Below are positions 1 to 64,000 of a stretch of DNA of 64,000 nucleotides, piece by piece; the first letter of the stretch is position 1, and the number at the start of each line of letters is the position of its first letter. The DNA is from Candidatus Amesbacteria bacterium GW2011_GWB1_47_19. Lineage in GTDB: Bacteria; Patescibacteriota; Microgenomatia; CAZETR01; Amesbacteraceae. The notes beneath the pieces are model-generated. The model ran no database searches. It was given only the letters and a program-made list of their open reading frames with translations, and was not told the origin of the DNA. A program made the position numbers and the translations under genes. The DNA lies in NCBI GenBank assembly GCA_001002325.1, contig LCNZ01000003.1, positions 7,484 through 71,483 of the forward strand, given 5' to 3'.

Positions 1-677
1 ACAACTTTTCCGCCGAGGTCGACGGCTTTAACAACCTCAAACTGTCAATAAAAAACGATAAATTATTGACCCATTTTGGTCACACACCCCTTCCCCCTTA
101 TATTCATTCTGAAGTGACTGAAAAAGTATTGAGAAAGCAATACCAGACTGTTTACGCCGGAAAACCCGGTTCTGCAGCCGCTCCCACTGCCGGTCTGCAT
201 TTCACTCATCGTCTTCTCAATCAACTGTCAACGATGAACTATCAACAGGAATTCGTTACTCTCCACGTCGGCTTGGGCACCTTCAAACCCCCGGGTCCGG
301 ATCAGTTACAATCCGGTACTCTCCATTACGAATGGTTTACCCTCCCTTCTGCTGTCACCCGGAGGCTAAATGCCGCCAAATCAGCAGGGCACCGCATCAT
401 TGCAGTCGGAACCACCTCTGTTCGCGTTCTAGAAACATGTTCAGACAAATCTGGTAGGCTCCACCCCCGCACCGGTTACACGAACATCTTTATCCGCCCG
501 CCGTACCGTTTCAAGTTTGTCGACGGCATGATCACCAACTTCCACCTGCCCGGTACCAGTCTGATCATGCTTGTTTCCGCCATGGCTTCCTGGCCGGTTA
601 TCCGTAGAGCATACCAAGCAGCCATTACTGAAAAATACCGCTTCTTCTCCTTCGGTGACGCCTGTCTTATCGCCTGA
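1..677 (+). CDS. queA: S-adenosylmethionine:tRNA ribosyltransferase-isomerase QueA, C-terminal part; 5' end lies outside the window
   Basis: Frame 3 is open from the window edge (no stop before pos 66). Translation ...DKLLTHFGHTPLPPYI...TAGLHFT... matches the QueA family. TGA stop at 675-677. Confidence 0.8.
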   Translation, partial: NFSAEVDGFNNLKLSIKNDKLLTHFGHTPLPPYIHSEVTEKVLRKQYQTVYAGKPGSAAAPTAGLHFTHRLLNQLSTMNYQQEFVTLHVGLGTFKPPGPDQLQSGTLHYEWFTLPSAVTRRLNAAKSAGHRIIAVGTTSVRVLETCSDKSGRLHPRTGYTNIFIRPPYRFKFVDGMITNFHLPGTSLIMLVSAMASWPVIRRAYQAAITEKYRFFSFGDACLIA

Positions 678-1087
678 TTTCTTGCAAAACCCGATACTTC
701 CCGTCACCTCCCCTTAGCCACCTTTCTTTTCTTCGTTTTGCAACTTTTTTGACCAACATCAATCCAGCTTCTTCCCCGCCATCTGGCCAGACCCTCTTTA
801 GTTGAACCACTGCCTGGTCGTTAGATGCATCTGGTCCGTACCGCTCATCCACCCCCCAAACCGGTTTCCTCTCTCCCATGCCTCACAATAATACTGCCGG
901 TTTATGCTAAAATCCACTAATGAATATTGTCGAAAGAATTAGGGGTAAGCGATCTCCAAAGATCCTTAATTCATATCAGATTGACCAAACCCTGGTTCAA
1001 ATTAGAGATGGGAGTGAGCTGTATTTTCTCCTCCTGAAATTGCTCAAAAGTTCTTGAAATATAAAAAAACCTTTCCGCCACAAAAAA

Positions 1088-2248
1088 TCACTCCCCCAAA
1101 AGCCTCTGAATAACCCCCAAGCGGATTACATCCTGAAAAGAAATCAGCACCATTACACCCAGGAGAAACGCGATCCCCCAGGAATTAATTCTTTGTTCAA
1201 TTTCCGGTTTTATTCTCCTTTTAGTCGCCCATTCCAACCAGATAAACAGCATTCTTCCTCCATCCAGAGCAGGAACAGGCAAGACATTAAACACCCCCAG
1301 GTTAACCGACAGTATAGCCACCAGTTCAAGAAGCGGCAGCCATCCTTGTTTGGCCACCTCACCGGTCAGCTGATAAATCCCCACCGGACCGGATACTCCC
1401 TCCGGGGCTTTACCCGCAAACAAGCTCCTGCCGATCTGCCGCAACCCTTCCCCCACTCTTCCCACCCACGCTCTGGTACTTTTGGTTCCCTGTGTTACCG
1501 CACCCACCGCACAACGGATGGAGAGCATCGAACATTTATCCGTACGCACATACGGATATGTGGTAATCACCACCCCGACCGCCCCCTGTCCTGCGGGAGG
1601 TTCGGTACGAGGAATTACATTTACCACCGAATTTTCCGATTCCCCCTCAACAATTCCCTCAAACAGTATCGTCCCAGATCCTCTTTCCACCATCAGGTTT
1701 ACTCCCAAGCCCGCCCAAGCCTTTACCGCTAAGGAAAACTCCTCGGTGGTATTGATATTCCTGCCTTCTACCTGTGTGATTCTGTCTTCCACCCGGATCC
1801 CCGCAATTTCCGCCGGCGACCCCGGTTCTACTCCCACTACCGTAACTTTATTTTCCGTGCTTACCGGGACTCCGGCAACGGCATACACCAGCACAAACAA
1901 CCCCAACGCCAGCACCATATTCATCACCACCCCGGCTGCGATTACCGCCAACCGTTGCTTTTTTCCCCGACTCCAGAAATCTTTACCCACATCTTTATTC
2001 TTTGTAACTTTGTCGCTTTGTATCTTTGTATCTTCTCCGTAGAGCCTCACAAATCCGCCAAACAGTATCGGATACACTGCATACCGGGTGTCTCCTCTTT
2101 TTATCTTAAAAACCGGCGGGGTCAGGGGTAACCCCAGGGCAAATTCTTCCACTTTTATTTTCAGTATCCTGGCAGCCAGAAAATGACCCAGCTCGTGCAC
2201 CAGCACCAACACGGATAATACCACCAGAAAAATCACTCCCGTCGGCAT
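1088..2248 (-). CDS. rseP: RIP metalloprotease RseP (site-2 protease, M50 family, with PDZ domain)
   Basis: N-terminal TM helix with HELGH zinc motif, a central PDZ-like segment, and a C-terminal LDGG motif typical of M50 proteases. Confidence 0.85.
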   Translation of the reverse strand: MPTGVIFLVVLSVLVLVHELGHFLAARILKIKVEEFALGLPLTPPVFKIKRGDTRYAVYPILFGGFVRLYGEDTKIQSDKVTKNKDVGKDFWSRGKKQRLAVIAAGVVMNMVLALGLFVLVYAVAGVPVSTENKVTVVGVEPGSPAEIAGIRVEDRITQVEGRNINTTEEFSLAVKAWAGLGVNLMVERGSGTILFEGIVEGESENSVVNVIPRTEPPAGQGAVGVVITTYPYVRTDKCSMLSIRCAVGAVTQGTKSTRAWVGRVGEGLRQIGRSLFAGKAPEGVSGPVGIYQLTGEVAKQGWLPLLELVAILSVNLGVFNVLPVPALDGGRMLFIWLEWATKRRIKPEIEQRINSWGIAFLLGVMVLISFQDVIRLGVIQRLLGE

Positions 2249-2286
2249 CGGATCAGTTTATCGTTCCCGCCCTGGCTTGGCAACTC

Positions 2287-3921
2287 TCAATTAACAAACA
2301 GGCTGTACTGATCATTAAATTGCACTATATTTCCTTTGGGATCGGCCGCTTTAAATTGCTGGGCATAATCCCGGGGCAAGGTCAGAATGTATACATATTT
2401 CTCATCCGGATTCATGTGATTCTGCAAGTTCCAATGATAGGCCGCACTGACAGTTCTTTTCTGAAATTCCGGCGCCATAAAGTACCACACCTTCTCCAAA
2501 TGGAAACCGGGAAATGCCGCAATATAGGTATCTCGACCCGGATACAAGTTCAGAGTTTCCTGCACCACTTCAATATCCCGGTTATTCCCCTCACCGGCCA
2601 AAACCGGTCCGATTTTCTGCAGGTTGTCGCCCGCAAACAAGGCCACAGTCACCGCCATAATTATCCACCCTTGGCCTGCCTTTCCCCGTTCCAAATACCG
2701 GAAAGTACTGGCGGCAATCAGGATCAGCAGCGGAAATGCCAGGCTGAACCGGTGGAAAGCCGGTGGCGGTATGGATAGTACCATTGCCAGATACGACATC
2801 ACCACGGCCAGAAGTACCCATCCCCACCTGCTATCCCGCCTGAAAATAACCCCTGTCGTCACCAGACCCACGGCCAACAGCCCCAGATTAAATCCGGACA
2901 ACAGTCCCAACCGCCCGAAGTTGTATCCCCCGTGACCCCCGATACCATCTATATACATCGCCCGCCAAACGCGCCGGTAGTTTTCCGTCAATTCCGATAA
3001 TTTTTTTACCTTTCCATCATCTCTAATCTTGGACCATGTGCCGTTCAAGTAATCTACTTGTTTGGCCCGGGAAACAAAATAATTATCCCACCGCACTGCA
3101 TAAGTCAGAAACGGCCCGGCCACCAGCCATCCCCCGATCACTGCCGCCACCGCCAGTTTCAGGTTATGCTTTTTCAATAACATCAATCCCGCCATTGGCA
3201 CGGCTATATAGGAGCTGATATAAAAAAGCAGTCCTGCCCCGGTCAGCATTCCCATCGCCGCAGCATTTCGGTTCGTCTGCCGCCTCGAAAACAACAGCAA
3301 CCGGTGCAGAAACAATAAAAACACCGCTGTGCTGGACACAAAATGCAGTCCCAATGTCTCCAGATATATTGCCGGCCAGAAAAACGCGTACAGCACAACT
3401 GTTGCAATCCCCACGCTTTTCCCACCCAATAACTTCCCGTTAAGATACAATCCGACTCCGACCAGCCATACGTATGGCTGTACCGACCATTTTATCGCCG
3501 CCATATTTCTACCCAATACTTCCACAATCCCCCTCTGAATCACGAAATATACGGCCGGGAACTGACCCATCCAGTCAACTTTACTAAGTGGAAAACCACC
3601 AAAAAAATTGGCAGTGGAAAAGTCTGTGGTGGCTGAAATCCAGGCTGAAATAACATCGTCACCGTGTATCCGTGACATATCAAACAGGCTTACCCTGACT
3701 ATCACCGGCAGCAGCGCCAAAAGTCCAATCCCCAGCCAAATTCTTATCTTTCCCCGGTCCAGTATGATCAACCGTCCATCAAACCATGCCCCGCAAAAAA
3801 CTAATATCGAAGTCAGCCACAACCCCACCAGTGCGATATCGTACCCCCCTGCCGCCACCCTGGCACTTACATAAGCACCCAAAGAAACCGCCAAAACCAC
3901 CGCCGCTTTTTTAAACTCCAC
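2287..3921 (-). CDS. polytopic membrane protein, probable GT-C fold glycosyltransferase (PMT/ArnT-like)
   Basis: 544 aa with at least 10 predicted TM helices followed by a soluble C-terminal domain. Family assignment rests on architecture only. Confidence 0.4.
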   Translation of the reverse strand: MEFKKAAVVLAVSLGAYVSARVAAGGYDIALVGLWLTSILVFCGAWFDGRLIILDRGKIRIWLGIGLLALLPVIVRVSLFDMSRIHGDDVISAWISATTDFSTANFFGGFPLSKVDWMGQFPAVYFVIQRGIVEVLGRNMAAIKWSVQPYVWLVGVGLYLNGKLLGGKSVGIATVVLYAFFWPAIYLETLGLHFVSSTAVFLLFLHRLLLFSRRQTNRNAAAMGMLTGAGLLFYISSYIAVPMAGLMLLKKHNLKLAVAAVIGGWLVAGPFLTYAVRWDNYFVSRAKQVDYLNGTWSKIRDDGKVKKLSELTENYRRVWRAMYIDGIGGHGGYNFGRLGLLSGFNLGLLAVGLVTTGVIFRRDSRWGWVLLAVVMSYLAMVLSIPPPAFHRFSLAFPLLILIAASTFRYLERGKAGQGWIIMAVTVALFAGDNLQKIGPVLAGEGNNRDIEVVQETLNLYPGRDTYIAAFPGFHLEKVWYFMAPEFQKRTVSAAYHWNLQNHMNPDEKYVYILTLPRDYAQQFKAADPKGNIVQFNDQYSLFVN

Positions 3922-4157
3922 CTATCCAGAATACACTAATGTATTCCCAACCTGCCATCCGGCACAAAGATCTTACTTACAGCTCCCCAGAACGTCGGAT
4001 TAGTTATCAAATAAGTTAATACCGCAATAGCTATTAAACCAATCCCGAATAACTTTATTCGCTCCTCACCATCTGCCTTCTGCCTTTTTTCCATCTCATA
4101 CTGAGTTGTCATAATAAAATGATATCACCGATTATTCTTAAGTCAAGGACTATAGGC

Positions 4158-4712
4158 TCAAGAGCCCGTCAATTCGGCCTCTTTTGCTTGTCCAATCTCC
4201 TCAATTTTATCCATCATTTCATCCGTCACTTTTTGCAGTTCTTCCTCCACGGTAAACTTGTCATCCTCCGGCAGATCCCCCGCTTCATGTGCCCGCTTTA
4301 GCTCCGCCATTTTATCGTGCCTGATTTGGCGAACCTTTACCCGACCTTCTTCCAGCTTGCGATGCAGCATCTTCACATACTCCAACCGCCGCTCACTGGT
4401 CAGAGGCGGAATGGCTATCCGGATAACATTGTTGTCAATTATCGGCGTCAATCCCAAATTAGCCGCCTCGATATCCCGTCTGATATCCCCGATAATTGAA
4501 TTGTCATACGGGGTTATCACCAATGATTGGGCATCCGGCACATTAACCGTTCCCAGTTCCACTACCTTCAGCCGGGTACTGCCGCCGTAAGCTTTGATGA
4601 TCACATTCTCCACCAACGCCGGTGCTGCTCTGCCTGTCCGGATTGTAGCCACATCCTGCTTCACAAATTCCAATACCTTTGCCATTTTGTCCCTCGGACC
4701 ATCAACATCCAT
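4158..4712 (-). CDS. frr: ribosome recycling factor
   Basis: MDVDGPRDKMAKVLEFVKQDVATIRTGRAAPALVENV... aligns with the RRF N-terminus (IRTGRAsPsLLd). Start chosen at the internal Met of the listed ORF. Confidence 0.85.
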   Translation of the reverse strand: MDVDGPRDKMAKVLEFVKQDVATIRTGRAAPALVENVIIKAYGGSTRLKVVELGTVNVPDAQSLVITPYDNSIIGDIRRDIEAANLGLTPIIDNNVIRIAIPPLTSERRLEYVKMLHRKLEEGRVKVRQIRHDKMAELKRAHEAGDLPEDDKFTVEEELQKVTDEMMDKIEEIGQAKEAELTGS

Positions 4713-4764
4713 GTCCCAAATATACCACACCCCGCCAACCATCAGGTTGTTCTTCAGTTTCTGA

Positions 4765-5001
4765 CTACTTTTGAATCAGATTAATGTATCCCAAATATTC
4801 TGCCGCAACAGCTGCAGTAGCACATGTAATTAACCCAATCGCCAGATAAATCAACACATAACCTATCCACGGTTTTGGTTCATTAGAATTTGGAATACTT
4901 TCTTTCGACAGACCGGTTTCTGTATTAGTCGGTCCGACACCACCCGATTTTCTGCCATTTTCAGGTAATCCTGATTTCATAGAACCCATAGTATACCACA
5001 C
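4765..5001 (-). CDS. small membrane protein, hypothetical
   Basis: 78 aa ORF between tsf and frr with one C-terminal TM helix. It occupies the position where pyrH normally sits. Confidence 0.3.
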   Translation of the reverse strand: MWYTMGSMKSGLPENGRKSGGVGPTNTETGLSKESIPNSNEPKPWIGYVLIYLAIGLITCATAAVAAEYLGYINLIQK

Positions 5002-5010
5002 CTCCTCCCG

Positions 5011-5463
5011 TTAGACTTCCACCACCCTAAAATCCGTCACCCTAATATTCTCCCCCAGTTTCCCAATGGTCTCCTTTATTAAATCCGCCACTTTCACTCC
5101 CGGATCGCGGATATACTCCTGTTCCAACAATTCTTCTACATTGGCGGGTTTGGTTGCCGCTGCCTGCATCGCCAGCTCCCGTCCCAGTTTCTGAAAATCA
5201 TCGGTTTTAGCTACAAAATCGGTCTCGCAGGCAACCGCCGCCAACGCCCCCAACCGACCCGTATGGTGCACATAAGCAAATACTATCCCGGCTTTGACCT
5301 CCCTTTCCGATTTTCTATCAGCCTTTTCCAGACCTTTCTGCCGCAGCAGCTTGACTGCCTCTTTGAAATCTCCTCCGGATTCCTCCAGCGCCATCCGGCA
5401 GTCAGATACCCCCGCGGAAGTCATCTCCCGTAACTTCTTTATATCCTCAATCTTAATTTTCAT
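5011..5463 (-). CDS. tsf: elongation factor Ts (short form)
   Basis: N-terminal UBA-like motif ITAxxVKELREMTGAGMMDCK is present as IKKLREMTSAGVSDCRMAL. The 4 nt overlap with rpsB is typical of the rpsB-tsf pair. Confidence 0.85.
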   Translation of the reverse strand: MKIKIEDIKKLREMTSAGVSDCRMALEESGGDFKEAVKLLRQKGLEKADRKSEREVKAGIVFAYVHHTGRLGALAAVACETDFVAKTDDFQKLGRELAMQAAATKPANVEELLEQEYIRDPGVKVADLIKETIGKLGENIRVTDFRVVEV

Positions 5464-6164
5464 ACTTTTCCTTTTAACTTAGACTTAGACTTGGACTCCT
5501 CAATAGCTTCCCCTACCGACCTGACAATCAGATCTATCGCTCCAACCGCATCGTCGTTGGTAGGTATGACAAAATCCACCTGGGTCGGGTCGCCGTTCGT
5601 ATCCACCATCCCTACCACCGGTATCCCCATTCGCACAGCTTCTTTCACTGCTACTTCCTCCCGTTTGGTATCTACCACGAACAGCGCATCCGGCTTTTTC
5701 TCAACTGCAACCAAACCTCCCAGGAATTTCTCCAGTCTGTAAATGTCCCTGTCAATCAGCAGCTGTTCTCTCTTGGTGTATTTTTTCAATTCTCCTTTTT
5801 CCCTCTGTTCCTTCAGGTCTTTTAGTTTCCTCAGACTTTTATTCAACTGGTCAAAATTGGTCAGAAATCCGGCCGGCCATCTCTCCACTGCATATGGCAT
5901 CCCCACCTTGATGGCCGTTTCCTTTACAGTATCCTTAGCCTGTCTTTTTGTTCCTACAAAAATAATCACTCCTCCGTCACCGGCCGTTTTTTTCAAAAAC
6001 CGGCAGGCATCATCCAATCCTTTCTTTGTCAGCACCAGATCAAAAATATGCACCCCGTCCCTCACTCCGTATACGAAAGGTTTCATGGCCGGATTCCATC
6101 TCCGTACCTGGTGCCCGAAGTGGGCTCCCGCTTCTAACAACTGTTTTAACGTTACGTCTTTCAT
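5460..6164 (-). CDS. rpsB: 30S ribosomal protein S2
   Basis: MKDVTLKQLLEAGAHFGHQVRRWNP... is the canonical S2 N-terminus. Confidence 0.9.
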   Translation of the reverse strand: MKDVTLKQLLEAGAHFGHQVRRWNPAMKPFVYGVRDGVHIFDLVLTKKGLDDACRFLKKTAGDGGVIIFVGTKRQAKDTVKETAIKVGMPYAVERWPAGFLTNFDQLNKSLRKLKDLKEQREKGELKKYTKREQLLIDRDIYRLEKFLGGLVAVEKKPDALFVVDTKREEVAVKEAVRMGIPVVGMVDTNGDPTQVDFVIPTNDDAVGAIDLIVRSVGEAIEESKSKSKLKGKV

Positions 6165-6331
6165 TTTCTCCTTTTTTCCCGCCTGCCGGCAGGCTGGCCT
6201 CCCCCACCATTATTTATCAAGGAGAAACCGGTGGGGTGTGTAATAACTGCCCAATTTTAATCCTCCGGGAACCGGCCTGCAATACCCACTTCAGAATGCA
6301 TACCAGGTCTCCGAACTCACCCTGAATTTTA

Positions 6332-6823
6332 TCACTCCAATCCATTATTCCTGATCAATCGCCGCTTCCATTCCTCGTCTTTAATACTTTTCAGATTTAT
6401 CTCCACATTTTCTCTGGCTGCCTTCTGGCCTGCCTGGGCCAGAAACACCGCGCTCCTGGCATCGGACACGGCATTCTTATTACCTTTCTCCACCAGCTGC
6501 TTGGCCAATTCTTCCACTTCTAAAGCAACTTTCATCGTCTCCAAAGGTACCTCCGTCGCCCTTTTCAGTGCCTCCTGTATTCCCAACTTTCTCTTATAAG
6601 CGGCCATTACTTCCTCATAAGCCCTGCAGTCTTCGTCCGCCAGCTCCAAAAGCCTCATCCGCAGTTCCATGCTTTTAGAACCGATAGCCGGGTGCTTCGG
6701 TTCCAGGCCGCAAACCATTTCCACCAGAGCCGCCCCCAGCGCAGCGGCCACGGCTGCCGCTGCCCCTCCTCCCGGCACCGGCTTGCTGCTCGCCAAATCC
6801 TCAATGAACCTACTCAAATCCAT
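6332..6823 (-). CDS. formiminotetrahydrofolate cyclodeaminase / methenyl-THF cyclohydrolase family (FTCD_C domain)
   Basis: PVPGGGAAAAVAAALGAALVEMV motif typical of the cyclodeaminase/cyclohydrolase family. Overlaps the upstream formiminotransferase gene by 14 nt. Confidence 0.7.
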   Translation of the reverse strand: MDLSRFIEDLASSKPVPGGGAAAAVAAALGAALVEMVCGLEPKHPAIGSKSMELRMRLLELADEDCRAYEEVMAAYKRKLGIQEALKRATEVPLETMKVALEVEELAKQLVEKGNKNAVSDARSAVFLAQAGQKAARENVEINLKSIKDEEWKRRLIRNNGLE

Positions 6824-7715
6824 AGATCCTATTCTCCAATACTTGTTCGGCTTTAAAATCCGGTGCCTGTAAACTGTCTCTGGCCATTTTAACCAGAGCT
6901 TCTAGCGGAATCATCCCGTAAATCTCGGATTCGGCAATCTTCACCCCTAGTTTGTGCGCTTGCTCCTTTATCGCCGCATACACCCCATCCATATTCGTCT
7001 TCTCAAAATCCACCAGATTCATTGAAATTTGAGCCTTACCGTCCACCAGGAAGCCCAATGCTTTGATACCCGGTAGACCGCCGTTTCTCTCCCGGATAAC
7101 ATTGGCAATGTCTTTAGCCACCCTCACATCCGCCGTATCCAAATTTACGTTATAAGCGATCAGATATTTTCTGGCCCCCACCACCATCGCCCCGGCCGTG
7201 GGATGCATTTCGGTTGGTCCGTAATCAGGCTTTCTCTCTTTTTTCGTCTGTATCTCAACTCCCAATCCCTCGTACTCTCCCTTCCTTACGTCAGCTAAAT
7301 TTACCCGTTCCGGCCGGGTGGCCGCATCCTCATATAAATAAACCGGAATCTTCAGCTCCCGGGCTACCTGCTGACCCAATTTCTTCGCTAGCTTTACGCA
7401 CTCCCCGATGCTCATCCGGGATACCGGCACAAACGGTACCACATCTGTCGCTCCTATCCTCGGATGTTCTCCTTTGTGCTTTCGCATGTCAATCAATTTC
7501 GTCGCCGTTTTGATTGCTTCCCAAACCGCCTGATACACCGCCTCTGGTTCTCCCACGATTGTCATCAGGCTCCGGTTGTGCGACGCATTCCATTCCACAT
7601 CCAGCACCCGCGCTCCCTGAACTTTCCCGGCCGCCGCGGCAATTCCCTTAATTACGTCCTTATTCTTTCCCTCCGAAAAATTCGGCACACACTCAATTAT
7701 CCTGGCTTTTTTCAT
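6810..7715 (-). CDS. glutamate formimidoyltransferase (FTCD N-terminal domain)
   Basis: Conserved N-terminal ECVPNFSEG motif and overall length (~300 aa) of formiminotransferase. Confidence 0.8.
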   Translation of the reverse strand: MKKARIIECVPNFSEGKNKDVIKGIAAAAGKVQGARVLDVEWNASHNRSLMTIVGEPEAVYQAVWEAIKTATKLIDMRKHKGEHPRIGATDVVPFVPVSRMSIGECVKLAKKLGQQVARELKIPVYLYEDAATRPERVNLADVRKGEYEGLGVEIQTKKERKPDYGPTEMHPTAGAMVVGARKYLIAYNVNLDTADVRVAKDIANVIRERNGGLPGIKALGFLVDGKAQISMNLVDFEKTNMDGVYAAIKEQAHKLGVKIAESEIYGMIPLEALVKMARDSLQAPDFKAEQVLENRIYGFE

Positions 7716-7723
7716 ATCGCTGC

Positions 7724-8320
7724 CTACCTTGCTAATGTAATCACCGGTTTAACTACCGCAAAAATCCGTCCGGCAACCGTCAGAATCGGTGCGTCTGCCC
7801 CCACTCTGATCCAGCCGTACCTGTCCGCCAGCTGCAAATACATCTTCCGCATCCGGTACCACTCATCCTCATCCTCGTACGGATGTCCCGCCTGCAATCG
7901 TTCCATTCTTTTGGGTCCGTCCATCAAAACCGCCAGGTCCGGATCAATCTGGTCCGAATTCAATTCCTCCATTCTGTCCAAACTAATTCCCCGCACTATC
8001 CCCCAAGCAACTCCTGTACCTTTGTAATCCTCGGCCAGGACACTCACTCCGGCATCCAGCCAGCTTTTCAGGGTCGGCTCAAATTCCCGCCGGTTTGCAG
8101 CAAACAGTTCCTGCATTTTCTGCTCCGTCAGTGCATTTCCGTTGCGGTGCAGAACTTTATCCAGCACCGGACCGCTCGGTTCCTGCTCATACACCGGATA
8201 CTTTACCCTCCGGCAGGAATAACCCATCCGCCGCATGGTATCGTCCAATATTTCCAGTTGTTTCGATTTCCCCACACCCGCCGGGCCGTATATGACGACA
8301 AACAATCCCCTTCTCATCAA
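7724..8320 (-). CDS. P-loop nucleoside/nucleotide kinase, thymidylate-kinase-like
   Basis: Walker A IYGPAGVGKSKQ near the N-terminus and ~200 aa size. Substrate cannot be assigned. Confidence 0.5.
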   Translation of the reverse strand: MMRRGLFVVIYGPAGVGKSKQLEILDDTMRRMGYSCRRVKYPVYEQEPSGPVLDKVLHRNGNALTEQKMQELFAANRREFEPTLKSWLDAGVSVLAEDYKGTGVAWGIVRGISLDRMEELNSDQIDPDLAVLMDGPKRMERLQAGHPYEDEDEWYRMRKMYLQLADRYGWIRVGADAPILTVAGRIFAVVKPVITLAR

Positions 8321-8335
8321 TTTCCTATTCTACCA

Positions 8336-8629
8336 CTAATCCGCCGGAGCCAAACCGACTACCGCCGAGGCCATCTCTTCCATACTGGATTGACGTCTCG
8401 GTTCCGTTCGTGCGTGTCGCCTGATCAAACCTCTTAATCTGGAACGGTCATTTATTTTCACCAGACCATAAATCGTCGCCGAGGCCAACACCCCCATCAC
8501 TACCCATCCCCAACCGGCTCCCTTTTCGTAATGCATTCCCATAGCCACCCCAAAAGGTAGTACCGTCAGCAGGGTATCTCTGCCGACTTCCAGCAATGTT
8601 TTTGGTTTTTCAAAATTTACATCTTCCAT
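8336..8629 (-). CDS. small membrane protein, hypothetical
   Basis: 97 aa with two hydrophobic helices (GVAMGMHYEKGAGWGWVVMGVLASATIYGLV), immediately downstream of topA. Confidence 0.3.
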   Translation of the reverse strand: MEDVNFEKPKTLLEVGRDTLLTVLPFGVAMGMHYEKGAGWGWVVMGVLASATIYGLVKINDRSRLRGLIRRHARTEPRRQSSMEEMASAVVGLAPAD

Positions 8630-8632
8630 ACC

Positions 8633-10684
8633 CTACACAGTTTCAGGCTTGACTTCGCCCTCCGGAGCCTTATACGAAGGACGGGTCCAGCTGGCAAAAT
8701 CGCAGTTCGGGTAATTGCTGCATCCGAAAAAACTTTTGCGGCTGCGAGTTCGTTTCAACACCACGTCTCCGCCGCATTTCGGGCATATTTGGCCGGTTTT
8801 ATTCACAAAGTTGGCTTTCCAGTCACAACCAGGATACAAGCTGCAAGCCAAAAACTTACCGAATCGGCCTATCCTTATTACCTGCCTGCCTTCACTGCAC
8901 TTGGGACAGGCTTCACCTGTTTCTTCAGCCTGCACCTGGACTCTGACTGCTGTTTCCCCAACCTCATCCAATTTTTTCTCAAACGGACCATAAAAATCAG
9001 AAACTACCGGTTGCCAATGTTTGTTTCCCTCAGCTATCCCGTCCAAATCATCTTCAATTTTCGCTGTAAATTCGTAATCCACAATATCCGGAAAGTTGGT
9101 CACCAAAAAATCATTCACAGCTATTCCCAAAGCCGTAGGTTGGAATTTCTTATCCGATTTATCCACATACTGACGGTCCTGGATAGTAGTTAAGGTGGGG
9201 GCATAAGTACTGGGCCGGCCTATACCTTCCTCTTCCAAGGCTTTAATTAGGGAAGCGTCCGTATACCGGGGAGGGGGCAGGGTAAATTTCTGTTCTGACT
9301 TCAGGTCCAGAAAATCCAGTCTTTCCCCTTCAGCCAGTTCCGGTACTTTTTCTTCCCCCAATGCGTCAACTTCTCCATTCTGCTCTTTTGTGTTCGTGGA
9401 TTGGTATAGTCGCAGCCAGCCGTCAAAAGTAATAGTTTCCCCCTTTGCTTCCAACCCGTACTCTCCGGCTATTACTCCCACTTTCATACTCACTCCGCTG
9501 ACCTCTGCCATCTGACACGCTACAAACCGTTTCCAGATCAATTCATACAACCTCAGTTCGTCCCTGGAAAGTCCAAAGTCTTGTATTATAAATCTCGAAT
9601 CCCCGTTCACCTTGGTTGGGCGGATTGCTTCATGTGCTTCCTGTGACAATTTACTTTTAGTTTTATACATCCGGGGAATTTTCAAAGCGTATTCCGGTCC
9701 GAATTCCTTGGTTAAAAAGTTCGCCACCGATCTCAGAGCTTCCATGGCCAGATTGGTCGAATCCGTCCGGTGATAAGTGATATGCCCTTGTTCATACAAG
9801 GCCTGTGCGATTTGCATGGTCCGCTTGGCACTCCATCCCAAACGGTTGGCTGCTGTCTGTTGTAATGTTGATGTCGTGAAAGGTGCTGGTGGTGTTCGCT
9901 TAAACTCTTTTTCCTCCACACTGCCAACTGTATATTTGGCTGTCCGCAAGTAGTTAGTCGCCTCTTCCGCCTCCTGGCTGATTGCCGCTTTATACTTTTC
10001 CCCACCCTTCTCTGTCAATGTGACCCAAAAACTTTGTTTATTCGTCTCCTGCTCACTCTGCAACTCCACCCGGATCACCCAATACTCTTCGGGCTTGAAT
10101 GCTTCAATTTCCCTCTCCCTCTCCACCACCAGTCTCACTGCCACACTCTGTACCCTGCCTGCAGACAAACCCCGGCGGACCTTGCGCCACAGCAGCGGTG
10201 ATAATTTATAACCCACCAGTCTGTCCACTATTCTTCTGGCCTGTTGGGCTTCCACCAACCGCATGTTCACAACCCCCGGGTTACCCATTGCTTCCCTGAT
10301 CGCATTTTCCGTAATTTCGTGAAACACGACTCTCTCAAATTTATGCTTGCCCAGCATCTGTGACACATGAAAAGCTATCGCTTCCCCCTCCCGGTCCGGA
10401 TCAGTCGCCAGGTAGATCTTTTCCGCCTTGTTCCCCATTTTCTTTATTTCTTCCATTCGTTCGGTTTGTTTCTTGGTACTCGTAAACTCCGGCTCAAACT
10501 TATACTCTCCTGCTCTTCCACTCTCCCGCTCTATCTTTATCCCCATTTTGCGTTCCGGTAAATCCCGCACATGTCCATAACTGGCTTCTACTTCGTAACC
10601 GGAGCCCAAAAACCTGGCCAGAGTCCTGGCTTTGGTGGGAGACTCAACAATCACTAAATCCATAACGCTTCGGGATTTTACCAT
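8633..10684 (-). CDS. topA: DNA topoisomerase I
   Basis: TOPRIM N-terminus (LVIVESPTKARTL, GHVRDLP), a central toprim/topo IA core, and C-terminal C4 zinc ribbons (CPKCSEGRQ..., CPKCGGDV...). Confidence 0.9.
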   Translation of the reverse strand: MVKSRSVMDLVIVESPTKARTLARFLGSGYEVEASYGHVRDLPERKMGIKIERESGRAGEYKFEPEFTSTKKQTERMEEIKKMGNKAEKIYLATDPDREGEAIAFHVSQMLGKHKFERVVFHEITENAIREAMGNPGVVNMRLVEAQQARRIVDRLVGYKLSPLLWRKVRRGLSAGRVQSVAVRLVVEREREIEAFKPEEYWVIRVELQSEQETNKQSFWVTLTEKGGEKYKAAISQEAEEATNYLRTAKYTVGSVEEKEFKRTPPAPFTTSTLQQTAANRLGWSAKRTMQIAQALYEQGHITYHRTDSTNLAMEALRSVANFLTKEFGPEYALKIPRMYKTKSKLSQEAHEAIRPTKVNGDSRFIIQDFGLSRDELRLYELIWKRFVACQMAEVSGVSMKVGVIAGEYGLEAKGETITFDGWLRLYQSTNTKEQNGEVDALGEEKVPELAEGERLDFLDLKSEQKFTLPPPRYTDASLIKALEEEGIGRPSTYAPTLTTIQDRQYVDKSDKKFQPTALGIAVNDFLVTNFPDIVDYEFTAKIEDDLDGIAEGNKHWQPVVSDFYGPFEKKLDEVGETAVRVQVQAEETGEACPKCSEGRQVIRIGRFGKFLACSLYPGCDWKANFVNKTGQICPKCGGDVVLKRTRSRKSFFGCSNYPNCDFASWTRPSYKAPEGEVKPETV

Positions 10685-10730
10685 TTAACCATATCACAAT
10701 TGACTTCGGCAGAATTAGTTAATACTATAA

Positions 10731-11213
10731 ATGCAGCACATGTTGATCCGGCTAATTTCCATCGTTACTTTCATACTGCTATCGGTCGCTTCTGTCTATG
10801 CCTCCGCCTACCAGCTGACCACCGTCGGCAGCCTCAATACCACGGGTGCAGTCATCAGTCACCTGTGGTACACCAATGGAAATCTGACATTTACCGGCGT
10901 GGCACCGGCTGGCGAGGTCGTGACTGCCACCATAGATGGTGCCTCTGCTTCCGTTACCGCTGACTCGTCCGGCAATTGGAATCATCCGGTTTCCCTGGCT
11001 GCAGGTGATCACAGTGTGGCATTTGCGGCAGCCGGAACCAGCTTTATCAGTTTCACTCTCACCATCGGCGAAGCCCCCGAAGGTATCGGTGAACTAAAAG
11101 TCTCGGATACTCCCACCGCCGGAAATATTACCCCCACATTGGCTATCCTTTCATCCGGCCTGATTCTTTCGGCTTCCGGTTTTCTTCTTCGCTCCCGCCG
11201 CAACCTTACCTAA
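10731..11213 (+). CDS. secreted Ig-like protein with C-terminal hydrophobic anchor and basic tail
   Basis: N-terminal signal peptide. C-terminus LAILSSGLILSASGFLLRSRRNLT resembles a cell-wall/sortase-type sorting signal, but no clear LPXTG. Confidence 0.4.
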   Translation: MQHMLIRLISIVTFILLSVASVYASAYQLTTVGSLNTTGAVISHLWYTNGNLTFTGVAPAGEVVTATIDGASASVTADSSGNWNHPVSLAAGDHSVAFAAAGTSFISFTLTIGEAPEGIGELKVSDTPTAGNITPTLAILSSGLILSASGFLLRSRRNLT

Positions 11214-11250
11214 TTTCCTACTTCGCGCGGCCGCGTCAATCGGAAAATTC

Positions 11251-12981
11251 TCACTCTCCCATCACCTGGGGTATAGCCGAATAAGGATATGTATCTTCTA
11301 CTGAAAAGTACTTTGCCAGAATCTTTCGTACTATCGGCGCCGCCACATTTGATCCCTCCCCTCCCCCTTCCACCACTACCGTTACACTGATTTTCGGATC
11401 CTTGGCAGGTGCGTAAGCTGTCAACCAGCCGTGTTCCCTGACCTTGCCGTTTTCCCCTACATACTCCGCCGTCCCCGTCTTGCAAGCAATCACCGGCAGT
11501 GATTGGCCTTCCATAGCCTTGGCGAAGGAGGCCGACCCACTCTGACGAAGGGCACCGTCATTCCAGTCAAATAAGGGAAACGCCGTTCCTCCCGGACTGC
11601 ATGCCCCTATCATCCCCTGCCTGATAATTTCCAGTGTCTCTTCTGAAATCGGCACTTTTTGACATTGTTCACCGAAATTTTCGCCCTGTATCAAATGGAG
11701 TTTACATTTTTTTCCGCCGCTGGCCAGAATATTGGTCATTAAATTAATTTGTATCGGAGTCACCAGAATATCCCCCTGGCCGATAGCCATATGGTAAGTA
11801 TTGCCCAGAAACCACCTTTCCCCCTTTACTTTCTCTTTCCATTCCGGGTCGCCTATTAAGCCTGACACCTCACCGGGTAAATCAATCCCGGTCTTTTCCC
11901 CCAATCCCATCCTGTGCGCCCACGCGGATATTTCGTCAGGGCCGGTTATCTCCCCCACCCTATAAAAGAAGGTATCCGTAGACCTGGTAATCGCCCTGGT
12001 AAATCCCACCACTCCCTCGACCCCTCCGCCCTTGTTATATAGCCAGTTAGTATATCTGAAATCTCCCACACTAATCACCCCCCGGTCTTCAAATACAAAA
12101 TCGGGGTCCACTCTGCCTGATTCCAAAGCAGATGTGCTGGTTATCATTTTGAAAGTTGAACCGGGGGGGTATACCCCGCCCACCGCCCGGTCAAAAAGGG
12201 GTAAATCCTTATTCGTACTTAAATCATCATAATTTTCGCTTAAGTTGTTGGGGTCAAAACCCGGACTGCTCATCAACACCACAATCTCCCCGGTTTGCGG
12301 ATCACTTACCACAGCTGCCCCTTTTTTACCCGCAAATGCTTCATATGCCTTTCGCTGCAGATCCGCATCAATATTCAATACAGTCGCCCTGCCTTCTTTC
12401 GGTTCTCTTTTTCCCATCTCCCGGGCAACTTTACCCGTACTGTCAACCTCCACCAATCTGCCGCCGTCTATTCCCCGTAATTCTTCTTCCAGTTGTACTT
12501 CAATTCCCTGTCGACCGATGCGTCCGCCGGATACGTATTTTTTGCCCGCCTCTTTCAGTAAACCCACCTCCTCCTCTCCCACTTCCCCCGTATACCCGAC
12601 CACCGTCCCCAGCGCTTCCCCGTATGGATAATATCTATCCCAAACTTCAACCTCCAGCTTGGTACTCTCATCGGTCTCCGTCACCCGTCTGTTTTCAGCC
12701 AAAATCCTCCCCACCCGGTCGGTTATTACCCCCCGCGGCGCGGGCATACGAAGCTGTCTGATACGGTTCTCATCCGCCAAAATCCTGTACCGGTTCCCGT
12801 AAATCAATTGCAATTGCACCAATCTCACTCCGATCATTCCGAAGGCCACGACCACTACCAGCCACAACAACCAGCCTTTCCGGTAATCGGGTTCCCGCTC
12901 TTCCTGTACCCGGCTTTTTCTAACAGACATCTCATGCACCACAAAATCCCCGAATGATATTCCCGGTCTGAATTTTTTCAT
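11251..12981 (-). CDS. mrdA: penicillin-binding protein 2 (peptidoglycan D,D-transpeptidase)
   Basis: N-terminal TM, PBP dimerisation region, and transpeptidase motifs STFK (GSTFKMITS), SxN and KTG (ACKTGTAE). Confidence 0.85.
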   Translation of the reverse strand: MKKFRPGISFGDFVVHEMSVRKSRVQEEREPDYRKGWLLWLVVVVAFGMIGVRLVQLQLIYGNRYRILADENRIRQLRMPAPRGVITDRVGRILAENRRVTETDESTKLEVEVWDRYYPYGEALGTVVGYTGEVGEEEVGLLKEAGKKYVSGGRIGRQGIEVQLEEELRGIDGGRLVEVDSTGKVAREMGKREPKEGRATVLNIDADLQRKAYEAFAGKKGAAVVSDPQTGEIVVLMSSPGFDPNNLSENYDDLSTNKDLPLFDRAVGGVYPPGSTFKMITSTSALESGRVDPDFVFEDRGVISVGDFRYTNWLYNKGGGVEGVVGFTRAITRSTDTFFYRVGEITGPDEISAWAHRMGLGEKTGIDLPGEVSGLIGDPEWKEKVKGERWFLGNTYHMAIGQGDILVTPIQINLMTNILASGGKKCKLHLIQGENFGEQCQKVPISEETLEIIRQGMIGACSPGGTAFPLFDWNDGALRQSGSASFAKAMEGQSLPVIACKTGTAEYVGENGKVREHGWLTAYAPAKDPKISVTVVVEGGGEGSNVAAPIVRKILAKYFSVEDTYPYSAIPQVMGE

Positions 12982-13006
12982 CCCCCTATTCTATCAAGCT
13001 AAACTC

Positions 13007-14380
13007 TCAATCCAAACCTATTAGAACCGCCTCCAAACCTTTGATAGTTCTCTGACATGCCTCCGGATATAACACATCCCTGACCAAAAACCCACCGGAC
13101 GGAAAATTTGCAGTATCCGCTCTTATTTCCCCATCCTGACAATCTGGTTGATACATGATCTCCACCCAAATGCTTTGCCCCTCAATATAAGTTAGATATT
13201 GTCTATACCAACCAGGTCCGTATTTAGCATTATCATCGATAATAAAATACTTATGCCCTCCCAGCTTTTTCACCACAGCCAATTTCTCTCTCATGTCCCC
13301 ATAAACATCACCAATCACCACTATTTGCCTGCCATAATTCGAACTTTTCCATGCTTTTACCTCTTTATCCAAATCCACCAACCACGTCCTGGTTTCATAA
13401 CCACCGCTATATTTTGCTCCCGGAAAATATTTATAGGTAACCAGCGTTAAATCCTTCGATCTGCCAGCAGAATAATATGACACGCCATTATCTTTCCGGT
13501 CAAATGTTACCGTGCCTCTGACTATCCTATTCAATTCTGTTCTGAGTCCTGGCCACCTTGATTCTGTCACCTCCCCGGGTAAACGGCTGAATTCATCTAA
13601 ATCATCCCCGGACATATTTGGTGTTTTGGTATTCTCCCAAGGCCCCGAAATATTCTCCTCCGGTCCCAGTACTGCTTCAATTAACTCGAAAGCATACTGA
13701 TAGACATCCGGGAAAATCCTCTCCGACGCCACAACCTTACCCGACGGAGCAAAAGAGAAATGCTCATCAATCTCATAGAACTTTTCGGAAGGTACTTCAA
13801 AGTTGAAAATGAACTCAATCCACAGTTTCCTCCCCGCATCAAAAGTCAGGTATTCCCTTTTCCAGGCACCTTCCGACTCAGCTTTACTGATCCTGACTAT
13901 GAATTTTCTACCACCAAAATTCCTGACTGCAACATATGTATCTTTGGTGAAACCCTCGAGAAACTGGTCTCCGTAATCGGCCTGCTTCCATAGATTTATC
14001 TCTGCGTCCTCGGGATAATTCTGATATACATCCAAATATATTTCACCGGGCGTAGCATCATTTTTATTATTAAGAGACAAAGAAACTTGTGCCGGAATAT
14101 ATTCCCGGTACCGGTTAACTCCCTCGTCGTCCACAAAAATCAACTCATCACCGGAAAATATCTTTTCCACCTCATTTTTAAGCCGCATCAGCGTCAACGT
14201 ACTCAGTGAGTACTCACATTCAATACAAATCCCAGACAGGTAATCCGACTTCTCCACCAAAGAAGCACTCTTCCCGGAACATGCCTGATACTTTCCCAAC
14301 CCCCAAACCAGTAGTACCAATAACAGAAACCCGGCCACCCACAATCCGAGAAACTTCATAAAGACTCTCATAACACTCAC
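13007..14380 (-). CDS. secreted/lipoprotein-like hypothetical protein
   Basis: Signal peptide followed by Cys (YQACSG). No recognisable domain. Sits between mreB and mrdA where mreC/mreD would be expected. Confidence 0.4.
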   Translation of the reverse strand: MSVMRVFMKFLGLWVAGFLLLVLLVWGLGKYQACSGKSASLVEKSDYLSGICIECEYSLSTLTLMRLKNEVEKIFSGDELIFVDDEGVNRYREYIPAQVSLSLNNKNDATPGEIYLDVYQNYPEDAEINLWKQADYGDQFLEGFTKDTYVAVRNFGGRKFIVRISKAESEGAWKREYLTFDAGRKLWIEFIFNFEVPSEKFYEIDEHFSFAPSGKVVASERIFPDVYQYAFELIEAVLGPEENISGPWENTKTPNMSGDDLDEFSRLPGEVTESRWPGLRTELNRIVRGTVTFDRKDNGVSYYSAGRSKDLTLVTYKYFPGAKYSGGYETRTWLVDLDKEVKAWKSSNYGRQIVVIGDVYGDMREKLAVVKKLGGHKYFIIDDNAKYGPGWYRQYLTYIEGQSIWVEIMYQPDCQDGEIRADTANFPSGGFLVRDVLYPEACQRTIKGLEAVLIGLD

Positions 14381-14408
14381 TATACAACTATATTCTCAAA
14401 AAAAAAGA

Positions 14409-15533
14409 CTATCGCAGTCCTCCCACTACCCTTACCCTGTTTAACAGCTCGACATCTTCCAATACTTTGGCGCACCCTCTGACCACCGCAGTCATCGGAT
14501 CATCCGCCACATATACCGGCATCCGGGTCTCTTCGCTCATAAATTTATCCATCCCGGCAATCAGACTGCCGCCTCCGGCCATCACAATTCCCCGCTCCAG
14601 TATGTCCGAAACCAGTTCCGGTGGTGTTTCCTCAATCAGATCCGCCGCCGCCGCTGAAATTTCCTTTAGCACCGGCATCAGCGCTTCCCGCACTTCCTCC
14701 GACGAAATCTTCAGGCTTCGTGGCAAACCCGACTCCAAATCCCTCCCCCTGACTACCATAAACCGGACTGCGGATTTTTTCATTTGTTCACTGGCTGTTG
14801 CATCATTGGGATTTGTTTGGTCATTGGGGCCTGGGATTTGGGCTTTGAACGCATCAGCATGGGCATTTCCCAAACTCAATTTAACCCCTTCTGCTGTCCT
14901 CTCACCCAGAAGGACATTGTATTTCAATCTTACATAATGCACGATCGCCTCATCCATTTCATCTCCGGCTATTCGGATGGATCTGTTCAGGACCGCGCCC
15001 CCCAGCGAAATCACCGCCATTTCACTGGTACCTCCGCCTACATCCACAATCATCACCCCGCCTGCTTCACCGATAGGCAATTCCGCCCCCAGTGCCGCCG
15101 CCATGGGTTCTTCAATCAGAAAACACTGTCTGGCTCCCGCCGCCAGTGCCGCCTCCTGCACCGCCCGCCTCTCTACTTCCGTCACGCCCGAAGGTATACC
15201 CACTACTACCCGTGGTCGGGGTAAACGGGGAATTATTTTACCTGATTCATGAACTTTCAGAATAAAATGTTTCAGCATCGCTTCTGTTGCGTCAAAATCC
15301 GCTATCACCCCATCCTGCAGCGGCCTTAACGCCTCGATAGTCGCCGGTGTCCGTCCCAGCATTTTTTTGGCCTCCTCGCCGATTGCCAATACCTGCTTGG
15401 TCTTCCGGTGCCTGGCTACCACCGACGGTTCCCGGATCATTATGCCTTTACCCTTCACATGCACCAGCGTATTCGCCGTCCCCAAATCTATCCCGATATC
15501 ATACGACAACAAGCCGAATAAGTAGTTGAACAT
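14409..15533 (-). CDS. mreB: rod shape-determining protein MreB (actin homolog)
   Basis: LFGLLSYDIGIDLGTANTLVHV matches the MreB N-terminus. Actin-fold phosphate and adenosine motifs (DVGGGTSE). Carries an inserted loop PGPNDQTNPNDATASEQ. Confidence 0.9.
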   Translation of the reverse strand: MFNYLFGLLSYDIGIDLGTANTLVHVKGKGIMIREPSVVARHRKTKQVLAIGEEAKKMLGRTPATIEALRPLQDGVIADFDATEAMLKHFILKVHESGKIIPRLPRPRVVVGIPSGVTEVERRAVQEAALAAGARQCFLIEEPMAAALGAELPIGEAGGVMIVDVGGGTSEMAVISLGGAVLNRSIRIAGDEMDEAIVHYVRLKYNVLLGERTAEGVKLSLGNAHADAFKAQIPGPNDQTNPNDATASEQMKKSAVRFMVVRGRDLESGLPRSLKISSEEVREALMPVLKEISAAAADLIEETPPELVSDILERGIVMAGGGSLIAGMDKFMSEETRMPVYVADDPMTAVVRGCAKVLEDVELLNRVRVVGGLR

Positions 15534-15542
15534 ACCAAGCGC

Positions 15543-15571
15543 AATATACGTTTTACCCCATTATTTCGCAA
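15543..15571 (-). promoter_or_regulatory. putative sigma70-like promoter for mreB (TTGCGA-17-TATATT), only 9 nt upstream of the ATG
   Basis: Read on the minus strand: TTGCGAaataatggggtaaaacgTATATTgcgcttggtATG. Spacing is ideal, the leader is very short, and no SD is present. Confidence 0.35.
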
Positions 15572-15593
15572 GCATCTTTCCGCCCCCCCACTC

Positions 15594-15622
15594 TTGACAT
15601 ATCCTGTAGTAAGTAAGATAAT
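15594..15622 (+). promoter_or_regulatory. orphan plus-strand promoter TTGACA-17-GATAAT with an ATG 6 nt downstream (possible leaderless 25 aa micro-ORF 15629..15706)
   Basis: Consensus -35 TTGACA, a 17 nt spacer and GATAAT. The downstream ORF reads MESAQPDRLRITKYFSIASALLFWG. No annotated gene follows on this strand. Confidence 0.3.
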
Positions 15623-16435
15623 AACACCATGGAATCCGCTCAACCGGATAGGTTGCGAATAACAAAATACTTTTCAATAGCAAGTGCCCTTTTGTTTTGG
15701 GGATGATACGGACTGGAAAAAATTGATTTGTCCGCTACTCCTCCCCATCAGCAGATGCTGTCAAAGACACTATATCCGGTTCAGCTGAAGTTACATCCGG
15801 ACTCGCTGTATTAGCTTCTGTAGCAGCAGTCGGTCTGTATCTTCTCGACAAGGCTACCCAGCCCCGTTCTGAAGATAGAGTAAAATAATCCAGCCCTAAT
15901 CCCACTCCCCTTTTTTCACTGCAGCTTTTCGGGCATTCCCGTCTCTGCGTAACTTTCTCCTCGGAACAACCTCCGCTCCTTCCACACCCCGGTGGCCTCC
16001 TTTATCACTTCTTTGAGCAAACTCCCAACACACGAGGTGGATTCCCCCATTCTCCAAAAGCGCTTTAATGGATCCCGAAAAACTCAATAAATCGTATTCT
16101 CTGGTCACCATATTTTACCAATCCTCCCATTTAATATCCGGTTTTCCGCCTTCAGGTCTTCTCCAGGGTTTATTACCACCCCCTCCTCGTTCGGGAGGAT
16201 AGGACGAGGTTCTTCCATCACGATTTGAATTATCTCCTGATCCATGAGAACCCCACCTACCACCACCAGAGCGGTTATTTTCATAAGTTGCGTCAACCTG
16301 GCGATCCTCCCTCCCACCCCTTCTGGGGACCTGTACAAATGATCGAAGAAGTAACTCGTTCATTATGCTTGTCCGTCAATTTTATATAATAATACGACCT
16401 ATAGTCAAGAGGGGGATTACCCTTAACATCCATGG

Positions 16436-16606
16436 CTAATCCCAACGAAAACTGGAAGAGTCCGACTTATTTTTCCCCAACTCGGCTATTTCGTGATCAT
16501 AAACCTCACCCAGCTTCTTAAACCACTCCTCAGCCTTCGGATCTTTATTTACATCCGGATGCAGTTTCTTTGCCAAGTCTCTATAAACCTCAGTTTCTTC
16601 TGTCAT
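16436..16606 (-). CDS. mini J-domain protein (DnaJ-like, HPD motif), 56 aa
   Basis: Translation MTEETEVYRDLAKKLHPDVNKDPKAEEWFKKLGEVYDHE... carries the J-domain helix II/III signature with HPD. Below the 60 aa cutoff of the ORF track; found by manual translation. Confidence 0.4.
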   Translation of the reverse strand: MTEETEVYRDLAKKLHPDVNKDPKAEEWFKKLGEVYDHEIAELGKNKSDSSSFRWD

Positions 16607-17738
16607 TATTATTCCTGGTTTTCACGGGTACCAGTTCACCGCCTCCCCTTCCACCGCCACCCCGGGGTGGTCGCCTTCGAGAGCCTCTTCCGCTATCCGG
16701 ATGAGGAGGATTTCTGGGACTATTCCCTGATCCCGGTAAATCGCCATACGGGTTTGGTGATTCATCTGAAGGACCACCAGAATCCCATGTATTGAATGGA
16801 TCTTGAGGGTCCCAATCTCCAAGCCGACTTGGGGGTGGTATCCGGGGAGGTTTCCAATTATCAGGTATATCCTTATCGTGCAATCCCGGAACTTTTCCTG
16901 GCAGTCCTTTTGTATCTATTTTTTTTACTCCCCTGATAAATTGCCGGGGTACGCCGGTGCGATAGTGTTCCGCAGTAATTCCCTTTTCCTCCCGTTTTTG
17001 TTGTTGATACGCTTTTGCCGCTTTTTCTCTTTTCAATTTCTCCTCTTTCTCCCTGGCTTCCCTTTCTTGCCGGGTCCGCATGGATTCATTGAACGCTGCG
17101 TTATCAGCATCCATGGAATTACTTAGTTTTTTCCTGCCGGATGCTACAAGCATGGCGAGACCTGAAATAATCACAACAATTCCTCCCAAGCACAAAAACC
17201 AGGATCCCGCCGTATCGGCGTCGTTTTCGGACACAGGATTGTCTTGTTTTTGATCTGACGAATTTAAGGGTAGCAATTCTGATTCAATATATCCGTCAGG
17301 GCAAGGAGCGGGCTTATCTACATAAGTTAAGGTTGTTGAACCCTTTCCCAAATCCCTGGCGCATTTTCTCGTTCCCTGCTCTTCTTTCCCACTTACCTTT
17401 CCACCGCAATATTCACCGTAATTATAAACATGCTTCCCATTCTGATAACCCACAAAGCAGCTGACGTGACCATTATTAGTCAACATCATCACATCAGTCC
17501 CGAATCCCCTGACACTGCATTGCCCTTCGGGTATCCCGTCACACGATGCTTCCTGGGTTAAGACATCCGAAAAACCTATTTCCCCCATACTTTTGACCGG
17601 AGATAAAGGTCGAAAGCCCAGCTTCCTCAAAGAACTCGTATCCAGCTGTAAGACTTCTGCAGGCTTGGTTACCCAGGCACTCCAAACTGCTCTGACTTCA
17701 TTTATTTGAGGCTTACTAGAAGTGTCTGCTTCCAACAT
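16590..17738 (-). CDS. CHAP-domain (cysteine/histidine peptidoglycan hydrolase) membrane protein with coiled-coil and Pro/Gly/Arg-rich tail
   Basis: EGQCSVRGF (Cys) and NGHVSCFVGY (His) motifs of the CHAP fold, one TM helix (WFLCLGGIVVIISGLAMLV), an E/K-rich coiled segment, and a C-terminal tail with RGG repeats. Confidence 0.5.
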   Translation of the reverse strand: MLEADTSSKPQINEVRAVWSAWVTKPAEVLQLDTSSLRKLGFRPLSPVKSMGEIGFSDVLTQEASCDGIPEGQCSVRGFGTDVMMLTNNGHVSCFVGYQNGKHVYNYGEYCGGKVSGKEEQGTRKCARDLGKGSTTLTYVDKPAPCPDGYIESELLPLNSSDQKQDNPVSENDADTAGSWFLCLGGIVVIISGLAMLVASGRKKLSNSMDADNAAFNESMRTRQEREAREKEEKLKREKAAKAYQQQKREEKGITAEHYRTGVPRQFIRGVKKIDTKGLPGKVPGLHDKDIPDNWKPPRIPPPSRLGDWDPQDPFNTWDSGGPSDESPNPYGDLPGSGNSPRNPPHPDSGRGSRRRPPRGGGGRGGGELVPVKTRNNNDRRN

Positions 17739-17785
17739 TATAGGACATTATATAACAACTGCTCTTTGTCTGCTAAACTAATTAC

Positions 17786-19747
17786 ATGTCCTGGCCCAAA
17801 AGACTGGTTGAATATTCCTTCATCACTCTTCTGGTCCTTGTCCCCCTGGTTTTAATCCCCTCCGCCTCAGAACTCTTCGAATTCCCCAAAATGCTCATCA
17901 CCTACCTGCTGACCGCCGCTATCGTCTGTGCCTGGGTCTGCCGCATTTTAGTCGAAAAACGGCTGATCTTCCGCCGCACTCTCCTGGATATCCCCATCCT
18001 GATATTTCTCCTCTCTCAATTCTCATCTCTGATTTTTTCCATCGATCCCCGCACTTCCTGGCTGGGTTACTACTCCCGCTTCAACGGCGGGTTTGTCTCC
18101 CTCCTGTCCTACGCTCTCCTGTATTGGGGATTTGTCTCCAATATGGACCGTAAATCCAGCCTCAAAGCTCTGCATTTTGCCATCGGAATCTCCGTACTGG
18201 TGGCCATTTACGGTTTTCTGGAGCATTTCGGCATCGACGACGAACTCTGGGTGCAGGATGTCGCCCACCGCGTATTCTCCACTCTAGGCCAACCCAACTG
18301 GCTGGCCGCCTACATTGTCGCCTTGATATGGCTGCCAATTTCCTGGGCTATTACCGAAAAAAAGTCATCCAGACTTATACTCTTTTACTCTTCCACTCTG
18401 CTACTCTATATTGTCCTCTTATTTACCAAAAGCAGATCCGGTCTGTTAGCCTTCGGCATCTCCTCCCTCGTTTTCTGGTCTATTTTAATCATAAAAAATT
18501 TCAGGCTTGAAAATTCATTGAAAATTAAAAATTTCAAATTACAAATTACTTCATTTATCTTTCTCTCACTCGCTCTTACCCTCATCATAAGTAATCCCGT
18601 TCGTGACATGGTTTTTTCGCGATTCAAAGTCAATCCGGCCCCGACAGTCCAGACTCCGGCTTCAGGCACTTCATTGGAAACCGGCGGTACGGAATCGGGG
18701 TCAATCCGAAAAATCGTCTGGACCGGCGCCCTGCGCATCTGGCGTTCCAGTGCCAAAACATTTTGGCTGGGCACCGGTCCTGAGACTTTTACCATGGGTT
18801 ATTACACCTATCGTCCTATCGAACACAATTACACCTCGGAATGGGAACTTTTATACAACAAAGCACACAATGAATTCCTAAACTATCTGGCCACCACCGG
18901 CATTTTGGGTCTCGGATCATACCTCATACTACTTGGCTCCATGTTGTGGGTGTTAATAAAGAATCTGAAATATCCAGCCTTGCTGGCAGGCTGGTTATCC
19001 ATTCCGGTTACCAACTTTTGGGGATTTTCTGTAGTTATCGTTCAGATTTTAATGTTTCTTCTTCCGGCTATTGCTATTATCTTAGCTTCCGCTGACCCGC
19101 CGCCTCCGCCCAAATTATCCACCCCTTCCTCATCCCGCATCTTTGCAATTTTGACAGTAATTTTTGTCTTTTTTTTCCTAGCTTTTTACATTTTCAAGTA
19201 TTTCGTCGCTGACCTCAAATACTCTTCCGGACAAAAAAACCTCCGGGCATTCACCATGACCCAGGAACCCCAATACCTGCTCAATTCCCTGGAGGACCTG
19301 AAATCGGCTTTTTCCCTCAACCGGAAGGACCCGCCGATTGCTTCGGATTATTCCAACGTCGCCGCCTACGTATCCATACTCATGCACGATTCAAATCCCC
19401 AGGGCTCCCAACAGCTTGCCAAATCCTCAGTTCTGGCCTCAGATCTGGCTATCAAAACCAGTCCCCGCCATCCCAATTACTACAAATCCCGTTCCCGGAC
19501 TATGATTATTCTCTCGACTTACGACGACAAACTGCTCGCCGAAGCCGACTCCGCCCTGGCCGGAGCAGCGGATATTTCCCCGACAGACCCGCGTATCCCG
19601 TTCAACCGGGGCACGATTGCCGTTTTCCGCCAGGATATACCGACCGCCATAGCATATTTCGAAGCCGCCCTCAAACTCAAACCGGATTACCACGACCCCA
19701 AAGTCAGACTTGCCGAAATCGCCACCATGTCCGCCACCCCCGAATAA
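17786..19747 (+). CDS. O-antigen ligase-like (Wzy_C) polytopic membrane protein with C-terminal TPR repeats
   Basis: At least 10 TM helices with a large periplasmic loop. C-terminal soluble part has a TPR-like AYFEAALKLKPDYHD motif. Confidence 0.5.
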   Translation: MSWPKRLVEYSFITLLVLVPLVLIPSASELFEFPKMLITYLLTAAIVCAWVCRILVEKRLIFRRTLLDIPILIFLLSQFSSLIFSIDPRTSWLGYYSRFNGGFVSLLSYALLYWGFVSNMDRKSSLKALHFAIGISVLVAIYGFLEHFGIDDELWVQDVAHRVFSTLGQPNWLAAYIVALIWLPISWAITEKKSSRLILFYSSTLLLYIVLLFTKSRSGLLAFGISSLVFWSILIIKNFRLENSLKIKNFKLQITSFIFLSLALTLIISNPVRDMVFSRFKVNPAPTVQTPASGTSLETGGTESGSIRKIVWTGALRIWRSSAKTFWLGTGPETFTMGYYTYRPIEHNYTSEWELLYNKAHNEFLNYLATTGILGLGSYLILLGSMLWVLIKNLKYPALLAGWLSIPVTNFWGFSVVIVQILMFLLPAIAIILASADPPPPPKLSTPSSSRIFAILTVIFVFFFLAFYIFKYFVADLKYSSGQKNLRAFTMTQEPQYLLNSLEDLKSAFSLNRKDPPIASDYSNVAAYVSILMHDSNPQGSQQLAKSSVLASDLAIKTSPRHPNYYKSRSRTMIILSTYDDKLLAEADSALAGAADISPTDPRIPFNRGTIAVFRQDIPTAIAYFEAALKLKPDYHDPKVRLAEIATMSATPE

Positions 19748-20317
19748 TCACTTAAGCCTGCATAATTCGGCTGTCCCCCAAGGACTCCAGCCGTCCTGTC
19801 GCCACAACCATGAAGCCCATTCCAGATTGTTTTCAGGTACAAAATAAAATCTCCGGCACTCATCAAGTAATCCGGCAGGCGTACCATCCAATCCATCTTC
19901 ACATGAACTGACATCATATTTGCGTAATATCTTCCGTAGTCTATTTGCTGCTGGTAATCCGCTGTTTACGTAGTTTACCTCACTCTCCCCATCCATACCA
20001 TTTTTTTGAAACAATCCCCAGCTTTGCTCAACCCCTAGATTCCTCAAGTTTTCCGCCCCCTCATTACCCTTACTCTCCAACCCGCATATACAGGAGGCGT
20101 TACCCGCTTCGCTCCCGAAATACGGTTTCAAAGCTGCCGGTGCGCACCAGCCGGACGCTTCTGCGTTCGGTGCTGCAGAAATTCTTTGGTTATCCCACAT
20201 CGTCATACCTACCGCCCAACCGAATGCCAACACTCCCATAGCCACCACAAAAGACATCGTCCAACAACCCCCCCCTGATTCCTTATAATGGCGTCGATTC
20301 ACTTCATATCCGGACAT
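19748..20317 (-). CDS. lytic transglycosylase (SLT domain)-like protein
   Basis: N-terminal TM, then CGLESKGNEG...WGLFQ, which resembles the SLT catalytic ES...GLMQ signature. Confidence 0.45.
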   Translation of the reverse strand: MSGYEVNRRHYKESGGGCWTMSFVVAMGVLAFGWAVGMTMWDNQRISAAPNAEASGWCAPAALKPYFGSEAGNASCICGLESKGNEGAENLRNLGVEQSWGLFQKNGMDGESEVNYVNSGLPAANRLRKILRKYDVSSCEDGLDGTPAGLLDECRRFYFVPENNLEWASWLWRQDGWSPWGTAELCRLK

Positions 20318-20372
20318 ATCAATCCAGCAATTATACTACAGGACTAATCTTGATATTTGCTAAAATCTATCC

Positions 20373-21002
20373 ATGTCAAAAATAGTTACTGTTCCGGATC
20401 CCGTCCTGCGCCAGATGGCCAAACCTGTAGCAAAGGCTGACAAGAAACTGGTGGATATTGTCGCCGAGATGACTACAACCCTGCTGGCCGCCAAAAACCC
20501 CGAAGGTGTGGGACTGGCCGCCCCTCAGGTAGGTATTCCCCTGCGAATTTTCCTTATCCGCCCCAACCCCGAACTTCCGCCACAAGTCTTCATCAACCCG
20601 GAAATTATCAAATACTCCCAGCGTACGGTCAAACCCAACCGCAAAAGCGGCGTTTACGAAGGCTGCCTCTCCCTCCCCGGCCATTACTCGCCGGTCACCC
20701 GTTCCGCCTCCGTCACCGTTAAGTACCAAAAGTTGGTACAAAACTCAAAATCTAAATCTCAAAATTCAAATCAAACTCCAAATTCAAATTTGAAAATTGA
20801 AAAATTGGGTATTAATTCGGATATAGAAATTAGTAATTTGAAATTAACCGAAAAAATCGAGGTTTTTACGGGTTTCCCTGCCCATATTATCCAGCACGAA
20901 ATGGATCACCTGAATGGCATCCTCTTTATTGACCGGGTTCTGGAGCAAAATGCCAAACTTTACCGGGTCGAAGGTGACGATTGGCGGGAAATCAGTCTCT
21001 GA
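20373..21002 (+). CDS. def: peptide deformylase with ~35 aa low-complexity insertion
   Basis: All three Def motifs are present: GVGLAAPQ, EGCLSLPG and QHEMDHLNG. A Ser/Asn/Lys-rich insert lies between motifs 2 and 3. Confidence 0.9.
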   Translation: MSKIVTVPDPVLRQMAKPVAKADKKLVDIVAEMTTTLLAAKNPEGVGLAAPQVGIPLRIFLIRPNPELPPQVFINPEIIKYSQRTVKPNRKSGVYEGCLSLPGHYSPVTRSASVTVKYQKLVQNSKSKSQNSNQTPNSNLKIEKLGINSDIEISNLKLTEKIEVFTGFPAHIIQHEMDHLNGILFIDRVLEQNAKLYRVEGDDWREISL

Positions 21003-21371
21003 TTAGTCCGGCTTGTTCACCCAACTATTAGGATCCAGCCCCTCATTCTCTCTTTTTCTGGCTCTTCTCCGGTGTTCACGTGGCCTATCGCCATATAACA
21101 TTTCTTCTCCCACGCTTCCCTTCCAACGATGTTTCAATCGGCGCTTTACCAACAAACCGGTTCCGGTTATAGCCCCTATAGCTAATAGCCCTACACAACA
21201 CTGAATACCCAACTGCTCCGCTTTTTGCCCCACCGCCTCCCAATCAGTTGAAAAAAATTTCGCCAATCCCAATAAAGCTATGGTGGCTCCTGTCGCAAGC
21301 AAGCAACTAACCCTCATTTCCTTCCACGTCTTCATCAGCCAATTATATACTACAAGATATCCATTTTCCAC
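21003..21371 (-). CDS. small membrane protein, hypothetical
   Basis: 122 aa with two TM helices and a basic C-terminus. Confidence 0.3.
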   Translation of the reverse strand: MENGYLVVYNWLMKTWKEMRVSCLLATGATIALLGLAKFFSTDWEAVGQKAEQLGIQCCVGLLAIGAITGTGLLVKRRLKHRWKGSVGEEMLYGDRPREHRRRARKRENEGLDPNSWVNKPD

Positions 21372-21415
21372 TTCAACTATTGACTATAGGACCACCACCA
21401 TACTAAAATCCCCCC

Positions 21416-21889
21416 ATGTCTGCAGAAATGGACGCGATTTTAACTTCACTATATTTTGTGGTTACTCCCGTCGTCACAGGTGCACTCAATGCCTACCAAA
21501 CAAGAGCCAGATCAATGAACGAGCTCAACGACCAAACCGTGGGTGCAAAAGAAGAAGCTGATGACGCTTATAAAATACAATCTAGTCCTAGACTCGGAAC
21601 CTACAACCGTAGAATGGCTTATGACAAATATCAAGAAAAACAGAGAGAGTATTTAAGAATGCGTAACGAAATAGCCGGAGAAATCGGATTACCGTTTAAT
21701 TACATAAAAGAATTTTTCTCCACCGCTATTACGGCATCAGCAGCCATATTTCTTATTGATCGCGTTATTCAACAACTGGGTCAACCGGATACAGGTGGTT
21801 CCGAACTCGCCCAACAAATAAAACTTGGAGCTCTGATTGTTTCAGCCACTTTTCTTGCAGGCAAAACAATTTACGACTTCTTCACCTGA
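21416..21889 (+). CDS. hypothetical membrane-associated protein
   Basis: 157 aa ORF with N- and C-terminal hydrophobic helices. No motif recognised. Confidence 0.3.
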   Translation: MSAEMDAILTSLYFVVTPVVTGALNAYQTRARSMNELNDQTVGAKEEADDAYKIQSSPRLGTYNRRMAYDKYQEKQREYLRMRNEIAGEIGLPFNYIKEFFSTAITASAAIFLIDRVIQQLGQPDTGGSELAQQIKLGALIVSATFLAGKTIYDFFT

Positions 21890-22221
21890 GATAATTTCTT
21901 TTTTTTCTATTATTCCTTTCCCTCCTCAGCGCATCAGTTACCAGCCCTAACACCTCGCCTTCTCCCAATACCCTTCGGGCATCACCTACAGAGATCGGTT
22001 GCCCCGTACCACCCCCGATAGCAACCTCCGTCCCCTCCGGGGTCAGCACCACCCTCGCCTTAACTCTCTTTCTTATCCGGGCTTTTCCGCTTCCTACCGT
22101 CACAGCTTGTTCCATATTTCCCTCAACCTGCCCCTGTTCCATTATTCCATCAACATTCCCCTGCATGCCCACAGCCTGAATATACTCTTCATGTTCTCTT
22201 CCCATCACTTATAATTCTAAT

Positions 22222-23052
22222 ATGCCAATGCAAATCGTCTTCTTCGGTTCCTTTCAGGAGTACTCAGTCATCGTCCTGGAAAAACTCCTAATTACTAATC
22301 ACTATAACCTAGTCACTGTCGTAACTACCCCTCCCGCCCCCGCCGGCCGCCATCTGCAGCTCAAACCTACCGCCGTCCAGCTCTTTGCCGAAAAACACAA
22401 CATTCCCGTCTTTACCCCCGAAAATTTGGGAAAACCGCCTCCTTTTTCGCCGGACTTTGTGGTCGTGGCCGGCTACGCCAAACTGCTTCCCCCCACCTGG
22501 CTGGACCTTCCCAAAATCATGGCCGTCAACCTCCATCCTTCACTTCTCCCGGCTTACCGTGGCCCCAACCCGGCGGAATGGGCGATTTTAAACGGCGAAA
22601 CCGAAACCGGCGTTACCCTCATCAAAATGTCTGCCCAATTTGACACCGGAGAAATTCTGACTCAAAAATCCCTATCCATAGATCCGCACGATACCCGCTT
22701 GTCTCTATATAACAAACTATATCACATAGGTGCTGGCTTACTGGTCGAAACCCTACCCCAAATCGCCTCCGGTGAAATCGTTCCCGTTTCTCAAATCTCA
22801 TCACTCAATTCTCATCTCCCCTACGCCCGTCGTATCACCCGCCGGGATGGTTTTGTTGAATTTGAAAAATTTAAAAATTTTTTGGAGCTTGGTGCTTATG
22901 AATTGGAAATTACCAGAAAGCTGAAGGCTTTTGCAGGCTGGCCCGGAGTCTGGACCATCAATCCGACCGGCAAGCGCATTAAACTCGTATCATTGGAACC
23001 ACTCCTAATCCAAGTGGAAGGCAAAAAAGCCACTTCACCATCCGGTATGTAG
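22222..23052 (+). CDS. fmt: methionyl-tRNA formyltransferase
   Basis: Formyltransferase motif NLHPSLLPAYRGPNP and a C-terminal Fmt domain. Adjacent to def as in the classic def-fmt arrangement. Confidence 0.85.
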   Translation: MPMQIVFFGSFQEYSVIVLEKLLITNHYNLVTVVTTPPAPAGRHLQLKPTAVQLFAEKHNIPVFTPENLGKPPPFSPDFVVVAGYAKLLPPTWLDLPKIMAVNLHPSLLPAYRGPNPAEWAILNGETETGVTLIKMSAQFDTGEILTQKSLSIDPHDTRLSLYNKLYHIGAGLLVETLPQIASGEIVPVSQISSLNSHLPYARRITRRDGFVEFEKFKNFLELGAYELEITRKLKAFAGWPGVWTINPTGKRIKLVSLEPLLIQVEGKKATSPSGM

Positions 23053-23253
23053 TTTCTTGTCTCCTGCCGCGGGATTGTCTGTTCTGGAAAACAGATGTCC
23101 CTGATTAATTCTTGCCCTTACCTCCGCAGGTAACAGGTGCTGATCCCTGGCGTTCAAATCTGAATCAGGTACTCCCGCACATCCACCACGACATTTTTTG
23201 CATAATCTGTACCTGAACAGCAAACATTCGTTGTATGGAACACCACCCATATC

Positions 23254-23514
23254 TCAAACAGTCGTAATTGTTGAAGTATTTGTATCCGCCAGCTTACTCC
23301 GTTTGGACTTCAACTTTCTCAGGCATTTTGTACACAATCTCAACTTCACCCATTCTCCCTTAATATCAATTCTGGCCACATGCAAATTTGGTTTGAACAC
23401 TTTCCGGGTATGAGGAGCCCGTTTCTTCCATCTGCCTCCGGCCACGCCCCGCCTGTGGGAATGGGTCTCCCCGTACTGTACTCCCCGGCCGCAATAATCA
23501 CACGCATATGCCAT
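23254..23514 (-). CDS. rpmB: 50S ribosomal protein L28
   Basis: CDYCGRGVQYGETHSHRR...KVFKPNLHVARI... matches the bL28 pattern (C..C..G..vSHs....r.f.PNL). Confidence 0.7.
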   Translation of the reverse strand: MAYACDYCGRGVQYGETHSHRRGVAGGRWKKRAPHTRKVFKPNLHVARIDIKGEWVKLRLCTKCLRKLKSKRSKLADTNTSTITTV

Positions 23515-23531
23515 AATGGTAGAATTCTACC

Positions 23532-24146
23532 ATGCTCAACCTGCTTTTTGCCAACCCGCCTGCGTTTATAATCATCTTCGGCGGCCTGATCCTGGCCATC
23601 GGTATTCACGAAGCCGCTCACGCCTTCACGGCTGATTATCTGGGTGACCCTACTCCCCGCTCTTTGGGACGCACTACTCTGAATCCTCTGGCTCACCTCG
23701 ATCCGTTGGGCACTCTGGTCATTCTCGTTACCGGTTATTTCGGCTGGGGCAAACCCGCCCCCTTTGACCCCTACAACCTCCGAGACCCCCGTCGGGACAC
23801 CGCTCTTATCGCCCTGGCCGGTCCGGCCAGTAATTTCGTTATGGCCGTCATCCTATCCCTTATCTCTCGTCTCTCATTTCCCAATGCCCAAGTTGCCACC
23901 ATCATCACTACCCTAATCATCCTCAACGTTAATTTAGCTTTATTTAACCTCCTGCCAGTTCCACCACTGGACGGATCCAAAATTGCCGGTTTATTCATGT
24001 CTCACGAGCAGGCGGTCCGCTTCCGCAGTCAAACCAATCCCCTGCTTCTCCTGCTACTCATCCTCCCCATCATCGGCGGGGCATCCCTCGCTTACCTCAT
24101 CATTTTCCCCGTCTCCCGGATATTTTTGGGATTTCTGCTACCCTAA
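23532..24146 (+). CDS. site-2 protease family (M50-like) zinc metalloprotease
   Basis: HEAAHA zinc motif in TM helix 1 and a conserved LNLLPVPPLDGSK motif. Confidence 0.6.
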   Translation: MLNLLFANPPAFIIIFGGLILAIGIHEAAHAFTADYLGDPTPRSLGRTTLNPLAHLDPLGTLVILVTGYFGWGKPAPFDPYNLRDPRRDTALIALAGPASNFVMAVILSLISRLSFPNAQVATIITTLIILNVNLALFNLLPVPPLDGSKIAGLFMSHEQAVRFRSQTNPLLLLLLILPIIGGASLAYLIIFPVSRIFLGFLLP

Positions 24147-24175
24147 GCCAGCAACCTTTCAAAAAAACATCCTGC

Positions 24176-24907
24176 TCATCTCCCCCGTCTCCAGAAACCC
24201 TTTTTTTTGCCCCTCTCCTCAACTACACTTTCGTCAGACCCGCGACCCACTTGTGAATCCCGATCACCCTCTAATAATTTTAACGCTGCTTGCAAACCCT
24301 GACCTTGGGCTCGGGCTGCCTTTTCTAGATCTACTTTACCCTGTCGTTCCAACAACTTTCTCCTGACCCGACCTCCTCTTTTCCTGTCCCCCATCACTTT
24401 TTTAGCCAAACCCGGAACCTGCTGCACAATATCAACCACCGTATCAGGTTTTAGCCCCAGTGCCCCAGCATACTTCCAAACTTCTTCGACGATATCCACA
24501 GGACCCATAACCTTAATCCTGGTTCTTTTTATGGTCTGAATTTGCGCCAACATTTTCGGATTAATTCCGTCGGTCATTTCCAACCTAGCCAAAAATTCAG
24601 CACCAAGCCTGTCTTTCACCTTCAAATCCTTAACTACTGCCTCTACATATCGATTCTTGGCGCCCTCATTTTTCAATTGAAAACCCGTCTGCCGTTTTTC
24701 CAGAGCAATCTCGTCGTCCAACCTATTTTGTGCTGCCGTCGTGCGATCCCTCATAGCTTGTCTGGCTGCTCTTTCTCTTCTGGTCTTACTTCTTCGAACA
24801 GGCGCATGTTCAGGCTTACTCAACTGCTCAGCAGCTTTTCTCACAATTTCTTCAGCAGTAGGAATCGGATCTCGCCTTCTGGTTAGTCTTTCAAAAATAT
24901 TAGACAT
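24176..24907 (-). CDS. highly basic hypothetical protein
   Basis: 243 aa rich in Arg/Lys with no recognised domain. Confidence 0.3.
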   Translation of the reverse strand: MSNIFERLTRRRDPIPTAEEIVRKAAEQLSKPEHAPVRRSKTRRERAARQAMRDRTTAAQNRLDDEIALEKRQTGFQLKNEGAKNRYVEAVVKDLKVKDRLGAEFLARLEMTDGINPKMLAQIQTIKRTRIKVMGPVDIVEEVWKYAGALGLKPDTVVDIVQQVPGLAKKVMGDRKRGGRVRRKLLERQGKVDLEKAARAQGQGLQAALKLLEGDRDSQVGRGSDESVVEERGKKKGFWRRGR

Positions 24908-25171
24908 ATCAATGTATCCTATAATACTATACCTCTTTTGCTATTGCAATATTTTGTATAATTAACTTGTCCTGCCGAGAAGGATTGTGGAGGACATTTT
25001 CCTCGACTATTTTCTCTGTGTCGGGCTTGCTTAAATTCAATTCAGTCCTGTACTGAATTGAAAGTGCGCAGGCAGTCAAATGCTTGTACCGGCTCGCCCA
25101 CCTATAAGACACTTGGGGAAAACCCTCTGCATCCTGATCGGTGGGATATTTTTTGTTAAAATCACCCTGCT

Positions 25172-25243
25172 GCCACCCTAGCTCAATGGTAGAGCACCTG
25201 TTTTGTAAACAGGCGGTTCGGGGTTCGATCCCCCGGGGTGGCT
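25172..25243 (+). tRNA. tRNA-Thr (anticodon TGT)
   Basis: Manual cloverleaf: acceptor GCCACCC/GGGTGGC, D-stem GCTC/GAGC, anticodon stem CCTGT/ACAGG with loop TTTGTAA, T-arm CGGGG TTCGATC CCCCG. No encoded CCA. Confidence 0.85.
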
Positions 25244-25269
25244 CAAAAATGTTATAAAATATGTCTCAG

Positions 25270-25352
25270 GCCGGGATACTCAAGCGGTCAACGAGGTCGG
25301 TCTGTAAAACCGATGCCATTTGGCTCCGTAGGTTCGAATCCTGCTCCCGGCA
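25270..25352 (+). tRNA. tRNA-Tyr (anticodon GTA), class II long variable arm
   Basis: Acceptor GCCGGGA/TCCCGGC, anticodon stem TCGGT/ACCGA with loop CTGTAAA, variable stem-loop GCCATTTGGC, T-loop TTCGAAT. Confidence 0.85.
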
Positions 25353-25379
25353 CAATATTTGTAAATTGGTCGTTGATCA

Positions 25380-25742
25380 TTGATAATCAAATCCATGGCC
25401 TTCAGTTTTCAAAACCAGGTCACTTACGAACAGCTGCTTATTTTTGCCAAGGACATCTTCGCCTTCACCGGAAAATTACCCAGCTACGAATCCAACGGCC
25501 TGATTCTTAGGATACGGAACCTGGCCTCTTCACTGCTCCAGGAATACGCTCTCGGTTCCACCCGGGTTTCCAAGGTCAATTTTTCTCAAGCCGTGGAAAA
25601 ATGTATTGTCTTGGTAGCTCAGATTGTTTCCCTTTCCGACCTTTGTGTGCATTTGGGTTACGCTACCCTTACTGCCCAGCGTTCCCTGATTCTTTCCGCC
25701 GAGGATATCACCAAACGGCTCTACCAGCTCCGCAAGCCATAA
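25380..25742 (+). CDS. four-helix-bundle protein (23S rRNA intervening-sequence-protein-like)
   Basis: Pattern NGLILRIRNLASSLLQEYALGSTRVSKVNFSQAVEKCIVLVAQ... fits the ygLtsQlrRaa.Si..NiaEG family. Such genes often lie inside tRNA/rRNA clusters. Confidence 0.45.
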   Translation: MIIKSMAFSFQNQVTYEQLLIFAKDIFAFTGKLPSYESNGLILRIRNLASSLLQEYALGSTRVSKVNFSQAVEKCIVLVAQIVSLSDLCVHLGYATLTAQRSLILSAEDITKRLYQLRKP

Positions 25743-25787
25743 ATAACCATTTCCCTCCTGCATTTTTTTGTTAGAATCAAAACGTTT

Positions 25788-25859
25788 GCCTGGGTAGTTC
25801 AGTGGCAGAACGCATTCTTGGTAAGAATGAAGTCGGGAGTCCGATTCTCCCCCCAGGCT
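25788..25859 (+). tRNA. tRNA-Thr (anticodon GGT)
   Basis: Acceptor GCCTGGG/CCCAGGC, D-stem GTTC/GAAC, anticodon stem CATTC/GAATG with loop TTGGTAA, T-stem GGGAG/CTCCC. Confidence 0.85.
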
Positions 25860-25865
25860 CAATCA

Positions 25866-27080
25866 TTATCTCGCATCATACATCGTCCGCACAAACTCCT
25901 TCACCGAAGTTGTCCCTTCATCTACCATCCTCAATCCCTCCGCTGTCAAACCCCGGAAACCCCGCAGTGACAGCTCCTGTTTAAATTCCGTCTCACCCGC
26001 CCCCGTAAACACCAGCGACCGAACCGTATCATCCAATTCCAGCATCTCAAATATCCCTACTCTTCCGTGATATCTGGTCTTATTGCACAATTCACAACCC
26101 CGGCCGTGTATCAGTTGTCCCGGACCGGATCCTTTCTCCTTTACGTAAATTTCTACATCCTCGGGAGTCGGTGTGTAAATTTCTTTGCAGTGATCACATA
26201 CCCGCCGCATCAAACGCTGGGAAACAATTGCCCGCAGGGCATAGTTGACCATATATTTATCCACTCCCAAATCAACCAGCCGGTACAAAGCCCCCACACT
26301 GTTTCGGCCGTGAATTGTGGAAATCACCAGGTGCCCGGTAAGCGACGCCTGGATGGCAATTTTGGCCGTGGCTGCATCCCGGATCTCTCCCACGAAAATG
26401 ACATCCGGGTTCAGCCGCAATATTGTCCGCAGTCCGGACACAAAGTCCAATCCTACTTCCTCCCCCACTTCTATCTGGTTTATCCCAGGCACCACGTATT
26501 CTATCGGATCTTCCAAAGTCATGATATTCACTTCCCCGCTGTTAAGATACCTGAGGCACGAGTGCACAGTGGTCGTTTTTCCCGACCCTGTCGGCCCGCA
26601 CACCAGAAACAAGCCATACCTCCCGGAGATATTTCTTTTTATTTTTTCAGCCATCTCCGTCCACATCCCTAGCTGGGAAAAATCCGAAAAATCAGGCATG
26701 TCCAGCACCCTTAGCGCCGCCATCTGGCCGAAATTGGTGGACACCACTGCCGCCCGCAGGACATATGGTCTTCCGTCCACCTCAAATCTTATTTTGCTCT
26801 CCTGGGGTTTCCGGTTTTCCGTCACGTCCATATTTCCCAGCACTTTTACTCTGGACAATACCTGGTCATAAGAACCAAACGGCATCACCCCGAACGACTG
26901 CAATACTCCGTCTACCCGCATCCGGACCAAAACTTCCTTCTCCTGAGGTTCCAGCAAAATATCCGAAGCATTCAACCGCACTGCCTGGCTGATTACCTGA
27001 TCAACTATCTCAACGGGAGAGGACATGCCGGATAGGGAAAACAAAGTAGACCCTCCGGGGGCAGACTCGGACATAAGCAT
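25866..27080 (-). CDS. pilB: type II/IV secretion (type IV pilus assembly) ATPase GspE/PilB family
   Basis: Walker A GPTGSGKTTT, Asp and His boxes, and a C-terminal tetracysteine CDHCK...CELCNKTRY zinc motif. Confidence 0.85.
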   Translation of the reverse strand: MLMSESAPGGSTLFSLSGMSSPVEIVDQVISQAVRLNASDILLEPQEKEVLVRMRVDGVLQSFGVMPFGSYDQVLSRVKVLGNMDVTENRKPQESKIRFEVDGRPYVLRAAVVSTNFGQMAALRVLDMPDFSDFSQLGMWTEMAEKIKRNISGRYGLFLVCGPTGSGKTTTVHSCLRYLNSGEVNIMTLEDPIEYVVPGINQIEVGEEVGLDFVSGLRTILRLNPDVIFVGEIRDAATAKIAIQASLTGHLVISTIHGRNSVGALYRLVDLGVDKYMVNYALRAIVSQRLMRRVCDHCKEIYTPTPEDVEIYVKEKGSGPGQLIHGRGCELCNKTRYHGRVGIFEMLELDDTVRSLVFTGAGETEFKQELSLRGFRGLTAEGLRMVDEGTTSVKEFVRTMYDAR

Positions 27081-27139
27081 ATTGTCTTCCGACTTTACAA
27101 AGGAGTCAACAGTAGATAGAGTATAAGAATAATTGAAAG

Positions 27140-27412
27140 GTGGTGATTATATTGGACCCCCAAGTGCAAGCAAATCTTACCTGTGATCACTGTGGCGAAG
27201 TCACCCTGGCAGACGGTTCCAAAGTCTGGGTCTGCAAAAGTTGCGGCCAGCCGAATGAACCATTAATGGCCCCGGCAGAAACGGCTGCAGTCCCGGTGGA
27301 AACTCCAGCCATGCCCCAGATCCCGCCCATGCCGCAGATGCCTCCTATGGAACCGGTTGTCCCGGCAGAACCCGTGGCTGCTCCGGGAATTGATACGACC
27401 AAAGGCGTATAA
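27140..27412 (+). CDS. zinc-ribbon protein with Pro/Met-rich tail
   Basis: CDHCG...CKSCG forms a C4 zinc ribbon. C-terminus is repetitive (PMPQIPPMPQMPPMEP). Confidence 0.4.
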   Translation: MVIILDPQVQANLTCDHCGEVTLADGSKVWVCKSCGQPNEPLMAPAETAAVPVETPAMPQIPPMPQMPPMEPVVPAEPVAAPGIDTTKGV

Positions 27413-27486
27413 ACCGGATTACTTAGACTCTAAAACACTCCCTTTGCACCTTGCACGGGAGTGTTTTCTCCCGTAAAATTCCGTGT

Positions 27487-27660
27487 ATGGCAAAGAAAGG
27501 CGCCCGTCAGATCCTAGCTCTGGTCTGTTCCATCTGCAAAACCCAGAACTATATCTCCGAGAAGAACAAAATCAATGTTGAAACTAAACTCGAATTGAAA
27601 AAGTTCTGCCGCCGCTGCCGTAAATACACCCTCCACAAAGAAACCTCAAAGCTTAAATAG
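27487..27660 (+). CDS. rpmG: 50S ribosomal protein L33
   Basis: MAKKGARQILALVCSICKTQNYISEKNK...KLELKKFCRRCRKYTLHKE is a C4-type bL33. Start chosen at the internal ATG of the listed ORF. Confidence 0.85.
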   Translation: MAKKGARQILALVCSICKTQNYISEKNKINVETKLELKKFCRRCRKYTLHKETSKLK

Positions 27661-27697
27661 TATCCCTGTTACCCTTCTTGCGTTAAAATCTCCTCAT

Positions 27698-27769
27698 AGG
27701 GCTGTGATGTCAACGGTAGCATGGCGGTCTCCAAAACCGCTCGTCCAGGTTCGAATCCTGGCAGCCCTG
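27698..27769 (+). tRNA. tRNA-Trp (anticodon CCA)
   Basis: Acceptor AGGGCTG/CAGCCCT, anticodon stem GCGGT/ACCGC with loop CTCCAAA, T-arm CCAGG TTCGAAT CCTGG. Sits in the classical position between rpmG and secE. Confidence 0.85.
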
Positions 27770-27796
27770 CAAAATAACCCATAGTTTGACTATCTT

Positions 27797-28102
27797 TTGT
27801 TCCTTTGGTACAATACTTCACAAATGGCACAGACACAACAAGAATCCTCAGTAGCAACTATCCGTGATGAAGCGTTAGGTCACGCCGATGTACTAAAAAC
27901 CTTACTTTCTATTGCCAAGCACGCAGATACCCCTGTTATTTGTTTGGCTTGTATCAAGTCAAATGCTACCGGAAATGCATGTACCGTTGGTCAAGATATG
28001 CACGGTGAAGTTAGTCGTAAATGGAAGTGGGAATCAGAATATAATTCTCCCTTAATTGATATTTGCCCAGAATTTGTCTCAAACATTGTTGCCAAAAAGT
28101 AA
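27797..28102 (+). CDS. hypothetical protein
   Basis: 101 aa ORF, first gene after tRNA-Trp. No motif recognised. Confidence 0.3.
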   Translation: MFLWYNTSQMAQTQQESSVATIRDEALGHADVLKTLLSIAKHADTPVICLACIKSNATGNACTVGQDMHGEVSRKWKWESEYNSPLIDICPEFVSNIVAKK

Positions 28103-28106
28103 TACT

Positions 28107-28388
28107 ATGCCATCAGAAAACAAAGCCCGCCAAAGACACCACGATTATTATGTTGCCCAACTACGTAAAGGTAAACTGCTGGTAGAAGAACTTCCAAATC
28201 TCCAATTAGCCATGAAAAGGGAAAAAGCGGGTGAAGTAAACCCTCTTTCTGGTGGAAGATTAGATTCGGTGAGGCTATTTTTTGCAACAATGTCCTATAA
28301 TCTGACGAAACTTGTATATGGTCCAAAAAAACTTCATCCCAAACATCAAAACACTGAAACTCATGAGGACGACAATTCCACCAAATAA
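28107..28388 (+). CDS. hypothetical protein
   Basis: 93 aa from the internal ATG (MPSENKARQRHHDYY...) directly after the preceding stop. Confidence 0.25.
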   Translation: MPSENKARQRHHDYYVAQLRKGKLLVEELPNLQLAMKREKAGEVNPLSGGRLDSVRLFFATMSYNLTKLVYGPKKLHPKHQNTETHEDDNSTK

Positions 28389-28581
28389 GCTGGTCCAAAC
28401 CTTGGTTTCAGAAATTTCCCAATCCCCTCCAAACCAAAGTCATACGAGTTCAAACTAAGCCAAATTTGGCGAAGTTTGGCCACTAAGCCCTGGAAAAATT
28501 CTCGGCCTCAGCTATTGGTATCAATCTACATAAAAACATTACAACCCCCAACAGGTATCGAACCTGTAATGTAAAATTAAC

Positions 28582-29184
28582 CTAATGCTTGGGGTACTCT
28601 TGCTTCCAAGCGTCTTGAGTAAGAACTCTAGTCTGAATACCACCGGCTTCTAACTTAGATTGAACATTGCCAACTTTGTGCTCGCTAGAAATCAAAACAG
28701 CTTCAATATATTCAGACTGTAAAGGAATAGATGGCAAATCCGGATATTCGCCTGTGCAATCATAACCCGGCAACTCCATAATTCCCGGTTTAAACACCCA
28801 AGTGGCCATACCTTCCCCCGTCAGGTTCGCCGCTCCCAAACCCCCTCTAACCAAATTACCCTGAGCATCATATCGGTCACGAGTCATCTGCACTACATCC
28901 GGTCTAGCCGTACCCCCAGTCTTTCGACCCAAAGCTTTCTGCATATCCGTCGAAAATAATGCTCTGTCTGTAATTACGCTATCTATTCTATCAACAGGCA
29001 TCTGATGATAATGGTTTAATGGCCCTTTTTCAGTCTCTTTTACTTTCTCCTTCGCAAAATCTCTAACCATTCCCAATGCTTCCTCAGGTTTCAAACCATG
29101 AGCCTTCGAAAACTGGTTCACATCCATGCGTCTTTCTAGCCTGACTCCGGCATGAGAAGACAACCTATTCCTCAAAGAGACCAA
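28582..29184 (-). CDS. hypothetical protein (cassette 1)
   Basis: 200 aa, no recognised motif. Followed on its upstream side by repeat R1. Confidence 0.35.
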   Translation of the reverse strand: MVSLRNRLSSHAGVRLERRMDVNQFSKAHGLKPEEALGMVRDFAKEKVKETEKGPLNHYHQMPVDRIDSVITDRALFSTDMQKALGRKTGGTARPDVVQMTRDRYDAQGNLVRGGLGAANLTGEGMATWVFKPGIMELPGYDCTGEYPDLPSIPLQSEYIEAVLISSEHKVGNVQSKLEAGGIQTRVLTQDAWKQEYPKH

Positions 29185-29350
29185 ATCCTGCTCTCGTTTA
29201 CCCCAACTTCGGCAGCTCTTTGAATTACAGCCTGAAGTCCTAACAATCCTGAAGTATCTACCTTCTGTTCCTTGACTACCCTTACTCCAACAAACTCGGC
29301 AGTTGTGTTGTCAGACATGTCCTAATTCTACACCGATAACCCGATACTAA

Positions 29351-29398
29351 GCTAAATTTGAGCGTACCAGGTTCGAATACTTTCCATCCAAGGCTGCT
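29351..29398 (+). repeat. tRNA-Trp-3'-end-like cassette boundary repeat R1 (short form)
   Basis: GCTAAATTTGAGCGTACCAGGTTCGAATACTTTCCATCCAAGGCTGCTAAAA. Shares CCAGGTTCGAAT with the tRNA-Trp T-arm and ...GCTGC(A/T)AAA with the tRNA 3' end/flank. Confidence 0.6.
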
Positions 29399-29474
29399 AA
29401 AAAATTCCGAAGCTAGTTTTTGTATCAAACTATATCAACGGACAAATGGAATCGAACCCAGGTACTTAAACTCT

Positions 29475-29990
29475 CTACTTATTATCATTCAACATTTTAT
29501 TGTAAAACTTATACTTGGCTTCTTGATAATCCCGATAACTTCTACCATTAAACCTCCACTTCAATTCCTCATATTCTTTCAATAATTTATTGTCTGATCT
29601 TAAAATATCAAAAACTTTAATCTGCCTATTAGGAGGTTCAGTTAGGTAAATTTCAATATCATATCCTTCTTGTTTAAACTTCCATTCTACAAATCGCTTT
29701 TTTACATAATCCCCCTGTTTATTTATTTCACCAAATAACTTCTCCATATCTGGTAAATAATCAGCAAAATCGTTTGCGTCAGCTAAAACATAAATATCAA
29801 CATCCTTCTGCCCGGATATACCTAGAGCCGCTGACCCCATAAATTTAATTACAGCATTTGGAAAACTATTTCTTATTTTCAAAACGATCTCATCACCAAG
29901 CTTTTTTCCAATCGGATCAAACGGAAATACATTTGCCTTCCGCAAGGGATCAATCTTTTTTAGATAATTCCTTTCTTCCCTAGTTAACAC
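29475..29990 (-). CDS. GrpB/minimal nucleotidyltransferase family protein (cassette 2)
   Basis: IKFMGSAALGISGQKDVDIYVL matches the GrpB/Lnu-type NTase motif hIGSTaVpGlaaKpiIDI. Confidence 0.5.
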   Translation of the reverse strand: MLTREERNYLKKIDPLRKANVFPFDPIGKKLGDEIVLKIRNSFPNAVIKFMGSAALGISGQKDVDIYVLADANDFADYLPDMEKLFGEINKQGDYVKKRFVEWKFKQEGYDIEIYLTEPPNRQIKVFDILRSDNKLLKEYEELKWRFNGRSYRDYQEAKYKFYNKMLNDNK

Positions 29991-30010
29991 GCGTTAATTA
30001 TATCAATGAC

Positions 30011-30050
30011 GAGCATAAAAGGTTCGAATGTCTTCCATCCAGAGCTGCAA
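30011..30050 (+). repeat. cassette boundary repeat R2 (short form)
   Basis: GAGCATAAAAGGTTCGAATGTCTTCCATCCAGAGCTGCAAAA. Confidence 0.6.
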
Positions 30051-30083
30051 AATTTATAATTCCGACCGTGGTATACTAAATCC

Positions 30084-30467
30084 ATGAAAGAAGAAGCTAA
30101 AACCTGGCTCGAGCAAGCTGAAGACAGCCTCAAAGACGCCGAGTTTCTCTACTCCGGCTCCAGATACTCAATGGCCGTCTATTGTTGCCACCAAGCCTTG
30201 GAAAAACTGCTCAAAGGTTGCATTATTCAGTTTGCCAACCAGCTTCCCCCCAAATCCCACAATCTGGACGCTCTGGCCCGTCTAACCACACTAAAGTTTC
30301 CTGAAATCTGGTTGGAAGACCTAGCCGAAATCACCCGCCACTTCTGGCGGGTTCGCTACCCCGACTTCCAAAGATTTGTCTATACCTCAAAAGAATCTAT
30401 TGAGCCTACTTACTCCAAGACCCGGGAGGTATTTATATGGATCAGACAGCAATTACCCAAAACCTAA
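30084..30467 (+). CDS. HEPN domain protein (putative toxin of a HEPN/MNT pair)
   Basis: AEDSLKDAEFLYSGSRYSMAVYCCHQALEKLLKGCII...SHNLDALARL fits the HEPN (PF05168-type) helical pattern. Overlaps the following MNT gene by 31 nt. Confidence 0.55.
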   Translation: MKEEAKTWLEQAEDSLKDAEFLYSGSRYSMAVYCCHQALEKLLKGCIIQFANQLPPKSHNLDALARLTTLKFPEIWLEDLAEITRHFWRVRYPDFQRFVYTSKESIEPTYSKTREVFIWIRQQLPKT

Positions 30468-30760
30468 AGGACTATCTTGTCAGACTCAGTAAATTCGTCT
30501 CTATAGACGAAGCTTATTTGTTCGGTTCATCCTCGACAGGAACGGCCAAAGAAGACAGTGATATAGATTTGTTGATTTTATCTCGGGATTTTTCCAAATA
30601 CGATCCCGACACTCGTCTGAAAATCATTTATCGAGCCAGCAGCGGATTCCCCTACGACTTACACGCTTACGGTGTGACCCCGGAAGAATACGCTTCAGCC
30701 TCACCCCTTACCACCCTCGGAGCCATTAGATCCACCAACCCTCCAGCCATTCAAATTTGA
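30437..30760 (+). CDS. minimal nucleotidyltransferase (MNT, putative antitoxin)
   Basis: Classic polymerase-beta NTase motif LFGSSSTGTAKEDSDIDLLIL. Confidence 0.7.
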   Translation: MDQTAITQNLKDYLVRLSKFVSIDEAYLFGSSSTGTAKEDSDIDLLILSRDFSKYDPDTRLKIIYRASSGFPYDLHAYGVTPEEYASASPLTTLGAIRSTNPPAIQI

Positions 30761-30843
30761 GCGTAATAGGTTCGTTCTGTATCGCAGATACAGGAGTGGT
30801 GAGCTAATCGAACCATGCACATGTCTTCCATCCAAGGCTGCAA
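30751..30843 (+). repeat. cassette boundary repeat R3 (long form with internal hairpins)
   Basis: Starts at the MNT stop codon: AAATTTGAGCGTAATAGGTTCG[ttCTGTATCgcaGATACAGgagtggtgagctaatCGAACC]ATGCACATGTCTTCCATCCAAGGCTGCAAAC. Confidence 0.6.
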
Positions 30844-30852
30844 ACAAAAACG

Positions 30853-31086
30853 CTAATCCGGAAAATTTAGGCGGGAAGCACAAGTTGCATCCGTTTTATA
30901 TATAAGGAAATTCCAAAAGGGCTTGTAACACGAAGGTTCTTCTGCACATTTACCGGTAATTCTATTTCTCTCTGCAGGCTGAATACCCATACAAACTCCA
31001 AACAACATATTAAGTACATGGGTTACACCCCACAGCAGCAAAACTACTATTCCAATCCATATCCACCTGGATAAGGGTTTATTCAT
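30853..31086 (-). CDS. small membrane protein, hypothetical
   Basis: 77 aa with two TM helices. Confidence 0.3.
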   Translation of the reverse strand: MNKPLSRWIWIGIVVLLLWGVTHVLNMLFGVCMGIQPAERNRITGKCAEEPSCYKPFWNFLIYKTDATCASRLNFPD

Positions 31087-31335
31087 TAAGATATTTATAT
31101 ACTCATAACTATATTCATATCAAATCTGTTTAAATCCGCCCAGGTGTTCCTCATTTCGTTCACAGGCTTCTGCAAAATAAAAAGTTCGGGACTTATACCC
31201 GGATTTTTTGTTTACAAAGGAAGAATCGTCCGAGCACGCCCCTCACGACTTCCGAAAGCGGAAGCGAAGCTGAGCATTGAGAAACAACAAAGTGCGGTAA
31301 GAAATAGCTTTTGTTGTGCCTTTTCTATAACTACC

Positions 31336-32256
31336 CTACTCCCAACGCCCAGTATCTTTAGGGTCAAATTTTCCATCCTTATCATAAGATTTTCGTGAAA
31401 TTAATCTGTCACACTCCTGTTCTAATGGGCAATCATTATGTCTTTTTTTATTACAACCCTGATTTCCTACATTCCATAACACTTCTGATACTCGTCTAGT
31501 GTCCCAACCGTTTTCATAAGTAACTTGTCCAAGCACCTTGTTTACAGCAGTAGTCACCTGGTGTACGTTTTCCGGCTGCTTGAGCGTCACCCCTCCCGTC
31601 TGAACCAGTACTCTGGCTACCTGAAAATCTACTGGTAATCCTCCTCCATTTGTACCTTGAAATTCATATAGACCATATTGGTTCATCCATTGAACAACCA
31701 ATGCTGACAGCTTTGGACCATATCTGGTAAACACCCCTTTCTTCCGTTTCTCTTCAGTTTTCGCTCTCGGCCGTACCGTCAATGCCTGAACCACTCTTTC
31801 CGCGTCACCACCAAGTTCATCCAGAAAATTCCTAATGTCACTCCCGTATCTTTCACCTAATATCCGAATATTATATGACCACTCTTGGACTACTCTTCTA
31901 TTATATCCTGCCGGTCGGAAAAAACTGGCACAACCAGCCATTATTTTTCCATCATCCCACACTAAAGCCTCACTTGGATTGAATATCCATGAATATTCAG
32001 CTAACCTGTTGGGATCAGTAATCCTGCTAAATAATTTTCCAGTATCGTCACCAAACACAAAAGCGGTCGTTAGGAATACTGCATTTGGTGCAAATTCTGA
32101 TTTACCAGTTTTTCTGCCATAGTCTTTAGCTAACTCAATAAACAACTCTTCTGGCCGAAACACTCCTTCAGAAAAAAATCCCTGTTGTTGTTCCAATGCA
32201 CCCAGAACTTTATTAACAATTAATACTGTTCTTTCTGCATTAATTTCTACGCCCAT
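31336..32256 (-). CDS. hypothetical protein, possibly HhH-fold glycosylase-like
   Basis: 306 aa. The segment GVFTRYGPKLSALVVQWM resembles a helix-hairpin-helix element. Assignment is weak. Confidence 0.25.
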   Translation of the reverse strand: MGVEINAERTVLIVNKVLGALEQQQGFFSEGVFRPEELFIELAKDYGRKTGKSEFAPNAVFLTTAFVFGDDTGKLFSRITDPNRLAEYSWIFNPSEALVWDDGKIMAGCASFFRPAGYNRRVVQEWSYNIRILGERYGSDIRNFLDELGGDAERVVQALTVRPRAKTEEKRKKGVFTRYGPKLSALVVQWMNQYGLYEFQGTNGGGLPVDFQVARVLVQTGGVTLKQPENVHQVTTAVNKVLGQVTYENGWDTRRVSEVLWNVGNQGCNKKRHNDCPLEQECDRLISRKSYDKDGKFDPKDTGRWE

Positions 32257-32300
32257 CTTCCGCGTATTGTACCATCGTTCGTAATTTCTAATCCTATAAA

Positions 32301-32365
32301 GCTAACAGGTTCCAACATAGTGCTTCGACCAGGTTCACCATCCCAGACCCACCTGCCCCTGCAAA
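32301..32365 (+). repeat. cassette boundary repeat R5 (divergent form)
   Basis: GCTAACAGGTTCCAACATAGTGCTTCGACCAGGTTCACCATCCCAGACCCACCTGCCCCTGCAAAA. Shares the end CCCTGCAAAA with the tRNA-Trp 3' end plus flank. Confidence 0.5.
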
Positions 32366-32393
32366 ACAGCCTCGAAAATGATATGATTAACAT

Positions 32394-32660
32394 ATGATTA
32401 ACTGGTCCACTGACGAAATAAAATTTAAAAAAAGCCACCCAAAAGAATATCGTCTTTGGCGACTCACCCAACTAATTAACTACGGCCTGGATGGTGAAAA
32501 GTTAGATAGACACGAGGTTAAACAAGCGTGGACGAAAATTAAAGCCGATTTAGATCCCCACAAAGCAGTATACTTAGAGTATCTTTTATGGGACGTAACA
32601 CCATCCTCACCCCAATTCAACGAAAATTTCTGGAGCTTGTCCAAGCAGAAAAATATTTAA
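32394..32660 (+). CDS. small protein upstream of AbiEii, possible AbiEi-like antitoxin
   Basis: 88 aa, overlaps the downstream NTase toxin gene by 73 nt. Called by position only. Confidence 0.3.
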   Translation: MINWSTDEIKFKKSHPKEYRLWRLTQLINYGLDGEKLDRHEVKQAWTKIKADLDPHKAVYLEYLLWDVTPSSPQFNENFWSLSKQKNI

Positions 32661-33265
32661 CTTCAAAATATTATTGGACGGGCGGGACTGTCCTATCTGA
32701 ATTCTATTTACACCACCGTGACTCCGAGGATATAGATTTATTCACAGAAGCAGATGAAGTTAATTTGCCGAGTGTGAAGGATTTTGTTGGCATTGTAGGT
32801 GCCAAACTAGGAGCCAAGGGCATCAGCTATACCCGATTTTTAGGACTCCACACTTTCGTCCTCACTTTTAATGAGAATAACCAACTAAAAATCGATTTCA
32901 ATTATTATCCTTTTCTTCGTATAAATACCAGTAAAAAATGGAACAATATCAACATCGACAGTATTGAGGATATAGCTGTAAATAAAGTTCATACTATCTC
33001 AGTCAAACCAAGATCCCGTGATTTTATTGATTTGTATTTCTTACTTAAGGACAAAAAATGGGGATTGTCTCTCCCCAAACTGATTGGTCTTGCCAAAGCC
33101 AAGTTTGATTGGGACATAAACCCTATCCAAATGGGTGAAAATTTGGCGAAAGTTGTAACAGTTAAAGATTTACCCCGAATATTGGTGCCATTTGATCAAA
33201 AAGAAATGGAAAATTTCTTGCTAAAAATGGCCAAATCCCTAGATAGCAGTATCTTCAAGAATTAA
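32588..33265 (+). CDS. nucleotidyltransferase AbiEii/AbiGii toxin family protein (DUF1814)
   Basis: YYWTGGTVLSEFYLHHRDSEDIDLF matches the AbiEii signature (GGTALs..Y..hR.SeDlDlf). Confidence 0.65.
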   Translation: MGRNTILTPIQRKFLELVQAEKYLTSKYYWTGGTVLSEFYLHHRDSEDIDLFTEADEVNLPSVKDFVGIVGAKLGAKGISYTRFLGLHTFVLTFNENNQLKIDFNYYPFLRINTSKKWNNINIDSIEDIAVNKVHTISVKPRSRDFIDLYFLLKDKKWGLSLPKLIGLAKAKFDWDINPIQMGENLAKVVTVKDLPRILVPFDQKEMENFLLKMAKSLDSSIFKN

Positions 33266-33353
33266 TTTGTGCGTACCAGGTTCGTTCTGATATCGAAGTG
33301 GTGCGAAGATATCAGGAGGTGAAACCGCACATGTCTTCCATCCAGGGCTGCAT
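33262..33353 (+). repeat. cassette boundary repeat R4 (long form with internal hairpins)
   Basis: Starts at the AbiEii stop: AATTTGTGCGTACCAGGTTCG[ttCTGATATCGaagtggtgCGAAGATATCAGgaggtgaaaCCGCAC]ATGTCTTCCATCCAGGGCTGCATAAA. Confidence 0.6.
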
Positions 33354-33374
33354 AAATTTCCAATCGTATCACCG

Positions 33375-33545
33375 ATGTTAGGTCGGGACATTATTGACGA
33401 AACTGTTTTTTTAGGCGAAATTGCAGGGCAAGTAGACCTTCGCATAGAACCCCACCCGATGATCCCGGAAGACTTTACCGAAAAATACAATCCCCTGGCC
33501 GATGAAGTTAAATCCAACGGCACGCCGCTGAATCTCCCCCGCTAA
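33375..33545 (+). CDS. 56 aa ORF / gene remnant inside a mini-cassette
   Basis: MLGRDIIDETVFLGEIAGQVDLRIEPHPMIPEDFTEKYNPLADEVKSNGTPLNLPR. Protein-like composition, lies between R4 and R6. Confidence 0.2.
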   Translation: MLGRDIIDETVFLGEIAGQVDLRIEPHPMIPEDFTEKYNPLADEVKSNGTPLNLPR

Positions 33546-33615
33546 GTTAGAATCAGGTTCCAACATAATGGTTCGACTTCGCTCACCATCTGCAATGCAC
33601 CAGCCTCTACTGCAT
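33541..33615 (+). repeat. cassette boundary repeat R6 (divergent form)
   Basis: GCTAAGTTAGAATCAGGTTCCAACATAATGGTTCGACTTCGCTCACCATCTGCAATGCACCAGCCTC. Contains an inverted GGTTC...GGTTCGAC pair. Confidence 0.5.
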
Positions 33616-34009
33616 TAAATCTAAATCCTGGTCGAAATTATACTTCCGGAGAGCAACAAATCCTCAGCATTTCCTTCAAACTTAACATATTTCTCATCCC
33701 TTTAAATCAAGCGCAATTGACTGCCAAATTTGCAGTCTGTTCATATATTCAGTAATTTTCTTACTATATCCTCAAACTTCTTTCTAATCCCCGGATCTAA
33801 TATATCCGAGCTGGCATTTGTACCAGGCTTGTTATTGACAATGGAATCATACCCGCCTCCCCACAAATCCTCTTTAACGCACCCTTGCTCAATCAGCAGT
33901 TGCTCCTCATCTACATGCATTTTGGCCCCTCCCAAAATTAGCTTTACCGGTAAATTACTGTAATCCTTCTCACAGACATGAACGCCAGTCCGAATTACAC
34001 TCTGGTTTC

Positions 34010-34399
34010 ATGGCAGACAATCCCCACCACGAGCATCTCGTCAAAGAGCTGACGGATCAGCTGGAACCGGTATTTTCCCGTTCCCCCCAGGCGGTTTATC
34101 TCTACCTTGATGACGAACACAAAATCTGTAACAAAAAATTCGCCGACCTGCTCGGATACCTCTCCCCGCAGGAATGGGTAGACAACCCGAATCCCGTAAG
34201 CGACGTCATTGCGAAAGACCGGGATAAAGTTATAGATGCTTATGTCAAAGCTTCAGACCAATTGAAAGCTTCGACTCTGGTGGTCTCTATGACTACCAAA
34301 AAAGGGCAAAAAATTGCTGTCAAGGTTATTATGACCCCGGTTACCTACCGGGGTGAGGTTTTCGTCCTTCATTTCATCACGAAAGGAGGTGACGCTTAA
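34010..34399 (+). CDS. hypothetical protein
   Basis: 129 aa with no recognised motif. Confidence 0.3.
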   Translation: MADNPHHEHLVKELTDQLEPVFSRSPQAVYLYLDDEHKICNKKFADLLGYLSPQEWVDNPNPVSDVIAKDRDKVIDAYVKASDQLKASTLVVSMTTKKGQKIAVKVIMTPVTYRGEVFVLHFITKGGDA

Positions 34400-34400
34400 A

Positions 34401-34598
34401 ATGACTCAAAAACAATGGGACACCCATCGCCAGCACGTGGATGACCACATTACCTGGCCGGCCACCAAACAGGAAATTGTGGACGCCTGCCAGGGAATGG
34501 ATGTGGAACCGGCAGTCCTGAAAGACTTAAAAACCATGATCCCTGATGGTCCTAAAAAATATACCAAATCAGAGCTGCACGATCAGGTTGTATCCTGA
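34401..34598 (+). CDS. DUF2795-like small protein
   Basis: MTQKQWDTHRQHVDDHITWPATKQEIVDACQGMDVEPAVLKDLKTMIPDG... fits the DUF2795 pattern (...YPAsKqdLid.A...ga...v...L..LP). Confidence 0.45.
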   Translation: MTQKQWDTHRQHVDDHITWPATKQEIVDACQGMDVEPAVLKDLKTMIPDGPKKYTKSELHDQVVS

Positions 34599-34640
34599 AA
34601 AAACAGTTTATCTGCCCTTAGTAGGACTTCTTCTCCGGTA

Positions 34641-34994
34641 TTGCTTGTATGTGTCATAATACAGGTGATGCCGAAGAAGTTGTCCCTGGAATTTATCGCC
34701 TTCCTTCAGGCTCTTGGTCTGCTCATTTACTGCGGTTTTATCGGAAATCTCATGATCAGAGCCAATGCCTGGTTCAGCCCACCTCCTAACTTTCTGGGGC
34801 CCACTCTCTTCCTGCTTTTGTTCATTGCCTCTGCGGTTATCTGTTCCCTGATATTTCTCGGTTATCCTTTCTTATTATTCTGGGAGCACAAAAACACTAA
34901 AAAAGCTATAAAGCTGATACTTATTACCACCGCCTGGACTCTATTCTTTTTCCTCTGGGTCATAGCCGCCATCATTGCTTTTGATATCCGCTAG
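34641..34994 (+). CDS. integral membrane protein, hypothetical
   Basis: 117 aa with four hydrophobic helices. Confidence 0.3.
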   Translation: MLVCVIIQVMPKKLSLEFIAFLQALGLLIYCGFIGNLMIRANAWFSPPPNFLGPTLFLLLFIASAVICSLIFLGYPFLLFWEHKNTKKAIKLILITTAWTLFFFLWVIAAIIAFDIR

Positions 34995-35198
34995 GCCTAT
35001 AATTCCGGGGCGATGACTAAAACCAAGAAGCTCATTTGTACCCTGATGGGCCATAAATTCCTCAAAACCACCCTCGCCCGCCATATCCAGAGGTTTACCT
35101 CCATGGAAAAAAGGTCACACTTCCGGCACTGTACCCGCTGCGGCCACGATACCTACTCCCACGTCGAGTTTGTCTGATCCGTGATAACATAAACCAAA

Positions 35199-36383
35199 GT
35201 GCCCAAACTGCCCCGCAGTAAAATCCATTTTGTAATCCTTTTGTTCCTGGCCGTTCTGGTGTTCTCAGTCCTGATTTTCCGCCTGGCCTCTTTAAACACC
35301 CGCCTGTCTCTCCTGCAACAAACTATATTCACCCAAACAGAGCAAATCTCATCCGCCAGCGCCAGTGTTGCCTCCCACGCTTCCCGGATAGCTGAATTGG
35401 AGTCCGAAGACCAGCGCCTCAAAAACCAAAAATTATCAGCTGACATCACTGAAATTAAAAAGGCTTATACCAAATCCGTTACAGTCTACGAAAATCTGAC
35501 CGATCTGAAAACTCCGGTTGCCAAACTCTCCAATGCCTTCGCGGAAGCCATCTCCTTACTGGCTAAAGAAAACTACGCATCCGCTTCCTCAAAAATGGAT
35601 CAGCTGACCCGGGACATTTCCGCCGAATCTGCCAAACAAGTAGCTGCTGCCATCCCCCCGCCTGCCGCTGCCCCCCAAAACAATGCCCCACCCTCCGCCG
35701 GTTACAGCCGCCAGACCGTATCCAGCGATGCCGGTAATTTCGTGGTCTCCATTGTCTCTGCCGATCTGAGAAGCACCCGCGTGATAGTCGATACCTCTTC
35801 CGATTCCGATTGCGGCAACAACTGTCCCGTCCTGCCCCTGGCAACTTACATTTCCCGTTCCGGCGCTTTCGCCGGTGTCAACGGCTCCTACTTTTGTCCA
35901 GCTTCATACCCCACCTGCTCCGGCAAGACCAACACCTTTGACCTGCTAGTCATGAATAAGAACAAGTATTATTTCAATTCCGGTAACAATGTCTACAGTA
36001 ATAATCCGGCTGTCATTTTCGGCGGCGGGTATATCCGCTTTGTTTCCGCGGTTTCCCAATGGGGCCGGGACACGGGAGTGGACGGAGTTCTATCAAATTA
36101 CCCCCTCCTGGTTCAGGGAGGTAACATCATCTTCGGCGGCAACGACGATCCCAAACAGGGCAGTAAGGGTAACCGCAGTTTTGTGGCTAACAAAGGCAAT
36201 ACGGTTTACATTGGTGTCGTCCACTCCGCCACTGTGGCCGAATCCGCCCGCGTCCTCAAATCTCTGGGAATGGAAAACGGGCTCAATCTTGACGACGGCG
36301 GCTCGACAGCCCTCTACAGCGGCGGCTACAAAGTCGGCCCCGGCAGGGACCTTCCCAACGCTATTTTATTTGTCAGAAAGTGA
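35199..36383 (+). CDS. phosphodiester glycosidase family protein (NAGPA/DUF2233-like), membrane anchored
   Basis: N-terminal TM plus a coiled region. C-terminal motifs GVNGSYF and LNLDGGGSTAL are typical of the phosphodiester glycosidase family. Confidence 0.6.
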   Translation: MPKLPRSKIHFVILLFLAVLVFSVLIFRLASLNTRLSLLQQTIFTQTEQISSASASVASHASRIAELESEDQRLKNQKLSADITEIKKAYTKSVTVYENLTDLKTPVAKLSNAFAEAISLLAKENYASASSKMDQLTRDISAESAKQVAAAIPPPAAAPQNNAPPSAGYSRQTVSSDAGNFVVSIVSADLRSTRVIVDTSSDSDCGNNCPVLPLATYISRSGAFAGVNGSYFCPASYPTCSGKTNTFDLLVMNKNKYYFNSGNNVYSNNPAVIFGGGYIRFVSAVSQWGRDTGVDGVLSNYPLLVQGGNIIFGGNDDPKQGSKGNRSFVANKGNTVYIGVVHSATVAESARVLKSLGMENGLNLDDGGSTALYSGGYKVGPGRDLPNAILFVRK

Positions 36384-36401
36384 CATGGTATTATCATCGG
36401 C

Positions 36402-36788
36402 ATGCGCTATGCAATCGAAGTCAAAAAATTGGTCAAAAAGTACTCCAAAGCCCCAGTACCTGCGGTAGATGGTGTAAGTTTTAACGTCAGCCGGGGAGCA
36501 TTTTTCTCTCACTTCCGGCGTTTCCCTTGTCACCGGTTTCGATTCCGAAGCCCAGCCTGGACCAGAACCTGACCGCCGAAGAAAACGTCCGATTTCATGC
36601 GGCTCTCTATGGACTCTATCCGTTTCAGCCGCTGTATCGTCACATGCCGGAAGCTTACAAAAACCAGGTTACCCGACTCTCGGAAGTTCTGGTTTGACCG
36701 CCGCCCAGCTGCAACAGCCGGTCAAAAACCTCTCCGGAAGAAGCTGAGAATTCAGATCAGGTATGTATTATCAACCAGGGCCGGATAA
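36402..36788 (+). pseudogene. ABC transporter ATP-binding protein, decayed (frameshifts/deletions)
   Basis: Starts MRYAIEVKKLVKKYSKAPVPAVDGVSFNVSRGAFF but the Walker A is missing. Later fragments LDQNLTAEENVRFHAALYGL, LTAAQLQQPVKNLSG and GRIIAAGRHTTLEQ sit in different frames. Confidence 0.55.
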
Positions 36789-37200
36789 TTGCCGCCGGCC
36801 GCCACACCACCCTGGAACAGGCATATCCAGGCTATCATCGCCATTGCCTCCCGGGATGTCATCAAACTTACCCGTGACCGGACCCGGGTACTTTTCAGTT
36901 TCGTCTTTCCCTTTATATTCATCGGTATTCTCGGCTCCAGTCTTCAGGCCAACTTAAGTGCCAGTCTGGGCTTCAACCTTCTGCTTTTTACTTTCCTGGG
37001 AGTGCTGGCCCAAACTTTTTTTCAGTCCTCCGCTTCTGGTATTATTTCCCTGGTCACTGACCGAGATACCGATTTTGCCCAGGAAATGTTCGTCGCCCCC
37101 ATTCCCCTCTGGTCAATCTGCTCATCATCCTGACCATGTCCGTCGGGCTCCTCCTGATCGGCACCCGAATCTTTGTCGCCCGAGAACGCAACCGCTAACC
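36789..37200 (+). pseudogene. ABC-2 type transporter permease, truncated/frameshifted
   Basis: N-terminus HIQAIIAIASRDVIKLTRDRTRVLFSFVFPFIFIGILG is typical of ABC-2 permeases. The ORF ends after 114 aa and a C-terminal-like fragment (LLIGTRIFVARERNR) continues in another frame. Confidence 0.5.
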
Positions 37201-37206
37201 TGATGC

Positions 37207-37701
37207 CTATTGGGTCAGGTTTAATCTGACATTCACAATATTCTGCGCTGCATCCAGTGTGACTACCCCATAAAAAATCCCCTGCCCGCCGCATACATAC
37301 GGAAAAGTATGCTGCAGATCAGCTACTACCTGTTTCTTCAGCACCTCCGATTCCGGTATCCATTCCAGCTTTCCGTCCTTGGTTTCCCAACCTGCCGGCG
37401 GATCTCCGCCTTCCGATTCCACCACAAAATTCGCTATTATCCAGTCTCCATGCTTGCAACCCTCCTGCCTGACTATTCCCACCAGCTTAAACCGGCCTTC
37501 CTCCATCCGGAACCCGGTTTCTTCATGCACTTTTCTAACCGCGGTATCCAAATATGTTTCCCCTAATGCCACCCTGCCTCCCACTCCGTTGTACAACCCC
37601 GGATCGATATCTGTGTTCTCGATGCGTTTTAACATCAGGTATTGACTCTCATGCCGGATAAACACTACCACTGCCTCGTTAATCATCCTGATTCCGTTCA
37701 T
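37207..37701 (-). CDS. NUDIX hydrolase
   Basis: Nudix box GGRVALGETYLDTAVRKVHEETGF (Gx5Ex7REVxEExG). Confidence 0.8.
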   Translation of the reverse strand: MNGIRMINEAVVVFIRHESQYLMLKRIENTDIDPGLYNGVGGRVALGETYLDTAVRKVHEETGFRMEEGRFKLVGIVRQEGCKHGDWIIANFVVESEGGDPPAGWETKDGKLEWIPESEVLKKQVVADLQHTFPYVCGGQGIFYGVVTLDAAQNIVNVRLNLTQ

Positions 37702-37762
37702 ACTCCGATTCTACACCCTGGAAAAATCGTCAGTTTAATATATTTATTATAAAATCAAATTA

Positions 37763-39130
37763 ATGTCCCCTGCCGACTACCTGGACATCTTTCGCCACCC
37801 GGACATTCTGGTGGTATTGGCCACTGCCCCCACCGGATTTGGCCATCTGCGGGTCACCCAGGCCCTTAAAAACGGTTTACCTGAGCATCAGTCAGTTCCT
37901 GTCCTTGGCTTAAGTCATTCTTCCCTGCAGTTCCTTCATCGCCTGACCAGCCGCCATGTGATGTTACGTGCTTTTTTTGAATTCTTCCAGAACAATCCCG
38001 GAGCTGAAGAGGTTTTTACCCGCACCTATCGGTCCTACCTCTCCGTTTCTGCTTCAGACACCTACCGCGCGTTGTCCCGGCTGGTTCTCTCCCGCCGCCG
38101 CCACCCCCGGACTATAATTCTGGTTTGCACCCATTTCAGCCTCGCTCATGAAGCCGCAGCCGTCAAAACCCGCCTCCTTCGTGAATACAATTGCCGGCTT
38201 ATCATCAGCGTGACCGTCACCGACGATTCCCCACAGCGAATTTGGGCTGTCCCGGGAGCCGACTTTATTTTTGTCCCCAGCCTGAAGACCAAAGTTCTTC
38301 TGGACAAATACCTGCAGCGTTTCTCTCCGCCCCGGCCTCTGGTTATCATCTCCCCGTATCCGGTTGCCCCGGGATTAACCGTCCCCTTGTCCGCAGCCCG
38401 TTACACAGCCCGGGTGCACCAGCTGCAACCTCACACCCCCTCACCCTTAAATATCCTTCTGCCGGTATCCGGCGCCGCCGTCCAGCTATCATACTTTCGC
38501 GATTTGATTTCCGGTCTCAACGCCGCCGATAATCATCACCTCACCATTATCTCCCGGCAGTCGCCCGCCACCGCCTCTTTTCTCAGCTGGTGCCGTACGG
38601 TTCCCGGGATTGAGGTCATCAGTCACCTGCAGGATCTGGAGACGGTGATCGCATACGAGCATGCCCTTACCCGTTCCGTATTCAGTCTGGAAATCACCAA
38701 GCCGTCCGAGCAGTCTTTTAAAGCCTTGTTGACTCCGCACCAACGGGGAGGAGTCATACTCCTGTTTACCCGGCCCGTCGGCCGTCAGGAATATGACAAC
38801 CTGGATTTCCTGCGTCGCCACCGGCTGCTGCCCGACGCTGCTGATGCCAGAATTCTAAATGATCTCTGCCGTCACAATTCTACCTCCCGCATGGATGCCT
38901 CCTTCTACCGCCGGGCTCAAAACTGGCGTTGTCTGATGTTGCCCGATACCGGTAGTCTTGCTGCCCGGGCCATCACCTGTTTCAAAAATGCTTCGGTATT
39001 GTCATCCATGGCCAATTTTACCGGCTTTCTCAACCACCCGGAACTCAGAGGCGACGGCGTGCGTATTTTCTGGCAACAACTGTCAGGCCACATTCAGAAA
39101 ATTATACAAAACGGCTCTGCCCGTCCATAA
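37763..39130 (+). CDS. putative glycosyltransferase, MGDG-synthase/UgtP-like (GT28)
   Basis: N-terminal ILVVLATAPTGFGHLRVTQAL resembles the UgtP/MGDG synthase motif LILTASyGnGH. Later segments (TDDSPQRIW) are also alignable. Arg/Leu/Pro-rich with GC-rich codons compared with its neighbours. Confidence 0.4.
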   Translation: MSPADYLDIFRHPDILVVLATAPTGFGHLRVTQALKNGLPEHQSVPVLGLSHSSLQFLHRLTSRHVMLRAFFEFFQNNPGAEEVFTRTYRSYLSVSASDTYRALSRLVLSRRRHPRTIILVCTHFSLAHEAAAVKTRLLREYNCRLIISVTVTDDSPQRIWAVPGADFIFVPSLKTKVLLDKYLQRFSPPRPLVIISPYPVAPGLTVPLSAARYTARVHQLQPHTPSPLNILLPVSGAAVQLSYFRDLISGLNAADNHHLTIISRQSPATASFLSWCRTVPGIEVISHLQDLETVIAYEHALTRSVFSLEITKPSEQSFKALLTPHQRGGVILLFTRPVGRQEYDNLDFLRRHRLLPDAADARILNDLCRHNSTSRMDASFYRRAQNWRCLMLPDTGSLAARAITCFKNASVLSSMANFTGFLNHPELRGDGVRIFWQQLSGHIQKIIQNGSARP

Positions 39131-39132
39131 CC

Positions 39133-40071
39133 ATGCTCTTATCCATCTTATTATTATCCGCAGGACTGCTGATTCTTCTCTGGTCCACCCGTTTATTTGT
39201 AATTCAGGCGGAAAATGCTTCCCGTTCTCTGCGTCTCTCCCCTTTGATAATAGGAACTACTCTGGTCGCTATTGGAACATCCATGCCCGAGCTGGCCGTC
39301 TCAGTCACCGCCGCGGTCAGGGGGGATTACGGACTGGCGCTGGGTAACATTATCGGCTCCAATATCCTTAATATTCTGCTGGTTTTTTCCGTCGGATTGC
39401 TGTCCGGCCGCATCCGCATCGGTACTACCAAAACCCCCAGAAACATTTTCCTGCTGCTGCTGTTTACCACCCTTTTTTCTCTTCAGGCCCATTCCCCTGT
39501 TTCCCGGTTCCCTCCGGGATTGATTCTTCTGCTTCTGGCGGTCATATTTACCGGACTGGAATATTTTTGGGGTTTGGCCGGAAGAAAAAAGGAAGACCGT
39601 GCCCGGCTCCAACTAAAGCACTATCCCCGTTTCAAATGGCCGCCCCTGGTCTTTTCCCTGGCTACCATCTTCGTTGCCGGGTATATCACCGTTATCCAAG
39701 TGGAAAATATCTCCCTGTTAACCGGTCTGTCGACCACTTTTTTTGGTTTGACTCTCACCGCCATAGCCACCTCCCTGCCTGAACTGGTTACTACTCTTTT
39801 CAGTCAAAACGACCATCAGGACAAACTCACTGCCGGCAATATCATCGGCAGCAATATTTACAACCTGCTGCTCATAGGAGGCCTGGTTTTGCTGCTTACA
39901 CCGCGCCCGTTTGTCCGGATACTACCCCTGACGGATTTCGTCTTCCTGCTCTTAACCACCCTGGGATTCTGCCTCACTCTGTTTGCTCACAAAGGCCGGG
40001 TCATACCCAAATATTTTGCTTTGATTTTCATCTTACTGGTCCCGCTTTACTTATTTATTATTTACCCGTAA
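39133..40071 (+). CDS. calcium/sodium:cation antiporter (CaCA family, YrbG-like)
   Basis: Two alpha-repeat signatures GTSMPELAVS and ATSLPELVTT, 10 TM helices. Confidence 0.8.
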   Translation: MLLSILLLSAGLLILLWSTRLFVIQAENASRSLRLSPLIIGTTLVAIGTSMPELAVSVTAAVRGDYGLALGNIIGSNILNILLVFSVGLLSGRIRIGTTKTPRNIFLLLLFTTLFSLQAHSPVSRFPPGLILLLLAVIFTGLEYFWGLAGRKKEDRARLQLKHYPRFKWPPLVFSLATIFVAGYITVIQVENISLLTGLSTTFFGLTLTAIATSLPELVTTLFSQNDHQDKLTAGNIIGSNIYNLLLIGGLVLLLTPRPFVRILPLTDFVFLLLTTLGFCLTLFAHKGRVIPKYFALIFILLVPLYLFIIYP

Positions 40072-40081
40072 TATCCTTTCC

Positions 40082-40264
40082 ATGCCTAAACGCGCCATCT
40101 TTTTGATTCTGATTATTTTTCTGGCAATCACTGTATTGGTCTGGTTTAAAACTTCGGCTAACCGCCCTCTGATTTACGCCTGTCCCATGGATGCCAATGT
40201 CTGTCCGGACGGCACCAGTGTCGGTCGGGTGCTTCCTGATTGCAAATTCGCTCCCTGCCCCTGA
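40082..40264 (+). CDS. small secreted cysteine-containing protein
   Basis: 60 aa with a signal/TM segment followed by four Cys (CPMDANVCPDG...CKFAPC). Confidence 0.25.
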   Translation: MPKRAIFLILIIFLAITVLVWFKTSANRPLIYACPMDANVCPDGTSVGRVLPDCKFAPCP

Positions 40265-40271
40265 AAGTCGG

Positions 40272-41288
40272 CTACTTTATTCCGTACCTTTCGCTTGCCA
40301 GATCGATAATCCTTTTCACCAATGCCGGGAAATCCATCCCCGCTGTTCTGGCAGCCAGCGGAAAATAACTGATAACTTTCTCGTCTGGATTGATTCCCGG
40401 CAATGTATTTATCTCCAAAAAATACAGCTCCCCCCTGGAGTTCATCCGGAAATCTATCCGGGCACAGTCCCGTACTTCCAATGTCCTATAGACTAGTTTC
40501 GCCGTTTCATTAATCTCCGTCTCCAGGCCAGGGTCGATTTTTGCCGGACAGTCGCAGGCTTGAGACACATCCGTCAGCGTATCCTCATACAGCCATTTCA
40601 GTTCAAAACCCGCGATTTTTCTCATCCCCTGGGGCAGGAAATCAAATTTCTGCTCGATAATCGGCAGCACCTGCAGCTCCCGGTTACCCATTACAGCCAC
40701 AGTAAACTCTCTTCCGTCCAGGAACTCTTCCACCAGCAGCTGTCCCTCAAAACCCCCGGCATACATGTCCCCGATCCGGGCATTCAGCTCTTCCTGGTTG
40801 TCCACCACATTTTTATCAAACACCCCGATACTCGATCCCTCGGTGTTGGGTTTTATTATCACCGGCCAATCCCAACCTCTCGGCAGTTTTACAACATCCC
40901 CCGCTTGGGCCAGCATCGACCCGGGCACTTTTACGCCCACTCCGGTCACTACAAGTTTGGTCAGGTTCTTACGCAGTTTTATCGCGTGCGTCGTAGGCGA
41001 CGAATGAGTATAGGGAATTTTCAACATCTCGCAAAAAAGGGGTATCTGTGACTCTCTGGCATCGCCGCTCAAACCTTCGGCTATATTGAATACCAGATCA
41101 ATTTTATCCCTAAGATCATTAAGTTTCTCAAACGCCCGTGAATCCGCCTCCATTCTTTCCGTCCGGTGTCCCAACCCTTCGATAGTCTTTATAATCGCCT
41201 CAATCGTCTCCGGAGAATCGAAATCCAATTCTCTTTTCATTCCTTGACCCTGATCATGTTTTACGTTGTAAGCAAACCCTATCCGCAT
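40272..41288 (-). CDS. ddl: D-alanine--D-alanine ligase family ATP-grasp enzyme
   Basis: C-terminal RIDFRMNSRGELYFLEINTLPG matches the Ddl motif (RvDFfl..dGe.ylnEiNTmPG). ATP-grasp core present. Start chosen at internal Met MRIGFAYNV. Confidence 0.6.
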   Translation of the reverse strand: MRIGFAYNVKHDQGQGMKRELDFDSPETIEAIIKTIEGLGHRTERMEADSRAFEKLNDLRDKIDLVFNIAEGLSGDARESQIPLFCEMLKIPYTHSSPTTHAIKLRKNLTKLVVTGVGVKVPGSMLAQAGDVVKLPRGWDWPVIIKPNTEGSSIGVFDKNVVDNQEELNARIGDMYAGGFEGQLLVEEFLDGREFTVAVMGNRELQVLPIIEQKFDFLPQGMRKIAGFELKWLYEDTLTDVSQACDCPAKIDPGLETEINETAKLVYRTLEVRDCARIDFRMNSRGELYFLEINTLPGINPDEKVISYFPLAARTAGMDFPALVKRIIDLASERYGIK

Positions 41289-41347
41289 AAAATATATGTA
41301 TACCACAATTTGACTTGGCATTCGCGCTGGCTTAATATCCACGGCAC

Positions 41348-42199
41348 ATGGACGATTTCACAGAGACTCCTATTAGCCCCCGTCAATCCGACCGCCGCCT
41401 GATACGAACCGCAATTAATAGTCTGCTTCTGATTCTTATTCTGGCCGGAATCGGTACGGGCATTTACTGGTTTACCCGTCCCGCCCCCGAATCCACAGCG
41501 GTATTGGGTACCGAGGCTGAAATCACACCTTCGCCTACCCCCCAACCTACCGCCGTCCCCTCACCTACTCTCAAACCCAGTTCCACTCCCAAACCGACAA
41601 CCACTCCCAAACCCACCTCCGTTCCGTCCGCCACCCCCTCACCCACTCCTGCTTCCAAAACCATCACAGTTACCTCCAATTCCGGTATTGACGGTTTCCG
41701 GGCAAATAACAACGGCGGCAATTCCACTATCGAAATCCGGGCGGGTAATGGCAATATGGTTGGTGCTCCGGCTTACGAGTTGGTTTCCCGGGGTTTCGTC
41801 AGTTTTAGTGTACCCTCGGAAGTAGCAGGCAAAATCATCGACCAGGCTACTCTTCGGCTCTACCAATACCAGGTCTCGGGCACGCCGTATGCATCCGGAA
41901 ACAAATTGATAATTGATCATCTGGATTATGGATCGGAATTGGCTTCTGATGATTATGACCGCAGCCCGATTTCCTCAAACATCGGTGCTCTGACCGACAG
42001 TCCCGTCGTTGAATGGAAAGACTTTTCTGTCACATCGGCAATTTCATCCGACGTTACAGCCGGACACTCCCGGTCCCAATTCCGCTTGCGTTTTTCTACC
42101 GAAACCGACAGCGATAGTTCTGAGGACGTAGCCTATTTTTACTCCAACAATTCCGGCTCCAATACCTATCCTCCCCAGCTTGTCATAAAATACCATTAG
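41348..42199 (+). CDS. membrane-anchored extracellular protein with Pro/Thr-rich linker
   Basis: N-terminal TM followed by (PTPxP)n low-complexity and a beta-rich C-terminal domain. Confidence 0.35.
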   Translation: MDDFTETPISPRQSDRRLIRTAINSLLLILILAGIGTGIYWFTRPAPESTAVLGTEAEITPSPTPQPTAVPSPTLKPSSTPKPTTTPKPTSVPSATPSPTPASKTITVTSNSGIDGFRANNNGGNSTIEIRAGNGNMVGAPAYELVSRGFVSFSVPSEVAGKIIDQATLRLYQYQVSGTPYASGNKLIIDHLDYGSELASDDYDRSPISSNIGALTDSPVVEWKDFSVTSAISSDVTAGHSRSQFRLRFSTETDSDSSEDVAYFYSNNSGSNTYPPQLVIKYH

Positions 42200-42203
42200 A
42201 CTC

Positions 42204-43226
42204 GTGGCTAAATCTCCCAAAATAGTAACCATCGGCGGTGGAACTGGGGCCCCTACGGTTATCCGGGCTCTCCTCCTGGCTGGGTTCTCGGATATTTCCG
42301 CCATCTCCGCCTCCACCGATTCGGGCGGCAAGACCGGCCAGCTCCGAACTGACGAACGGGACCGTGTGATCGCCATCTCCGACCTGTTACGCAACCTTTT
42401 GGCCTTGATTTCCCCCCGTCAGAAACATTTGGAACATGTGGCTGCCTTCACTGACCTGCTCGGGTTCACGGACGGGCGCAACCGCAATCTGGGCTATACC
42501 CTTTACTACGCATTATTGGAAAAGTATGACGGCGATTTCCTGGCTGTGCAAAATCACCTCGAACGTTTGTTGGGAGCTAAATTTGCGGGAACCGCCATCC
42601 CTGTCACTCTGCAACCTACCCACATCAGCTTCTCCACCCAGTCCGGCGCCGTATTCCACGGCGAACACGAGCTGGATCGCCAGACCATGTCCAGAAACGC
42701 CATTACCGGTTTCTGGCTGGACGGCCCGGCCCCGGCTTCCCCCCAGGCTATTTCTGCCATCCGTCAGGCTACCCATATTATTTATTGTCCGGGCAGTATT
42801 TACGGCTCCGTCCTGGTAAACTTTCTGGCCAGGGGCATCTCTCCCGTACTCAAATCTTCCAAGGCAGTAAAAATCCTGATTGCAAACCTGGTTTCCAACC
42901 GCAACCAGACTCACGAATTCACTCCCACGGACTATTTCCGCCTTTTCGCGAAATATACCCGGTTGGATCCTCCGTTCAATTTGTTCCTCTGTCCGGACAC
43001 CAGTCGCCACGATTTCGAGATCCGGTATCCCGAAGTTGCTGCCAACTACGGTGCTGAGCATTCGCACTTTTTAGGCTGGGACAAAGAAAAGCTTGCGGTT
43101 CTGAAGAAATTCAAAATTACGCCTGTACCTGCAGAAATTTTCTCAGTCACGCCGGAATATTCCCGACTCCGCCACGACCCGGTCAAGCTCGCAAAAATAC
43201 TCAAACAAGTGATTCATAAGGTATAA
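42204..43226 (+). CDS. YvcK/CofD family protein (UPF0052, gluconeogenesis factor-like)
   Basis: IVTIGGGTGAPTVIRAL and ASTDSGGKTGQLR correspond to the family motifs (vIGGGTG, DDGGSSGrLR). Confidence 0.65.
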   Translation: MAKSPKIVTIGGGTGAPTVIRALLLAGFSDISAISASTDSGGKTGQLRTDERDRVIAISDLLRNLLALISPRQKHLEHVAAFTDLLGFTDGRNRNLGYTLYYALLEKYDGDFLAVQNHLERLLGAKFAGTAIPVTLQPTHISFSTQSGAVFHGEHELDRQTMSRNAITGFWLDGPAPASPQAISAIRQATHIIYCPGSIYGSVLVNFLARGISPVLKSSKAVKILIANLVSNRNQTHEFTPTDYFRLFAKYTRLDPPFNLFLCPDTSRHDFEIRYPEVAANYGAEHSHFLGWDKEKLAVLKKFKITPVPAEIFSVTPEYSRLRHDPVKLAKILKQVIHKV

Positions 43227-43238
43227 TAATATAACCTT

Positions 43239-43469
43239 TTGCTTATGAAAGAGATCAAAAAAGAGCACTCCAAAAAACTAATACTTCTGGGCTTAATCTC
43301 CTTGGCAATAATATTCGGACTTATTGCCGCCTCTTATGAAATAAGCGTTTTGTACAACACAATTGCGACTCATGCCATCGGTACTCTCACTGCTCAGGTT
43401 CCAGTACCCACCTCAGACGGTTCCCTGCATGGCCAGCTCATTCTTGCCACTCCATTGCTAATTCCGTAA
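43239..43469 (+). CDS. small membrane protein, hypothetical
   Basis: 76 aa with one TM helix. Confidence 0.3.
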   Translation: MLMKEIKKEHSKKLILLGLISLAIIFGLIAASYEISVLYNTIATHAIGTLTAQVPVPTSDGSLHGQLILATPLLIP

Positions 43470-43483
43470 ATTTCTTATATAAT
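43455..43483 (+). promoter_or_regulatory. putative sigma70 promoter for secE-nusG (TTGCTA-17-TATAAT)
   Basis: TTGCTAattccgtaaatttcttaTATAAT lies about 50 nt upstream of the secE ATG at 43537. Confidence 0.45.
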
Positions 43484-43536
43484 CCTTGACACGAGTCGCA
43501 AGGCTCATTTTTTGTGCGGGTGATACAATTAAAACC

Positions 43537-43716
43537 ATGAATCCCCTAACCTATTTACGTGAGACCTTAAGCGAGTTAAAACAAGTCACCTGGCCTACCC
43601 GCCAGCAAACCATCCAATTAACCTTGATTGTCATCGGAATCTCGGTTTTGGTTGCCATTTATATTGGCTCGCTGGATTTCTTGTTTACCAATCTATTAAC
43701 CTCTATAGTCAAATAA
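43537..43716 (+). CDS. secE: preprotein translocase subunit SecE
   Basis: LRETLSELKQVTWPTRQQTIQLTLIVIGISVLVAIYIGSLDFLF fits the SecE pattern (EL.KV.WPtrke...T..Vi + TM). Start chosen at internal ATG. Confidence 0.75.
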   Translation: MNPLTYLRETLSELKQVTWPTRQQTIQLTLIVIGISVLVAIYIGSLDFLFTNLLTSIVK

Positions 43717-43718
43717 AT

Positions 43719-44336
43719 ATGGACGAAGAGCAGACATCCGTCACTGAGCGTGGTCTGGGATCAAAAGTTATTCCCGGCCACATTATCGTAAATGACAAAA
43801 AAGAACTGGCGGCCAACGCTCACTGGTATGTGGTCCACACATATTCCGGCCATGAAGCCCGGGTGGCCGAAACTCTGCGTCAGCGTGTGGCTACTTTAGG
43901 CCAGACCGACAAAGTTTTTGAGCTGTTGATTCCCACCCAGGACAAAATCCACATCAAACATGGCAAGAAATCCTCAGTCAGGGAAAAAATCTTTCCCGGA
44001 TACCTGCTGGTAAAAATGGTCGTTGACGACGATTCCTGGCTGGTGGTCCGCACCACTCAGGGGATCACCGGTTTCGTGGGTGTAGGTAATAAGCCTACCC
44101 CTCTTTCGGATACCGAGGTCACCGCCATCATGCAATTCGCCCAAATGGGAGCTCCCAAATACAAAGCTAATTTTAGCCTGGGAGAAGCAGTCAAGATTAC
44201 CGACGGTCCTTTTGCCGATTTCCTGGGGTCTATCGAAAGTATCGACGAATCTGCCGGTAAACTCCGGGTGCTCGTCTCGATCTTCGGCCGCGAAACCCCC
44301 GTCGAACTCGACTTTTTACAGGTAAAGAAGATATAA
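43719..44336 (+). CDS. nusG: transcription termination/antitermination protein NusG
   Basis: NGN domain (WYVVHTYSGHE, FPGYLLVKM) and KOW motif (GEAVKITDGPFADFLGSI). Confidence 0.9.
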   Translation: MDEEQTSVTERGLGSKVIPGHIIVNDKKELAANAHWYVVHTYSGHEARVAETLRQRVATLGQTDKVFELLIPTQDKIHIKHGKKSSVREKIFPGYLLVKMVVDDDSWLVVRTTQGITGFVGVGNKPTPLSDTEVTAIMQFAQMGAPKYKANFSLGEAVKITDGPFADFLGSIESIDESAGKLRVLVSIFGRETPVELDFLQVKKI

Positions 44337-44417
44337 TTCACCAAATTCTAAGCTTATATTATTTCAAATTTAGATATTATTTGATTATTAGAATTTAGTA
44401 TTTAGTATTTTTAAGGT

Positions 44418-44843
44418 ATGGCTCCCAAAAAAATCAAAACCACTCTTAAACTCAATCTCCCCGCCGGGGAGGCTTCTCCCGCCCCGCCGGTCGGTCCGGC
44501 ACTCGGTCAGCACGGTCTGCCCATCATGGATTTTGTCAAACAGTACAACGACAAAACCAAAGACCAAAAAGGCAACATCATCCCGGCTGTTATCACTGTT
44601 TACGAAGATCGCTCCTTCACCTTCGTTACCAAACTGCCCCCCGTGTCAGCCATGATCAAAAAAATCCTGAGCCTGCAAAAGGCCTCACAAAAACCCGGCC
44701 GTGAAACGGCCGGTACCCTGACTGCCGGCCAGGTGAAAGATATCGCCGAAAAGAAGCTGGAGGATCTGAACACCGAATCCCTGGAAGCCGCCATAAATAC
44801 AGTTACGGGTACCGCCCGCTCAATGGGCATCAAGGTCTCTTAA
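44418..44843 (+). CDS. rplK: 50S ribosomal protein L11
   Basis: APKKIKTTLKLNLPAGEASPAPPVGPALGQHGLPIMDFVKQYN is the canonical uL11 N-terminus. Confidence 0.9.
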   Translation: MAPKKIKTTLKLNLPAGEASPAPPVGPALGQHGLPIMDFVKQYNDKTKDQKGNIIPAVITVYEDRSFTFVTKLPPVSAMIKKILSLQKASQKPGRETAGTLTAGQVKDIAEKKLEDLNTESLEAAINTVTGTARSMGIKVS

Positions 44844-44995
44844 CTTCCTCACTGTCGGAATCGTCCGCCCTCAACCATCGGGGACATCGTCCCTGCTGAC
44901 ACACCAATTCCCTTACACCCGTCTTTTGGTTACTTTTCAATACCATTTTACCGGATACTTCACTTCAACCATAAAACTTTTCCGGAATTTTAACA

Positions 44996-45352
44996 CTAAA
45001 AGTATACATTCTGGAAATGTTTTATCAGCAATGCCTGTTCTTCATGATTTAATATCACCGCCACCATGTCTATCCTGCACGGTACCTCTTTACCTCCCAA
45101 ATACACCTGGGCCATCCGTTTTACCCGTTCATATTTTTTCCGGGTAAACATTTCCTCCGGCTGGCCGAAAAGCAGTCCTTTTTTGGTCTTAACCTCTACA
45201 AATACCAACACATCTTTATCCCTACATATCAAGTCAATTTCTCCATATCGGGTAGAATAATTGCGCAAAACCATCTCAAATCCTTTCTTAACCAATAATT
45301 CCGCCGCCGCATCCTCTCCTAATCTTCCGATTTGCCTATTGAATCTTCTCAT
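44996..45352 (-). CDS. yraN: YraN family (UPF0102) putative endonuclease
   Basis: GRLGEDAAAELLVKKGFEMVLRNYSTRYGEIDLICRDKDVLVFVEVKTKK matches the UPF0102 signature. Confidence 0.8.
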   Translation of the reverse strand: MRRFNRQIGRLGEDAAAELLVKKGFEMVLRNYSTRYGEIDLICRDKDVLVFVEVKTKKGLLFGQPEEMFTRKKYERVKRMAQVYLGGKEVPCRIDMVAVILNHEEQALLIKHFQNVYF

Positions 45353-45369
45353 TTATTCCAGTATAGAAT

Positions 45370-45693
45370 ATGAATATGTCTAATGTAGGTTTTAACAAAA
45401 TTCAAGTCAAACAATTAAAGTCCCTTCTTAAAACTAACAATCCTAATTTAGAGACCTCAATAATTAAGCAGGTATCCTCCCATATCGCAGATGTTGTAGA
45501 CGCTCTCAGTCAGACTATCAGTGAAACCGAAACCAGGATCACCGAAAATTTTAGGCATGATACTAAGCACGAATCCAATAAACTTCGGGGGGATATTAAA
45601 AACCTCTCAACTACCATGGCTACTAAATACCAGGTCGATAACCACGAAAATCGTATTAAAGTGTTGGAAACAAAAGCATTCACTTCTGGTTAG
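45370..45693 (+). CDS. hypothetical coiled-coil protein
   Basis: 107 aa with heptad-like composition and no recognised motif. Confidence 0.25.
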   Translation: MNMSNVGFNKIQVKQLKSLLKTNNPNLETSIIKQVSSHIADVVDALSQTISETETRITENFRHDTKHESNKLRGDIKNLSTTMATKYQVDNHENRIKVLETKAFTSG

Positions 45694-47258
45694 CCCACCT
45701 GTCTGTACTGCAGCGCCTCCGCCATATGCACGGGCAAGATGTCTTTCTCTCCCGCCAGATCGGCAATCGTCCGCGCTACCTTTATCAGCTTAAAATATGC
45801 CCTGGCGGACAAATCCCATTTCTCCACCGCCAGCCGCAAAATCCTTTCCGACTCCCCTGTCAGCGGGCAATATTTTCTAACCTGTTTATTTTTCATCTGG
45901 GAGTTGGTAAAGATGCTTTCATCTCTAAATCTCAAATCCTGAATTTTCCTCGAATCAATTACTTTTTTCCTCACCTCTTTGGAGCTTGAACCTAGACCTG
46001 CCTTGCCGGCAGGCAAGCTTGGACTTGAACTCAACTTATCCGTCTCCACCGCCGGCACCTGAACATGCAAATCAATCCTGTCCAGAATCGGACCGGACAT
46101 CCTGGCCCGGTATTTCCTGATCTGTTTGTCGCTGCACCGGCATTCCCGCCGGGGATGTCCCAAATACCCGCACGGGCAGGGATTGACAGCTGCCACCAAA
46201 GTAAAACTGGCCGGATAAGACACATGCGCCGCCGCCCTGACTATCTGCACCTGACCGTCCTCCATGGGCTGCCTCAAGCCTTCCAGAACCGACCGGGGAA
46301 ATTCCGGCATTTCATCCAGAAACAGCACCCCCAGATGTGCCAAAGACACCTCTCCCGGTAATGGATTGCTTCCCCCGCCGATCATCCCCGCTGCCGATAC
46401 TCCATGATGCGGACTTCGAAATGGTCTTCTCCTCACTAACGACTCACCCGGTTCCAATAGTCCCGCGACCGAGTACACCCGTGTCACTTCCAGCGCTTCA
46501 GCTGAATTTAATGACGGCAAAATTCCCGGCATTGCCCTGGCCAACATGGTCTTTCCCGTCCCCGGCGGACCCCACATCAACAAGTTGTGTCCTCCGGCTG
46601 CGGCTATGGATAGAGCGCGTTTTGCCTGTTCCTGCCCGGCAACCTCCGCCAGATCATACTCCACTCCCCCTTCTTCAACCAGCTCCTTGACTTCCACTTT
46701 ACCCAATTTCTTTATCTGCTTCACTTCATTCAGATGGTCCGTCAACTCTATTAAATTCCTCACCGGGTATACGGTTATTCCCTCCACCACCGCCGCCTCA
46801 TTCGCACTTTCAATCGGAACAAATATTTGAGTTTTGATTTTTGAATTTTGTGTTTGTTGGGCGAATAGCCCAACCAAAAGCACTCCCTTTGTTGCCCGCA
46901 AACTTCCATCCAGACTTAATTCACCATAAAATATGGTGTTTTTAAAATTGAAAAATGGTAATTGAAAATTTAGCTGTCCCGAGGCAGCGAGTATCCCCAC
47001 CGCCATCGGCAAATCGTATGCTCCCCCGTCCTTGGGTAAATCCGCCGGCGCTAGGTTTACGGTAATTTTCTTGGATGGAAAATCCATCCCCGAATTATTA
47101 ATCGCCGTCTTCACCCGCTCCCGGGCCTCCTCTACCGCCTTACCCGCCAGCCCGACTATGGTAAATCCCGGAAATCCGGCTTCCGCCACATCCACCTCCA
47201 CCTCCACCGGCATCGTCACCAACCCCACATTCGCCACACTCCTAACTTTTACCAGCAC
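45690..47258 (-). CDS. comM: Mg-chelatase-like AAA+ ATPase YifB/ComM
   Basis: N-terminal Lon-like domain. Walker A GPPGTGKT and Walker B VLFLDE. C-terminal Mg_chelatase_C region. Confidence 0.85.
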   Translation of the reverse strand: MLVKVRSVANVGLVTMPVEVEVDVAEAGFPGFTIVGLAGKAVEEARERVKTAINNSGMDFPSKKITVNLAPADLPKDGGAYDLPMAVGILAASGQLNFQLPFFNFKNTIFYGELSLDGSLRATKGVLLVGLFAQQTQNSKIKTQIFVPIESANEAAVVEGITVYPVRNLIELTDHLNEVKQIKKLGKVEVKELVEEGGVEYDLAEVAGQEQAKRALSIAAAGGHNLLMWGPPGTGKTMLARAMPGILPSLNSAEALEVTRVYSVAGLLEPGESLVRRRPFRSPHHGVSAAGMIGGGSNPLPGEVSLAHLGVLFLDEMPEFPRSVLEGLRQPMEDGQVQIVRAAAHVSYPASFTLVAAVNPCPCGYLGHPRRECRCSDKQIRKYRARMSGPILDRIDLHVQVPAVETDKLSSSPSLPAGKAGLGSSSKEVRKKVIDSRKIQDLRFRDESIFTNSQMKNKQVRKYCPLTGESERILRLAVEKWDLSARAYFKLIKVARTIADLAGEKDILPVHMAEALQYRQVG

Positions 47259-47324
47259 TTTCTCTGTTTTAGAACAATTAGATCGGTCAGGTCAATCGTC
47301 TGATCCTTTACGGTACATCCGGCA

Positions 47325-48158
47325 TTACCCACCGATAAAATACTTCCCGTCTTTTTCTTTAATTTCCCCGGAAAGCGTCATCACTGACAGTTGCGCCCCC
47401 ATTTCATTTACCGAGCGCATCAATTTTCTAGCCAGTTCATCTACCGTCAACGTCTCATTCTCTAACAATCTGTAAATATCTGCATTCTTATCATCGCTTT
47501 TAGCATCATTAGTAGTTCGTTGACTCACCTGTTGCTCCGGCAACCACATCTGTGCCTTTTTCTCGGCAATTAACCGGTTTGTACCGTCAGATACTCTGCT
47601 TGTCACCGGTCCCGGCACCGCCCAGACTCTTTTCCCCAGCTTTATCGCCCATTCCACAGTTATCATGCTCCCGCTTTTAACCGCAGCTTCTACCACATAT
47701 ACTTCGTCCGCCAGAGCAGCCATAATCCTGTCCCGCTGCGGAAAAGTCCATAAAGTACCTGCCTGATCTTCCCATTCCGAAACAACCAACCCCCCTTTCT
47801 CAATAATTTCATTCATAATACTTAAATCTTCGGCCGTGATTCCTTTATAGTCGATTCCCCAGCCCAGCACAGCCACTGTCCTTCCCCCGCTGGCCATGCA
47901 CGCCCGGTGAGCCGCCTGATCCACCCCGTACATCATTCCCGATATCACTGTCGCTCCCCCGTTTACCAGTTGCGGCACAATTTTGTCAACCACTCTCCTC
48001 CCGTACTCCGTTATCCTCCGGCTTCCCACAACCGCTGCCGCGTGATCAAACCAGCTTTCATCCCAGCCGTCTTTTCCCCGCCAAAACAGCTTTTTAACCG
48101 CCGGTTTAACTGCTGAAAAATTCGGTATTTTCGTTGCATCTACCACCCCCTGCTTCAT
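47325..48158 (-). CDS. dprA: DNA-processing protein DprA (Smf)
   Basis: Rossmann-like core AAVVGSRRITEYGRRV...VISGMMYGVDQAAHRACMASGGRTVAVLGWGID typical of DprA. Confidence 0.8.
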   Translation of the reverse strand: MKQGVVDATKIPNFSAVKPAVKKLFWRGKDGWDESWFDHAAAVVGSRRITEYGRRVVDKIVPQLVNGGATVISGMMYGVDQAAHRACMASGGRTVAVLGWGIDYKGITAEDLSIMNEIIEKGGLVVSEWEDQAGTLWTFPQRDRIMAALADEVYVVEAAVKSGSMITVEWAIKLGKRVWAVPGPVTSRVSDGTNRLIAEKKAQMWLPEQQVSQRTTNDAKSDDKNADIYRLLENETLTVDELARKLMRSVNEMGAQLSVMTLSGEIKEKDGKYFIGG

Positions 48159-48183
48159 ACTTCTAGTCTATCATCACCTAATC

Positions 48184-49047
48184 TTGTATAATCTTGAGGT
48201 CGATATGGGCAAAAAACGCATCACCGTTATCGGTTCATCGCAGGAGCAGGAAATCAAATCCAGGCGGGCTATCCAGCTGGAGCAGAAAAAAATCCGCGAA
48301 GGCAAAAAAAGCGTAAAAGCCCCGGGTCTCGCCGGGGGCCAGCGAGTGGTAGACACCACAGCTGAATCTTTGGCGGAATACGAAATAATAGAAGCCAAAA
48401 GACAGGCTGCCGAAGCCCTGGTTTCCACCAAAGCCGCTCCGGCTCCCAAAAAAGCCCGTACCAGGTCTGCTACCTACGCTAAAGCCAAGTCTTTGGTTGA
48501 TCCTCTCAAATCTTATCCCCTATCGGATGCACTCAAGCTCCTGCGGACTGTTTCCTTGACCAAATTTGACGGCACGGTTGAACTTCACCTCACCACCAAA
48601 ACCAAAAACCAGTCTCATACGGTGGAACTTCCATTTTCTCCCGGAAAAACCAGAAAAATCGGCATCGTGGATGAAAAATTCATTTCCAATCTCGATTCGG
48701 GAAACATAGACCTGAACTTCGACTTGCTTCTTGTTTCTCCTGACTTGATGCCCAAACTGGTGAAATTCGCCAAAATCCTGGGTCCCAAAGGTCTGATGCC
48801 CAACCCCAAAACCGGCACCATCGTAGCCGACCCTGCAGCTGCTGCCAAAAAACTGGCCGGGGGTAACTCCCTGCAGCTCAAAAGCGAAAAAGACGCCCCG
48901 GTCATCCACACTTTCGTCGGCAAACTCTCCCAAAAGGACCCGGAATTGGAAGCCAACATTTCCGCCGTTCTGTCCGTACTCCCCGTCACCAAAGCCGTCC
49001 TCAAGAGTACGATGTCCCCCGTTATAAAACTGCAAATGAACGCTTGA
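48184..49047 (+). CDS. rplA: 50S ribosomal protein L1 with ~90 aa Lys-rich N-terminal extension
   Basis: The C-terminal ~190 aa align to uL1 (PLSDALKLL..., ILGPKGLMPNPKTGT). The N-terminal ~95 aa have no counterpart in canonical L1, and no internal start codon precedes the L1 core. Confidence 0.8.
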   Translation: MYNLEVDMGKKRITVIGSSQEQEIKSRRAIQLEQKKIREGKKSVKAPGLAGGQRVVDTTAESLAEYEIIEAKRQAAEALVSTKAAPAPKKARTRSATYAKAKSLVDPLKSYPLSDALKLLRTVSLTKFDGTVELHLTTKTKNQSHTVELPFSPGKTRKIGIVDEKFISNLDSGNIDLNFDLLLVSPDLMPKLVKFAKILGPKGLMPNPKTGTIVADPAAAAKKLAGGNSLQLKSEKDAPVIHTFVGKLSQKDPELEANISAVLSVLPVTKAVLKSTMSPVIKLQMNA

Positions 49048-49083
49048 CTTAATACTGCAACTTCTATAGGATGAATTCCCAGA

Positions 49084-50346
49084 ATGGGCAGACACGAAGC
49101 TCCTCTGGACGGACAACATCCAGGCTCTCTCTCCAACACCCATCAGCCTGAATCTTATCAACCCATCCTCTGTGCTGATTCAATTTTTTTCAAAGTCGCC
49201 CCCGAGGTTGAGCGGATTGCAGACCATCTTCCGGGTTTAATCACCTCCCAAACCAAGGATGTTGTTTCACGAAATCCTCCCGAACTGGCTCATCTGTCCG
49301 GACGGGAATCAACTCCTACATTAATATTAAAATCGACCTTGAACCTACCGGATTGGCCTGTAAAAGTCCCGTCGCCGGTCATATTCGCCTGCGGATCCGC
49401 CGAAAGTGCCGCTGTCACCATCGGGAGATACCACTTTGATTCTGACAATATCCTGACCTTCCAGCCCGCCCGGTTACATACGGGTCCGGATGCCCAAAGA
49501 GACCTCGCTGCAAGTATGTGGCAGGCGTGGCAGCACCCGGAGATTATATCCAGACTTGCTGGTGATGACCAAACATTTATCATCTATCTCACCAGGGAAG
49601 GCCATATACCCCAGGTCCAGGTTCCCCTGTGGGATCATTACTCCAGGATTGACCCCTATACCATTGCTCATGTCGAGCATGCACCCTACGACAATCCGTT
49701 TGGCAGAGTTACAAAAATTTGTCCAATTAATTATGAAGGGCTCACACCTGCAGTAACCGATTTGATTGCCGGCGATTCCATTGCCTCCGGAGAACAGGCT
49801 GTTGCAGTGTTCGAGCTGTTCCTCAGTCGCATGAAACAGCTGTGCGGGCCGGACTATCATTTACGCCATTTGGTCCTGGTCTCACCGCTCCTCACCGCAT
49901 ACGGAGCGGCTGTTGTAGGTTTAAGTGCAGCCCGATCCGGAATCCAGACAACGTTTGTCACCTCCGAAACTATACTGGGCTGCTTACCCCCGGACAGATA
50001 CTATTCACCGGTTCTGGCCCAACCACATCTCCATGCCTCCCCGGAATTTATTCCCCTTCTCCGTGCTGCTCTGGGTACCGGCTTTGAAAAAATCTGCGTC
50101 AGGGGTAACTGGACAGCTTCGTTTGCAGCTGTTTCCCATGCCCTGACGAAATCCAACGAAGAATTGGCACCATTGGGGCTGTCAAATTCTTTTCTGGAAC
50201 GCCAATGCGTAAATTTAACTCCCCGGTCTGTATGGGAACGGTACCGCATTCCTCCGGAGCGGCTTCTGCCCTACTCAACCTGGTACGAAGCCTACCGCAC
50301 CGACAGGCTTGACCAGCTAAAACAACTCCTCACTATTGCCAATTGA
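49084..50346 (+). CDS. hypothetical protein inserted between rplA and rplJ
   Basis: 420 aa, Ala/Leu/Pro-rich, no recognised motif (weak PRTase-like VTDLIAGDSIASG). Confidence 0.35.
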   Translation: MGRHEAPLDGQHPGSLSNTHQPESYQPILCADSIFFKVAPEVERIADHLPGLITSQTKDVVSRNPPELAHLSGRESTPTLILKSTLNLPDWPVKVPSPVIFACGSAESAAVTIGRYHFDSDNILTFQPARLHTGPDAQRDLAASMWQAWQHPEIISRLAGDDQTFIIYLTREGHIPQVQVPLWDHYSRIDPYTIAHVEHAPYDNPFGRVTKICPINYEGLTPAVTDLIAGDSIASGEQAVAVFELFLSRMKQLCGPDYHLRHLVLVSPLLTAYGAAVVGLSAARSGIQTTFVTSETILGCLPPDRYYSPVLAQPHLHASPEFIPLLRAALGTGFEKICVRGNWTASFAAVSHALTKSNEELAPLGLSNSFLERQCVNLTPRSVWERYRIPPERLLPYSTWYEAYRTDRLDQLKQLLTIAN

Positions 50347-50426
50347 CCAAAGTTTATTTACAATACCCAGGTTACCCGAAGACAGCTGGTTTTCGCGTAG
50401 GCGACATAAATCCCGCCGAGGAACAT

Positions 50427-50939
50427 ATGACACCCAAAAAGGTTAATCCCGCTAAAACTTCCGTTATCTCCCGGCTCTCGGACCTGATCAAATCCTCCAA
50501 ATCTGTGGCGATTGTAGATTACCAAGGCCTCAAAGTCTCCCAGGCCACGCAACTCCGCCAGGCAGTCAGACTTGCCGGCGGACAATTTGTAGTTGCCAAA
50601 AACACCCTTTTCAAAATCGCTTCCGGGATCAAAGATCTCGATCTGTCAGGTACTTCCGCCTTTGTTTTTTCCAAAACGGATGAAATCTCCGCCCTCAAAG
50701 CAGTGGCCGGTTTTGCCAAAAAGAATAATCTTCCCACTTTCAAACAGGGGCTGATGGGAGACAGAGTCTTGACCGCTGAAGAAATTAGCATTTTGGCCGC
50801 ACTTCCCGACCGGAATACTCAATACTCCCAACTTGTATCCCGCCTTAATTCTCCCATTTCCAAACTTGTTTACAGCCTCAACTGGAATATATCCAAATTA
50901 GTCCGTACTCTGGATGCTGTCAGGGAGGTGAAATCATAA
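50427..50939 (+). CDS. rplJ: 50S ribosomal protein L10
   Basis: SVAIVDYQGLKVSQATQLRQAVRLAGGQFVVAKNTL is the canonical uL10. Start placed at the ATG preceded by GAGGAA instead of the TTG of the listed ORF. Confidence 0.85.
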   Translation: MTPKKVNPAKTSVISRLSDLIKSSKSVAIVDYQGLKVSQATQLRQAVRLAGGQFVVAKNTLFKIASGIKDLDLSGTSAFVFSKTDEISALKAVAGFAKKNNLPTFKQGLMGDRVLTAEEISILAALPDRNTQYSQLVSRLNSPISKLVYSLNWNISKLVRTLDAVREVKS

Positions 50940-51332
50940 ATGTCTACCACAACCGACAAACTGATCAAACAAATTGAGGAATTATCCGTTTTGGAGTTGA
51001 CGGAACTGGTTAAAGCTCTCGAGGACAAATTCGGGGTCACCGCATCTGCCCCTGCTGTAGTTTCCGCTTCAGCGGGTAGTGGAACGGATACCGCTTCCGA
51101 TGAAGCTCCGGAAGAACAATCCAGTTTCACAGTCTTACTCAAGGACGGAGGTACAAACAAAATCGCCGTCATTAAAGCTCTTCGGGAATTAAATCCCAAC
51201 CTGGGACTTAAAGAAGCCAAAGATCTTTCGGAAAAACCGGGAGCTGTCATCGCCGAAAACGTCAACAAAGGTGCCGCTGAAGAAGCCAAAACCAAACTCA
51301 CAGTCGCCGGTGCCGCTGTCGAACTTAAATAA
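50940..51332 (+). CDS. rplL: 50S ribosomal protein L7/L12
   Basis: N-terminal dimerisation helix, Ala-rich hinge, and C-terminal KIAVIKALRELNPNLGLKEAKDL. Confidence 0.9.
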   Translation: MSTTTDKLIKQIEELSVLELTELVKALEDKFGVTASAPAVVSASAGSGTDTASDEAPEEQSSFTVLLKDGGTNKIAVIKALRELNPNLGLKEAKDLSEKPGAVIAENVNKGAAEEAKTKLTVAGAAVELK

Positions 51333-51334
51333 TC

Positions 51335-51362
51335 CGATTACCTTTTAGTAATCGATTTCTTA
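51335..51362. terminator. bidirectional intrinsic terminator between rplL and the convergent mreB paralog
   Basis: Perfect 7 bp stem CGATTAC/GTAATCG with a 6 nt loop, followed by ATTTCTTAT. Confidence 0.45.
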
Positions 51363-52342
51363 TAGAGGTCAAGGTTTTCTATCGCTACCCCCGTCCCCCG
51401 GACGACACAAAGTAGCGGTTCCTCAGCCACGTGACACGGCACACCTGTCAGGTCCGTCATCAACCGGTCCAGGTTGCGCAGAAGCGACGTGCCCCCGCTC
51501 ATAACTATCCCTTTGTCAATAATATCCGATGCCAGTTCCGGAGGTGTTTCCTCCAATACCCCCTTTGCCGCTCCAACAATCTGTATCAATACCGGTCGTA
51601 TTGATTCAGTTACTTCATTAGAAGTAACCGGCACAGCTTTTGGTAAACCCGTCACCGTATCCCGCCCTTTGACCTCGATTGTCTCCGGCTGTGGCAAGAT
51701 GGTTGCCGAACCTATTCTCAACTTCACATCCTCGGCTGTCGTTTCCCCCACCAATAAGTTGTGTTTGCGCTTCAAAAAACCGGCTATTGCCTCATCGATC
51801 TTGTTACCGGCAATCCGAACACTTTTATGCACTACCACACCCCCCAGGGAAATCACCGCCGCCTCCGCTGACCCGCCGCCGATATCAATTATCATGCTTC
51901 CCGAAGCCGCCGCTATCGGAATCCTGGCTCCGATGGCGGCCGCCAACGGTTCATCTATCAGATATGCTACTCTTGCCCCGGCCGAAAGTGTGGCGTCCAG
52001 TACCGCCCTTCTTTCCACCTGCGTCACACCGGCCGGTACGCAGATCATCACCTCCGGCTTGAGTACCACCACCCTGCCGCAGACCCGGCGTATAAAATAC
52101 GATAGCATCGCCTCAGTCACCCGGTAATCGGCGATTACTCCGTCACGCATGGGCCGTGAAGCCATAATGTTTCCCGGAGTTCGTCCCAGCATCTCCTTTG
52201 CCTCATTACCGACAGCTACCACCCTGCCGTCGTCCCGGGTAATCGCTACTACCGTCGGTTCATTCATGACCAATCCTTTAACCGCCAGCCAAACCAAACT
52301 GTTAGCCGTTCCCAAATCTATTGCAATCCTTTTCCGCATCAT
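51338..52342 (-). CDS. MreB/Mbl actin-like protein (second paralog)
   Basis: RKRIAIDLGTANSLVWL..., PMRDGVIADY and DIGGGSAEAAVISLGG are actin-fold motifs of MreB. Confidence 0.85.
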   Translation of the reverse strand: MMRKRIAIDLGTANSLVWLAVKGLVMNEPTVVAITRDDGRVVAVGNEAKEMLGRTPGNIMASRPMRDGVIADYRVTEAMLSYFIRRVCGRVVVLKPEVMICVPAGVTQVERRAVLDATLSAGARVAYLIDEPLAAAIGARIPIAAASGSMIIDIGGGSAEAAVISLGGVVVHKSVRIAGNKIDEAIAGFLKRKHNLLVGETTAEDVKLRIGSATILPQPETIEVKGRDTVTGLPKAVPVTSNEVTESIRPVLIQIVGAAKGVLEETPPELASDIIDKGIVMSGGTSLLRNLDRLMTDLTGVPCHVAEEPLLCVVRGTGVAIENLDLYKKSITKR

Positions 52343-52383
52343 GGTACGACAGAGATTATAACTGATGTTAAAATCTACTGGCT

Positions 52384-53610
52384 ATGCCGGCTACTACGCG
52401 TCGCCTCCTGCTTTTTCTCACCAGCCTCATTTTCGTTCCTATATCCACAGTGCTGGTCATATTCTTCGCCCGCGGTTACCGCCCGGACTTCTCCACAGGC
52501 CAGATCCAACCTACAGGTATCCTCGTAGCCCACTCTTACCCGGACGGAGCTCAGGTCTACGTCAATAGCCAACTAAAATCAGCCACCAATACCACCCTTA
52601 ACCTCCCTCCCGGTCTGTATCAGGTTGAGATCAGAAAAGATGGTTTTTTTACCTGGAAAAAAAATGTGACTATCGAGGCGGAAATCGTCACCCGGTCAAC
52701 CGCCGTCCTCTTTCCCACCGTCCCCACTCTAAAAGCTGTCACCACTAGCGGTGCTACCGGGGTCACCGCCTCTCCTGATGACACCAGAGTTGTGTTCCTC
52801 CGTCGCGGTGTAAACCAAACTCAACTTTACATACTGGATATAACCGAATCACCCCTGGGGTTGATCAGCCGCGAAGCCCGCCTTCTCACCAATTTACCAA
52901 ATTCCGAAATAAAAACTGAGAACTATGAACTCCGTTGGTCGCCCGATTCCCGCCAGATTTTTATTACACCGGGAAACTACCTCATCACCATTTCGGATTC
53001 TCAGACAACCCCCATTACTGCTAACGCCGGCATAGTTCTGAACGACTGGAATCAAAGGCAAAAAAACCGAGAGGCGGACAGGTTGAACTCCCTTCAGCCG
53101 GTCCTCCGGAATATTTTAGCCACCGCTTCAGCCAGCCTTTCATGGTCCCCCCGGGAAAATAAGCTGTTATACACCGCTACTGCCTCAGCTTCACTATCGG
53201 AAAGTATCAAAAGGCCTCTTCCCGGGTCAAGTACTCAGCCCCAAAACCGTCTCTTAAACCCCGGCGGGGTATATGTATATGATATTGAAGAAGACCGCAA
53301 CTTCCTCATTGATACTATTATCTTGCCCCCGCCTTCAGCAAAAACCAAAAAACCGATATTGTCAGAAATTTCCAACAATGGTTGGTTCTGGTTTCCCACC
53401 TCGTCCCACCTGGTAAAAGTTACTACCGGAAAAGTTACAATTATTGAATACGACGGCCAAAACCCGACTGAAGTCTATGCTGGTCCTCTTTATGAAAATA
53501 CGGCAATCCCCTATCCGTCCGCTAAACAGCTGTTGATTCTCACCGATCTCACCACCACCCCCACCATGGCGACTGCCTCTGCTAACCTCTACGCTGTCAA
53601 CCTCAGGTAA
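52384..53610 (+). CDS. PEGA-domain / beta-propeller surface protein
   Basis: N-terminal TM, a PEGA-like segment (SYPDGAQVYVNSQ...TLNLPPGLYQVEIRKDGF), and a C-terminal repetitive beta-rich region. Confidence 0.45.
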   Translation: MPATTRRLLLFLTSLIFVPISTVLVIFFARGYRPDFSTGQIQPTGILVAHSYPDGAQVYVNSQLKSATNTTLNLPPGLYQVEIRKDGFFTWKKNVTIEAEIVTRSTAVLFPTVPTLKAVTTSGATGVTASPDDTRVVFLRRGVNQTQLYILDITESPLGLISREARLLTNLPNSEIKTENYELRWSPDSRQIFITPGNYLITISDSQTTPITANAGIVLNDWNQRQKNREADRLNSLQPVLRNILATASASLSWSPRENKLLYTATASASLSESIKRPLPGSSTQPQNRLLNPGGVYVYDIEEDRNFLIDTIILPPPSAKTKKPILSEISNNGWFWFPTSSHLVKVTTGKVTIIEYDGQNPTEVYAGPLYENTAIPYPSAKQLLILTDLTTTPTMATASANLYAVNLR

Positions 53611-53615
53611 AGCTG

Positions 53616-53687
53616 TGATCCCGGTAGGAGTCGAACCTACATCTGAGGTTTAGGAAACCCCTGCTCTGTCCGTTGAGCTACGGGACC
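53616..53687 (-). tRNA. tRNA-Arg (anticodon CCT)
   Basis: Minus-strand cloverleaf: acceptor GGTCCCG/CGGGATC (one GU), D-stem GCTC/GAGC, anticodon loop TTCCTAA, T-arm GTAGG TTCGACT CCTAC. Confidence 0.75.
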
Positions 53688-53741
53688 GCACCCTTTCAAT
53701 TGTATCCCAACCGTCTAAAATTAGGTTAAAATATGCCATGA

Positions 53742-53813
53742 CGGGGTGTGGTGCATCGGTAGCACGCCAAGTTCGGGACTTGGAGGCACGGGGTTCAATT
53801 CCCCGCACCCCGA
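53742..53813 (+). tRNA. tRNA-Pro (anticodon CGG)
   Basis: Acceptor CGGGGTG/CACCCCG, D-stem GTGC/GCAC, anticodon stem CCAAG/CTTGG with loop TTCGGGA, T-arm CGGGG TTCAATT CCCCG. Confidence 0.85.
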
Positions 53814-54116
53814 CTAACGACCTCTGCTCCCTCGCTGAAAATCACCTCTGGAACGATCGTCTCTGGGGGCTTGAGGGCGTGCCTCATTCACCACCACCGT
53901 CCGTCCGTCCAGGGTCTGTCCGTTCAAGGTAGAAATCGCTTTTTTGGCTTCTTCGTCGCTAGACATTTCTACAAAACCGAATCCCCGGGATTTCCCCGAA
54001 AACCGGTCCATAACCACCGACGCAGAAACTACATTTCCGGTACCGGAAAAGAAATTTCTTAAGCCTTCATCGGTGGTATCCCACGACAAACCGCCTACAA
54101 AAAGTTTTATTGCTAT
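53814..54116 (-). CDS. RRM-type RNA-binding protein (Gly/Arg-rich C-terminus); start codon uncertain, probably non-AUG
   Basis: RNP1 KSRGFGFVEM lies inside the listed ORF. The RNP2 motif KLFVGGLSW lies in frame upstream of the listed TTG start, preceded by GGGAGGTGA and an in-frame ATA codon. A TGA stop sits just upstream of that. Confidence 0.65.
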   Translation of the reverse strand: MAIKLFVGGLSWDTTDEGLRNFFSGTGNVVSASVVMDRFSGKSRGFGFVEMSSDEEAKKAISTLNGQTLDGRTVVVNEARPQAPRDDRSRGDFQRGSRGR

Positions 54117-54431
54117 ATTAACTCACCTCCCATCAATCACATTAAACAAAATCTCCACCCACTGTTACAAACTGTTTAAACATCCCTAACAGGCCTTTTA
54201 ATCCTCCATTTACTACAGGACCTTCCACCGAAATTACCGGAGTTACATTTTCCTCTTTCTGAACAACATCCGCCCCCTTTAAACTGTTACTGTTACCGGG
54301 AGTTACGGTTAGTTTTACTCTTGCAGAAGCCACACATCTATAGAACCACTTTTCCCCAACCCTGTCAATAGCCATTTGAAGCTATTGTACACAATCTGTC
54401 CCCAAAAAGATTAGTAAATATCTTATAATCC

Positions 54432-55508
54432 CTACAGGCCTAAAATATCCGCTAATTGTTTAATCATCAAAACCACATCCACCGCCGCCACCAGACTATA
54501 AGACGCTACATCATTATCATCTTTAACCACCCAAATTTTTTCGTCCACTCTCACTTTCCTGGATTTTAAGTCTTTGGACAACACATACTCGGGGGTAAAT
54601 TCATACTCATCAAAAAGACTGTTTGCTTTTTCCACCGGCACGTGCGTCCTCAAAGTTACCTTGGGTACTCCATGTATGCCCAACACCGACCTGAGAACTT
54701 TCTCATCCGTTTCCAACCGCCCTTTTATTGGTTCCACCCCCAGGTTGTCTCCCTCCTTTGCAATCATCACCGCCCTTTGGCATGAGGGATTATCGCAATG
54801 CATCACAAAGTTACCCGAGTCCGAATCATAATCAATATCCCGGGTGATGTGTAGTCTTATATTTCGGGAAATCTTACACTTCGGGCAAACCACCCTGTAC
54901 TTTATTCGCTCATCTATGACCGACAACGGCGTATCAATCAGTATAAAAACATCCGGGTCATCTCTGAATCTGGCCAAATCCCGGAAAAACAATGAATAGG
55001 AAATTTGATCCAATGTTCTGGGGAAACCATCCACGAATATGGCTTTACCGGGGTGTTTGGCTATTTCTCTCTTCATTAATGCCAGCATAATTTCATCAGG
55101 CACGGACACCCTATCCTGGGAACGACCCAAAATAGCTTTAATCCCTTCATTAACTGAAATGTATCCCCTGTAGTTTTTTTCCAGATAATCCTGTACATCC
55201 TTCCTCCCGGAAGCTGTCTTCAACTCACCATGCACTTCTCTGACAATATCCCCCGCCGAAATAAGGGCTACTTTATCCCACCCGAACACTTCTGCAAACA
55301 TGCCCGCCCGAGTCCCCTTACCTGAAGCTTTTTTTCCCACCAGAAAAGCCATAAACACTCCTGTTTCCAAAAAGTCTTTGAGTTTAGTAATTTCTTTACC
55401 CGTTTTAGCCTCAAAATACTCCCTCCGCGAGTGTAGGTCAGTCAAATCAAACTTTTTCGTCAATCCGGCAACTTTTGTCCCTACTAAGGGAAATTCCAAC
55501 CCTTTCAT
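54432..55508 (-). CDS. adk: adenylate kinase family protein with N- and C-terminal extensions
   Basis: P-loop GKKASGKGTRAG, the GFPRT motif, and a Cys4 zinc LID (CPKCKISRN...CDNPSC). The protein is 358 aa against ~215 for canonical Adk. Confidence 0.6.
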   Translation of the reverse strand: MKGLEFPLVGTKVAGLTKKFDLTDLHSRREYFEAKTGKEITKLKDFLETGVFMAFLVGKKASGKGTRAGMFAEVFGWDKVALISAGDIVREVHGELKTASGRKDVQDYLEKNYRGYISVNEGIKAILGRSQDRVSVPDEIMLALMKREIAKHPGKAIFVDGFPRTLDQISYSLFFRDLARFRDDPDVFILIDTPLSVIDERIKYRVVCPKCKISRNIRLHITRDIDYDSDSGNFVMHCDNPSCQRAVMIAKEGDNLGVEPIKGRLETDEKVLRSVLGIHGVPKVTLRTHVPVEKANSLFDEYEFTPEYVLSKDLKSRKVRVDEKIWVVKDDNDVASYSLVAAVDVVLMIKQLADILGL

Positions 55509-55522
55509 TATTCAGAATTTTA

Positions 55523-56800
55523 CTAAACCTCCAGCAACTTGACCAGTCCCTGTTCTCTCCTCTTATCCACCGGCCCCACCACCGCCAGGTTGATCTTGTC
55601 TTTGGCCAGAATATCCCTGGCAACTTGCCTCACAGATTCACTATCAATCTGCATCAAATTACCAATTAACTGATCATAGGTCAGTATCTCCTCCGGCCGG
55701 TCCAAGGCTTGCTTGGCATAAAAATTCATTTGCGAAATCGGATTTTCCATTGAGAACAGTGTCGGCCCCCGGAGCTTTTCTTTTGTTTGAATTAATTCTG
55801 ACTGAGTCAACTTCACCTCCTTGACTCTGTTCAATTCACCTATTATCGCCATAATCGCTTGTTCCAATTTATCTATACTCAAACCTGCATATACCGACCA
55901 CACCCCGGTATCTTTCCACCTCTCTTCATCTGCTCTCACGGCATAACACAAGCCCCGTTTTTCCCGAAGCTCAATAAACAACCGACTTGATAGACCCTGA
56001 CCCAAATATGCCGTCAAGATAGACAACGCAAACCTCCTGGGATCCTTATATGTCAATCCGGGTACCCCCAACTCCACATGTGCTTGTGCCGCCAGCTTCT
56101 TAAATGTAACTTTCACAACAGGATCTTTCTGTTTCACAACGAATAAATCCGGATCAGCAACCATCTTTAGGGGCATCTCCCCGAACCATTTCTCTATTCG
56201 TAATCTGATCTTGTTGTCTTCCAATTTACCCGCCATAGCCACCACTAAATTCCCGGATACGTATTGCGCTGAGTGGTAACCCACAAAATCCTTCCTGGAT
56301 ACCCGTTTTATTACTTCCGGCTGTCCCAAAATCGTCATCCCCAAAGGTTTTTCCCCAAACATTAATCCTTGTAATTCCTCAGCTGCGATTTCATCCGGCC
56401 TGTCTTCTTTCCGGTTTATTTCCTCCAGTATCACCCCTCTCTCAATTTCCAGATCTTTAGACGGAATCGTCGGCCATAAAGCTAATTCTTTAACCATCTC
56501 CAGCCCTTTTTCCCAATAGTCTGCCGGAATCTTGCACCAGTAGCAAGTCGCATCGATATCAGTCCAGGCATTTTGAATCGCTCCCAATCCCTCAAGATAG
56601 CTTGTATCTTTATGCGTAGGAAATTTCTTTGTCCCCTTAAACACCATGTGTTCCAGGAAGTGGGATATTCCGTTATTATTACTCGTTTCATAACGGCTGC
56701 CTGTCCCAATATATACTCCTACGGCCACACTTTCCACCCCCGTCATCGGCACCAACATCACTCTCACCCCGTTTCGCAGTCTGTAAAAATCAAAACTCAT
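55523..56800 (-). CDS. M16 family zinc peptidase (pitrilysin/insulinase-like)
   Basis: Inverted zinc motif HFLEHMVFKGT (HxxEH) near the N-terminus and ~425 aa size. Confidence 0.8.
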   Translation of the reverse strand: MSFDFYRLRNGVRVMLVPMTGVESVAVGVYIGTGSRYETSNNNGISHFLEHMVFKGTKKFPTHKDTSYLEGLGAIQNAWTDIDATCYWCKIPADYWEKGLEMVKELALWPTIPSKDLEIERGVILEEINRKEDRPDEIAAEELQGLMFGEKPLGMTILGQPEVIKRVSRKDFVGYHSAQYVSGNLVVAMAGKLEDNKIRLRIEKWFGEMPLKMVADPDLFVVKQKDPVVKVTFKKLAAQAHVELGVPGLTYKDPRRFALSILTAYLGQGLSSRLFIELREKRGLCYAVRADEERWKDTGVWSVYAGLSIDKLEQAIMAIIGELNRVKEVKLTQSELIQTKEKLRGPTLFSMENPISQMNFYAKQALDRPEEILTYDQLIGNLMQIDSESVRQVARDILAKDKINLAVVGPVDKRREQGLVKLLEV

Positions 56801-56812
56801 TGGCTGAATTTA

Positions 56813-58459
56813 CTACATCCGGTCAGGAGCTTCAATCCCCAACAAGCTCAACCCATTCTTCAACACCTGACCCGTAGCTGCCGTCAAAAGCAGCCTGAAA
56901 TCGCGTTCCCCTGGACCCTGAGCACCCAGAATTGAACATTTGTTATAAAAACTATTGTATCCCTGGGCTAATTCAAACAAATAATTACATAGCAGATTGG
57001 GTGCGTATCTGCCAGCAGCCTCCTCTACCACCTCGCCAAATCGATAAATCCACCGTATAATTTTCTCCTCTTCCGGGTGTAATTTCAGGCCATTTACACC
57101 GAATTGAGAATTGAGAATTGAGAATTGAGATTTAGCAAGAACACTTTGTGTTCTAGCAAATGTGTACTGCAAATACGGCCCCGAATTCCCCTCCAAATTC
57201 ATTATTTTTTCCCAGTCAAAGACAATATCGCTCTGGATATTATGCATCAGGTCAAAATACTTCACCGCCCCAACCCCCACCGTCTGTGCCTGATCTGTAT
57301 TCCCCAGTTTCCTGGCTCTGTCTATAGCTTCAATAAGTATTCCTTCCAGCTTCACCGTCTGCCCTTCCCTGGTCCGGAATCGTTTACCGTCCATTCCCAG
57401 ATATAACCCGTGTTTTGTGTGGACCAATCGAGCCTGCGTCCTGACATAACCCAAGCGTTGGGCTGCGACAAACAACTGCTGGAAATACAAAGCTTGTTCT
57501 GCTCCCACCTCATAAATTACGATTTCCGGATTCCATTTATCTCCTCTGAATTTTAAGGTCGCCAAATCCCGGGTAGCATATGTCGTTCCTCCATCACTTT
57601 TAACCAGCATCAATGGTATATCCACGCCCTCAATTTCGATCACCCATGCCTCTTCGCTTTTTATGGCTATTCCCATAGTTTTTGCCTCATCTATTACCGC
57701 TGCCATTTTATCCACATAAAAACTCTCCCCGTATGCCTCATCAAATTTTACCTTTAATATTTCGTAAATTCGGTTGAATTCAGCCATGGAGACATCCACA
57801 CATTCCTGCCAAATCCTTCTGGCTTCCGTATCCCCGTCCTCCAGCTTTTTAAACCATTTTCTTCCCTCCTTCTCCAGACCAGGGTCAGCCTCTGCCATTT
57901 TATGAAACTTAACATACAGTTCCTCCAGTTTTTCTACAGTTAATTCGCCCTGTTTCTCCGTGATGATCATGTAAATCAACTTTCCGAACTGGGTTCCCCA
58001 ATCACCCAGATGGTTATCACCGATCACCTTATAACCCAAAAATTTATACAAATTATAGAGCGCCTGGCCTATGATAGTGGATCTCAAGTGTCCCACCCCG
58101 AATTGTCTGGCTATATTAGGCGCAGAATAATCAATTATCACTGTCTTTCCTTGTCCGATAACATCTTTCCCGTAATCCTGTGCCTGAGTTATCACTCTCT
58201 CTAATTCTTTGACAAGATACTCTTTTTGGAGCCATATATTGATAAAACCGGTCCCTGCAACTTCCACTTTAGCAATCACCCCATTCGGTTTGATAAAATC
58301 TGCAATTTTTTGAGCCAAACCCCTTCCCCCCTTTAACTTCAAAGCAATATTAGAAGAGTAATCTCCGTGTTCTTCAGCTTCCGGGTGTTCCAACTCTACC
58401 TCAATCTGCCCGCCAACAGCCTCTGAAATGGCTTTTTTGACTGCATCCCTTATCCACAT
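56813..58459 (-). CDS. argS: arginine--tRNA ligase
   Basis: N-terminal Arg_tRNA_synt_N (HGDYSSNIAL), HIGH-like PNIARQFGVGHLRST, and a C-terminal DALR anticodon-binding domain. Confidence 0.9.
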   Translation of the reverse strand: MWIRDAVKKAISEAVGGQIEVELEHPEAEEHGDYSSNIALKLKGGRGLAQKIADFIKPNGVIAKVEVAGTGFINIWLQKEYLVKELERVITQAQDYGKDVIGQGKTVIIDYSAPNIARQFGVGHLRSTIIGQALYNLYKFLGYKVIGDNHLGDWGTQFGKLIYMIITEKQGELTVEKLEELYVKFHKMAEADPGLEKEGRKWFKKLEDGDTEARRIWQECVDVSMAEFNRIYEILKVKFDEAYGESFYVDKMAAVIDEAKTMGIAIKSEEAWVIEIEGVDIPLMLVKSDGGTTYATRDLATLKFRGDKWNPEIVIYEVGAEQALYFQQLFVAAQRLGYVRTQARLVHTKHGLYLGMDGKRFRTREGQTVKLEGILIEAIDRARKLGNTDQAQTVGVGAVKYFDLMHNIQSDIVFDWEKIMNLEGNSGPYLQYTFARTQSVLAKSQFSILNSQFGVNGLKLHPEEEKIIRWIYRFGEVVEEAAGRYAPNLLCNYLFELAQGYNSFYNKCSILGAQGPGERDFRLLLTAATGQVLKNGLSLLGIEAPDRM

Positions 58460-58472
58460 ACCTCATTTTAAC

Positions 58473-60988
<2,516 letters not shown>

Positions 60989-61010
<22 letters not shown>

Positions 61011-62440
61011 GCACCCGGATTTCGGCGCAGCTCTTCCACTAAACTATTAAGGCTTTGATGTTTAGCCACGATTTCATCAGCACTCTCTCGAAATTGCTGA
61101 TTATTCTGATAGTTCAGGCTCATCTTTACACCATTCAACCCGTCCCACAGCCCGGCCATCATTAGCCCCACCAGGATCGGCTGAATATTAGCTTCGATTA
61201 CACTCAGTTGCGGTTGGTCAAATAAAGCCAGAATCTTCTCTCCGATGGCCAGCACCTGTCGTGAATTCTCTCCCAGTTCTGCCCCGAATTTCAAAAAGCT
61301 TTGGGTTTTTTCGTATGAATTTAAAAGTTCCAATAACACTCGACCTACATCTCTTCCTAATGGTGTCTGGGTTTGGCGGCCGACACGGGTTACGGACACA
61401 AACGGATTTATCGCCGGCCTTCGTCCCCGGTAAAAAAGGTCAGAGTCAAAATAAATATGCCCGTCGGTCATCGACATCAGATTGGTTTGTATATATCCGG
61501 TGATGTCTCCCATAACTGTTTCTACCACCGGCAGACAGGTTATAGACGCCTCCCCCTGACCGACTTTGAAATTACCCGCCCTCTCCAACAGCTTAGAGTG
61601 CACATGGAAAATATCTCCGGGATACGAGTCCCGACCCGGAAACTTCCGGGAAAGTAGTGACAGCTCCCGGTAAAACTGAGCATGTGCAGACATATCATCC
61701 AAAATCACCAGCACGTCCTTCCCCTGATCGCGGAAATGCTCGGCTACGGTCATTGCCGTGTATGGGCACAAAAATATCTGGCCGGCTGATTCATGTGAGG
61801 ATGTGGCTACCAAAACCGTTCTGTCCGCCACCTTATTTTCCTTCAGGAATCCTTCCAGCTTCAATATTTCAGTCTTTTTCTTTCCTATTGCCGCATACAC
61901 GCAGATGTTTCCCCTGTTCGCCTGACAAATCAACGTCTGCATTAACAGCTGGCTTTTCCCAGTTTTTCTGTCCCCCATCACCAGCTCCCTTTGCCCTTTT
62001 CCTATAGGTACCATCTGATCCACTACCGACGCACCCGTCACCAGCCTCCTAGTGATCCGCTGTCTCTGTCCTATCCCTCTGGGTACCACATCCAGTGCCC
62101 TCTTATCCCATCCCTGGGTATCCATTAAAACACCGTCTACCGGTTTACCCAAAACATCAACGGTTTTCCCCAACAGGGCATCTCCTACTTCAATCTTCAT
62201 TTCCTCACCCGTTCTGACAGCTTTGGTACCCGACCTCACGCTCACAACCGACAACACCAACACCTCTACCCCTTCTTCGTTCAAAGCTATCGTCTGACCT
62301 ATTTGACCCGTTTCAAACATCACAGTTTCCCCCAATCTGATTCCCGGTAAACCTTCTATTTCCACTACCTCATGAATAACTTTTCTGGCATACCCCACCT
62401 CGCCGGTCTTTCGCAGCATTGTTTGAAAATCCGTGGTCAT
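60989..62440 (-). CDS. atpA: F-type ATP synthase alpha subunit
   Basis: Walker A GDRKTGKSQL and alpha-type nucleotide-binding and C-terminal domains. Confidence 0.9.
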
Positions 62441-62898
62441 AACTTACTCCAGTCAATTTTTTCAAACTTCTGTCTCTTCGAAAAATCACCGAATTTTCCT
62501 TCATACTCGATCACTGCTCCCGCAATCAGATCTTTATTGATATCAATCTTAAAAATTATACCTGAACCTACATTATCGTATACATAACGGTGTATATCTT
62601 CAATTATACTCAAGGGTAATTCGGTAGCGATAGTTAACCTCATTACTTTATATTTCATTAAAATATATTTTATTTCCCGCAACAACAGATTAATTTTTTC
62701 AATTACCGCAATAATTTTTCTACTATTAATTTCCTGTGTAATAATTTCCGCAAGAGGTGTTTCAATCTTGTTTTTCATCACCATGTCAAAACCGGTATCT
62801 CCCTGCTTATACAAAGCTTCTTCCAGCCAGCCCACTCTTTCCAGCAGATTCTCCCGGTCTTCCTCAGTGATCACCAGCCGTTCCAGATCAGATAACAT
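62437..62898 (-). CDS. atpH: F-type ATP synthase delta (OSCP) subunit
   Basis: Size, position and C-terminal pattern LIAGAVIEYEGKFGDFSKRQKFEKI, typical of delta. Confidence 0.7.
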   Translation of the reverse strand: MLSDLERLVITEEDRENLLERVGWLEEALYKQGDTGFDMVMKNKIETPLAEIITQEINSRKIIAVIEKINLLLREIKYILMKYKVMRLTIATELPLSIIEDIHRYVYDNVGSGIIFKIDINKDLIAGAVIEYEGKFGDFSKRQKFEKIDWSKL

Positions 62899-63478
62899 TA
62901 GCCTTCTTCGCCTCCTCCAGCGCCTGTTTTATTAATTCTCCGTGTTCCTGAGGCGAGATAGCCTTGCCCAGCACCTGAAGGCTCACTTGTTTTACAATTC
63001 CCGGAATCCTTTCTTCGGTCTCCTTCATTTTACCGGCTTTGTAAGCTTCAATTTCCTCTTCCGTATGAGCCATCTCTTCCTCATATCTCCTGGCTGCCGC
63101 TCTTTGTATTCCCACTGTCTCCATCTCCAAGGCCTTTTTAAACTCTTCAGAATCCCTTACAATCTCAACCTCGATATCTTTTGATATAGTATGCAACTTT
63201 TCTTTATACTCTTTCAGTTGTTGGTCGCTTGCCTCCCCTAATCTACTCTCGATTTCTTTTTTATTAATTTCCGCATCAGATGTAATATCCCTTAATATAG
63301 ACATCGCTTTGTCACGGGCATCATCAATTATTCGATCCGCCTTCAGTCTGGCCTTATCTTCTATTCTTTTTTTATTTGCCAGAACATTCCTCAATTCCCG
63401 CACCTTTTTATCATATGCGGTTAATACTACAGCCAATGCTGTTCCCAGTATAAATACGGCTACTAACTCAATATTCAT
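62888..63478 (-). CDS. atpF: F-type ATP synthase subunit b
   Basis: Single N-terminal TM (LVAVFILGTALAVVL) then a long charged helix, as in b subunits. Confidence 0.75.
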   Translation of the reverse strand: MNIELVAVFILGTALAVVLTAYDKKVRELRNVLANKKRIEDKARLKADRIIDDARDKAMSILRDITSDAEINKKEIESRLGEASDQQLKEYKEKLHTISKDIEVEIVRDSEEFKKALEMETVGIQRAAARRYEEEMAHTEEEIEAYKAGKMKETEERIPGIVKQVSLQVLGKAISPQEHGELIKQALEEAKKANVI

Positions 63479-63491
63479 GGGCAGGTTAAAT

Positions 63492-64000
<509 letters not shown>

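Follow-up and report, generated by a model that had tools for sequence, protein, structure and literature searches.

The window, i.e., the entire 64-kb stretch of Amesbacteria DNA that was analyzed, contains the cluster rpmG–tRNA-Trp–secE–nusG–rplKAJL. As stated in the first-pass annotation, the cluster is recognizable, and all of its genes were found on the plus strand and in the canonical order with Pfam, ARAGORN, and Rfam. The genes for tRNA-Thr(tgt) (25172-25244), tRNA-Tyr(gta) (25270-25353), and tRNA-Thr(ggt) (25788-25860), all plus strand and detected with ARAGORN and Rfam, form the trio with which the tuf/secE cluster usually begins. The trio adjoins the gene for a PilB/T2SSE-type ATPase (25866-27080, minus strand; Pfam T2SSE, 1.9e-104) and rpmG, encoding L33 (27487-27660, plus strand; Pfam Ribosomal_L33, 2.5e-17), as it also does in the loci L172 and L173 of relatives. 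The ATPase is 100% identical to a protein of Candidatus Amesbacteria GW2011_GWB1_47_19, from which the window originates. The gene for tRNA-Trp(cca) follows at 27698-27770 (plus strand; ARAGORN, Rfam). The remaining genes, all plus strand and identified with Pfam, are secE (43486-43716), nusG (43719-44336), rplK (L11; 44418-44843), rplA (L1; 48205-49047), rplJ (L10; 50428-50939, with a corrected start and a GAGGA Shine-Dalgarno motif), and rplL (L12; 50940-51332).

The three interruptions that had been described were also found. They comprise 15,715 nt between tRNA-Trp and secE (break a), 3,361 nt between rplK and rplA, containing yraN, comM, and dprA on the minus strand (break b), and 1,380 nt between rplA and rplJ, counted up to the revised start codon of rplJ (50428) and containing an ORF of 420 aa (break c). 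Two extra breaks were identified. The tuf gene is absent between tRNA-Thr and rpmG, and the minus-strand PilB-like ATPase gene fills the slot that tuf has in many bacteria. In addition, rpoBC is absent 3’ of rplL, and no ORF of rpoB or rpoC size is present anywhere in the 64-kb window. Instead, rplL is followed by mreB (51338-52342, minus strand; Pfam) and a gene for a PEGA-domain protein (52384-53610, plus strand; Pfam). The same two genes were found downstream of rplL in 8 out of 8 loci of close relatives, several of which are on short contigs (in L085, only a partial mreB).

The region between tRNA-Trp and secE

The GC content of this region is 41.7% at 27.8-34.6 kb versus 51%, the level of the host, at 34.6-43.5 kb. 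The low-GC part (27797-34600), characterized by composition, Pfam, PADLOC, and repeats, is a genome-specific variable segment with toxin-antitoxin genes, for which tblastn searches against the relatives yielded no match. It encodes GrpB (29475-29990, minus strand; Pfam) and, according to Pfam and PADLOC, a HEPN protein (30084-30467) paired with an MNT nucleotidyltransferase (30437-30760) and an AbiEii toxin (32588-33265), as well as several orphan ORFs. Local repeats were found at 29355-29404, 30028-30055, 30754-30848, and 33264-33358, and the segment contains neither an integrase gene nor a clear att repeat that would support site-specific integration. The block with host GC content (34601-43485; Pfam, NCBIfam) is partly kept in relatives and contains a 117-aa ORF (34641-34994), followed by genes for a NAGPA-domain protein (35199-36383), a NUDIX protein (37207-37701, minus strand), a 455-aa orphan (37763-39130), a Na/Ca exchanger (39133-40071), Ddl (40272-41342, minus strand), a DNRLRE-domain protein (41348-42199), and CofD/YvcK (42204-43226), and a 76-aa ORF (43239-43469).

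The genes for Ddl, CofD, and the Na/Ca exchanger also precede secE, at the corresponding position, in L087, L088, and L173. The distance between L33 and SecE is about 13 kb in L172 and L087, which form one contig of 74.9 kb, and 8.9 kb in L173. These loci and the window have a common frame, namely thrT-tyrT-thrT-PilB(minus)-rpmG...tRNA-Trp...Ddl(minus)...CofD...SecE. In more distant Patescibacteria, tRNA-Trp is 5.7 kb from SecE (L011), or the tRNA/L33 block is inverted relative to SecE (L013, L096, L109, and L110). Judged by this synteny, the split of rpmG and tRNA-Trp from secE is inherited and ancestral. Only the part adjoining tRNA-Trp is genome-specific. The 15.7-kb block had been classified as accessory genes, but it is not wholly so, as it includes the genes for Ddl, CofD/YvcK, and the Na/Ca exchanger.

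The module between rplK and rplA

The genes yraN (YraN/UPF0102; 44996-45352), comM (Mg-chelatase-like; 45690-47258), and dprA (47325-48158), all identified with Pfam, form a minus-strand module for DNA processing and competence (44996-48158), which converges on rplK and diverges from rplA. The start codons of dprA and rplA are only 46 bp apart, and a comparison of homologues revealed that L1 carries about 85 additional N-terminal residues, which are conserved in the clade. A hypothetical gene that had been placed between yraN and comM turned out to be an AT-rich spacer of 337 bp; its sole sizeable ORF (45370-45693) is on the plus strand and has no homologue. The GC content of the module is 48%, at host level.

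The split of rplK and rplA is rare outside of Patescibacteria (2 of 55 sampled genomes). In 53 of these 55 non-CPR genomes L11 is encoded immediately upstream of L1, with a median gap of 74 nt and no gap of 600 nt or more. The split occurs in 7 of 22 other informative Patescibacteria genomes. The arrangement in L170 is NusG-L11-[YraN, ComM, DprA](minus)-L1-L10-L12, as in the window, and the module proteins are 59-78% identical. In L085, DprA (minus strand) adjoins L1. At least two relatives share break (b), and their L1 proteins are 58-66% identical to that of the window; across the relatives with break (a) or (b), L1 identity is only 51-66%. The identities of the module proteins equal those of the flanking ribosomal proteins, and thus the module is old within a sublineage, but not phylum-wide. 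In one relative (L087/L088), rplK and rplA are intact neighbors, and L086, L169, L171, and L174 encode L1-L10-L12 without L11 in the upstream flank covered (4.8-10 kb). A neighbor-joining tree of five proteins from eight genomes was star-like, with bootstrap values of 15-31% at the deep nodes; it did not resolve a single clade of module carriers and gave no count of events.

The rplA-rplJ junction

The 420-aa ORF of unknown kind that had been noted between rplA and rplJ was confirmed at 49084-50346 on the plus strand (ORF420). A Pfam search yielded no match. The structure predicted with AF2 has a pLDDT of 92.8, and Foldseek matched it to UPRT, PyrR, OPRT, and HGPRT. The existence of homologues and this model mark ORF420 as a genuine gene from a rare family, whose fold resembles phosphoribosyltransferases and has a type-I core. 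The homologues are located on non-ribosomal contigs, and ORF420 occupies the rplA-rplJ junction in this population only. Its GC content is 52%, at host level. It starts 36 nt past the rplA stop codon on the same strand, and a sequence and promoter scan did not reveal a terminator-like site in between. A putative ORF420 promoter was noted at 49044-49072.

At the same junction, L085 contains a 78-aa ORF and a Peptidase_S8 gene, and L171 a 143-aa ORF. In Patescibacteria, the genes for L1 and L10 are commonly separated by 0.8-8 kb. Among the sampled genomes, rplA-rplJ gaps of 1.3-2.3 kb were found in Streptomyces and related actinomycetes and of 1.7 kb in Bradyrhizobium, but the statistics for non-CPR genomes are soft because L10 was searched by tblastn with a CPR query, which has low sensitivity in distant phyla. 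Even in E. coli, the L11 and L10 operons are transcribed separately, and therefore break (c), which falls between them, does not split an operon. Based on these comparisons, break (c) has unique content, but its site, a natural boundary of operons, is often interrupted in Patescibacteria.

Promoter-like sites and the rplJ leader

Promoter-like sites were called as consensus matches, and the 18 sites found compare with 9.0 ± 3.2 expected. The scan yielded sites at 43455-43483 and 44308-44337 for the secE-nusG-rplK unit (43486-44843, plus strand) and TTGCCA-17-TACAAT at 50336-50364 (plus strand) for rplJ. An alignment of relatives revealed a conserved rplJ leader, AAGACAGC...AUAAAUCCCGCCGAGG, at 50379-50421 (plus strand). 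All relatives have TATAAT and AAGACAGC...AUAARUC(C/G)(C/G)GCCGAGG upstream of rplJ, and box and leader are present also in L096, where rplA and rplJ are 7 kb apart. The leader motif occurs once in the window, versus 0.01 expected occurrences, and base pairing in its closing helix holds for 45 of 50 cells, two of the pairs varying between GC, CG, UA, and UG. A -10-like box of rplA, TATAAT at 48187-48192, aligns in most of eight genomes, among them L087 with its adjacent rplK; in L174, the alignment is doubtful. The Rfam models of the L10 and L1 leaders gave no match, and alignment of the relatives revealed neither a consensus structure nor an L1-binding hairpin upstream of rplA.

The -10 boxes would presumably be active promoters, and the rplJ leader may bind L10(L12)n. 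In L087, nusG and rplK are spaced by 5 nt, too little for an rplK leader that could bind L1. It had been claimed that the separation of the genes implies rewired regulation. This holds only in part: the rewiring concerns the independence of rplA from rplK, and rplJ retains its box and leader whatever lies upstream. Because the rplA box is present even beside rplK and the rplJ elements are kept regardless of the upstream content, the sequences suggest that regulatory decoupling is a lineage trait older than, or independent of, the insertions.

Discussion

The most likely explanation, with a probability of roughly 0.7, is that a supercluster was broken into separate units, with three interruptions of differing age. 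The gene identities, the synteny in relatives, and the conservation of the rplJ leader and the -10 boxes are observed, and the number and direction of the events are inferred. An ancestral tRNA-(tuf)-rpmG-tRNA-Trp-secE-nusG-rplKAJL-rpoBC supercluster would have broken up in the Amesbacteria lineage, resulting in the units [tRNAs], [rpmG], [tRNA-Trp], [secE-nusG-rplK], [rplA], and [rplJ-rplL]. Break (a) would be an inherited gap that turned into a variable region, with a secE-proximal part (Na/Ca exchanger, Ddl, CofD) kept in the family and a tRNA-Trp-proximal part swapped between genomes, here a low-GC toxin-antitoxin islet. Break (b) would be an older rearrangement, inherited by a sublineage, that set yraN-comM-dprA head-to-head with rplA; in sister genomes, rplA would have parted from rplK by other routes, leaving an archaeal-like rplA-rplJ-rplL unit. 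Break (c) would result from a recent event in this genome alone, in which a phosphoribosyltransferase-fold gene was inserted where the L11-type and L10-type operons meet. Because the insertion site precedes the promoter and leader of rplJ, feedback by L10-L12 was probably not affected. By gene order, breaks (a) and (b) are old features common to relatives and only (c) is a genome-specific insertion, which indicates lineage-typical genome fluidity and no striking novelty.

The first-pass annotation had viewed the breaks as three insertions into a universally conserved, tightly regulated block, which would mean that this particular genome acquired them recently and horizontally. ORF420, unique at its site and with homologues elsewhere, is in line with this view, as is the deviant GC content and toxin-antitoxin cargo of the 27.8-34.6 kb segment adjoining a tRNA gene. 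However, relatives with the above low L1 identities already contain conserved genes in a gap from rpmG to secE, yraN-comM-dprA is found in relatives at the same place and in the same orientation, and the GC contents of the module and ORF420 are those of the host. Gene order and interruptions stand, but recency of (a) and (b) appears largely refuted: by the test proposed in the first-pass annotation, conservation in the entire phylum, synteny comes close to refuting it for (a) and refutes it for (b), though (b) is not phylum-wide, and leaves it standing for (c). Three recent insertions are therefore quite improbable. That the interruptions are chimeric joins, produced by assembly or binning, is hardly credible. 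The source is indeed a metagenome assembly, but L1-ORF420-L10 recurs base for base in two further assemblies of these Rifle data (L003, L004), independent samples reproduce breaks (a) and (b), and GC skew is uniform over all junctions. The agreement on (c) and the relatives with (a) and (b) argue against artefactual junctions.

Alternatively, the arrangement might be a selected coupling, in which head-to-head dprA/rplA co-controls DNA uptake and recombination with ribosome synthesis and the phosphoribosyltransferase-like ORF420, maybe acting in nucleotide salvage, rides the rplA transcript. CPR bacteria rely on salvage and carry competence genes, dprA and rplA are divergent neighbors in three genomes, at short distances of 46, 88, and 133 bp, and ORF420 follows rplA closely on the same strand with no terminator-like site in between. 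Yet the arrangement is absent from most relatives, and the genes inserted at the rplA-rplJ junction differ from genome to genome and are unrelated, which is better explained by neutral use of a hot spot. No shared regulatory motif was identified. This coupling is thus unlikely.

Compared with the secE-nusG, L11 (rplKA), and L10/beta (rplJL-rpoBC) operons of E. coli and B. subtilis, genes, order, and strand are alike, secE and nusG are likewise contiguous (2-nt spacer), and so are rplJ and rplL, with a conserved 5’ leader before rplJ. In contrast to these species, rplK is separated from rplA by 3.4 kb that hold a module on the opposite strand, so that L1-L11 translational coupling and L1 repression at the rplK leader cannot work as in E. 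coli. Further differences are ORF420 between rplA and rplJ, the absence of rpoBC after rplL, the location of rpmG and tRNA-Trp 15.7 kb upstream, and the lack of a match to Rfam L10_leader. The archaeal L1 operon of Methanococcus vannielii comprises rplA-rplJ-rplL, with rplK elsewhere (PMC3616713). Similarly, rplA is uncoupled from rplK and located just upstream of rplJ-rplL in the window, and the four Amesbacteria relatives mentioned above have rplA-rplJ-rplL with no rplK within 4.8-10 kb. Unlike in the archaeon, no L1-binding hairpin was recognized before rplA, and the proteins are bacterial. Given the separate promoter-like box and leader of rplJ, the three genes need not be on a single transcript.

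Insertions of several genes between concatenated translation operons have been described for Gammaproteobacteria (Brandis et al., PMC6735719, PMC8046335), in studies that do not cover the CPR lineage of the window. Here, too, a conserved operon cluster is parted by lineage-specific multigene insertions at operon boundaries, but the rplK-rplA break lies inside a single operon of nearly all bacteria. In Bradyrhizobium and Actinomyces, inserted genes at the boundary of rplA and rplJ are reported to separate rplKA from rplJL (PMC12993453). Compared with these taxa and Streptomyces, which keep rplK-rplA intact, the insert in the window is a rare, genome-specific gene with a predicted phosphoribosyltransferase fold.

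Gene order of the cluster and its interruptions

The genes rplK, rplA, rplJ and rplL are a textbook case of a gene order that is nearly universal and of autogenous regulation through L1 and L10. Pfam searches of the window recovered the complete set in canonical order and on one strand (+): secE (43486-43716), nusG (43719-44336), rplK for L11 (44418-44843), rplA for L1 (48205-49047), rplJ for L10 and rplL for L12 (50940-51332). Further upstream, tRNA-Thr(tgt), tRNA-Tyr and tRNA-Thr(ggt) (25172-25860, +) and tRNA-Trp (27698-27770, +) were identified by ARAGORN and Rfam, and rpmG for L33 (27487-27660, +) by Pfam. The first-pass annotation had reported this order together with three interruptions, and the map bears it out. 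rpmG and tRNA-Trp do not directly precede secE, tRNA-Trp and secE being 15,715 nt apart. rplK and rplA are separated by 3,361 nt, in which three genes intervene on the opposite strand (-): yraN (44996-45352; Pfam UPF0102, 3.8e-25), comM (45690-47258; Pfam ChlI, Mg_chelatase and Mg_chelatase_C) and dprA (47325-48158; Pfam DNA_processg_A, 1.6e-50, and DprA_WH). Likewise, rplA is not directly succeeded by rplJ-rplL, and a 420-aa ORF (ORF420, 49084-50346, +) lies inside the 1,380-nt gap. The rplJ ORF as listed has a TTG start that overlaps the ORF420 stop; the true start is the ATG at 50428 (+), with GAGGA in front of it, giving an L10 of 170 aa like that of the relatives. Fragments identical across the L1-ORF420-L10 junction were present in two other assemblies of the Rifle groundwater data (L003 and L004), so that a misassembly is unlikely.

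The slot between tRNA-Thr and rpmG is usually occupied by tuf; here it holds a PilB-type ATPase gene (-), an extra departure from the canonical cluster. The product of this gene and a protein of Candidatus Amesbacteria bacterium GW2011_GWB1_47_19 are 100% identical. Also, rpoB-rpoC are absent 3' of rplL, where mreB (-) and a PEGA-domain gene are found instead, and a check for rpoB and rpoC found no ORF longer than 700 aa in the window. The region in place of rpoBC (51338-53814) additionally contains tRNA-Arg and tRNA-Pro. This order, continued by NDK, an M16 peptidase, ArgRS and ATP synthase, is kept in the Amesbacteria loci that reach that far.

The rplK-rplA junction

Genome and metagenome contigs were scanned with L1 as the query. 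The matches were obtained via the generic motif LGP[KR]GLMPN / KGLMPNPK, and no relative above 50% identity was among the matches listed; they were used as a phylum-wide and outgroup sample. Close relatives were obtained separately, from contigs encoding homologues. Among the matches listed, 53 of 55 non-CPR genomes had the L11 gene immediately 5' of the L1 gene, with a median gap of 74 nt in these 53 and no gap of 600 nt or more, and rplK and rplA were split in 7 of 22 other Patescibacteria. In the eight Amesbacteria-level genomes, window included, rplK and rplA were together only once; three contained the yraN-comM-dprA module, and in four rplA-rplJL was found without rplK nearby, i.e. within the available upstream flank of 4.8-10 kb.

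The module was present in L170 (GCA_027331445.1; L1 58% identical) in the arrangement NusG-L11-[YraN, ComM, DprA (-)]-L1-L10-L12. Its proteins were 59-78% identical to those of the window, and the flanking ribosomal proteins were similarly conserved. In the window, diagnostic domains were found in every protein of the module. In the closest relative, L085 (L1 66% identical), dprA (-) is the gene directly 5' of L1, at the edge of the contig. The shared architecture and the similar degree of divergence suggest that the module arose once; an NJ tree of five proteins (L1, L10, L12, MreB and PEGA) did not resolve the branching and gave no count of rearrangement events. The other relatives had different neighbors: L087/L088 showed the canonical order SecE-NusG-L11-L1-L10-L12; L086, L169 and L174 had genes for large surface proteins and for a conserved 142-153-aa membrane protein 5' of L1; and L171 had Tat genes and a gene for an HTH protein at this position. 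The 142-153-aa proteins were considered as divergent L11 versions, but this was rejected, as they belong to a membrane-anchored family unrelated to L11.

In the window, yraN and comM are separated by a 337-bp AT-rich spacer (45353-45689), while they abut in L170. Searches of Pfam, NCBIfam and all fetched loci found no homologue of the only sizeable ORF of the spacer (45370-45693, +, 107 aa), and a promoter-like site for yraN was found at 45410-45382 (-). Gene calling gave the comM gene of L170 in two parts (177 and 336 aa; 6986-8982) with about 450-500 nt between them, whereas that of the window is intact; the split copy is possibly a pseudogene, or due to an insertion or a misassembly.

The upstream regions of rplA and rplJ

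A -10-like box 5' of rplA could be aligned in the majority of the eight genomes, with L174 doubtful; L087, in which rplK is adjacent, was among those with the box. In the window, 46 bp lie between the start codons of dprA and rplA, with 12 nt left from the end of the -10 box to the rplA ATG, which makes a structured L1-binding leader on the rplA transcript unlikely. In L087, nusG and rplK are separated by only 5 nt, so that an L1-binding leader of rplK would not fit in; the rplK leader of the window consists of an AT-rich spacer of 81 nt. RNAalifold yielded no consensus structure upstream of rplA, and a CCUC...GAGG hairpin was present 5' of rplA in some relatives only. L1-interacting RNAs have been described as stems of 6-12 bp that contain an internal bulge (a G-A pair and an unpaired A); depending on the phylum, they are located 5' of rplK or of rplA (PMC3616713). 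Methanococcus has an rplA-rplJ-rplL operon without rplK (PMC3616713), and the Amesbacteria layout is similar.

A TATAAT box was found 5' of rplJ in all relatives; the window has TACAAT, with TTGCCA 17 nt upstream. The relatives also have a common rplJ leader, AAGACAGC-[variable hairpin]-AUAARUCnnGCCGAGG-ATG, which is retained whichever gene stands upstream (L1, ORF420, a peptidase gene or a small ORF). Thus, a conserved 5' UTR directly precedes rplJ independent of the upstream gene. The motif was detected in 10 genomes (the window, 50379-50421; L085-L087, L090, L096, L169-L171 and L174) and occurred once in the window, versus 0.01 expected occurrences. In L096 it precedes rplJ even though rplJ is 7 kb away from rplA. 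The leader is closed by a 5-bp helix, the 3' strand of which abuts the Shine-Dalgarno motif. Pairing in this helix was observed in 45 of 50 cells; two pairs varied (GC/CG/UA/UG), five sequences had one mismatch each, and the RNAalifold energy of the leader was near zero; the apparent covariation is suggestive, but not decisive. The covariance model of the Rfam L10_leader (L10(L12)4-interacting) did not match, either at the gathering score or at E<=10, and permissive thresholds revealed no ribosomal leader in Rfam for 43-51.5 kb. The element is a candidate L10(L12)n-binding leader in a variant form specific to the clade, and this compact rplJ leader falls outside the current Rfam coverage.

The rplA-rplJ junction and ORF420

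ORF420 had no match in Pfam, NCBIfam, PADLOC or the PDB sequences, and a profile search of PDB sequences returned only PUF4 with an E value of 0.1, which was regarded as noise. A search against 1.84 billion cluster representatives gave 47 matches at E<=1e-3, with identities of about 40% or less, except for an identical fragment from the same population. The contigs of two homologues were read, and both showed a non-ribosomal context. ORF420 is a real gene. An AF2 model based on an alignment of 33 sequences had a pLDDT of 92.8 and a pTM of 0.91; the prediction depended on the alignment, as three sequences gave a pLDDT of 46.8. Foldseek comparison of the model with the PDB retrieved the type I phosphoribosyltransferases UPRT (1xtt), PyrR, OPRT and HGPRT; 1xtt matched with an E value of 4e-5 and a TM of 0.54 on the target, and the matches spanned about 140-200 of the 420 residues. 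The predicted structure therefore contains a type I PRTase fold. Membership in a PRTase sequence family and a canonical PRPP-binding loop were not found; the family retains only D231-x-x-A234-S-G, a partial likeness to the UPRT loop.

In other relatives, the rplA-rplJ junction harbors a 78-aa ORF and a Peptidase_S8 gene (L085), a 143-aa ORF (L171), or nothing, and the spacing between the called genes is about 40-110 nt in most Amesbacteria relatives. Across Patescibacteria, L1-L10 gaps of 0.8-8 kb were common among the matches listed. Even in E. coli the rplA/rplJ junction is the border of two operons, so the interruption in the window, which is recent, does not split an operon. rplKA is separated from rplJL also in Bradyrhizobium and Actinomyces (PMC12993453), and the same separation was present in sampled actinomycete loci.

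The interval between tRNA-Trp and secE

This interval is a composite. The segment from 27.8 to 34.6 kb has a GC content of 41.7%, compared with 48-51% elsewhere, whereas the segment from 34.6 to 43.5 kb is host-like in GC and includes genes for NUDIX, a Na/Ca exchanger, Ddl and CofD/YvcK. The distance between L33 and SecE is about 13 kb in one relative, represented by a 74.9-kb contig (L087 and L172), and 8.9 kb in another (L173). Both have the same frame, i.e. thrT-tyrT-thrT, PilB, L33 and tRNA-Trp at one end and, at the other, Ddl (-) followed by a hydrolase, CofD, a protein of about 350 aa, SecE and NusG. The genes next to rpmG/tRNA-Trp encode a glycosyltransferase, RsgA, a methyltransferase and an acetyltransferase in L172, and an ion channel in L173. 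In more distant Patescibacteria, rpmG and tRNA-Trp are also detached from secE (by 5.7 kb in L011), and the rpmG/tRNA-Trp block is inverted in L013, L096, L109 and L110. Contiguous rpmG-tRNA-Trp-secE was found in Neomarinimicrobiota, Acidobacteriota, Elusimicrobiota, KSB1 and Victivallales (L025, L030, L061, L065, L072 and L079).

The low-GC segment has features of a tRNA-linked island: it begins 27 nt past the 3' end of tRNA-Trp, its GC content is deviant, its cargo is accessory (GrpB, a HEPN/MNT pair, an AbiEii toxin and orphan ORFs), and it is absent from the relatives, in which tblastn found no counterpart. An integrase and a direct repeat of the tRNA 3' end were not found; no ORF contained a recombinase domain, there was no clear att repeat, and the sole trace of the tRNA was a 12-nt identity to the tRNA-Trp T-arm (29362-29373). 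An intergenic repeat family is restricted to this segment (29355-29404, 30028-30055, 30754-30848 and 33264-33358) and its copies lie where the GrpB, HEPN/MNT and AbiEii cassettes begin or end. Its two longer members, of about 95 nt, contain a hairpin with compensatory differences, CUGUAUC/GAUACAG versus CUGAUAUC/GAUAUCAG, and the 22-mer ATGTCTTCCATCCARGGCTGCA occurs three times in the window, versus zero expected, and in none of 174 other loci. With regard to an attC-like or tRNA-att remnant, the repeats folded no better than shuffled sequences (z -0.8 to -1.4), and Rfam at permissive thresholds detected nothing in the island. The repeats may be cassette-boundary or integration remnants.

Insertion, inheritance and regulation

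The first-pass annotation had interpreted the three interruptions as insertions that imply a rewired regulation. Its gene-order observation was confirmed, and the interpretation was partly supported. The 15.7-kb gap downstream of tRNA-Trp exists, but because the two relatives have their own gaps within the same gene frame, it was inherited; the gap is old and acts as a variable region, and only the part near the tRNA seems to have been acquired recently. The module does lie between rplK and rplA, but it is not specific for this genome, as the same block in L170 and the dprA-L1 neighborhood in L085 showed. ORF420 is inserted between rplA and rplJ, but at an inter-operon border, so that operon disruption does not apply. 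Similarly, rplA is indeed apart from rplK, but the -10-like box of L087 speaks against insertions as the cause of a changed regulation. We infer that the independence of rplA from rplK is not a consequence of the window's own insertion; it would rather be a trait of the lineage that opened the junction to rearrangement.

The arrangement is a lineage-specific form of a known phenomenon, the fragmented translation-gene cluster, and only one feature is fairly unusual, namely the repeated splitting of rplK and rplA. It shows a CPR lineage in which the rplK-rplA operon was taken apart repeatedly, while the rplJ leader stayed with rplJ. Nothing is overturned by these results, as insertional fragmentation of conserved operon clusters has already been documented in other phyla. 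A more far-reaching reading combines several proposals: Amesbacteria, perhaps the wider Microgenomatia, would have converged on an archaeal-style layout, with rplA (encoding an L1 with a conserved N-terminal extension of 85 aa) freed from rplK and from L1 feedback at rplK and forming its own unit before rplJL; in one sublineage, this unit would share a bidirectional control region of 46-133 bp with the dprA-comM-yraN DNA-uptake module; and the freed junctions would be hot spots for salvage-type genes like ORF420. As a whole, this combination is improbable (roughly one chance in eight). If true, the shared dprA/rplA control region would link ribosome synthesis with DNA salvage and transformation. 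The arrangement bears on the control of ribosomal-protein stoichiometry in ultra-small bacteria, and it affects binning and phylogeny of CPR genomes by contiguous ribosomal-protein blocks, as L11 and L1 are possibly on different fragments. The L1 extension, the GC skew and the rplJ leader may outweigh the gene-order finding in worth.

L1 extension, taxon labels and GC skew

L1 carries a lysine-rich N-terminal extension of about 85 aa (48205-48460) with the consensus MGKKRxxVLGSExE..LKAKxAVKLEQKKLREGK.AKAPGLxGGQRVVDTTAESLAE. It is kept in more than 100 L1 homologues of Amesbacteria and Microgenomates and matched in the distant Patescibacteria L007, L009, L012, L089 and L107. The extension had no match in Pfam or the PDB sequences, and no mention of it turned up in a search of the literature. 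Four loci labelled uncultured Gammaproteobacteria/Pseudomonadales (L005, L008, L012 and L015) encode an L1 of the Patescibacteria type, 37-46% identical to the query, in a CPR-like SecE-NusG-L11-L1 context, in L012 including the extension. Their taxon labels look wrong.

The GC skew of the + strand was very strong and uniform throughout the window (1-64000; -0.26 overall). At third codon positions it was -0.31 in + genes and -0.41 in - genes, i.e. negative for both strands and thus independent of gene orientation. All relatives' loci, with rplA oriented +, had values of -0.15 to -0.33. The skew places the ribosomal-protein genes on the C-rich strand. The leading strand is usually G-rich; if this applies here, secE-nusG-rplK, rplA and rplJL are on the lagging strand clade-wide, which would be unusual for ribosomal-protein genes.

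Follow-up and report, generated by a model that had tools for sequence, protein, structure and literature searches.

The array downstream of tRNA-Trp in the window (the whole 64-kb stretch of DNA that was analysed) is, with a probability of about 75%, a series of small mobile cassettes assembled by large serine recombinases (LSRs) from Microgenomates-group bacteria of the candidate phyla radiation (CPR) at an attB in the tRNA-Trp 3' end. Such an LSR system would stack small defence and toxin-antitoxin cassettes behind tRNA-Trp in a Candidatus Amesbacteria genome, with SCC-like logic and integron-sized cassettes. The initial annotation had proposed a tRNA-Trp-anchored mobile array bounded by site-specific recombination sites with the tRNA 3' end as copy zero, a proposal that is retained here with that end as putative attB arm. 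The same annotation considered the arrangement not described in this form. Literature searches found no report of such a system in CPR bacteria, although its logic matches that of SCCmec and Enterococcus cassette chromosome (ECC) elements.

Layout and cargo of the array

The array began at tRNA-Trp, whose end was placed at 27770 by ARAGORN and Rfam and not at 27769 as originally called (Table 1). Six plus-strand sites followed (R1 to R6), each ending in CTGC and lying at about the positions first given for six plus-strand elements. Cassettes were 0.2-1.6 kb in length, often with one or two genes, and the genes lay on both strands, as had been noted.

Table 1. Features of the tRNA-Trp array, in window coordinates.
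Feature	Coordinates	CTGC	Strand	Evidence or remark
tRNA-Trp(CCA); CTGC as predicted core	27698-27770	27767-27770	+	ARAGORN, Rfam
Cassette 0: two small + ORFs (27824-28102, 28107-28388), minus-strand pair (28582-29184, 29172-29318)	27771-29353			ORF list
R1, short type A (putative P arm)	29354-29397	29394-29397	+	nhmmer E=7.5e-11
Type C element, ~70 nt, conserved, antisense tRNA-like	29398-29470		-	abuts R1
Cassette 1 cargo: GrpB-family nucleotidyltransferase	29475-29990		-	Pfam PF04229, E=4.6e-08
R2, short type A, left end degenerate	30011-30048	30045-30048	+	nhmmer E=5.5e-13
Cassette 2: HEPN (30084-30467) + MNT (30437-30760) toxin-antitoxin pair	30084-30760		+	Pfam PF05168, PF01909; NCBIfam MntA
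R3, long type A	30753-30841	30838-30841	+	short form + 45-nt insert; nhmmer match
Cassette 3: 77-aa membrane-like ORF (30853-31086) + 306-aa ORF (31336-32256)	30853-32256		-	ORF list
R4, type B, long or degenerate form, ends CCCCTGC	32296-32362	32359-32362	+	family D2 repeat; nhmmer
Cassette 4: 88-aa putative AbiEi-like ORF (32394-32660) + AbiEii (32588-33265)	32363-33265		+	AbiEii: Pfam PF08843, PADLOC
R5, long type A, hairpin CTGATATC/GATATCAG	33264-33351	33348-33351	+	nhmmer match
Cassette 5: 56-aa ORF, unassigned	33375-33545		+	ORF list
R6, terminal type B	33541-33613	33610-33613	+	repeat family; nhmmer

The six sites formed two families: type A (R1 and R2 short; R3 and R5 long) and type B (R4 and R6). 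Left and right ends thought to be shared by all copies were common to R1, R2 (with its degenerate left end), R3 and R5. Beyond CAGGTTC, CCATC and the terminal CTGC(A), the separate family of R4 and R6 (75% identical to each other) had nothing in common with type A. The degenerate 15-mer TCCATCCARRGCTGC had exactly four matches in the 64 kb, all four within the array, and the gapped left-plus-right pattern had zero matches in shuffled sequence. R1 was 96% identical to the site after HEPN/MNT in the sister genome L176 (BLAST; L176 10670-10715), and R3 was 88% identical to L133 2188-2281. The chromosomal flank conserved with L133 and L137 started just past R6, at 33621.

The 45-nt insert of R3 carried the hairpin CTGTATC/GATACAG, and among the long type A forms the hairpin sequence varied with the pairing kept. 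Two sites overlapped stop codons: R3, which contains the MNT TGA, and R5, which begins at the AbiEii TAA. R3 had been named in this respect together with R4, which instead precedes the start codon of a minus-strand gene by ~45 nt. Both the stop-codon overlaps and a hairpin that changes in sequence yet keeps its pairing would suit functional RNAs or transcription signals at gene ends (terminators, riboswitch-like elements or ribozymes). We give this explanation next to no weight: site orientation was independent of gene orientation, the repeats had no Rfam match even at E<=10 (only the tRNA matched), and substitutions followed a protein-coding frame on the opposite strand. As to the plain rho-independent terminators that the initial annotation had set against an attachment-site reading, no terminator-like site was found at any repeat.

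Among the cargo first listed, GrpB, HEPN/MNT and AbiEii were confirmed (Pfam/PADLOC), and the HhH-like, AbiEi and other small-protein calls were without family support in Pfam, NCBIfam and PADLOC. No family matches were found in these collections for the cassette 0 ORFs or for either ORF of cassette 3. Cassette 0 contained a promoter-like site at 27786-27814 (promoter scan) and an inverted tRNA 3'-half fragment at 28538-28570 (inverted repeat I23). The type C element, just downstream of the minus-strand GrpB stop, also followed type A sites in L134, L143, L131 and L137.

No recombinase was detected in the window by Pfam searches of ~40 larger ORFs or by whole-window tblastn with one LSR subfamily, in line with the first impression that no integrase was in sight. 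The same array was present in 10/10 contigs of the window's own population, within which it is invariant and fixed. With no LSR in 64 kb and the same array in ten population contigs, current mobility at the window array is not evident; the array appears to have lost its LSR, or to rely on one elsewhere in the genome.

Type A sites and the ends of LSR genes

The minus strand of type A encoded the peptide QPWMEDIRT[FYW]YAQI* (QPWMESIRTWYAQI* in R1), and copies differed mainly by synonymous changes. In a metagenome scan ~25 further type A copies were found. Same-orientation arrays occurred in L137 (eight copies, 0.4-1.4 kb apart), L147 (four copies), L135, L134, L143, L161 and L179. Across 31 unique copies the minus-strand frame QPWMEDIRTFYAQ contained 42 synonymous vs 55 non-synonymous codon differences, whereas the other five frames contained 9-19 synonymous vs 77-91 non-synonymous; by codon position the differences numbered 23/42/62. 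Because the tail reading frame was interrupted in R5 (by a TGA) and in several long type A forms, some of the sites are probably no longer active.

In related contigs, full-length LSRs have the type A peptide as their true C-terminus, and their genes read across the putative crossover. The sites are identical with LSR gene ends. Full-length LSRs with this tail were P0043, P0060 (L172/L173) and P0151 (L179), the last belonging to a second LSR subfamily only ~30% identical to P0043/P0060; all three had Resolvase, Recombinase and Zn_ribbon_recom domains. Of 116 full-length LSR relatives, 65 ended in antisense tRNA T-loop sequence (19 of these continued through the Trp anticodon, FWR), 39 others stopped <=4 residues from the junction, and eight had xRT[FYW] 'attP-state' tails. 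Antisense overlap of the LSR gene with tRNA-Trp was seen in L170 and L176, the latter a sister Amesbacteria locus. Since the type A peptide is the LSR C-terminus in relatives, and the same gene end lies antisense in tRNA-Trp in most of them, type A is predicted to serve as the P arm, on the element side, of an LSR attachment site. R4 would represent a second P-arm family (type B), and the tRNA-Trp 3' half would be the host-side (B) arm, with CTGC at 27767-27770 as the predicted crossover core. L176 (tRNA-Trp followed by CAATTACCATTTTCC...) and L179 (type A followed by CAATTACCATTTTCC...) had the same right arm and LSRs that were 79% identical; they appear to be the attL/attP pair that an LSR model predicts.

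LSR elements were found inside arrays, including complete ones with type A on both sides (L172 7512-1497 and L179 11528-4782). An LSR was encoded beside the site in related arrays of L172/L173 (P0060), L175/L176 (P0150), L179 (P0151) and L170. Arrays began at tRNA-Trp in L150, L161, L172 and L176, and the anchor was tRNA-Trp wherever the flank sufficed. All recombinases noticed in the related arrays examined were LSRs; no tyrosine recombinase was noticed in L172, L176 and L179 (Pfam gene labels) or in L137 (ORF translations).

The resemblance of type A to tRNA-Trp, stressed in the initial annotation, was real but modest. Alignment z was 3.4 for tRNA-Trp vs 0.5-2.8 for the window's five other tRNAs, so specificity for tRNA-Trp was likewise modest, and the 'T-loop' read AAGTTCGAAT, not GGTTCGAAT, in most copies elsewhere. 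Aligning type A with the 3' halves of tRNA-Trp required a net five extra bases between TTCGA and CTGC. In large serine integrase sites the zinc-ribbon motif lies 5 bp further out in attP than in attB half-sites (PMC3783163); the 5-nt excess of type A has the same size as this shift, with motifs that are inferred and a tRNA-Trp specificity that is modest. In L172 the P arm, compared with the reverse-complemented LSR-side arm, gave no significant dyad symmetry (p ~0.1-0.3 vs shuffles).

Two other recombination systems can be drawn from the readings first proposed for the repeats. Independent islands of tyrosine integrases, inserted one after another at tRNA-Trp with a decayed copy of the tRNA 3' end left by each and the integrase later deleted, would explain the tRNA anchor, the uniform site orientation and the partial likeness to the T-arm and acceptor end. 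Such an origin is very improbable, as the sites were far closer to each other than to the tRNA, were 5 nt longer, recurred in conserved form in many metagenomes with substitutions patterned by codon, and formed the 3' end of serine recombinase genes; rather than degenerate tRNA scars, they make up a separate conserved family that encodes the LSR C-terminal tail. Cassettes of 0.2-1.6 kb are also too small to have held an integrase, and the related arrays examined yielded no tyrosine recombinase. Hardly any credence, less still than for integrase scars, is due to an integron-like system in which the repeats are attC analogues, recombined as single-stranded hairpins by an IntI-like tyrosine recombinase. 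Short cassettes that each have a site at one end in the same orientation, a cargo of toxin-antitoxin genes, and a fixed locus whose arrays vary do recall such a system, but the short forms had no stable fold on either strand (z +0.15 to +1.0 vs shuffles) and, as read from the sequence, no R''/R' (RYYYAAC/GTTRRRY) boxes. Moreover, genes lay on both strands, at least one promoter-like site lay inside a cassette, and LSRs were the only recombinases found in arrays.

Cassette turnover and breakpoints at the locus

Comparison with related genomes, suggested at the outset, revealed cassette turnover between relatives: sister genomes had different cassettes at the same locus, some of them common to the window with precise boundaries, and one sister array held an LSR inside. 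L137 and L133 shared the right flank with the window and L176 the left and far-right flanks, with different cassette content. The outcome was the one predicted when the comparison was proposed.

Cassette 2 (HEPN/MNT) was common to the window and L176 at 79% nucleotide identity (BLAST), with homology starting at 30045, inside the R2 CTGC. The sites on the left of the HEPN cassette were QALL-type vs type A, with the breakpoint still at CTGC. Homologues of cassette 4 (AbiE) were found in L172/L131/L162 and L135 (BLAST). This cassette followed R4 (type B) in the window and a type A site in L172/L131, and the breakpoint fell exactly after CTGC. In total, 6/6 pairwise comparisons, each independent, placed the breakpoint exactly at CTGC, also where the site families in front of the cassette differed. 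The tRNA-Trp gene, the sites of both types and the LSR gene junction all contained CTGC.

Exchange between the 45-nt repeats by homologous recombination could produce some of the same cassette rearrangements. As a full account, the repeats would be portable homology patches, perhaps old LSR relics, through which blocks are exchanged following natural transformation. In favour, the length and similarity (85-96% identity) of the repeats suffice for short-patch recombination, and DprA and a ComM-like Mg-chelatase protein are encoded in the window. The HEPN/MNT cassette, whose site is short in L176 but long in the window, suggests exchange within the site. We nevertheless consider this account unlikely, because the same 4-base breakpoint recurred though the left-hand families share almost nothing but CTGC. 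The AbiE cassette (type B vs type A) and the HEPN cassette (QALL-type vs type A) broke alike, and the CTGC position is also the LSR/tRNA junction.

Proposed mechanism and related systems

If the array was built by LSRs, each repeat would be a P-type arm of an LSR attachment site, with CTGC, the crossover core, at its end. With the element free, in the 'attP' state, the LSR gene would lie directly to the right on the minus strand and read across the core into the P arm, which would thus encode the last ~14 LSR residues (the peptide given above in type A; a QGLV.YV.-type tail in type B). Once integrated at tRNA-Trp, the same LSR gene would have antisense tRNA sequence at its end. The window's junctions would then comprise tRNA + CTGC + A-rich flank (attB-like), followed by six of P-arm + CTGC + flank (attR-like). 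LSR-less cassettes may move when an LSR core element beside the tRNA excises via any downstream attR-like site and takes adjacent cassettes to a new host, where later excision at a nearer site would leave them. Composite SCC elements of staphylococci offer a parallel. Canonical LSR reactions are limited to attP x attB and, given a directionality factor, attL x attR; the pattern of attB-like and attR-like junctions would require putative alternative-site or non-canonical reactions.

SCCmec/ECC elements are moved by LSRs, occupy one fixed chromosomal site and have ~50-bp same-orientation repeats at every element boundary, with multiple attR possible (PMC6222049). Direct-repeat boundary sites were also a feature of the present arrays, with four type A and two type B in the window and up to eight type A in L137. 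Composite or tandem SCC stacks include recombinase-less units, and the SCC repeat also preserves a coding-sequence end. That end is the target gene's in SCC, whereas here it is the recombinase's own C-terminus, and the target is the tRNA-Trp 3' end instead of the rlmH (orfX) 3' end. Further differences are a single LSR in place of the ccrAB pair (with domain architecture in common, compared by domains alone), units of 0.2-1.6 kb vs 20-80 kb, and CPR hosts.

Phage-type large serine integrases (A118/LI, Bxb1, phiC31) have in common with the present LSRs the combination of Resolvase, Recombinase, zinc ribbon and coiled coil, and a recombinase gene beside attP. In phage-type sites the distal motif stands 5 bp further out in the P arm than in the B arm (PMC3783163), and the 5-nt excess of type A may correspond to this shift. 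Unlike that of the phage-type integrases, the recombinase ORF here crosses the crossover site, so its tail would be swapped by recombination. The long arrays of recombinase-less cassettes also differ and are unexpected under strictly unidirectional attP x attB.

Integrons, sedentary chromosomal ones among them, and CALINs resemble the present system in their fixed-locus arrays of short cassettes, where every cassette has one site, always at the same end and facing the same way, in cargo rich in toxin-antitoxin genes, and in arrays that can be without a nearby recombinase. CALINs are clusters of attC sites lacking an integrase, and attC sites are imperfect palindromes of 55-140 nt with R''/L''/L'/R' boxes and fold in single-stranded form. 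In contrast, the recombinase here is serine, not tyrosine, the sites appear double-stranded and have no attC fold, and the primary site is a tRNA end, not attI. Both strands carry cassette genes here, and a promoter-like site lies within at least cassette 0.

Tandem build-up beside a tRNA gene is a likeness to tycheposons, in which elements and cargo-only satellites lie in tandem with partial tRNA-like repeats between them. In tycheposon-type islands the elements are far larger, and the repeats are genuine copies of part of the tRNA, produced mostly by tyrosine recombinases.

The tRNA-Trp array and its repeats

The window covers a housekeeping region of the Candidatus Amesbacteria genome (Microgenomates group, CPR), in which the NusG and L11 genes are reached only at 43.7 kb. 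Behind tRNA-Trp, six plus-strand repeats (R1-R6) each close a gene cassette. The repeats belonged to two families, type A and type B; the two type B copies, R4 and R6, were 75% identical. All six repeats, and tRNA-Trp itself, terminate in CTGC, the presumed crossover core. The type A core pattern had exactly four matches in the 64 kb and none outside the array, and the combined left and right pattern had no occurrence in shuffled sequence.

Coordinates of the array, related arrays and neighboring features (window positions unless a metagenome contig, L, is named)
Feature	Position	Strand	Description
tRNA-Trp(CCA)	27698-27770		directly after rpmG (L33)
R1	29354-29397	+	type A, short
R2	30011-30048	+	type A, short
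R3	30753-30841	+	type A with 45-nt internal insert (long)
R4	32296-32362	+	type B
R5	33264-33351	+	type A with 45-nt internal insert (long)
R6	33541-33613	+	type B
Long-form insert	30775-30819; 33285-33329; L133 2210-2257; L135 2469-2495; L176 13086-13149		
Type C element	29398-29470 (-); L134 ~1630-1700; L143 ~555-625; L131; L137		
A-rich + AGC(C/T)TC(A/G)AA right-arm motif	32363-32378		right flanks of type A sites, many loci
L137 array			8 type A copies, spacing 0.4-1.4 kb
L179 array			6 type A copies
L147 array			4 type A copies
L135 array			3-5 long type A forms
L134, L143, L161 arrays			2 type A copies each
Promoter-like site	27786-27814		TTGACT-17-TACAAT with extended TG
tRNA 3'-half fragment	28538-28570	-	T-arm ACAGG-TTCGATA-CCTGT + acceptor TGGGGGT
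Split LSR gene	L170 1951-3447		adjacent to tRNA-Trp
Repeated 52-nt arm	L150 3271-2400	-	
Gene between tRNA-Tyr and tRNA-Thr	25380-25742		weak 23S_rRNA_IVP match
ComM-like Mg-chelatase gene + DprA	45690-48158		few kb from array

Family matches confirmed the GrpB, HEPN/MNT and AbiEii cargo called in the initial annotation, while the remaining cassette ORFs were without a match in family searches of the window ORFs. Identical copies of the HEPN and AbiEii proteins were present on GCA_001773795.1 and on Rifle-aquifer scaffolds. A terminator scan of the region did not find the repeats terminator-like, and the Rfam searches, one with the gathering threshold and one with E<=10, matched only the tRNA and no repeat. 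An integron-like system with hairpin-forming sites had been one of the two readings offered initially. Integrons have a similar look, but the array agrees with them neither in its recombinase nor in the attC comparison, and when each strand of every repeat was folded singly, the short forms showed no more structure than shuffled sequence.

Within the region, the best match to a sigma-70-like promoter lay between the attB-like junction, 16 nt away, and the first cassette ORF. ARAGORN made no tRNA call at a clean tRNA 3'-half fragment located directly 3' of the stop of the minus-strand 200-aa gene; the fragment may be an att remnant left by an inverted module within cassette 0.

Type A aligned to tRNA-Trp 3' halves via three blocks, GTTCGA(A/T)T, TTCCA(C/T)CC and CTGC, and the alignment could be made only with the stretch from TTCGA to CTGC longer by a net five bases in type A. 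At the sites of large serine recombinases (LSRs), the zinc-ribbon motif is 5 bp nearer the center in attB than in attP (Rutherford et al.; PMC3783163). Together, the two offsets give the tRNA mimicry described initially a mechanistic reading, in which the P arm (the element side of the att site) and the B arm (the tRNA side) would present the same recognition blocks at attP and attB spacings. This reading is consistent with the sequences rather than proven, because the similarity was moderately specific (z=3.4 for tRNA-Trp and 0.5-2.8 for the other five tRNAs of the window) and the putative attP showed no significant dyad symmetry when tested; symmetry was not used as evidence.

Type A repeats as ends of serine recombinase genes

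In metagenomes, the right half of type A as query retrieved 39 stretches; about 25 of these had the left half as well, with the consensus TAA(A/T)TTTG(A/T)GCGTAA(A/T)A(A/G)GTTCGAATGTCTTCCATCCAGGGCTGC. Further, more diverged type A copies, in same-orientation arrays, came from a profile search of the retrieved loci. An exact-match look-up of the L33 protein was empty, and viral contigs contained no match to the DNA motif or to the LSR C-terminal profile. Matches from a genome-contig scan with TTCCATCCARRGCTGC (L001-L080) were set aside as chance matches in unrelated phyla from too loose a query.

Type A copies differed mainly at every third base, and their minus strand reads (L)QPWMEDIRT[F/Y/W]YAQ[I/N/T]-stop. 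Among 31 unique copies, differences by codon position were 23/42/62, and the LSR-tail frame held 42 synonymous vs 55 non-synonymous codon differences, compared with 9-19 vs 77-91 in the other five frames. Upstream of the Q codon conservation ended abruptly and most reading frames were closed, which identifies the array copies as detached gene ends. In L169 the peptide terminated an ORF of at least 146 residues whose homologues were the C-terminal parts of LSRs. A free-standing 11-residue mini-ORF was dropped as an explanation of the peptide since full-length LSR ORFs end in it. Full-length members (Resolvase, Recombinase and Zn_ribbon_recom domains, ~500 aa) form a family that is large in Microgenomates.

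Conservation within the LSR family ran to ...PYDVLLQP..RS.VQ, with divergence beyond. Antisense tRNA T-loop tails (QGWRESNP.., QGCQDSNL...) were found in 65 of 116 full-length LSRs, 19 of these 65 reading through the Trp anticodon (FWR); in 39 of the 116 the stop lay no more than four residues from the junction. Eight of the 116 had an x-R-T-aromatic tail, and two of these eight, P0043 and P0060, ended exactly in ..VQPWMEDIRTWQARIC. A second subfamily, ~30% identical to the first, takes in the LSR of a sister Amesbacteria genome and occurred with both tails: P0150 ends in antisense tRNA-Trp and P0151, 79% identical to it, in ..WQAWMEDIRTWYAQI, which was the closest match to R1 of the window.

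Short type B copies (L143, L179) encode QGLVDYV.., resembling the attP-state tail of P0036-like LSRs; type B is therefore most likely the P arm of another LSR subfamily, judging by the encoded tail. An earlier candidate derived R4 and R6, as remnants, from the LSR 'GWNLIL' region on the basis of a 15-nt identity with L169; it was dropped in favor of the tail reading.

The insert of the long type A forms occupied one fixed position and measured 27-60 nt across copies. Its hairpins differed in sequence with pairing kept (CTGTATC/GATACAG, CTGATATC/GATATCAG, AATTATTTT/AAAATAATT), and it broke or altered the recombinase tail frame in most long copies. A further conserved element of ~70 nt, type C, stood head-to-head against some type A sites, with the consensus (A/G)GTTCGATTCC..CCGTTGATATAGTTTGATA..TAGCTTCGGA. 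Type C is antisense tRNA-like, resembles an inverted, shorter P arm and lies immediately downstream of cargo genes on the minus strand (in the window, GrpB); cassettes inserted the other way round may have it as their site. Directly right of CTGC, ~40% of sequences had a weakly conserved AGC(C/T)TC(A/G)AA after an A-rich run, and TCAAA was present in 13 of 43 right flanks against 2.5 expected. The reverse complement of this motif resembles the TTTGAGCG start of type A; the motif may belong to a half-site or form terminal inverted repeats on the cassettes.

LSR elements, cassettes and related genomes

LSR genes were found in two states. In L170 and L176 the gene overlapped tRNA-Trp at its 3' end, on the strand opposite to the tRNA. 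In L172/L173 and L179 a type A site formed the end of the LSR gene, a second type A site closed the LSR element 6-7 kb off, and further recombinase-less cassettes with type A sites flanked the element. An LSR-side arm (CAATTACCATTTTCC...) common to L176 and L179 was joined at CTGC to tRNA-Trp in the former and to type A in the latter; on these sequences, the putative junctions stand in the attL/attP relationship expected for one enzyme. The L170 gene had one in-frame stop after residue 253 and was called as two genes, which could reflect a pseudogene, a sequencing error or recoding.

Cassettes recurred in different contexts with exact boundaries. The AbiE cassette stood behind a type B site in the window and behind a type A site in L172/L131, with homology beginning right past CTGC. 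The HEPN/MNT cassettes of the window and L176 were 79% identical, preceded by type A in the window and by a different, QALL-tail site in L176, and a GIY-YIG cassette was common to L137 and L176. L145 and L147 were identical as far as CTGC and unrelated beyond it; L161 and L135 were unrelated before CTGC and identical beyond. In L150 the 52 nt behind the tRNA-Trp end, including a terminator-like hairpin CACCCGACGGGTG, were repeated exactly past a type A end 0.8 kb downstream, which implies a long right arm that was identical in the chromosome and the inserted unit. The idea that the tRNA-like repeats are substrates or decoys for the nucleotidyltransferase cargo (GrpB, MNT, AbiEii) was rejected, as such sites flank unrelated cargo elsewhere, including DsbA-like, Fic, GIY-YIG, NUDIX and peptidase genes.

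The initial annotation had proposed a comparison of related genomes, and stated that the same genes in the same order, together with repeats lacking a conserved secondary structure, would argue against mobile cassettes. The gene order was kept at the strain level and not at the species level. Within the window's own population the array was identical on ten contigs and thus gave no evidence of ongoing turnover; this invariance fits the absence of an LSR from the 64-kb window (Pfam of ~40 larger ORFs; tblastn with one LSR subfamily). Between related species the locus was highly variable in cassette content. L137 and L133 kept the conserved right flank of the array (a PAS-domain gene, sequence from 33621) with entirely different cassettes. 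In L176, the sister Amesbacteria locus, the order was L33, tRNA-Trp abutted by the LSR gene, ~9 kb of other genes, HEPN/MNT with type A, GIY-YIG, Fic with type A, cohesin/dockerin genes, Ddl, CofD, SecE and NusG.

Array formation and comparison with known systems

The sites are LSR gene ends with a common crossover core, and LSR elements sit inside such arrays. The probability is roughly three in four that the repeats are attachment sites of LSRs and that recombination by LSRs at tRNA-Trp built the array. The window junctions would then be attB-like (tRNA, CTGC and A-rich flank) followed by attR-like (P arm, CTGC and flank).

Alternative-site excision is the simplest route proposed for moving the recombinase-less cassettes, and is put forward tentatively. 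A tRNA-adjacent integrated LSR core (attL) would excise with any downstream attR-like site, take the intervening cassettes along and integrate at the tRNA-Trp of a new host. Later the core could excise through the nearest site, and the cassettes would stay in place. Each used P arm would become the tail of the enzyme in the circular form, which would explain the protein-coding pattern in the detached copies. The proposed route would be analogous to the composite SCC elements of staphylococci. It would also parallel the multiple attR sites reported for enterococcal ECC elements (PMC6222049). The array works like SCC/ECC, but its target is tRNA-Trp where theirs, by definition, is rlmH, and its units are 10-100 times smaller.

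A bolder and rather unlikely scheme is a serine-recombinase counterpart of the integron, in which one LSR core at or shuttling through tRNA-Trp would capture, reorder and export toxin-antitoxin or defense cassettes of one to two genes via attR-like sites. Each event would swap the enzyme's own C-terminal tail (..IRT[FYW]YAQI vs antisense-tRNA) as a switch of activity or directionality. Ordinary LSR systems have the same parts; what is unusual here is that the recombinase ORF crosses its own crossover site, an arrangement that suggests a possible form of self-regulation.

CPR bacteria have tiny genomes, and the routes by which they gain accessory genes are, to our knowledge, poorly understood; the literature searched held no description of serine-recombinase or integron-like arrays in CPR/Patescibacteria. 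With these arrays, the region behind tRNA-Trp stands out as a dedicated, recurrent hotspot for the exchange of defense and toxin-antitoxin modules in very small units, and their enzyme is a serine, not a tyrosine, recombinase. If the cassettes are actively mobilized, the integron strategy would exist in a second form with an independent mechanism, and the arrays would provide a natural collection of LSRs whose att sites are defined, a useful resource given the demand for LSRs in genome engineering. For searches of metagenomes, the 45-nt motif with the CTGC junction offers an easy way to locate such arrays and their cargo.

The ComM-like and DprA genes near the array have competence or DNA-processing functions, relevant to possible entry of cassettes into the cell. 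On the other side of the array, the gene between tRNA-Tyr and tRNA-Thr, with its weak match to an S23-type four-helix bundle family, was called at the matching position in L123/L124, and in L170 two genes of the 23S_rRNA_IVP type flanked the tRNA cluster.
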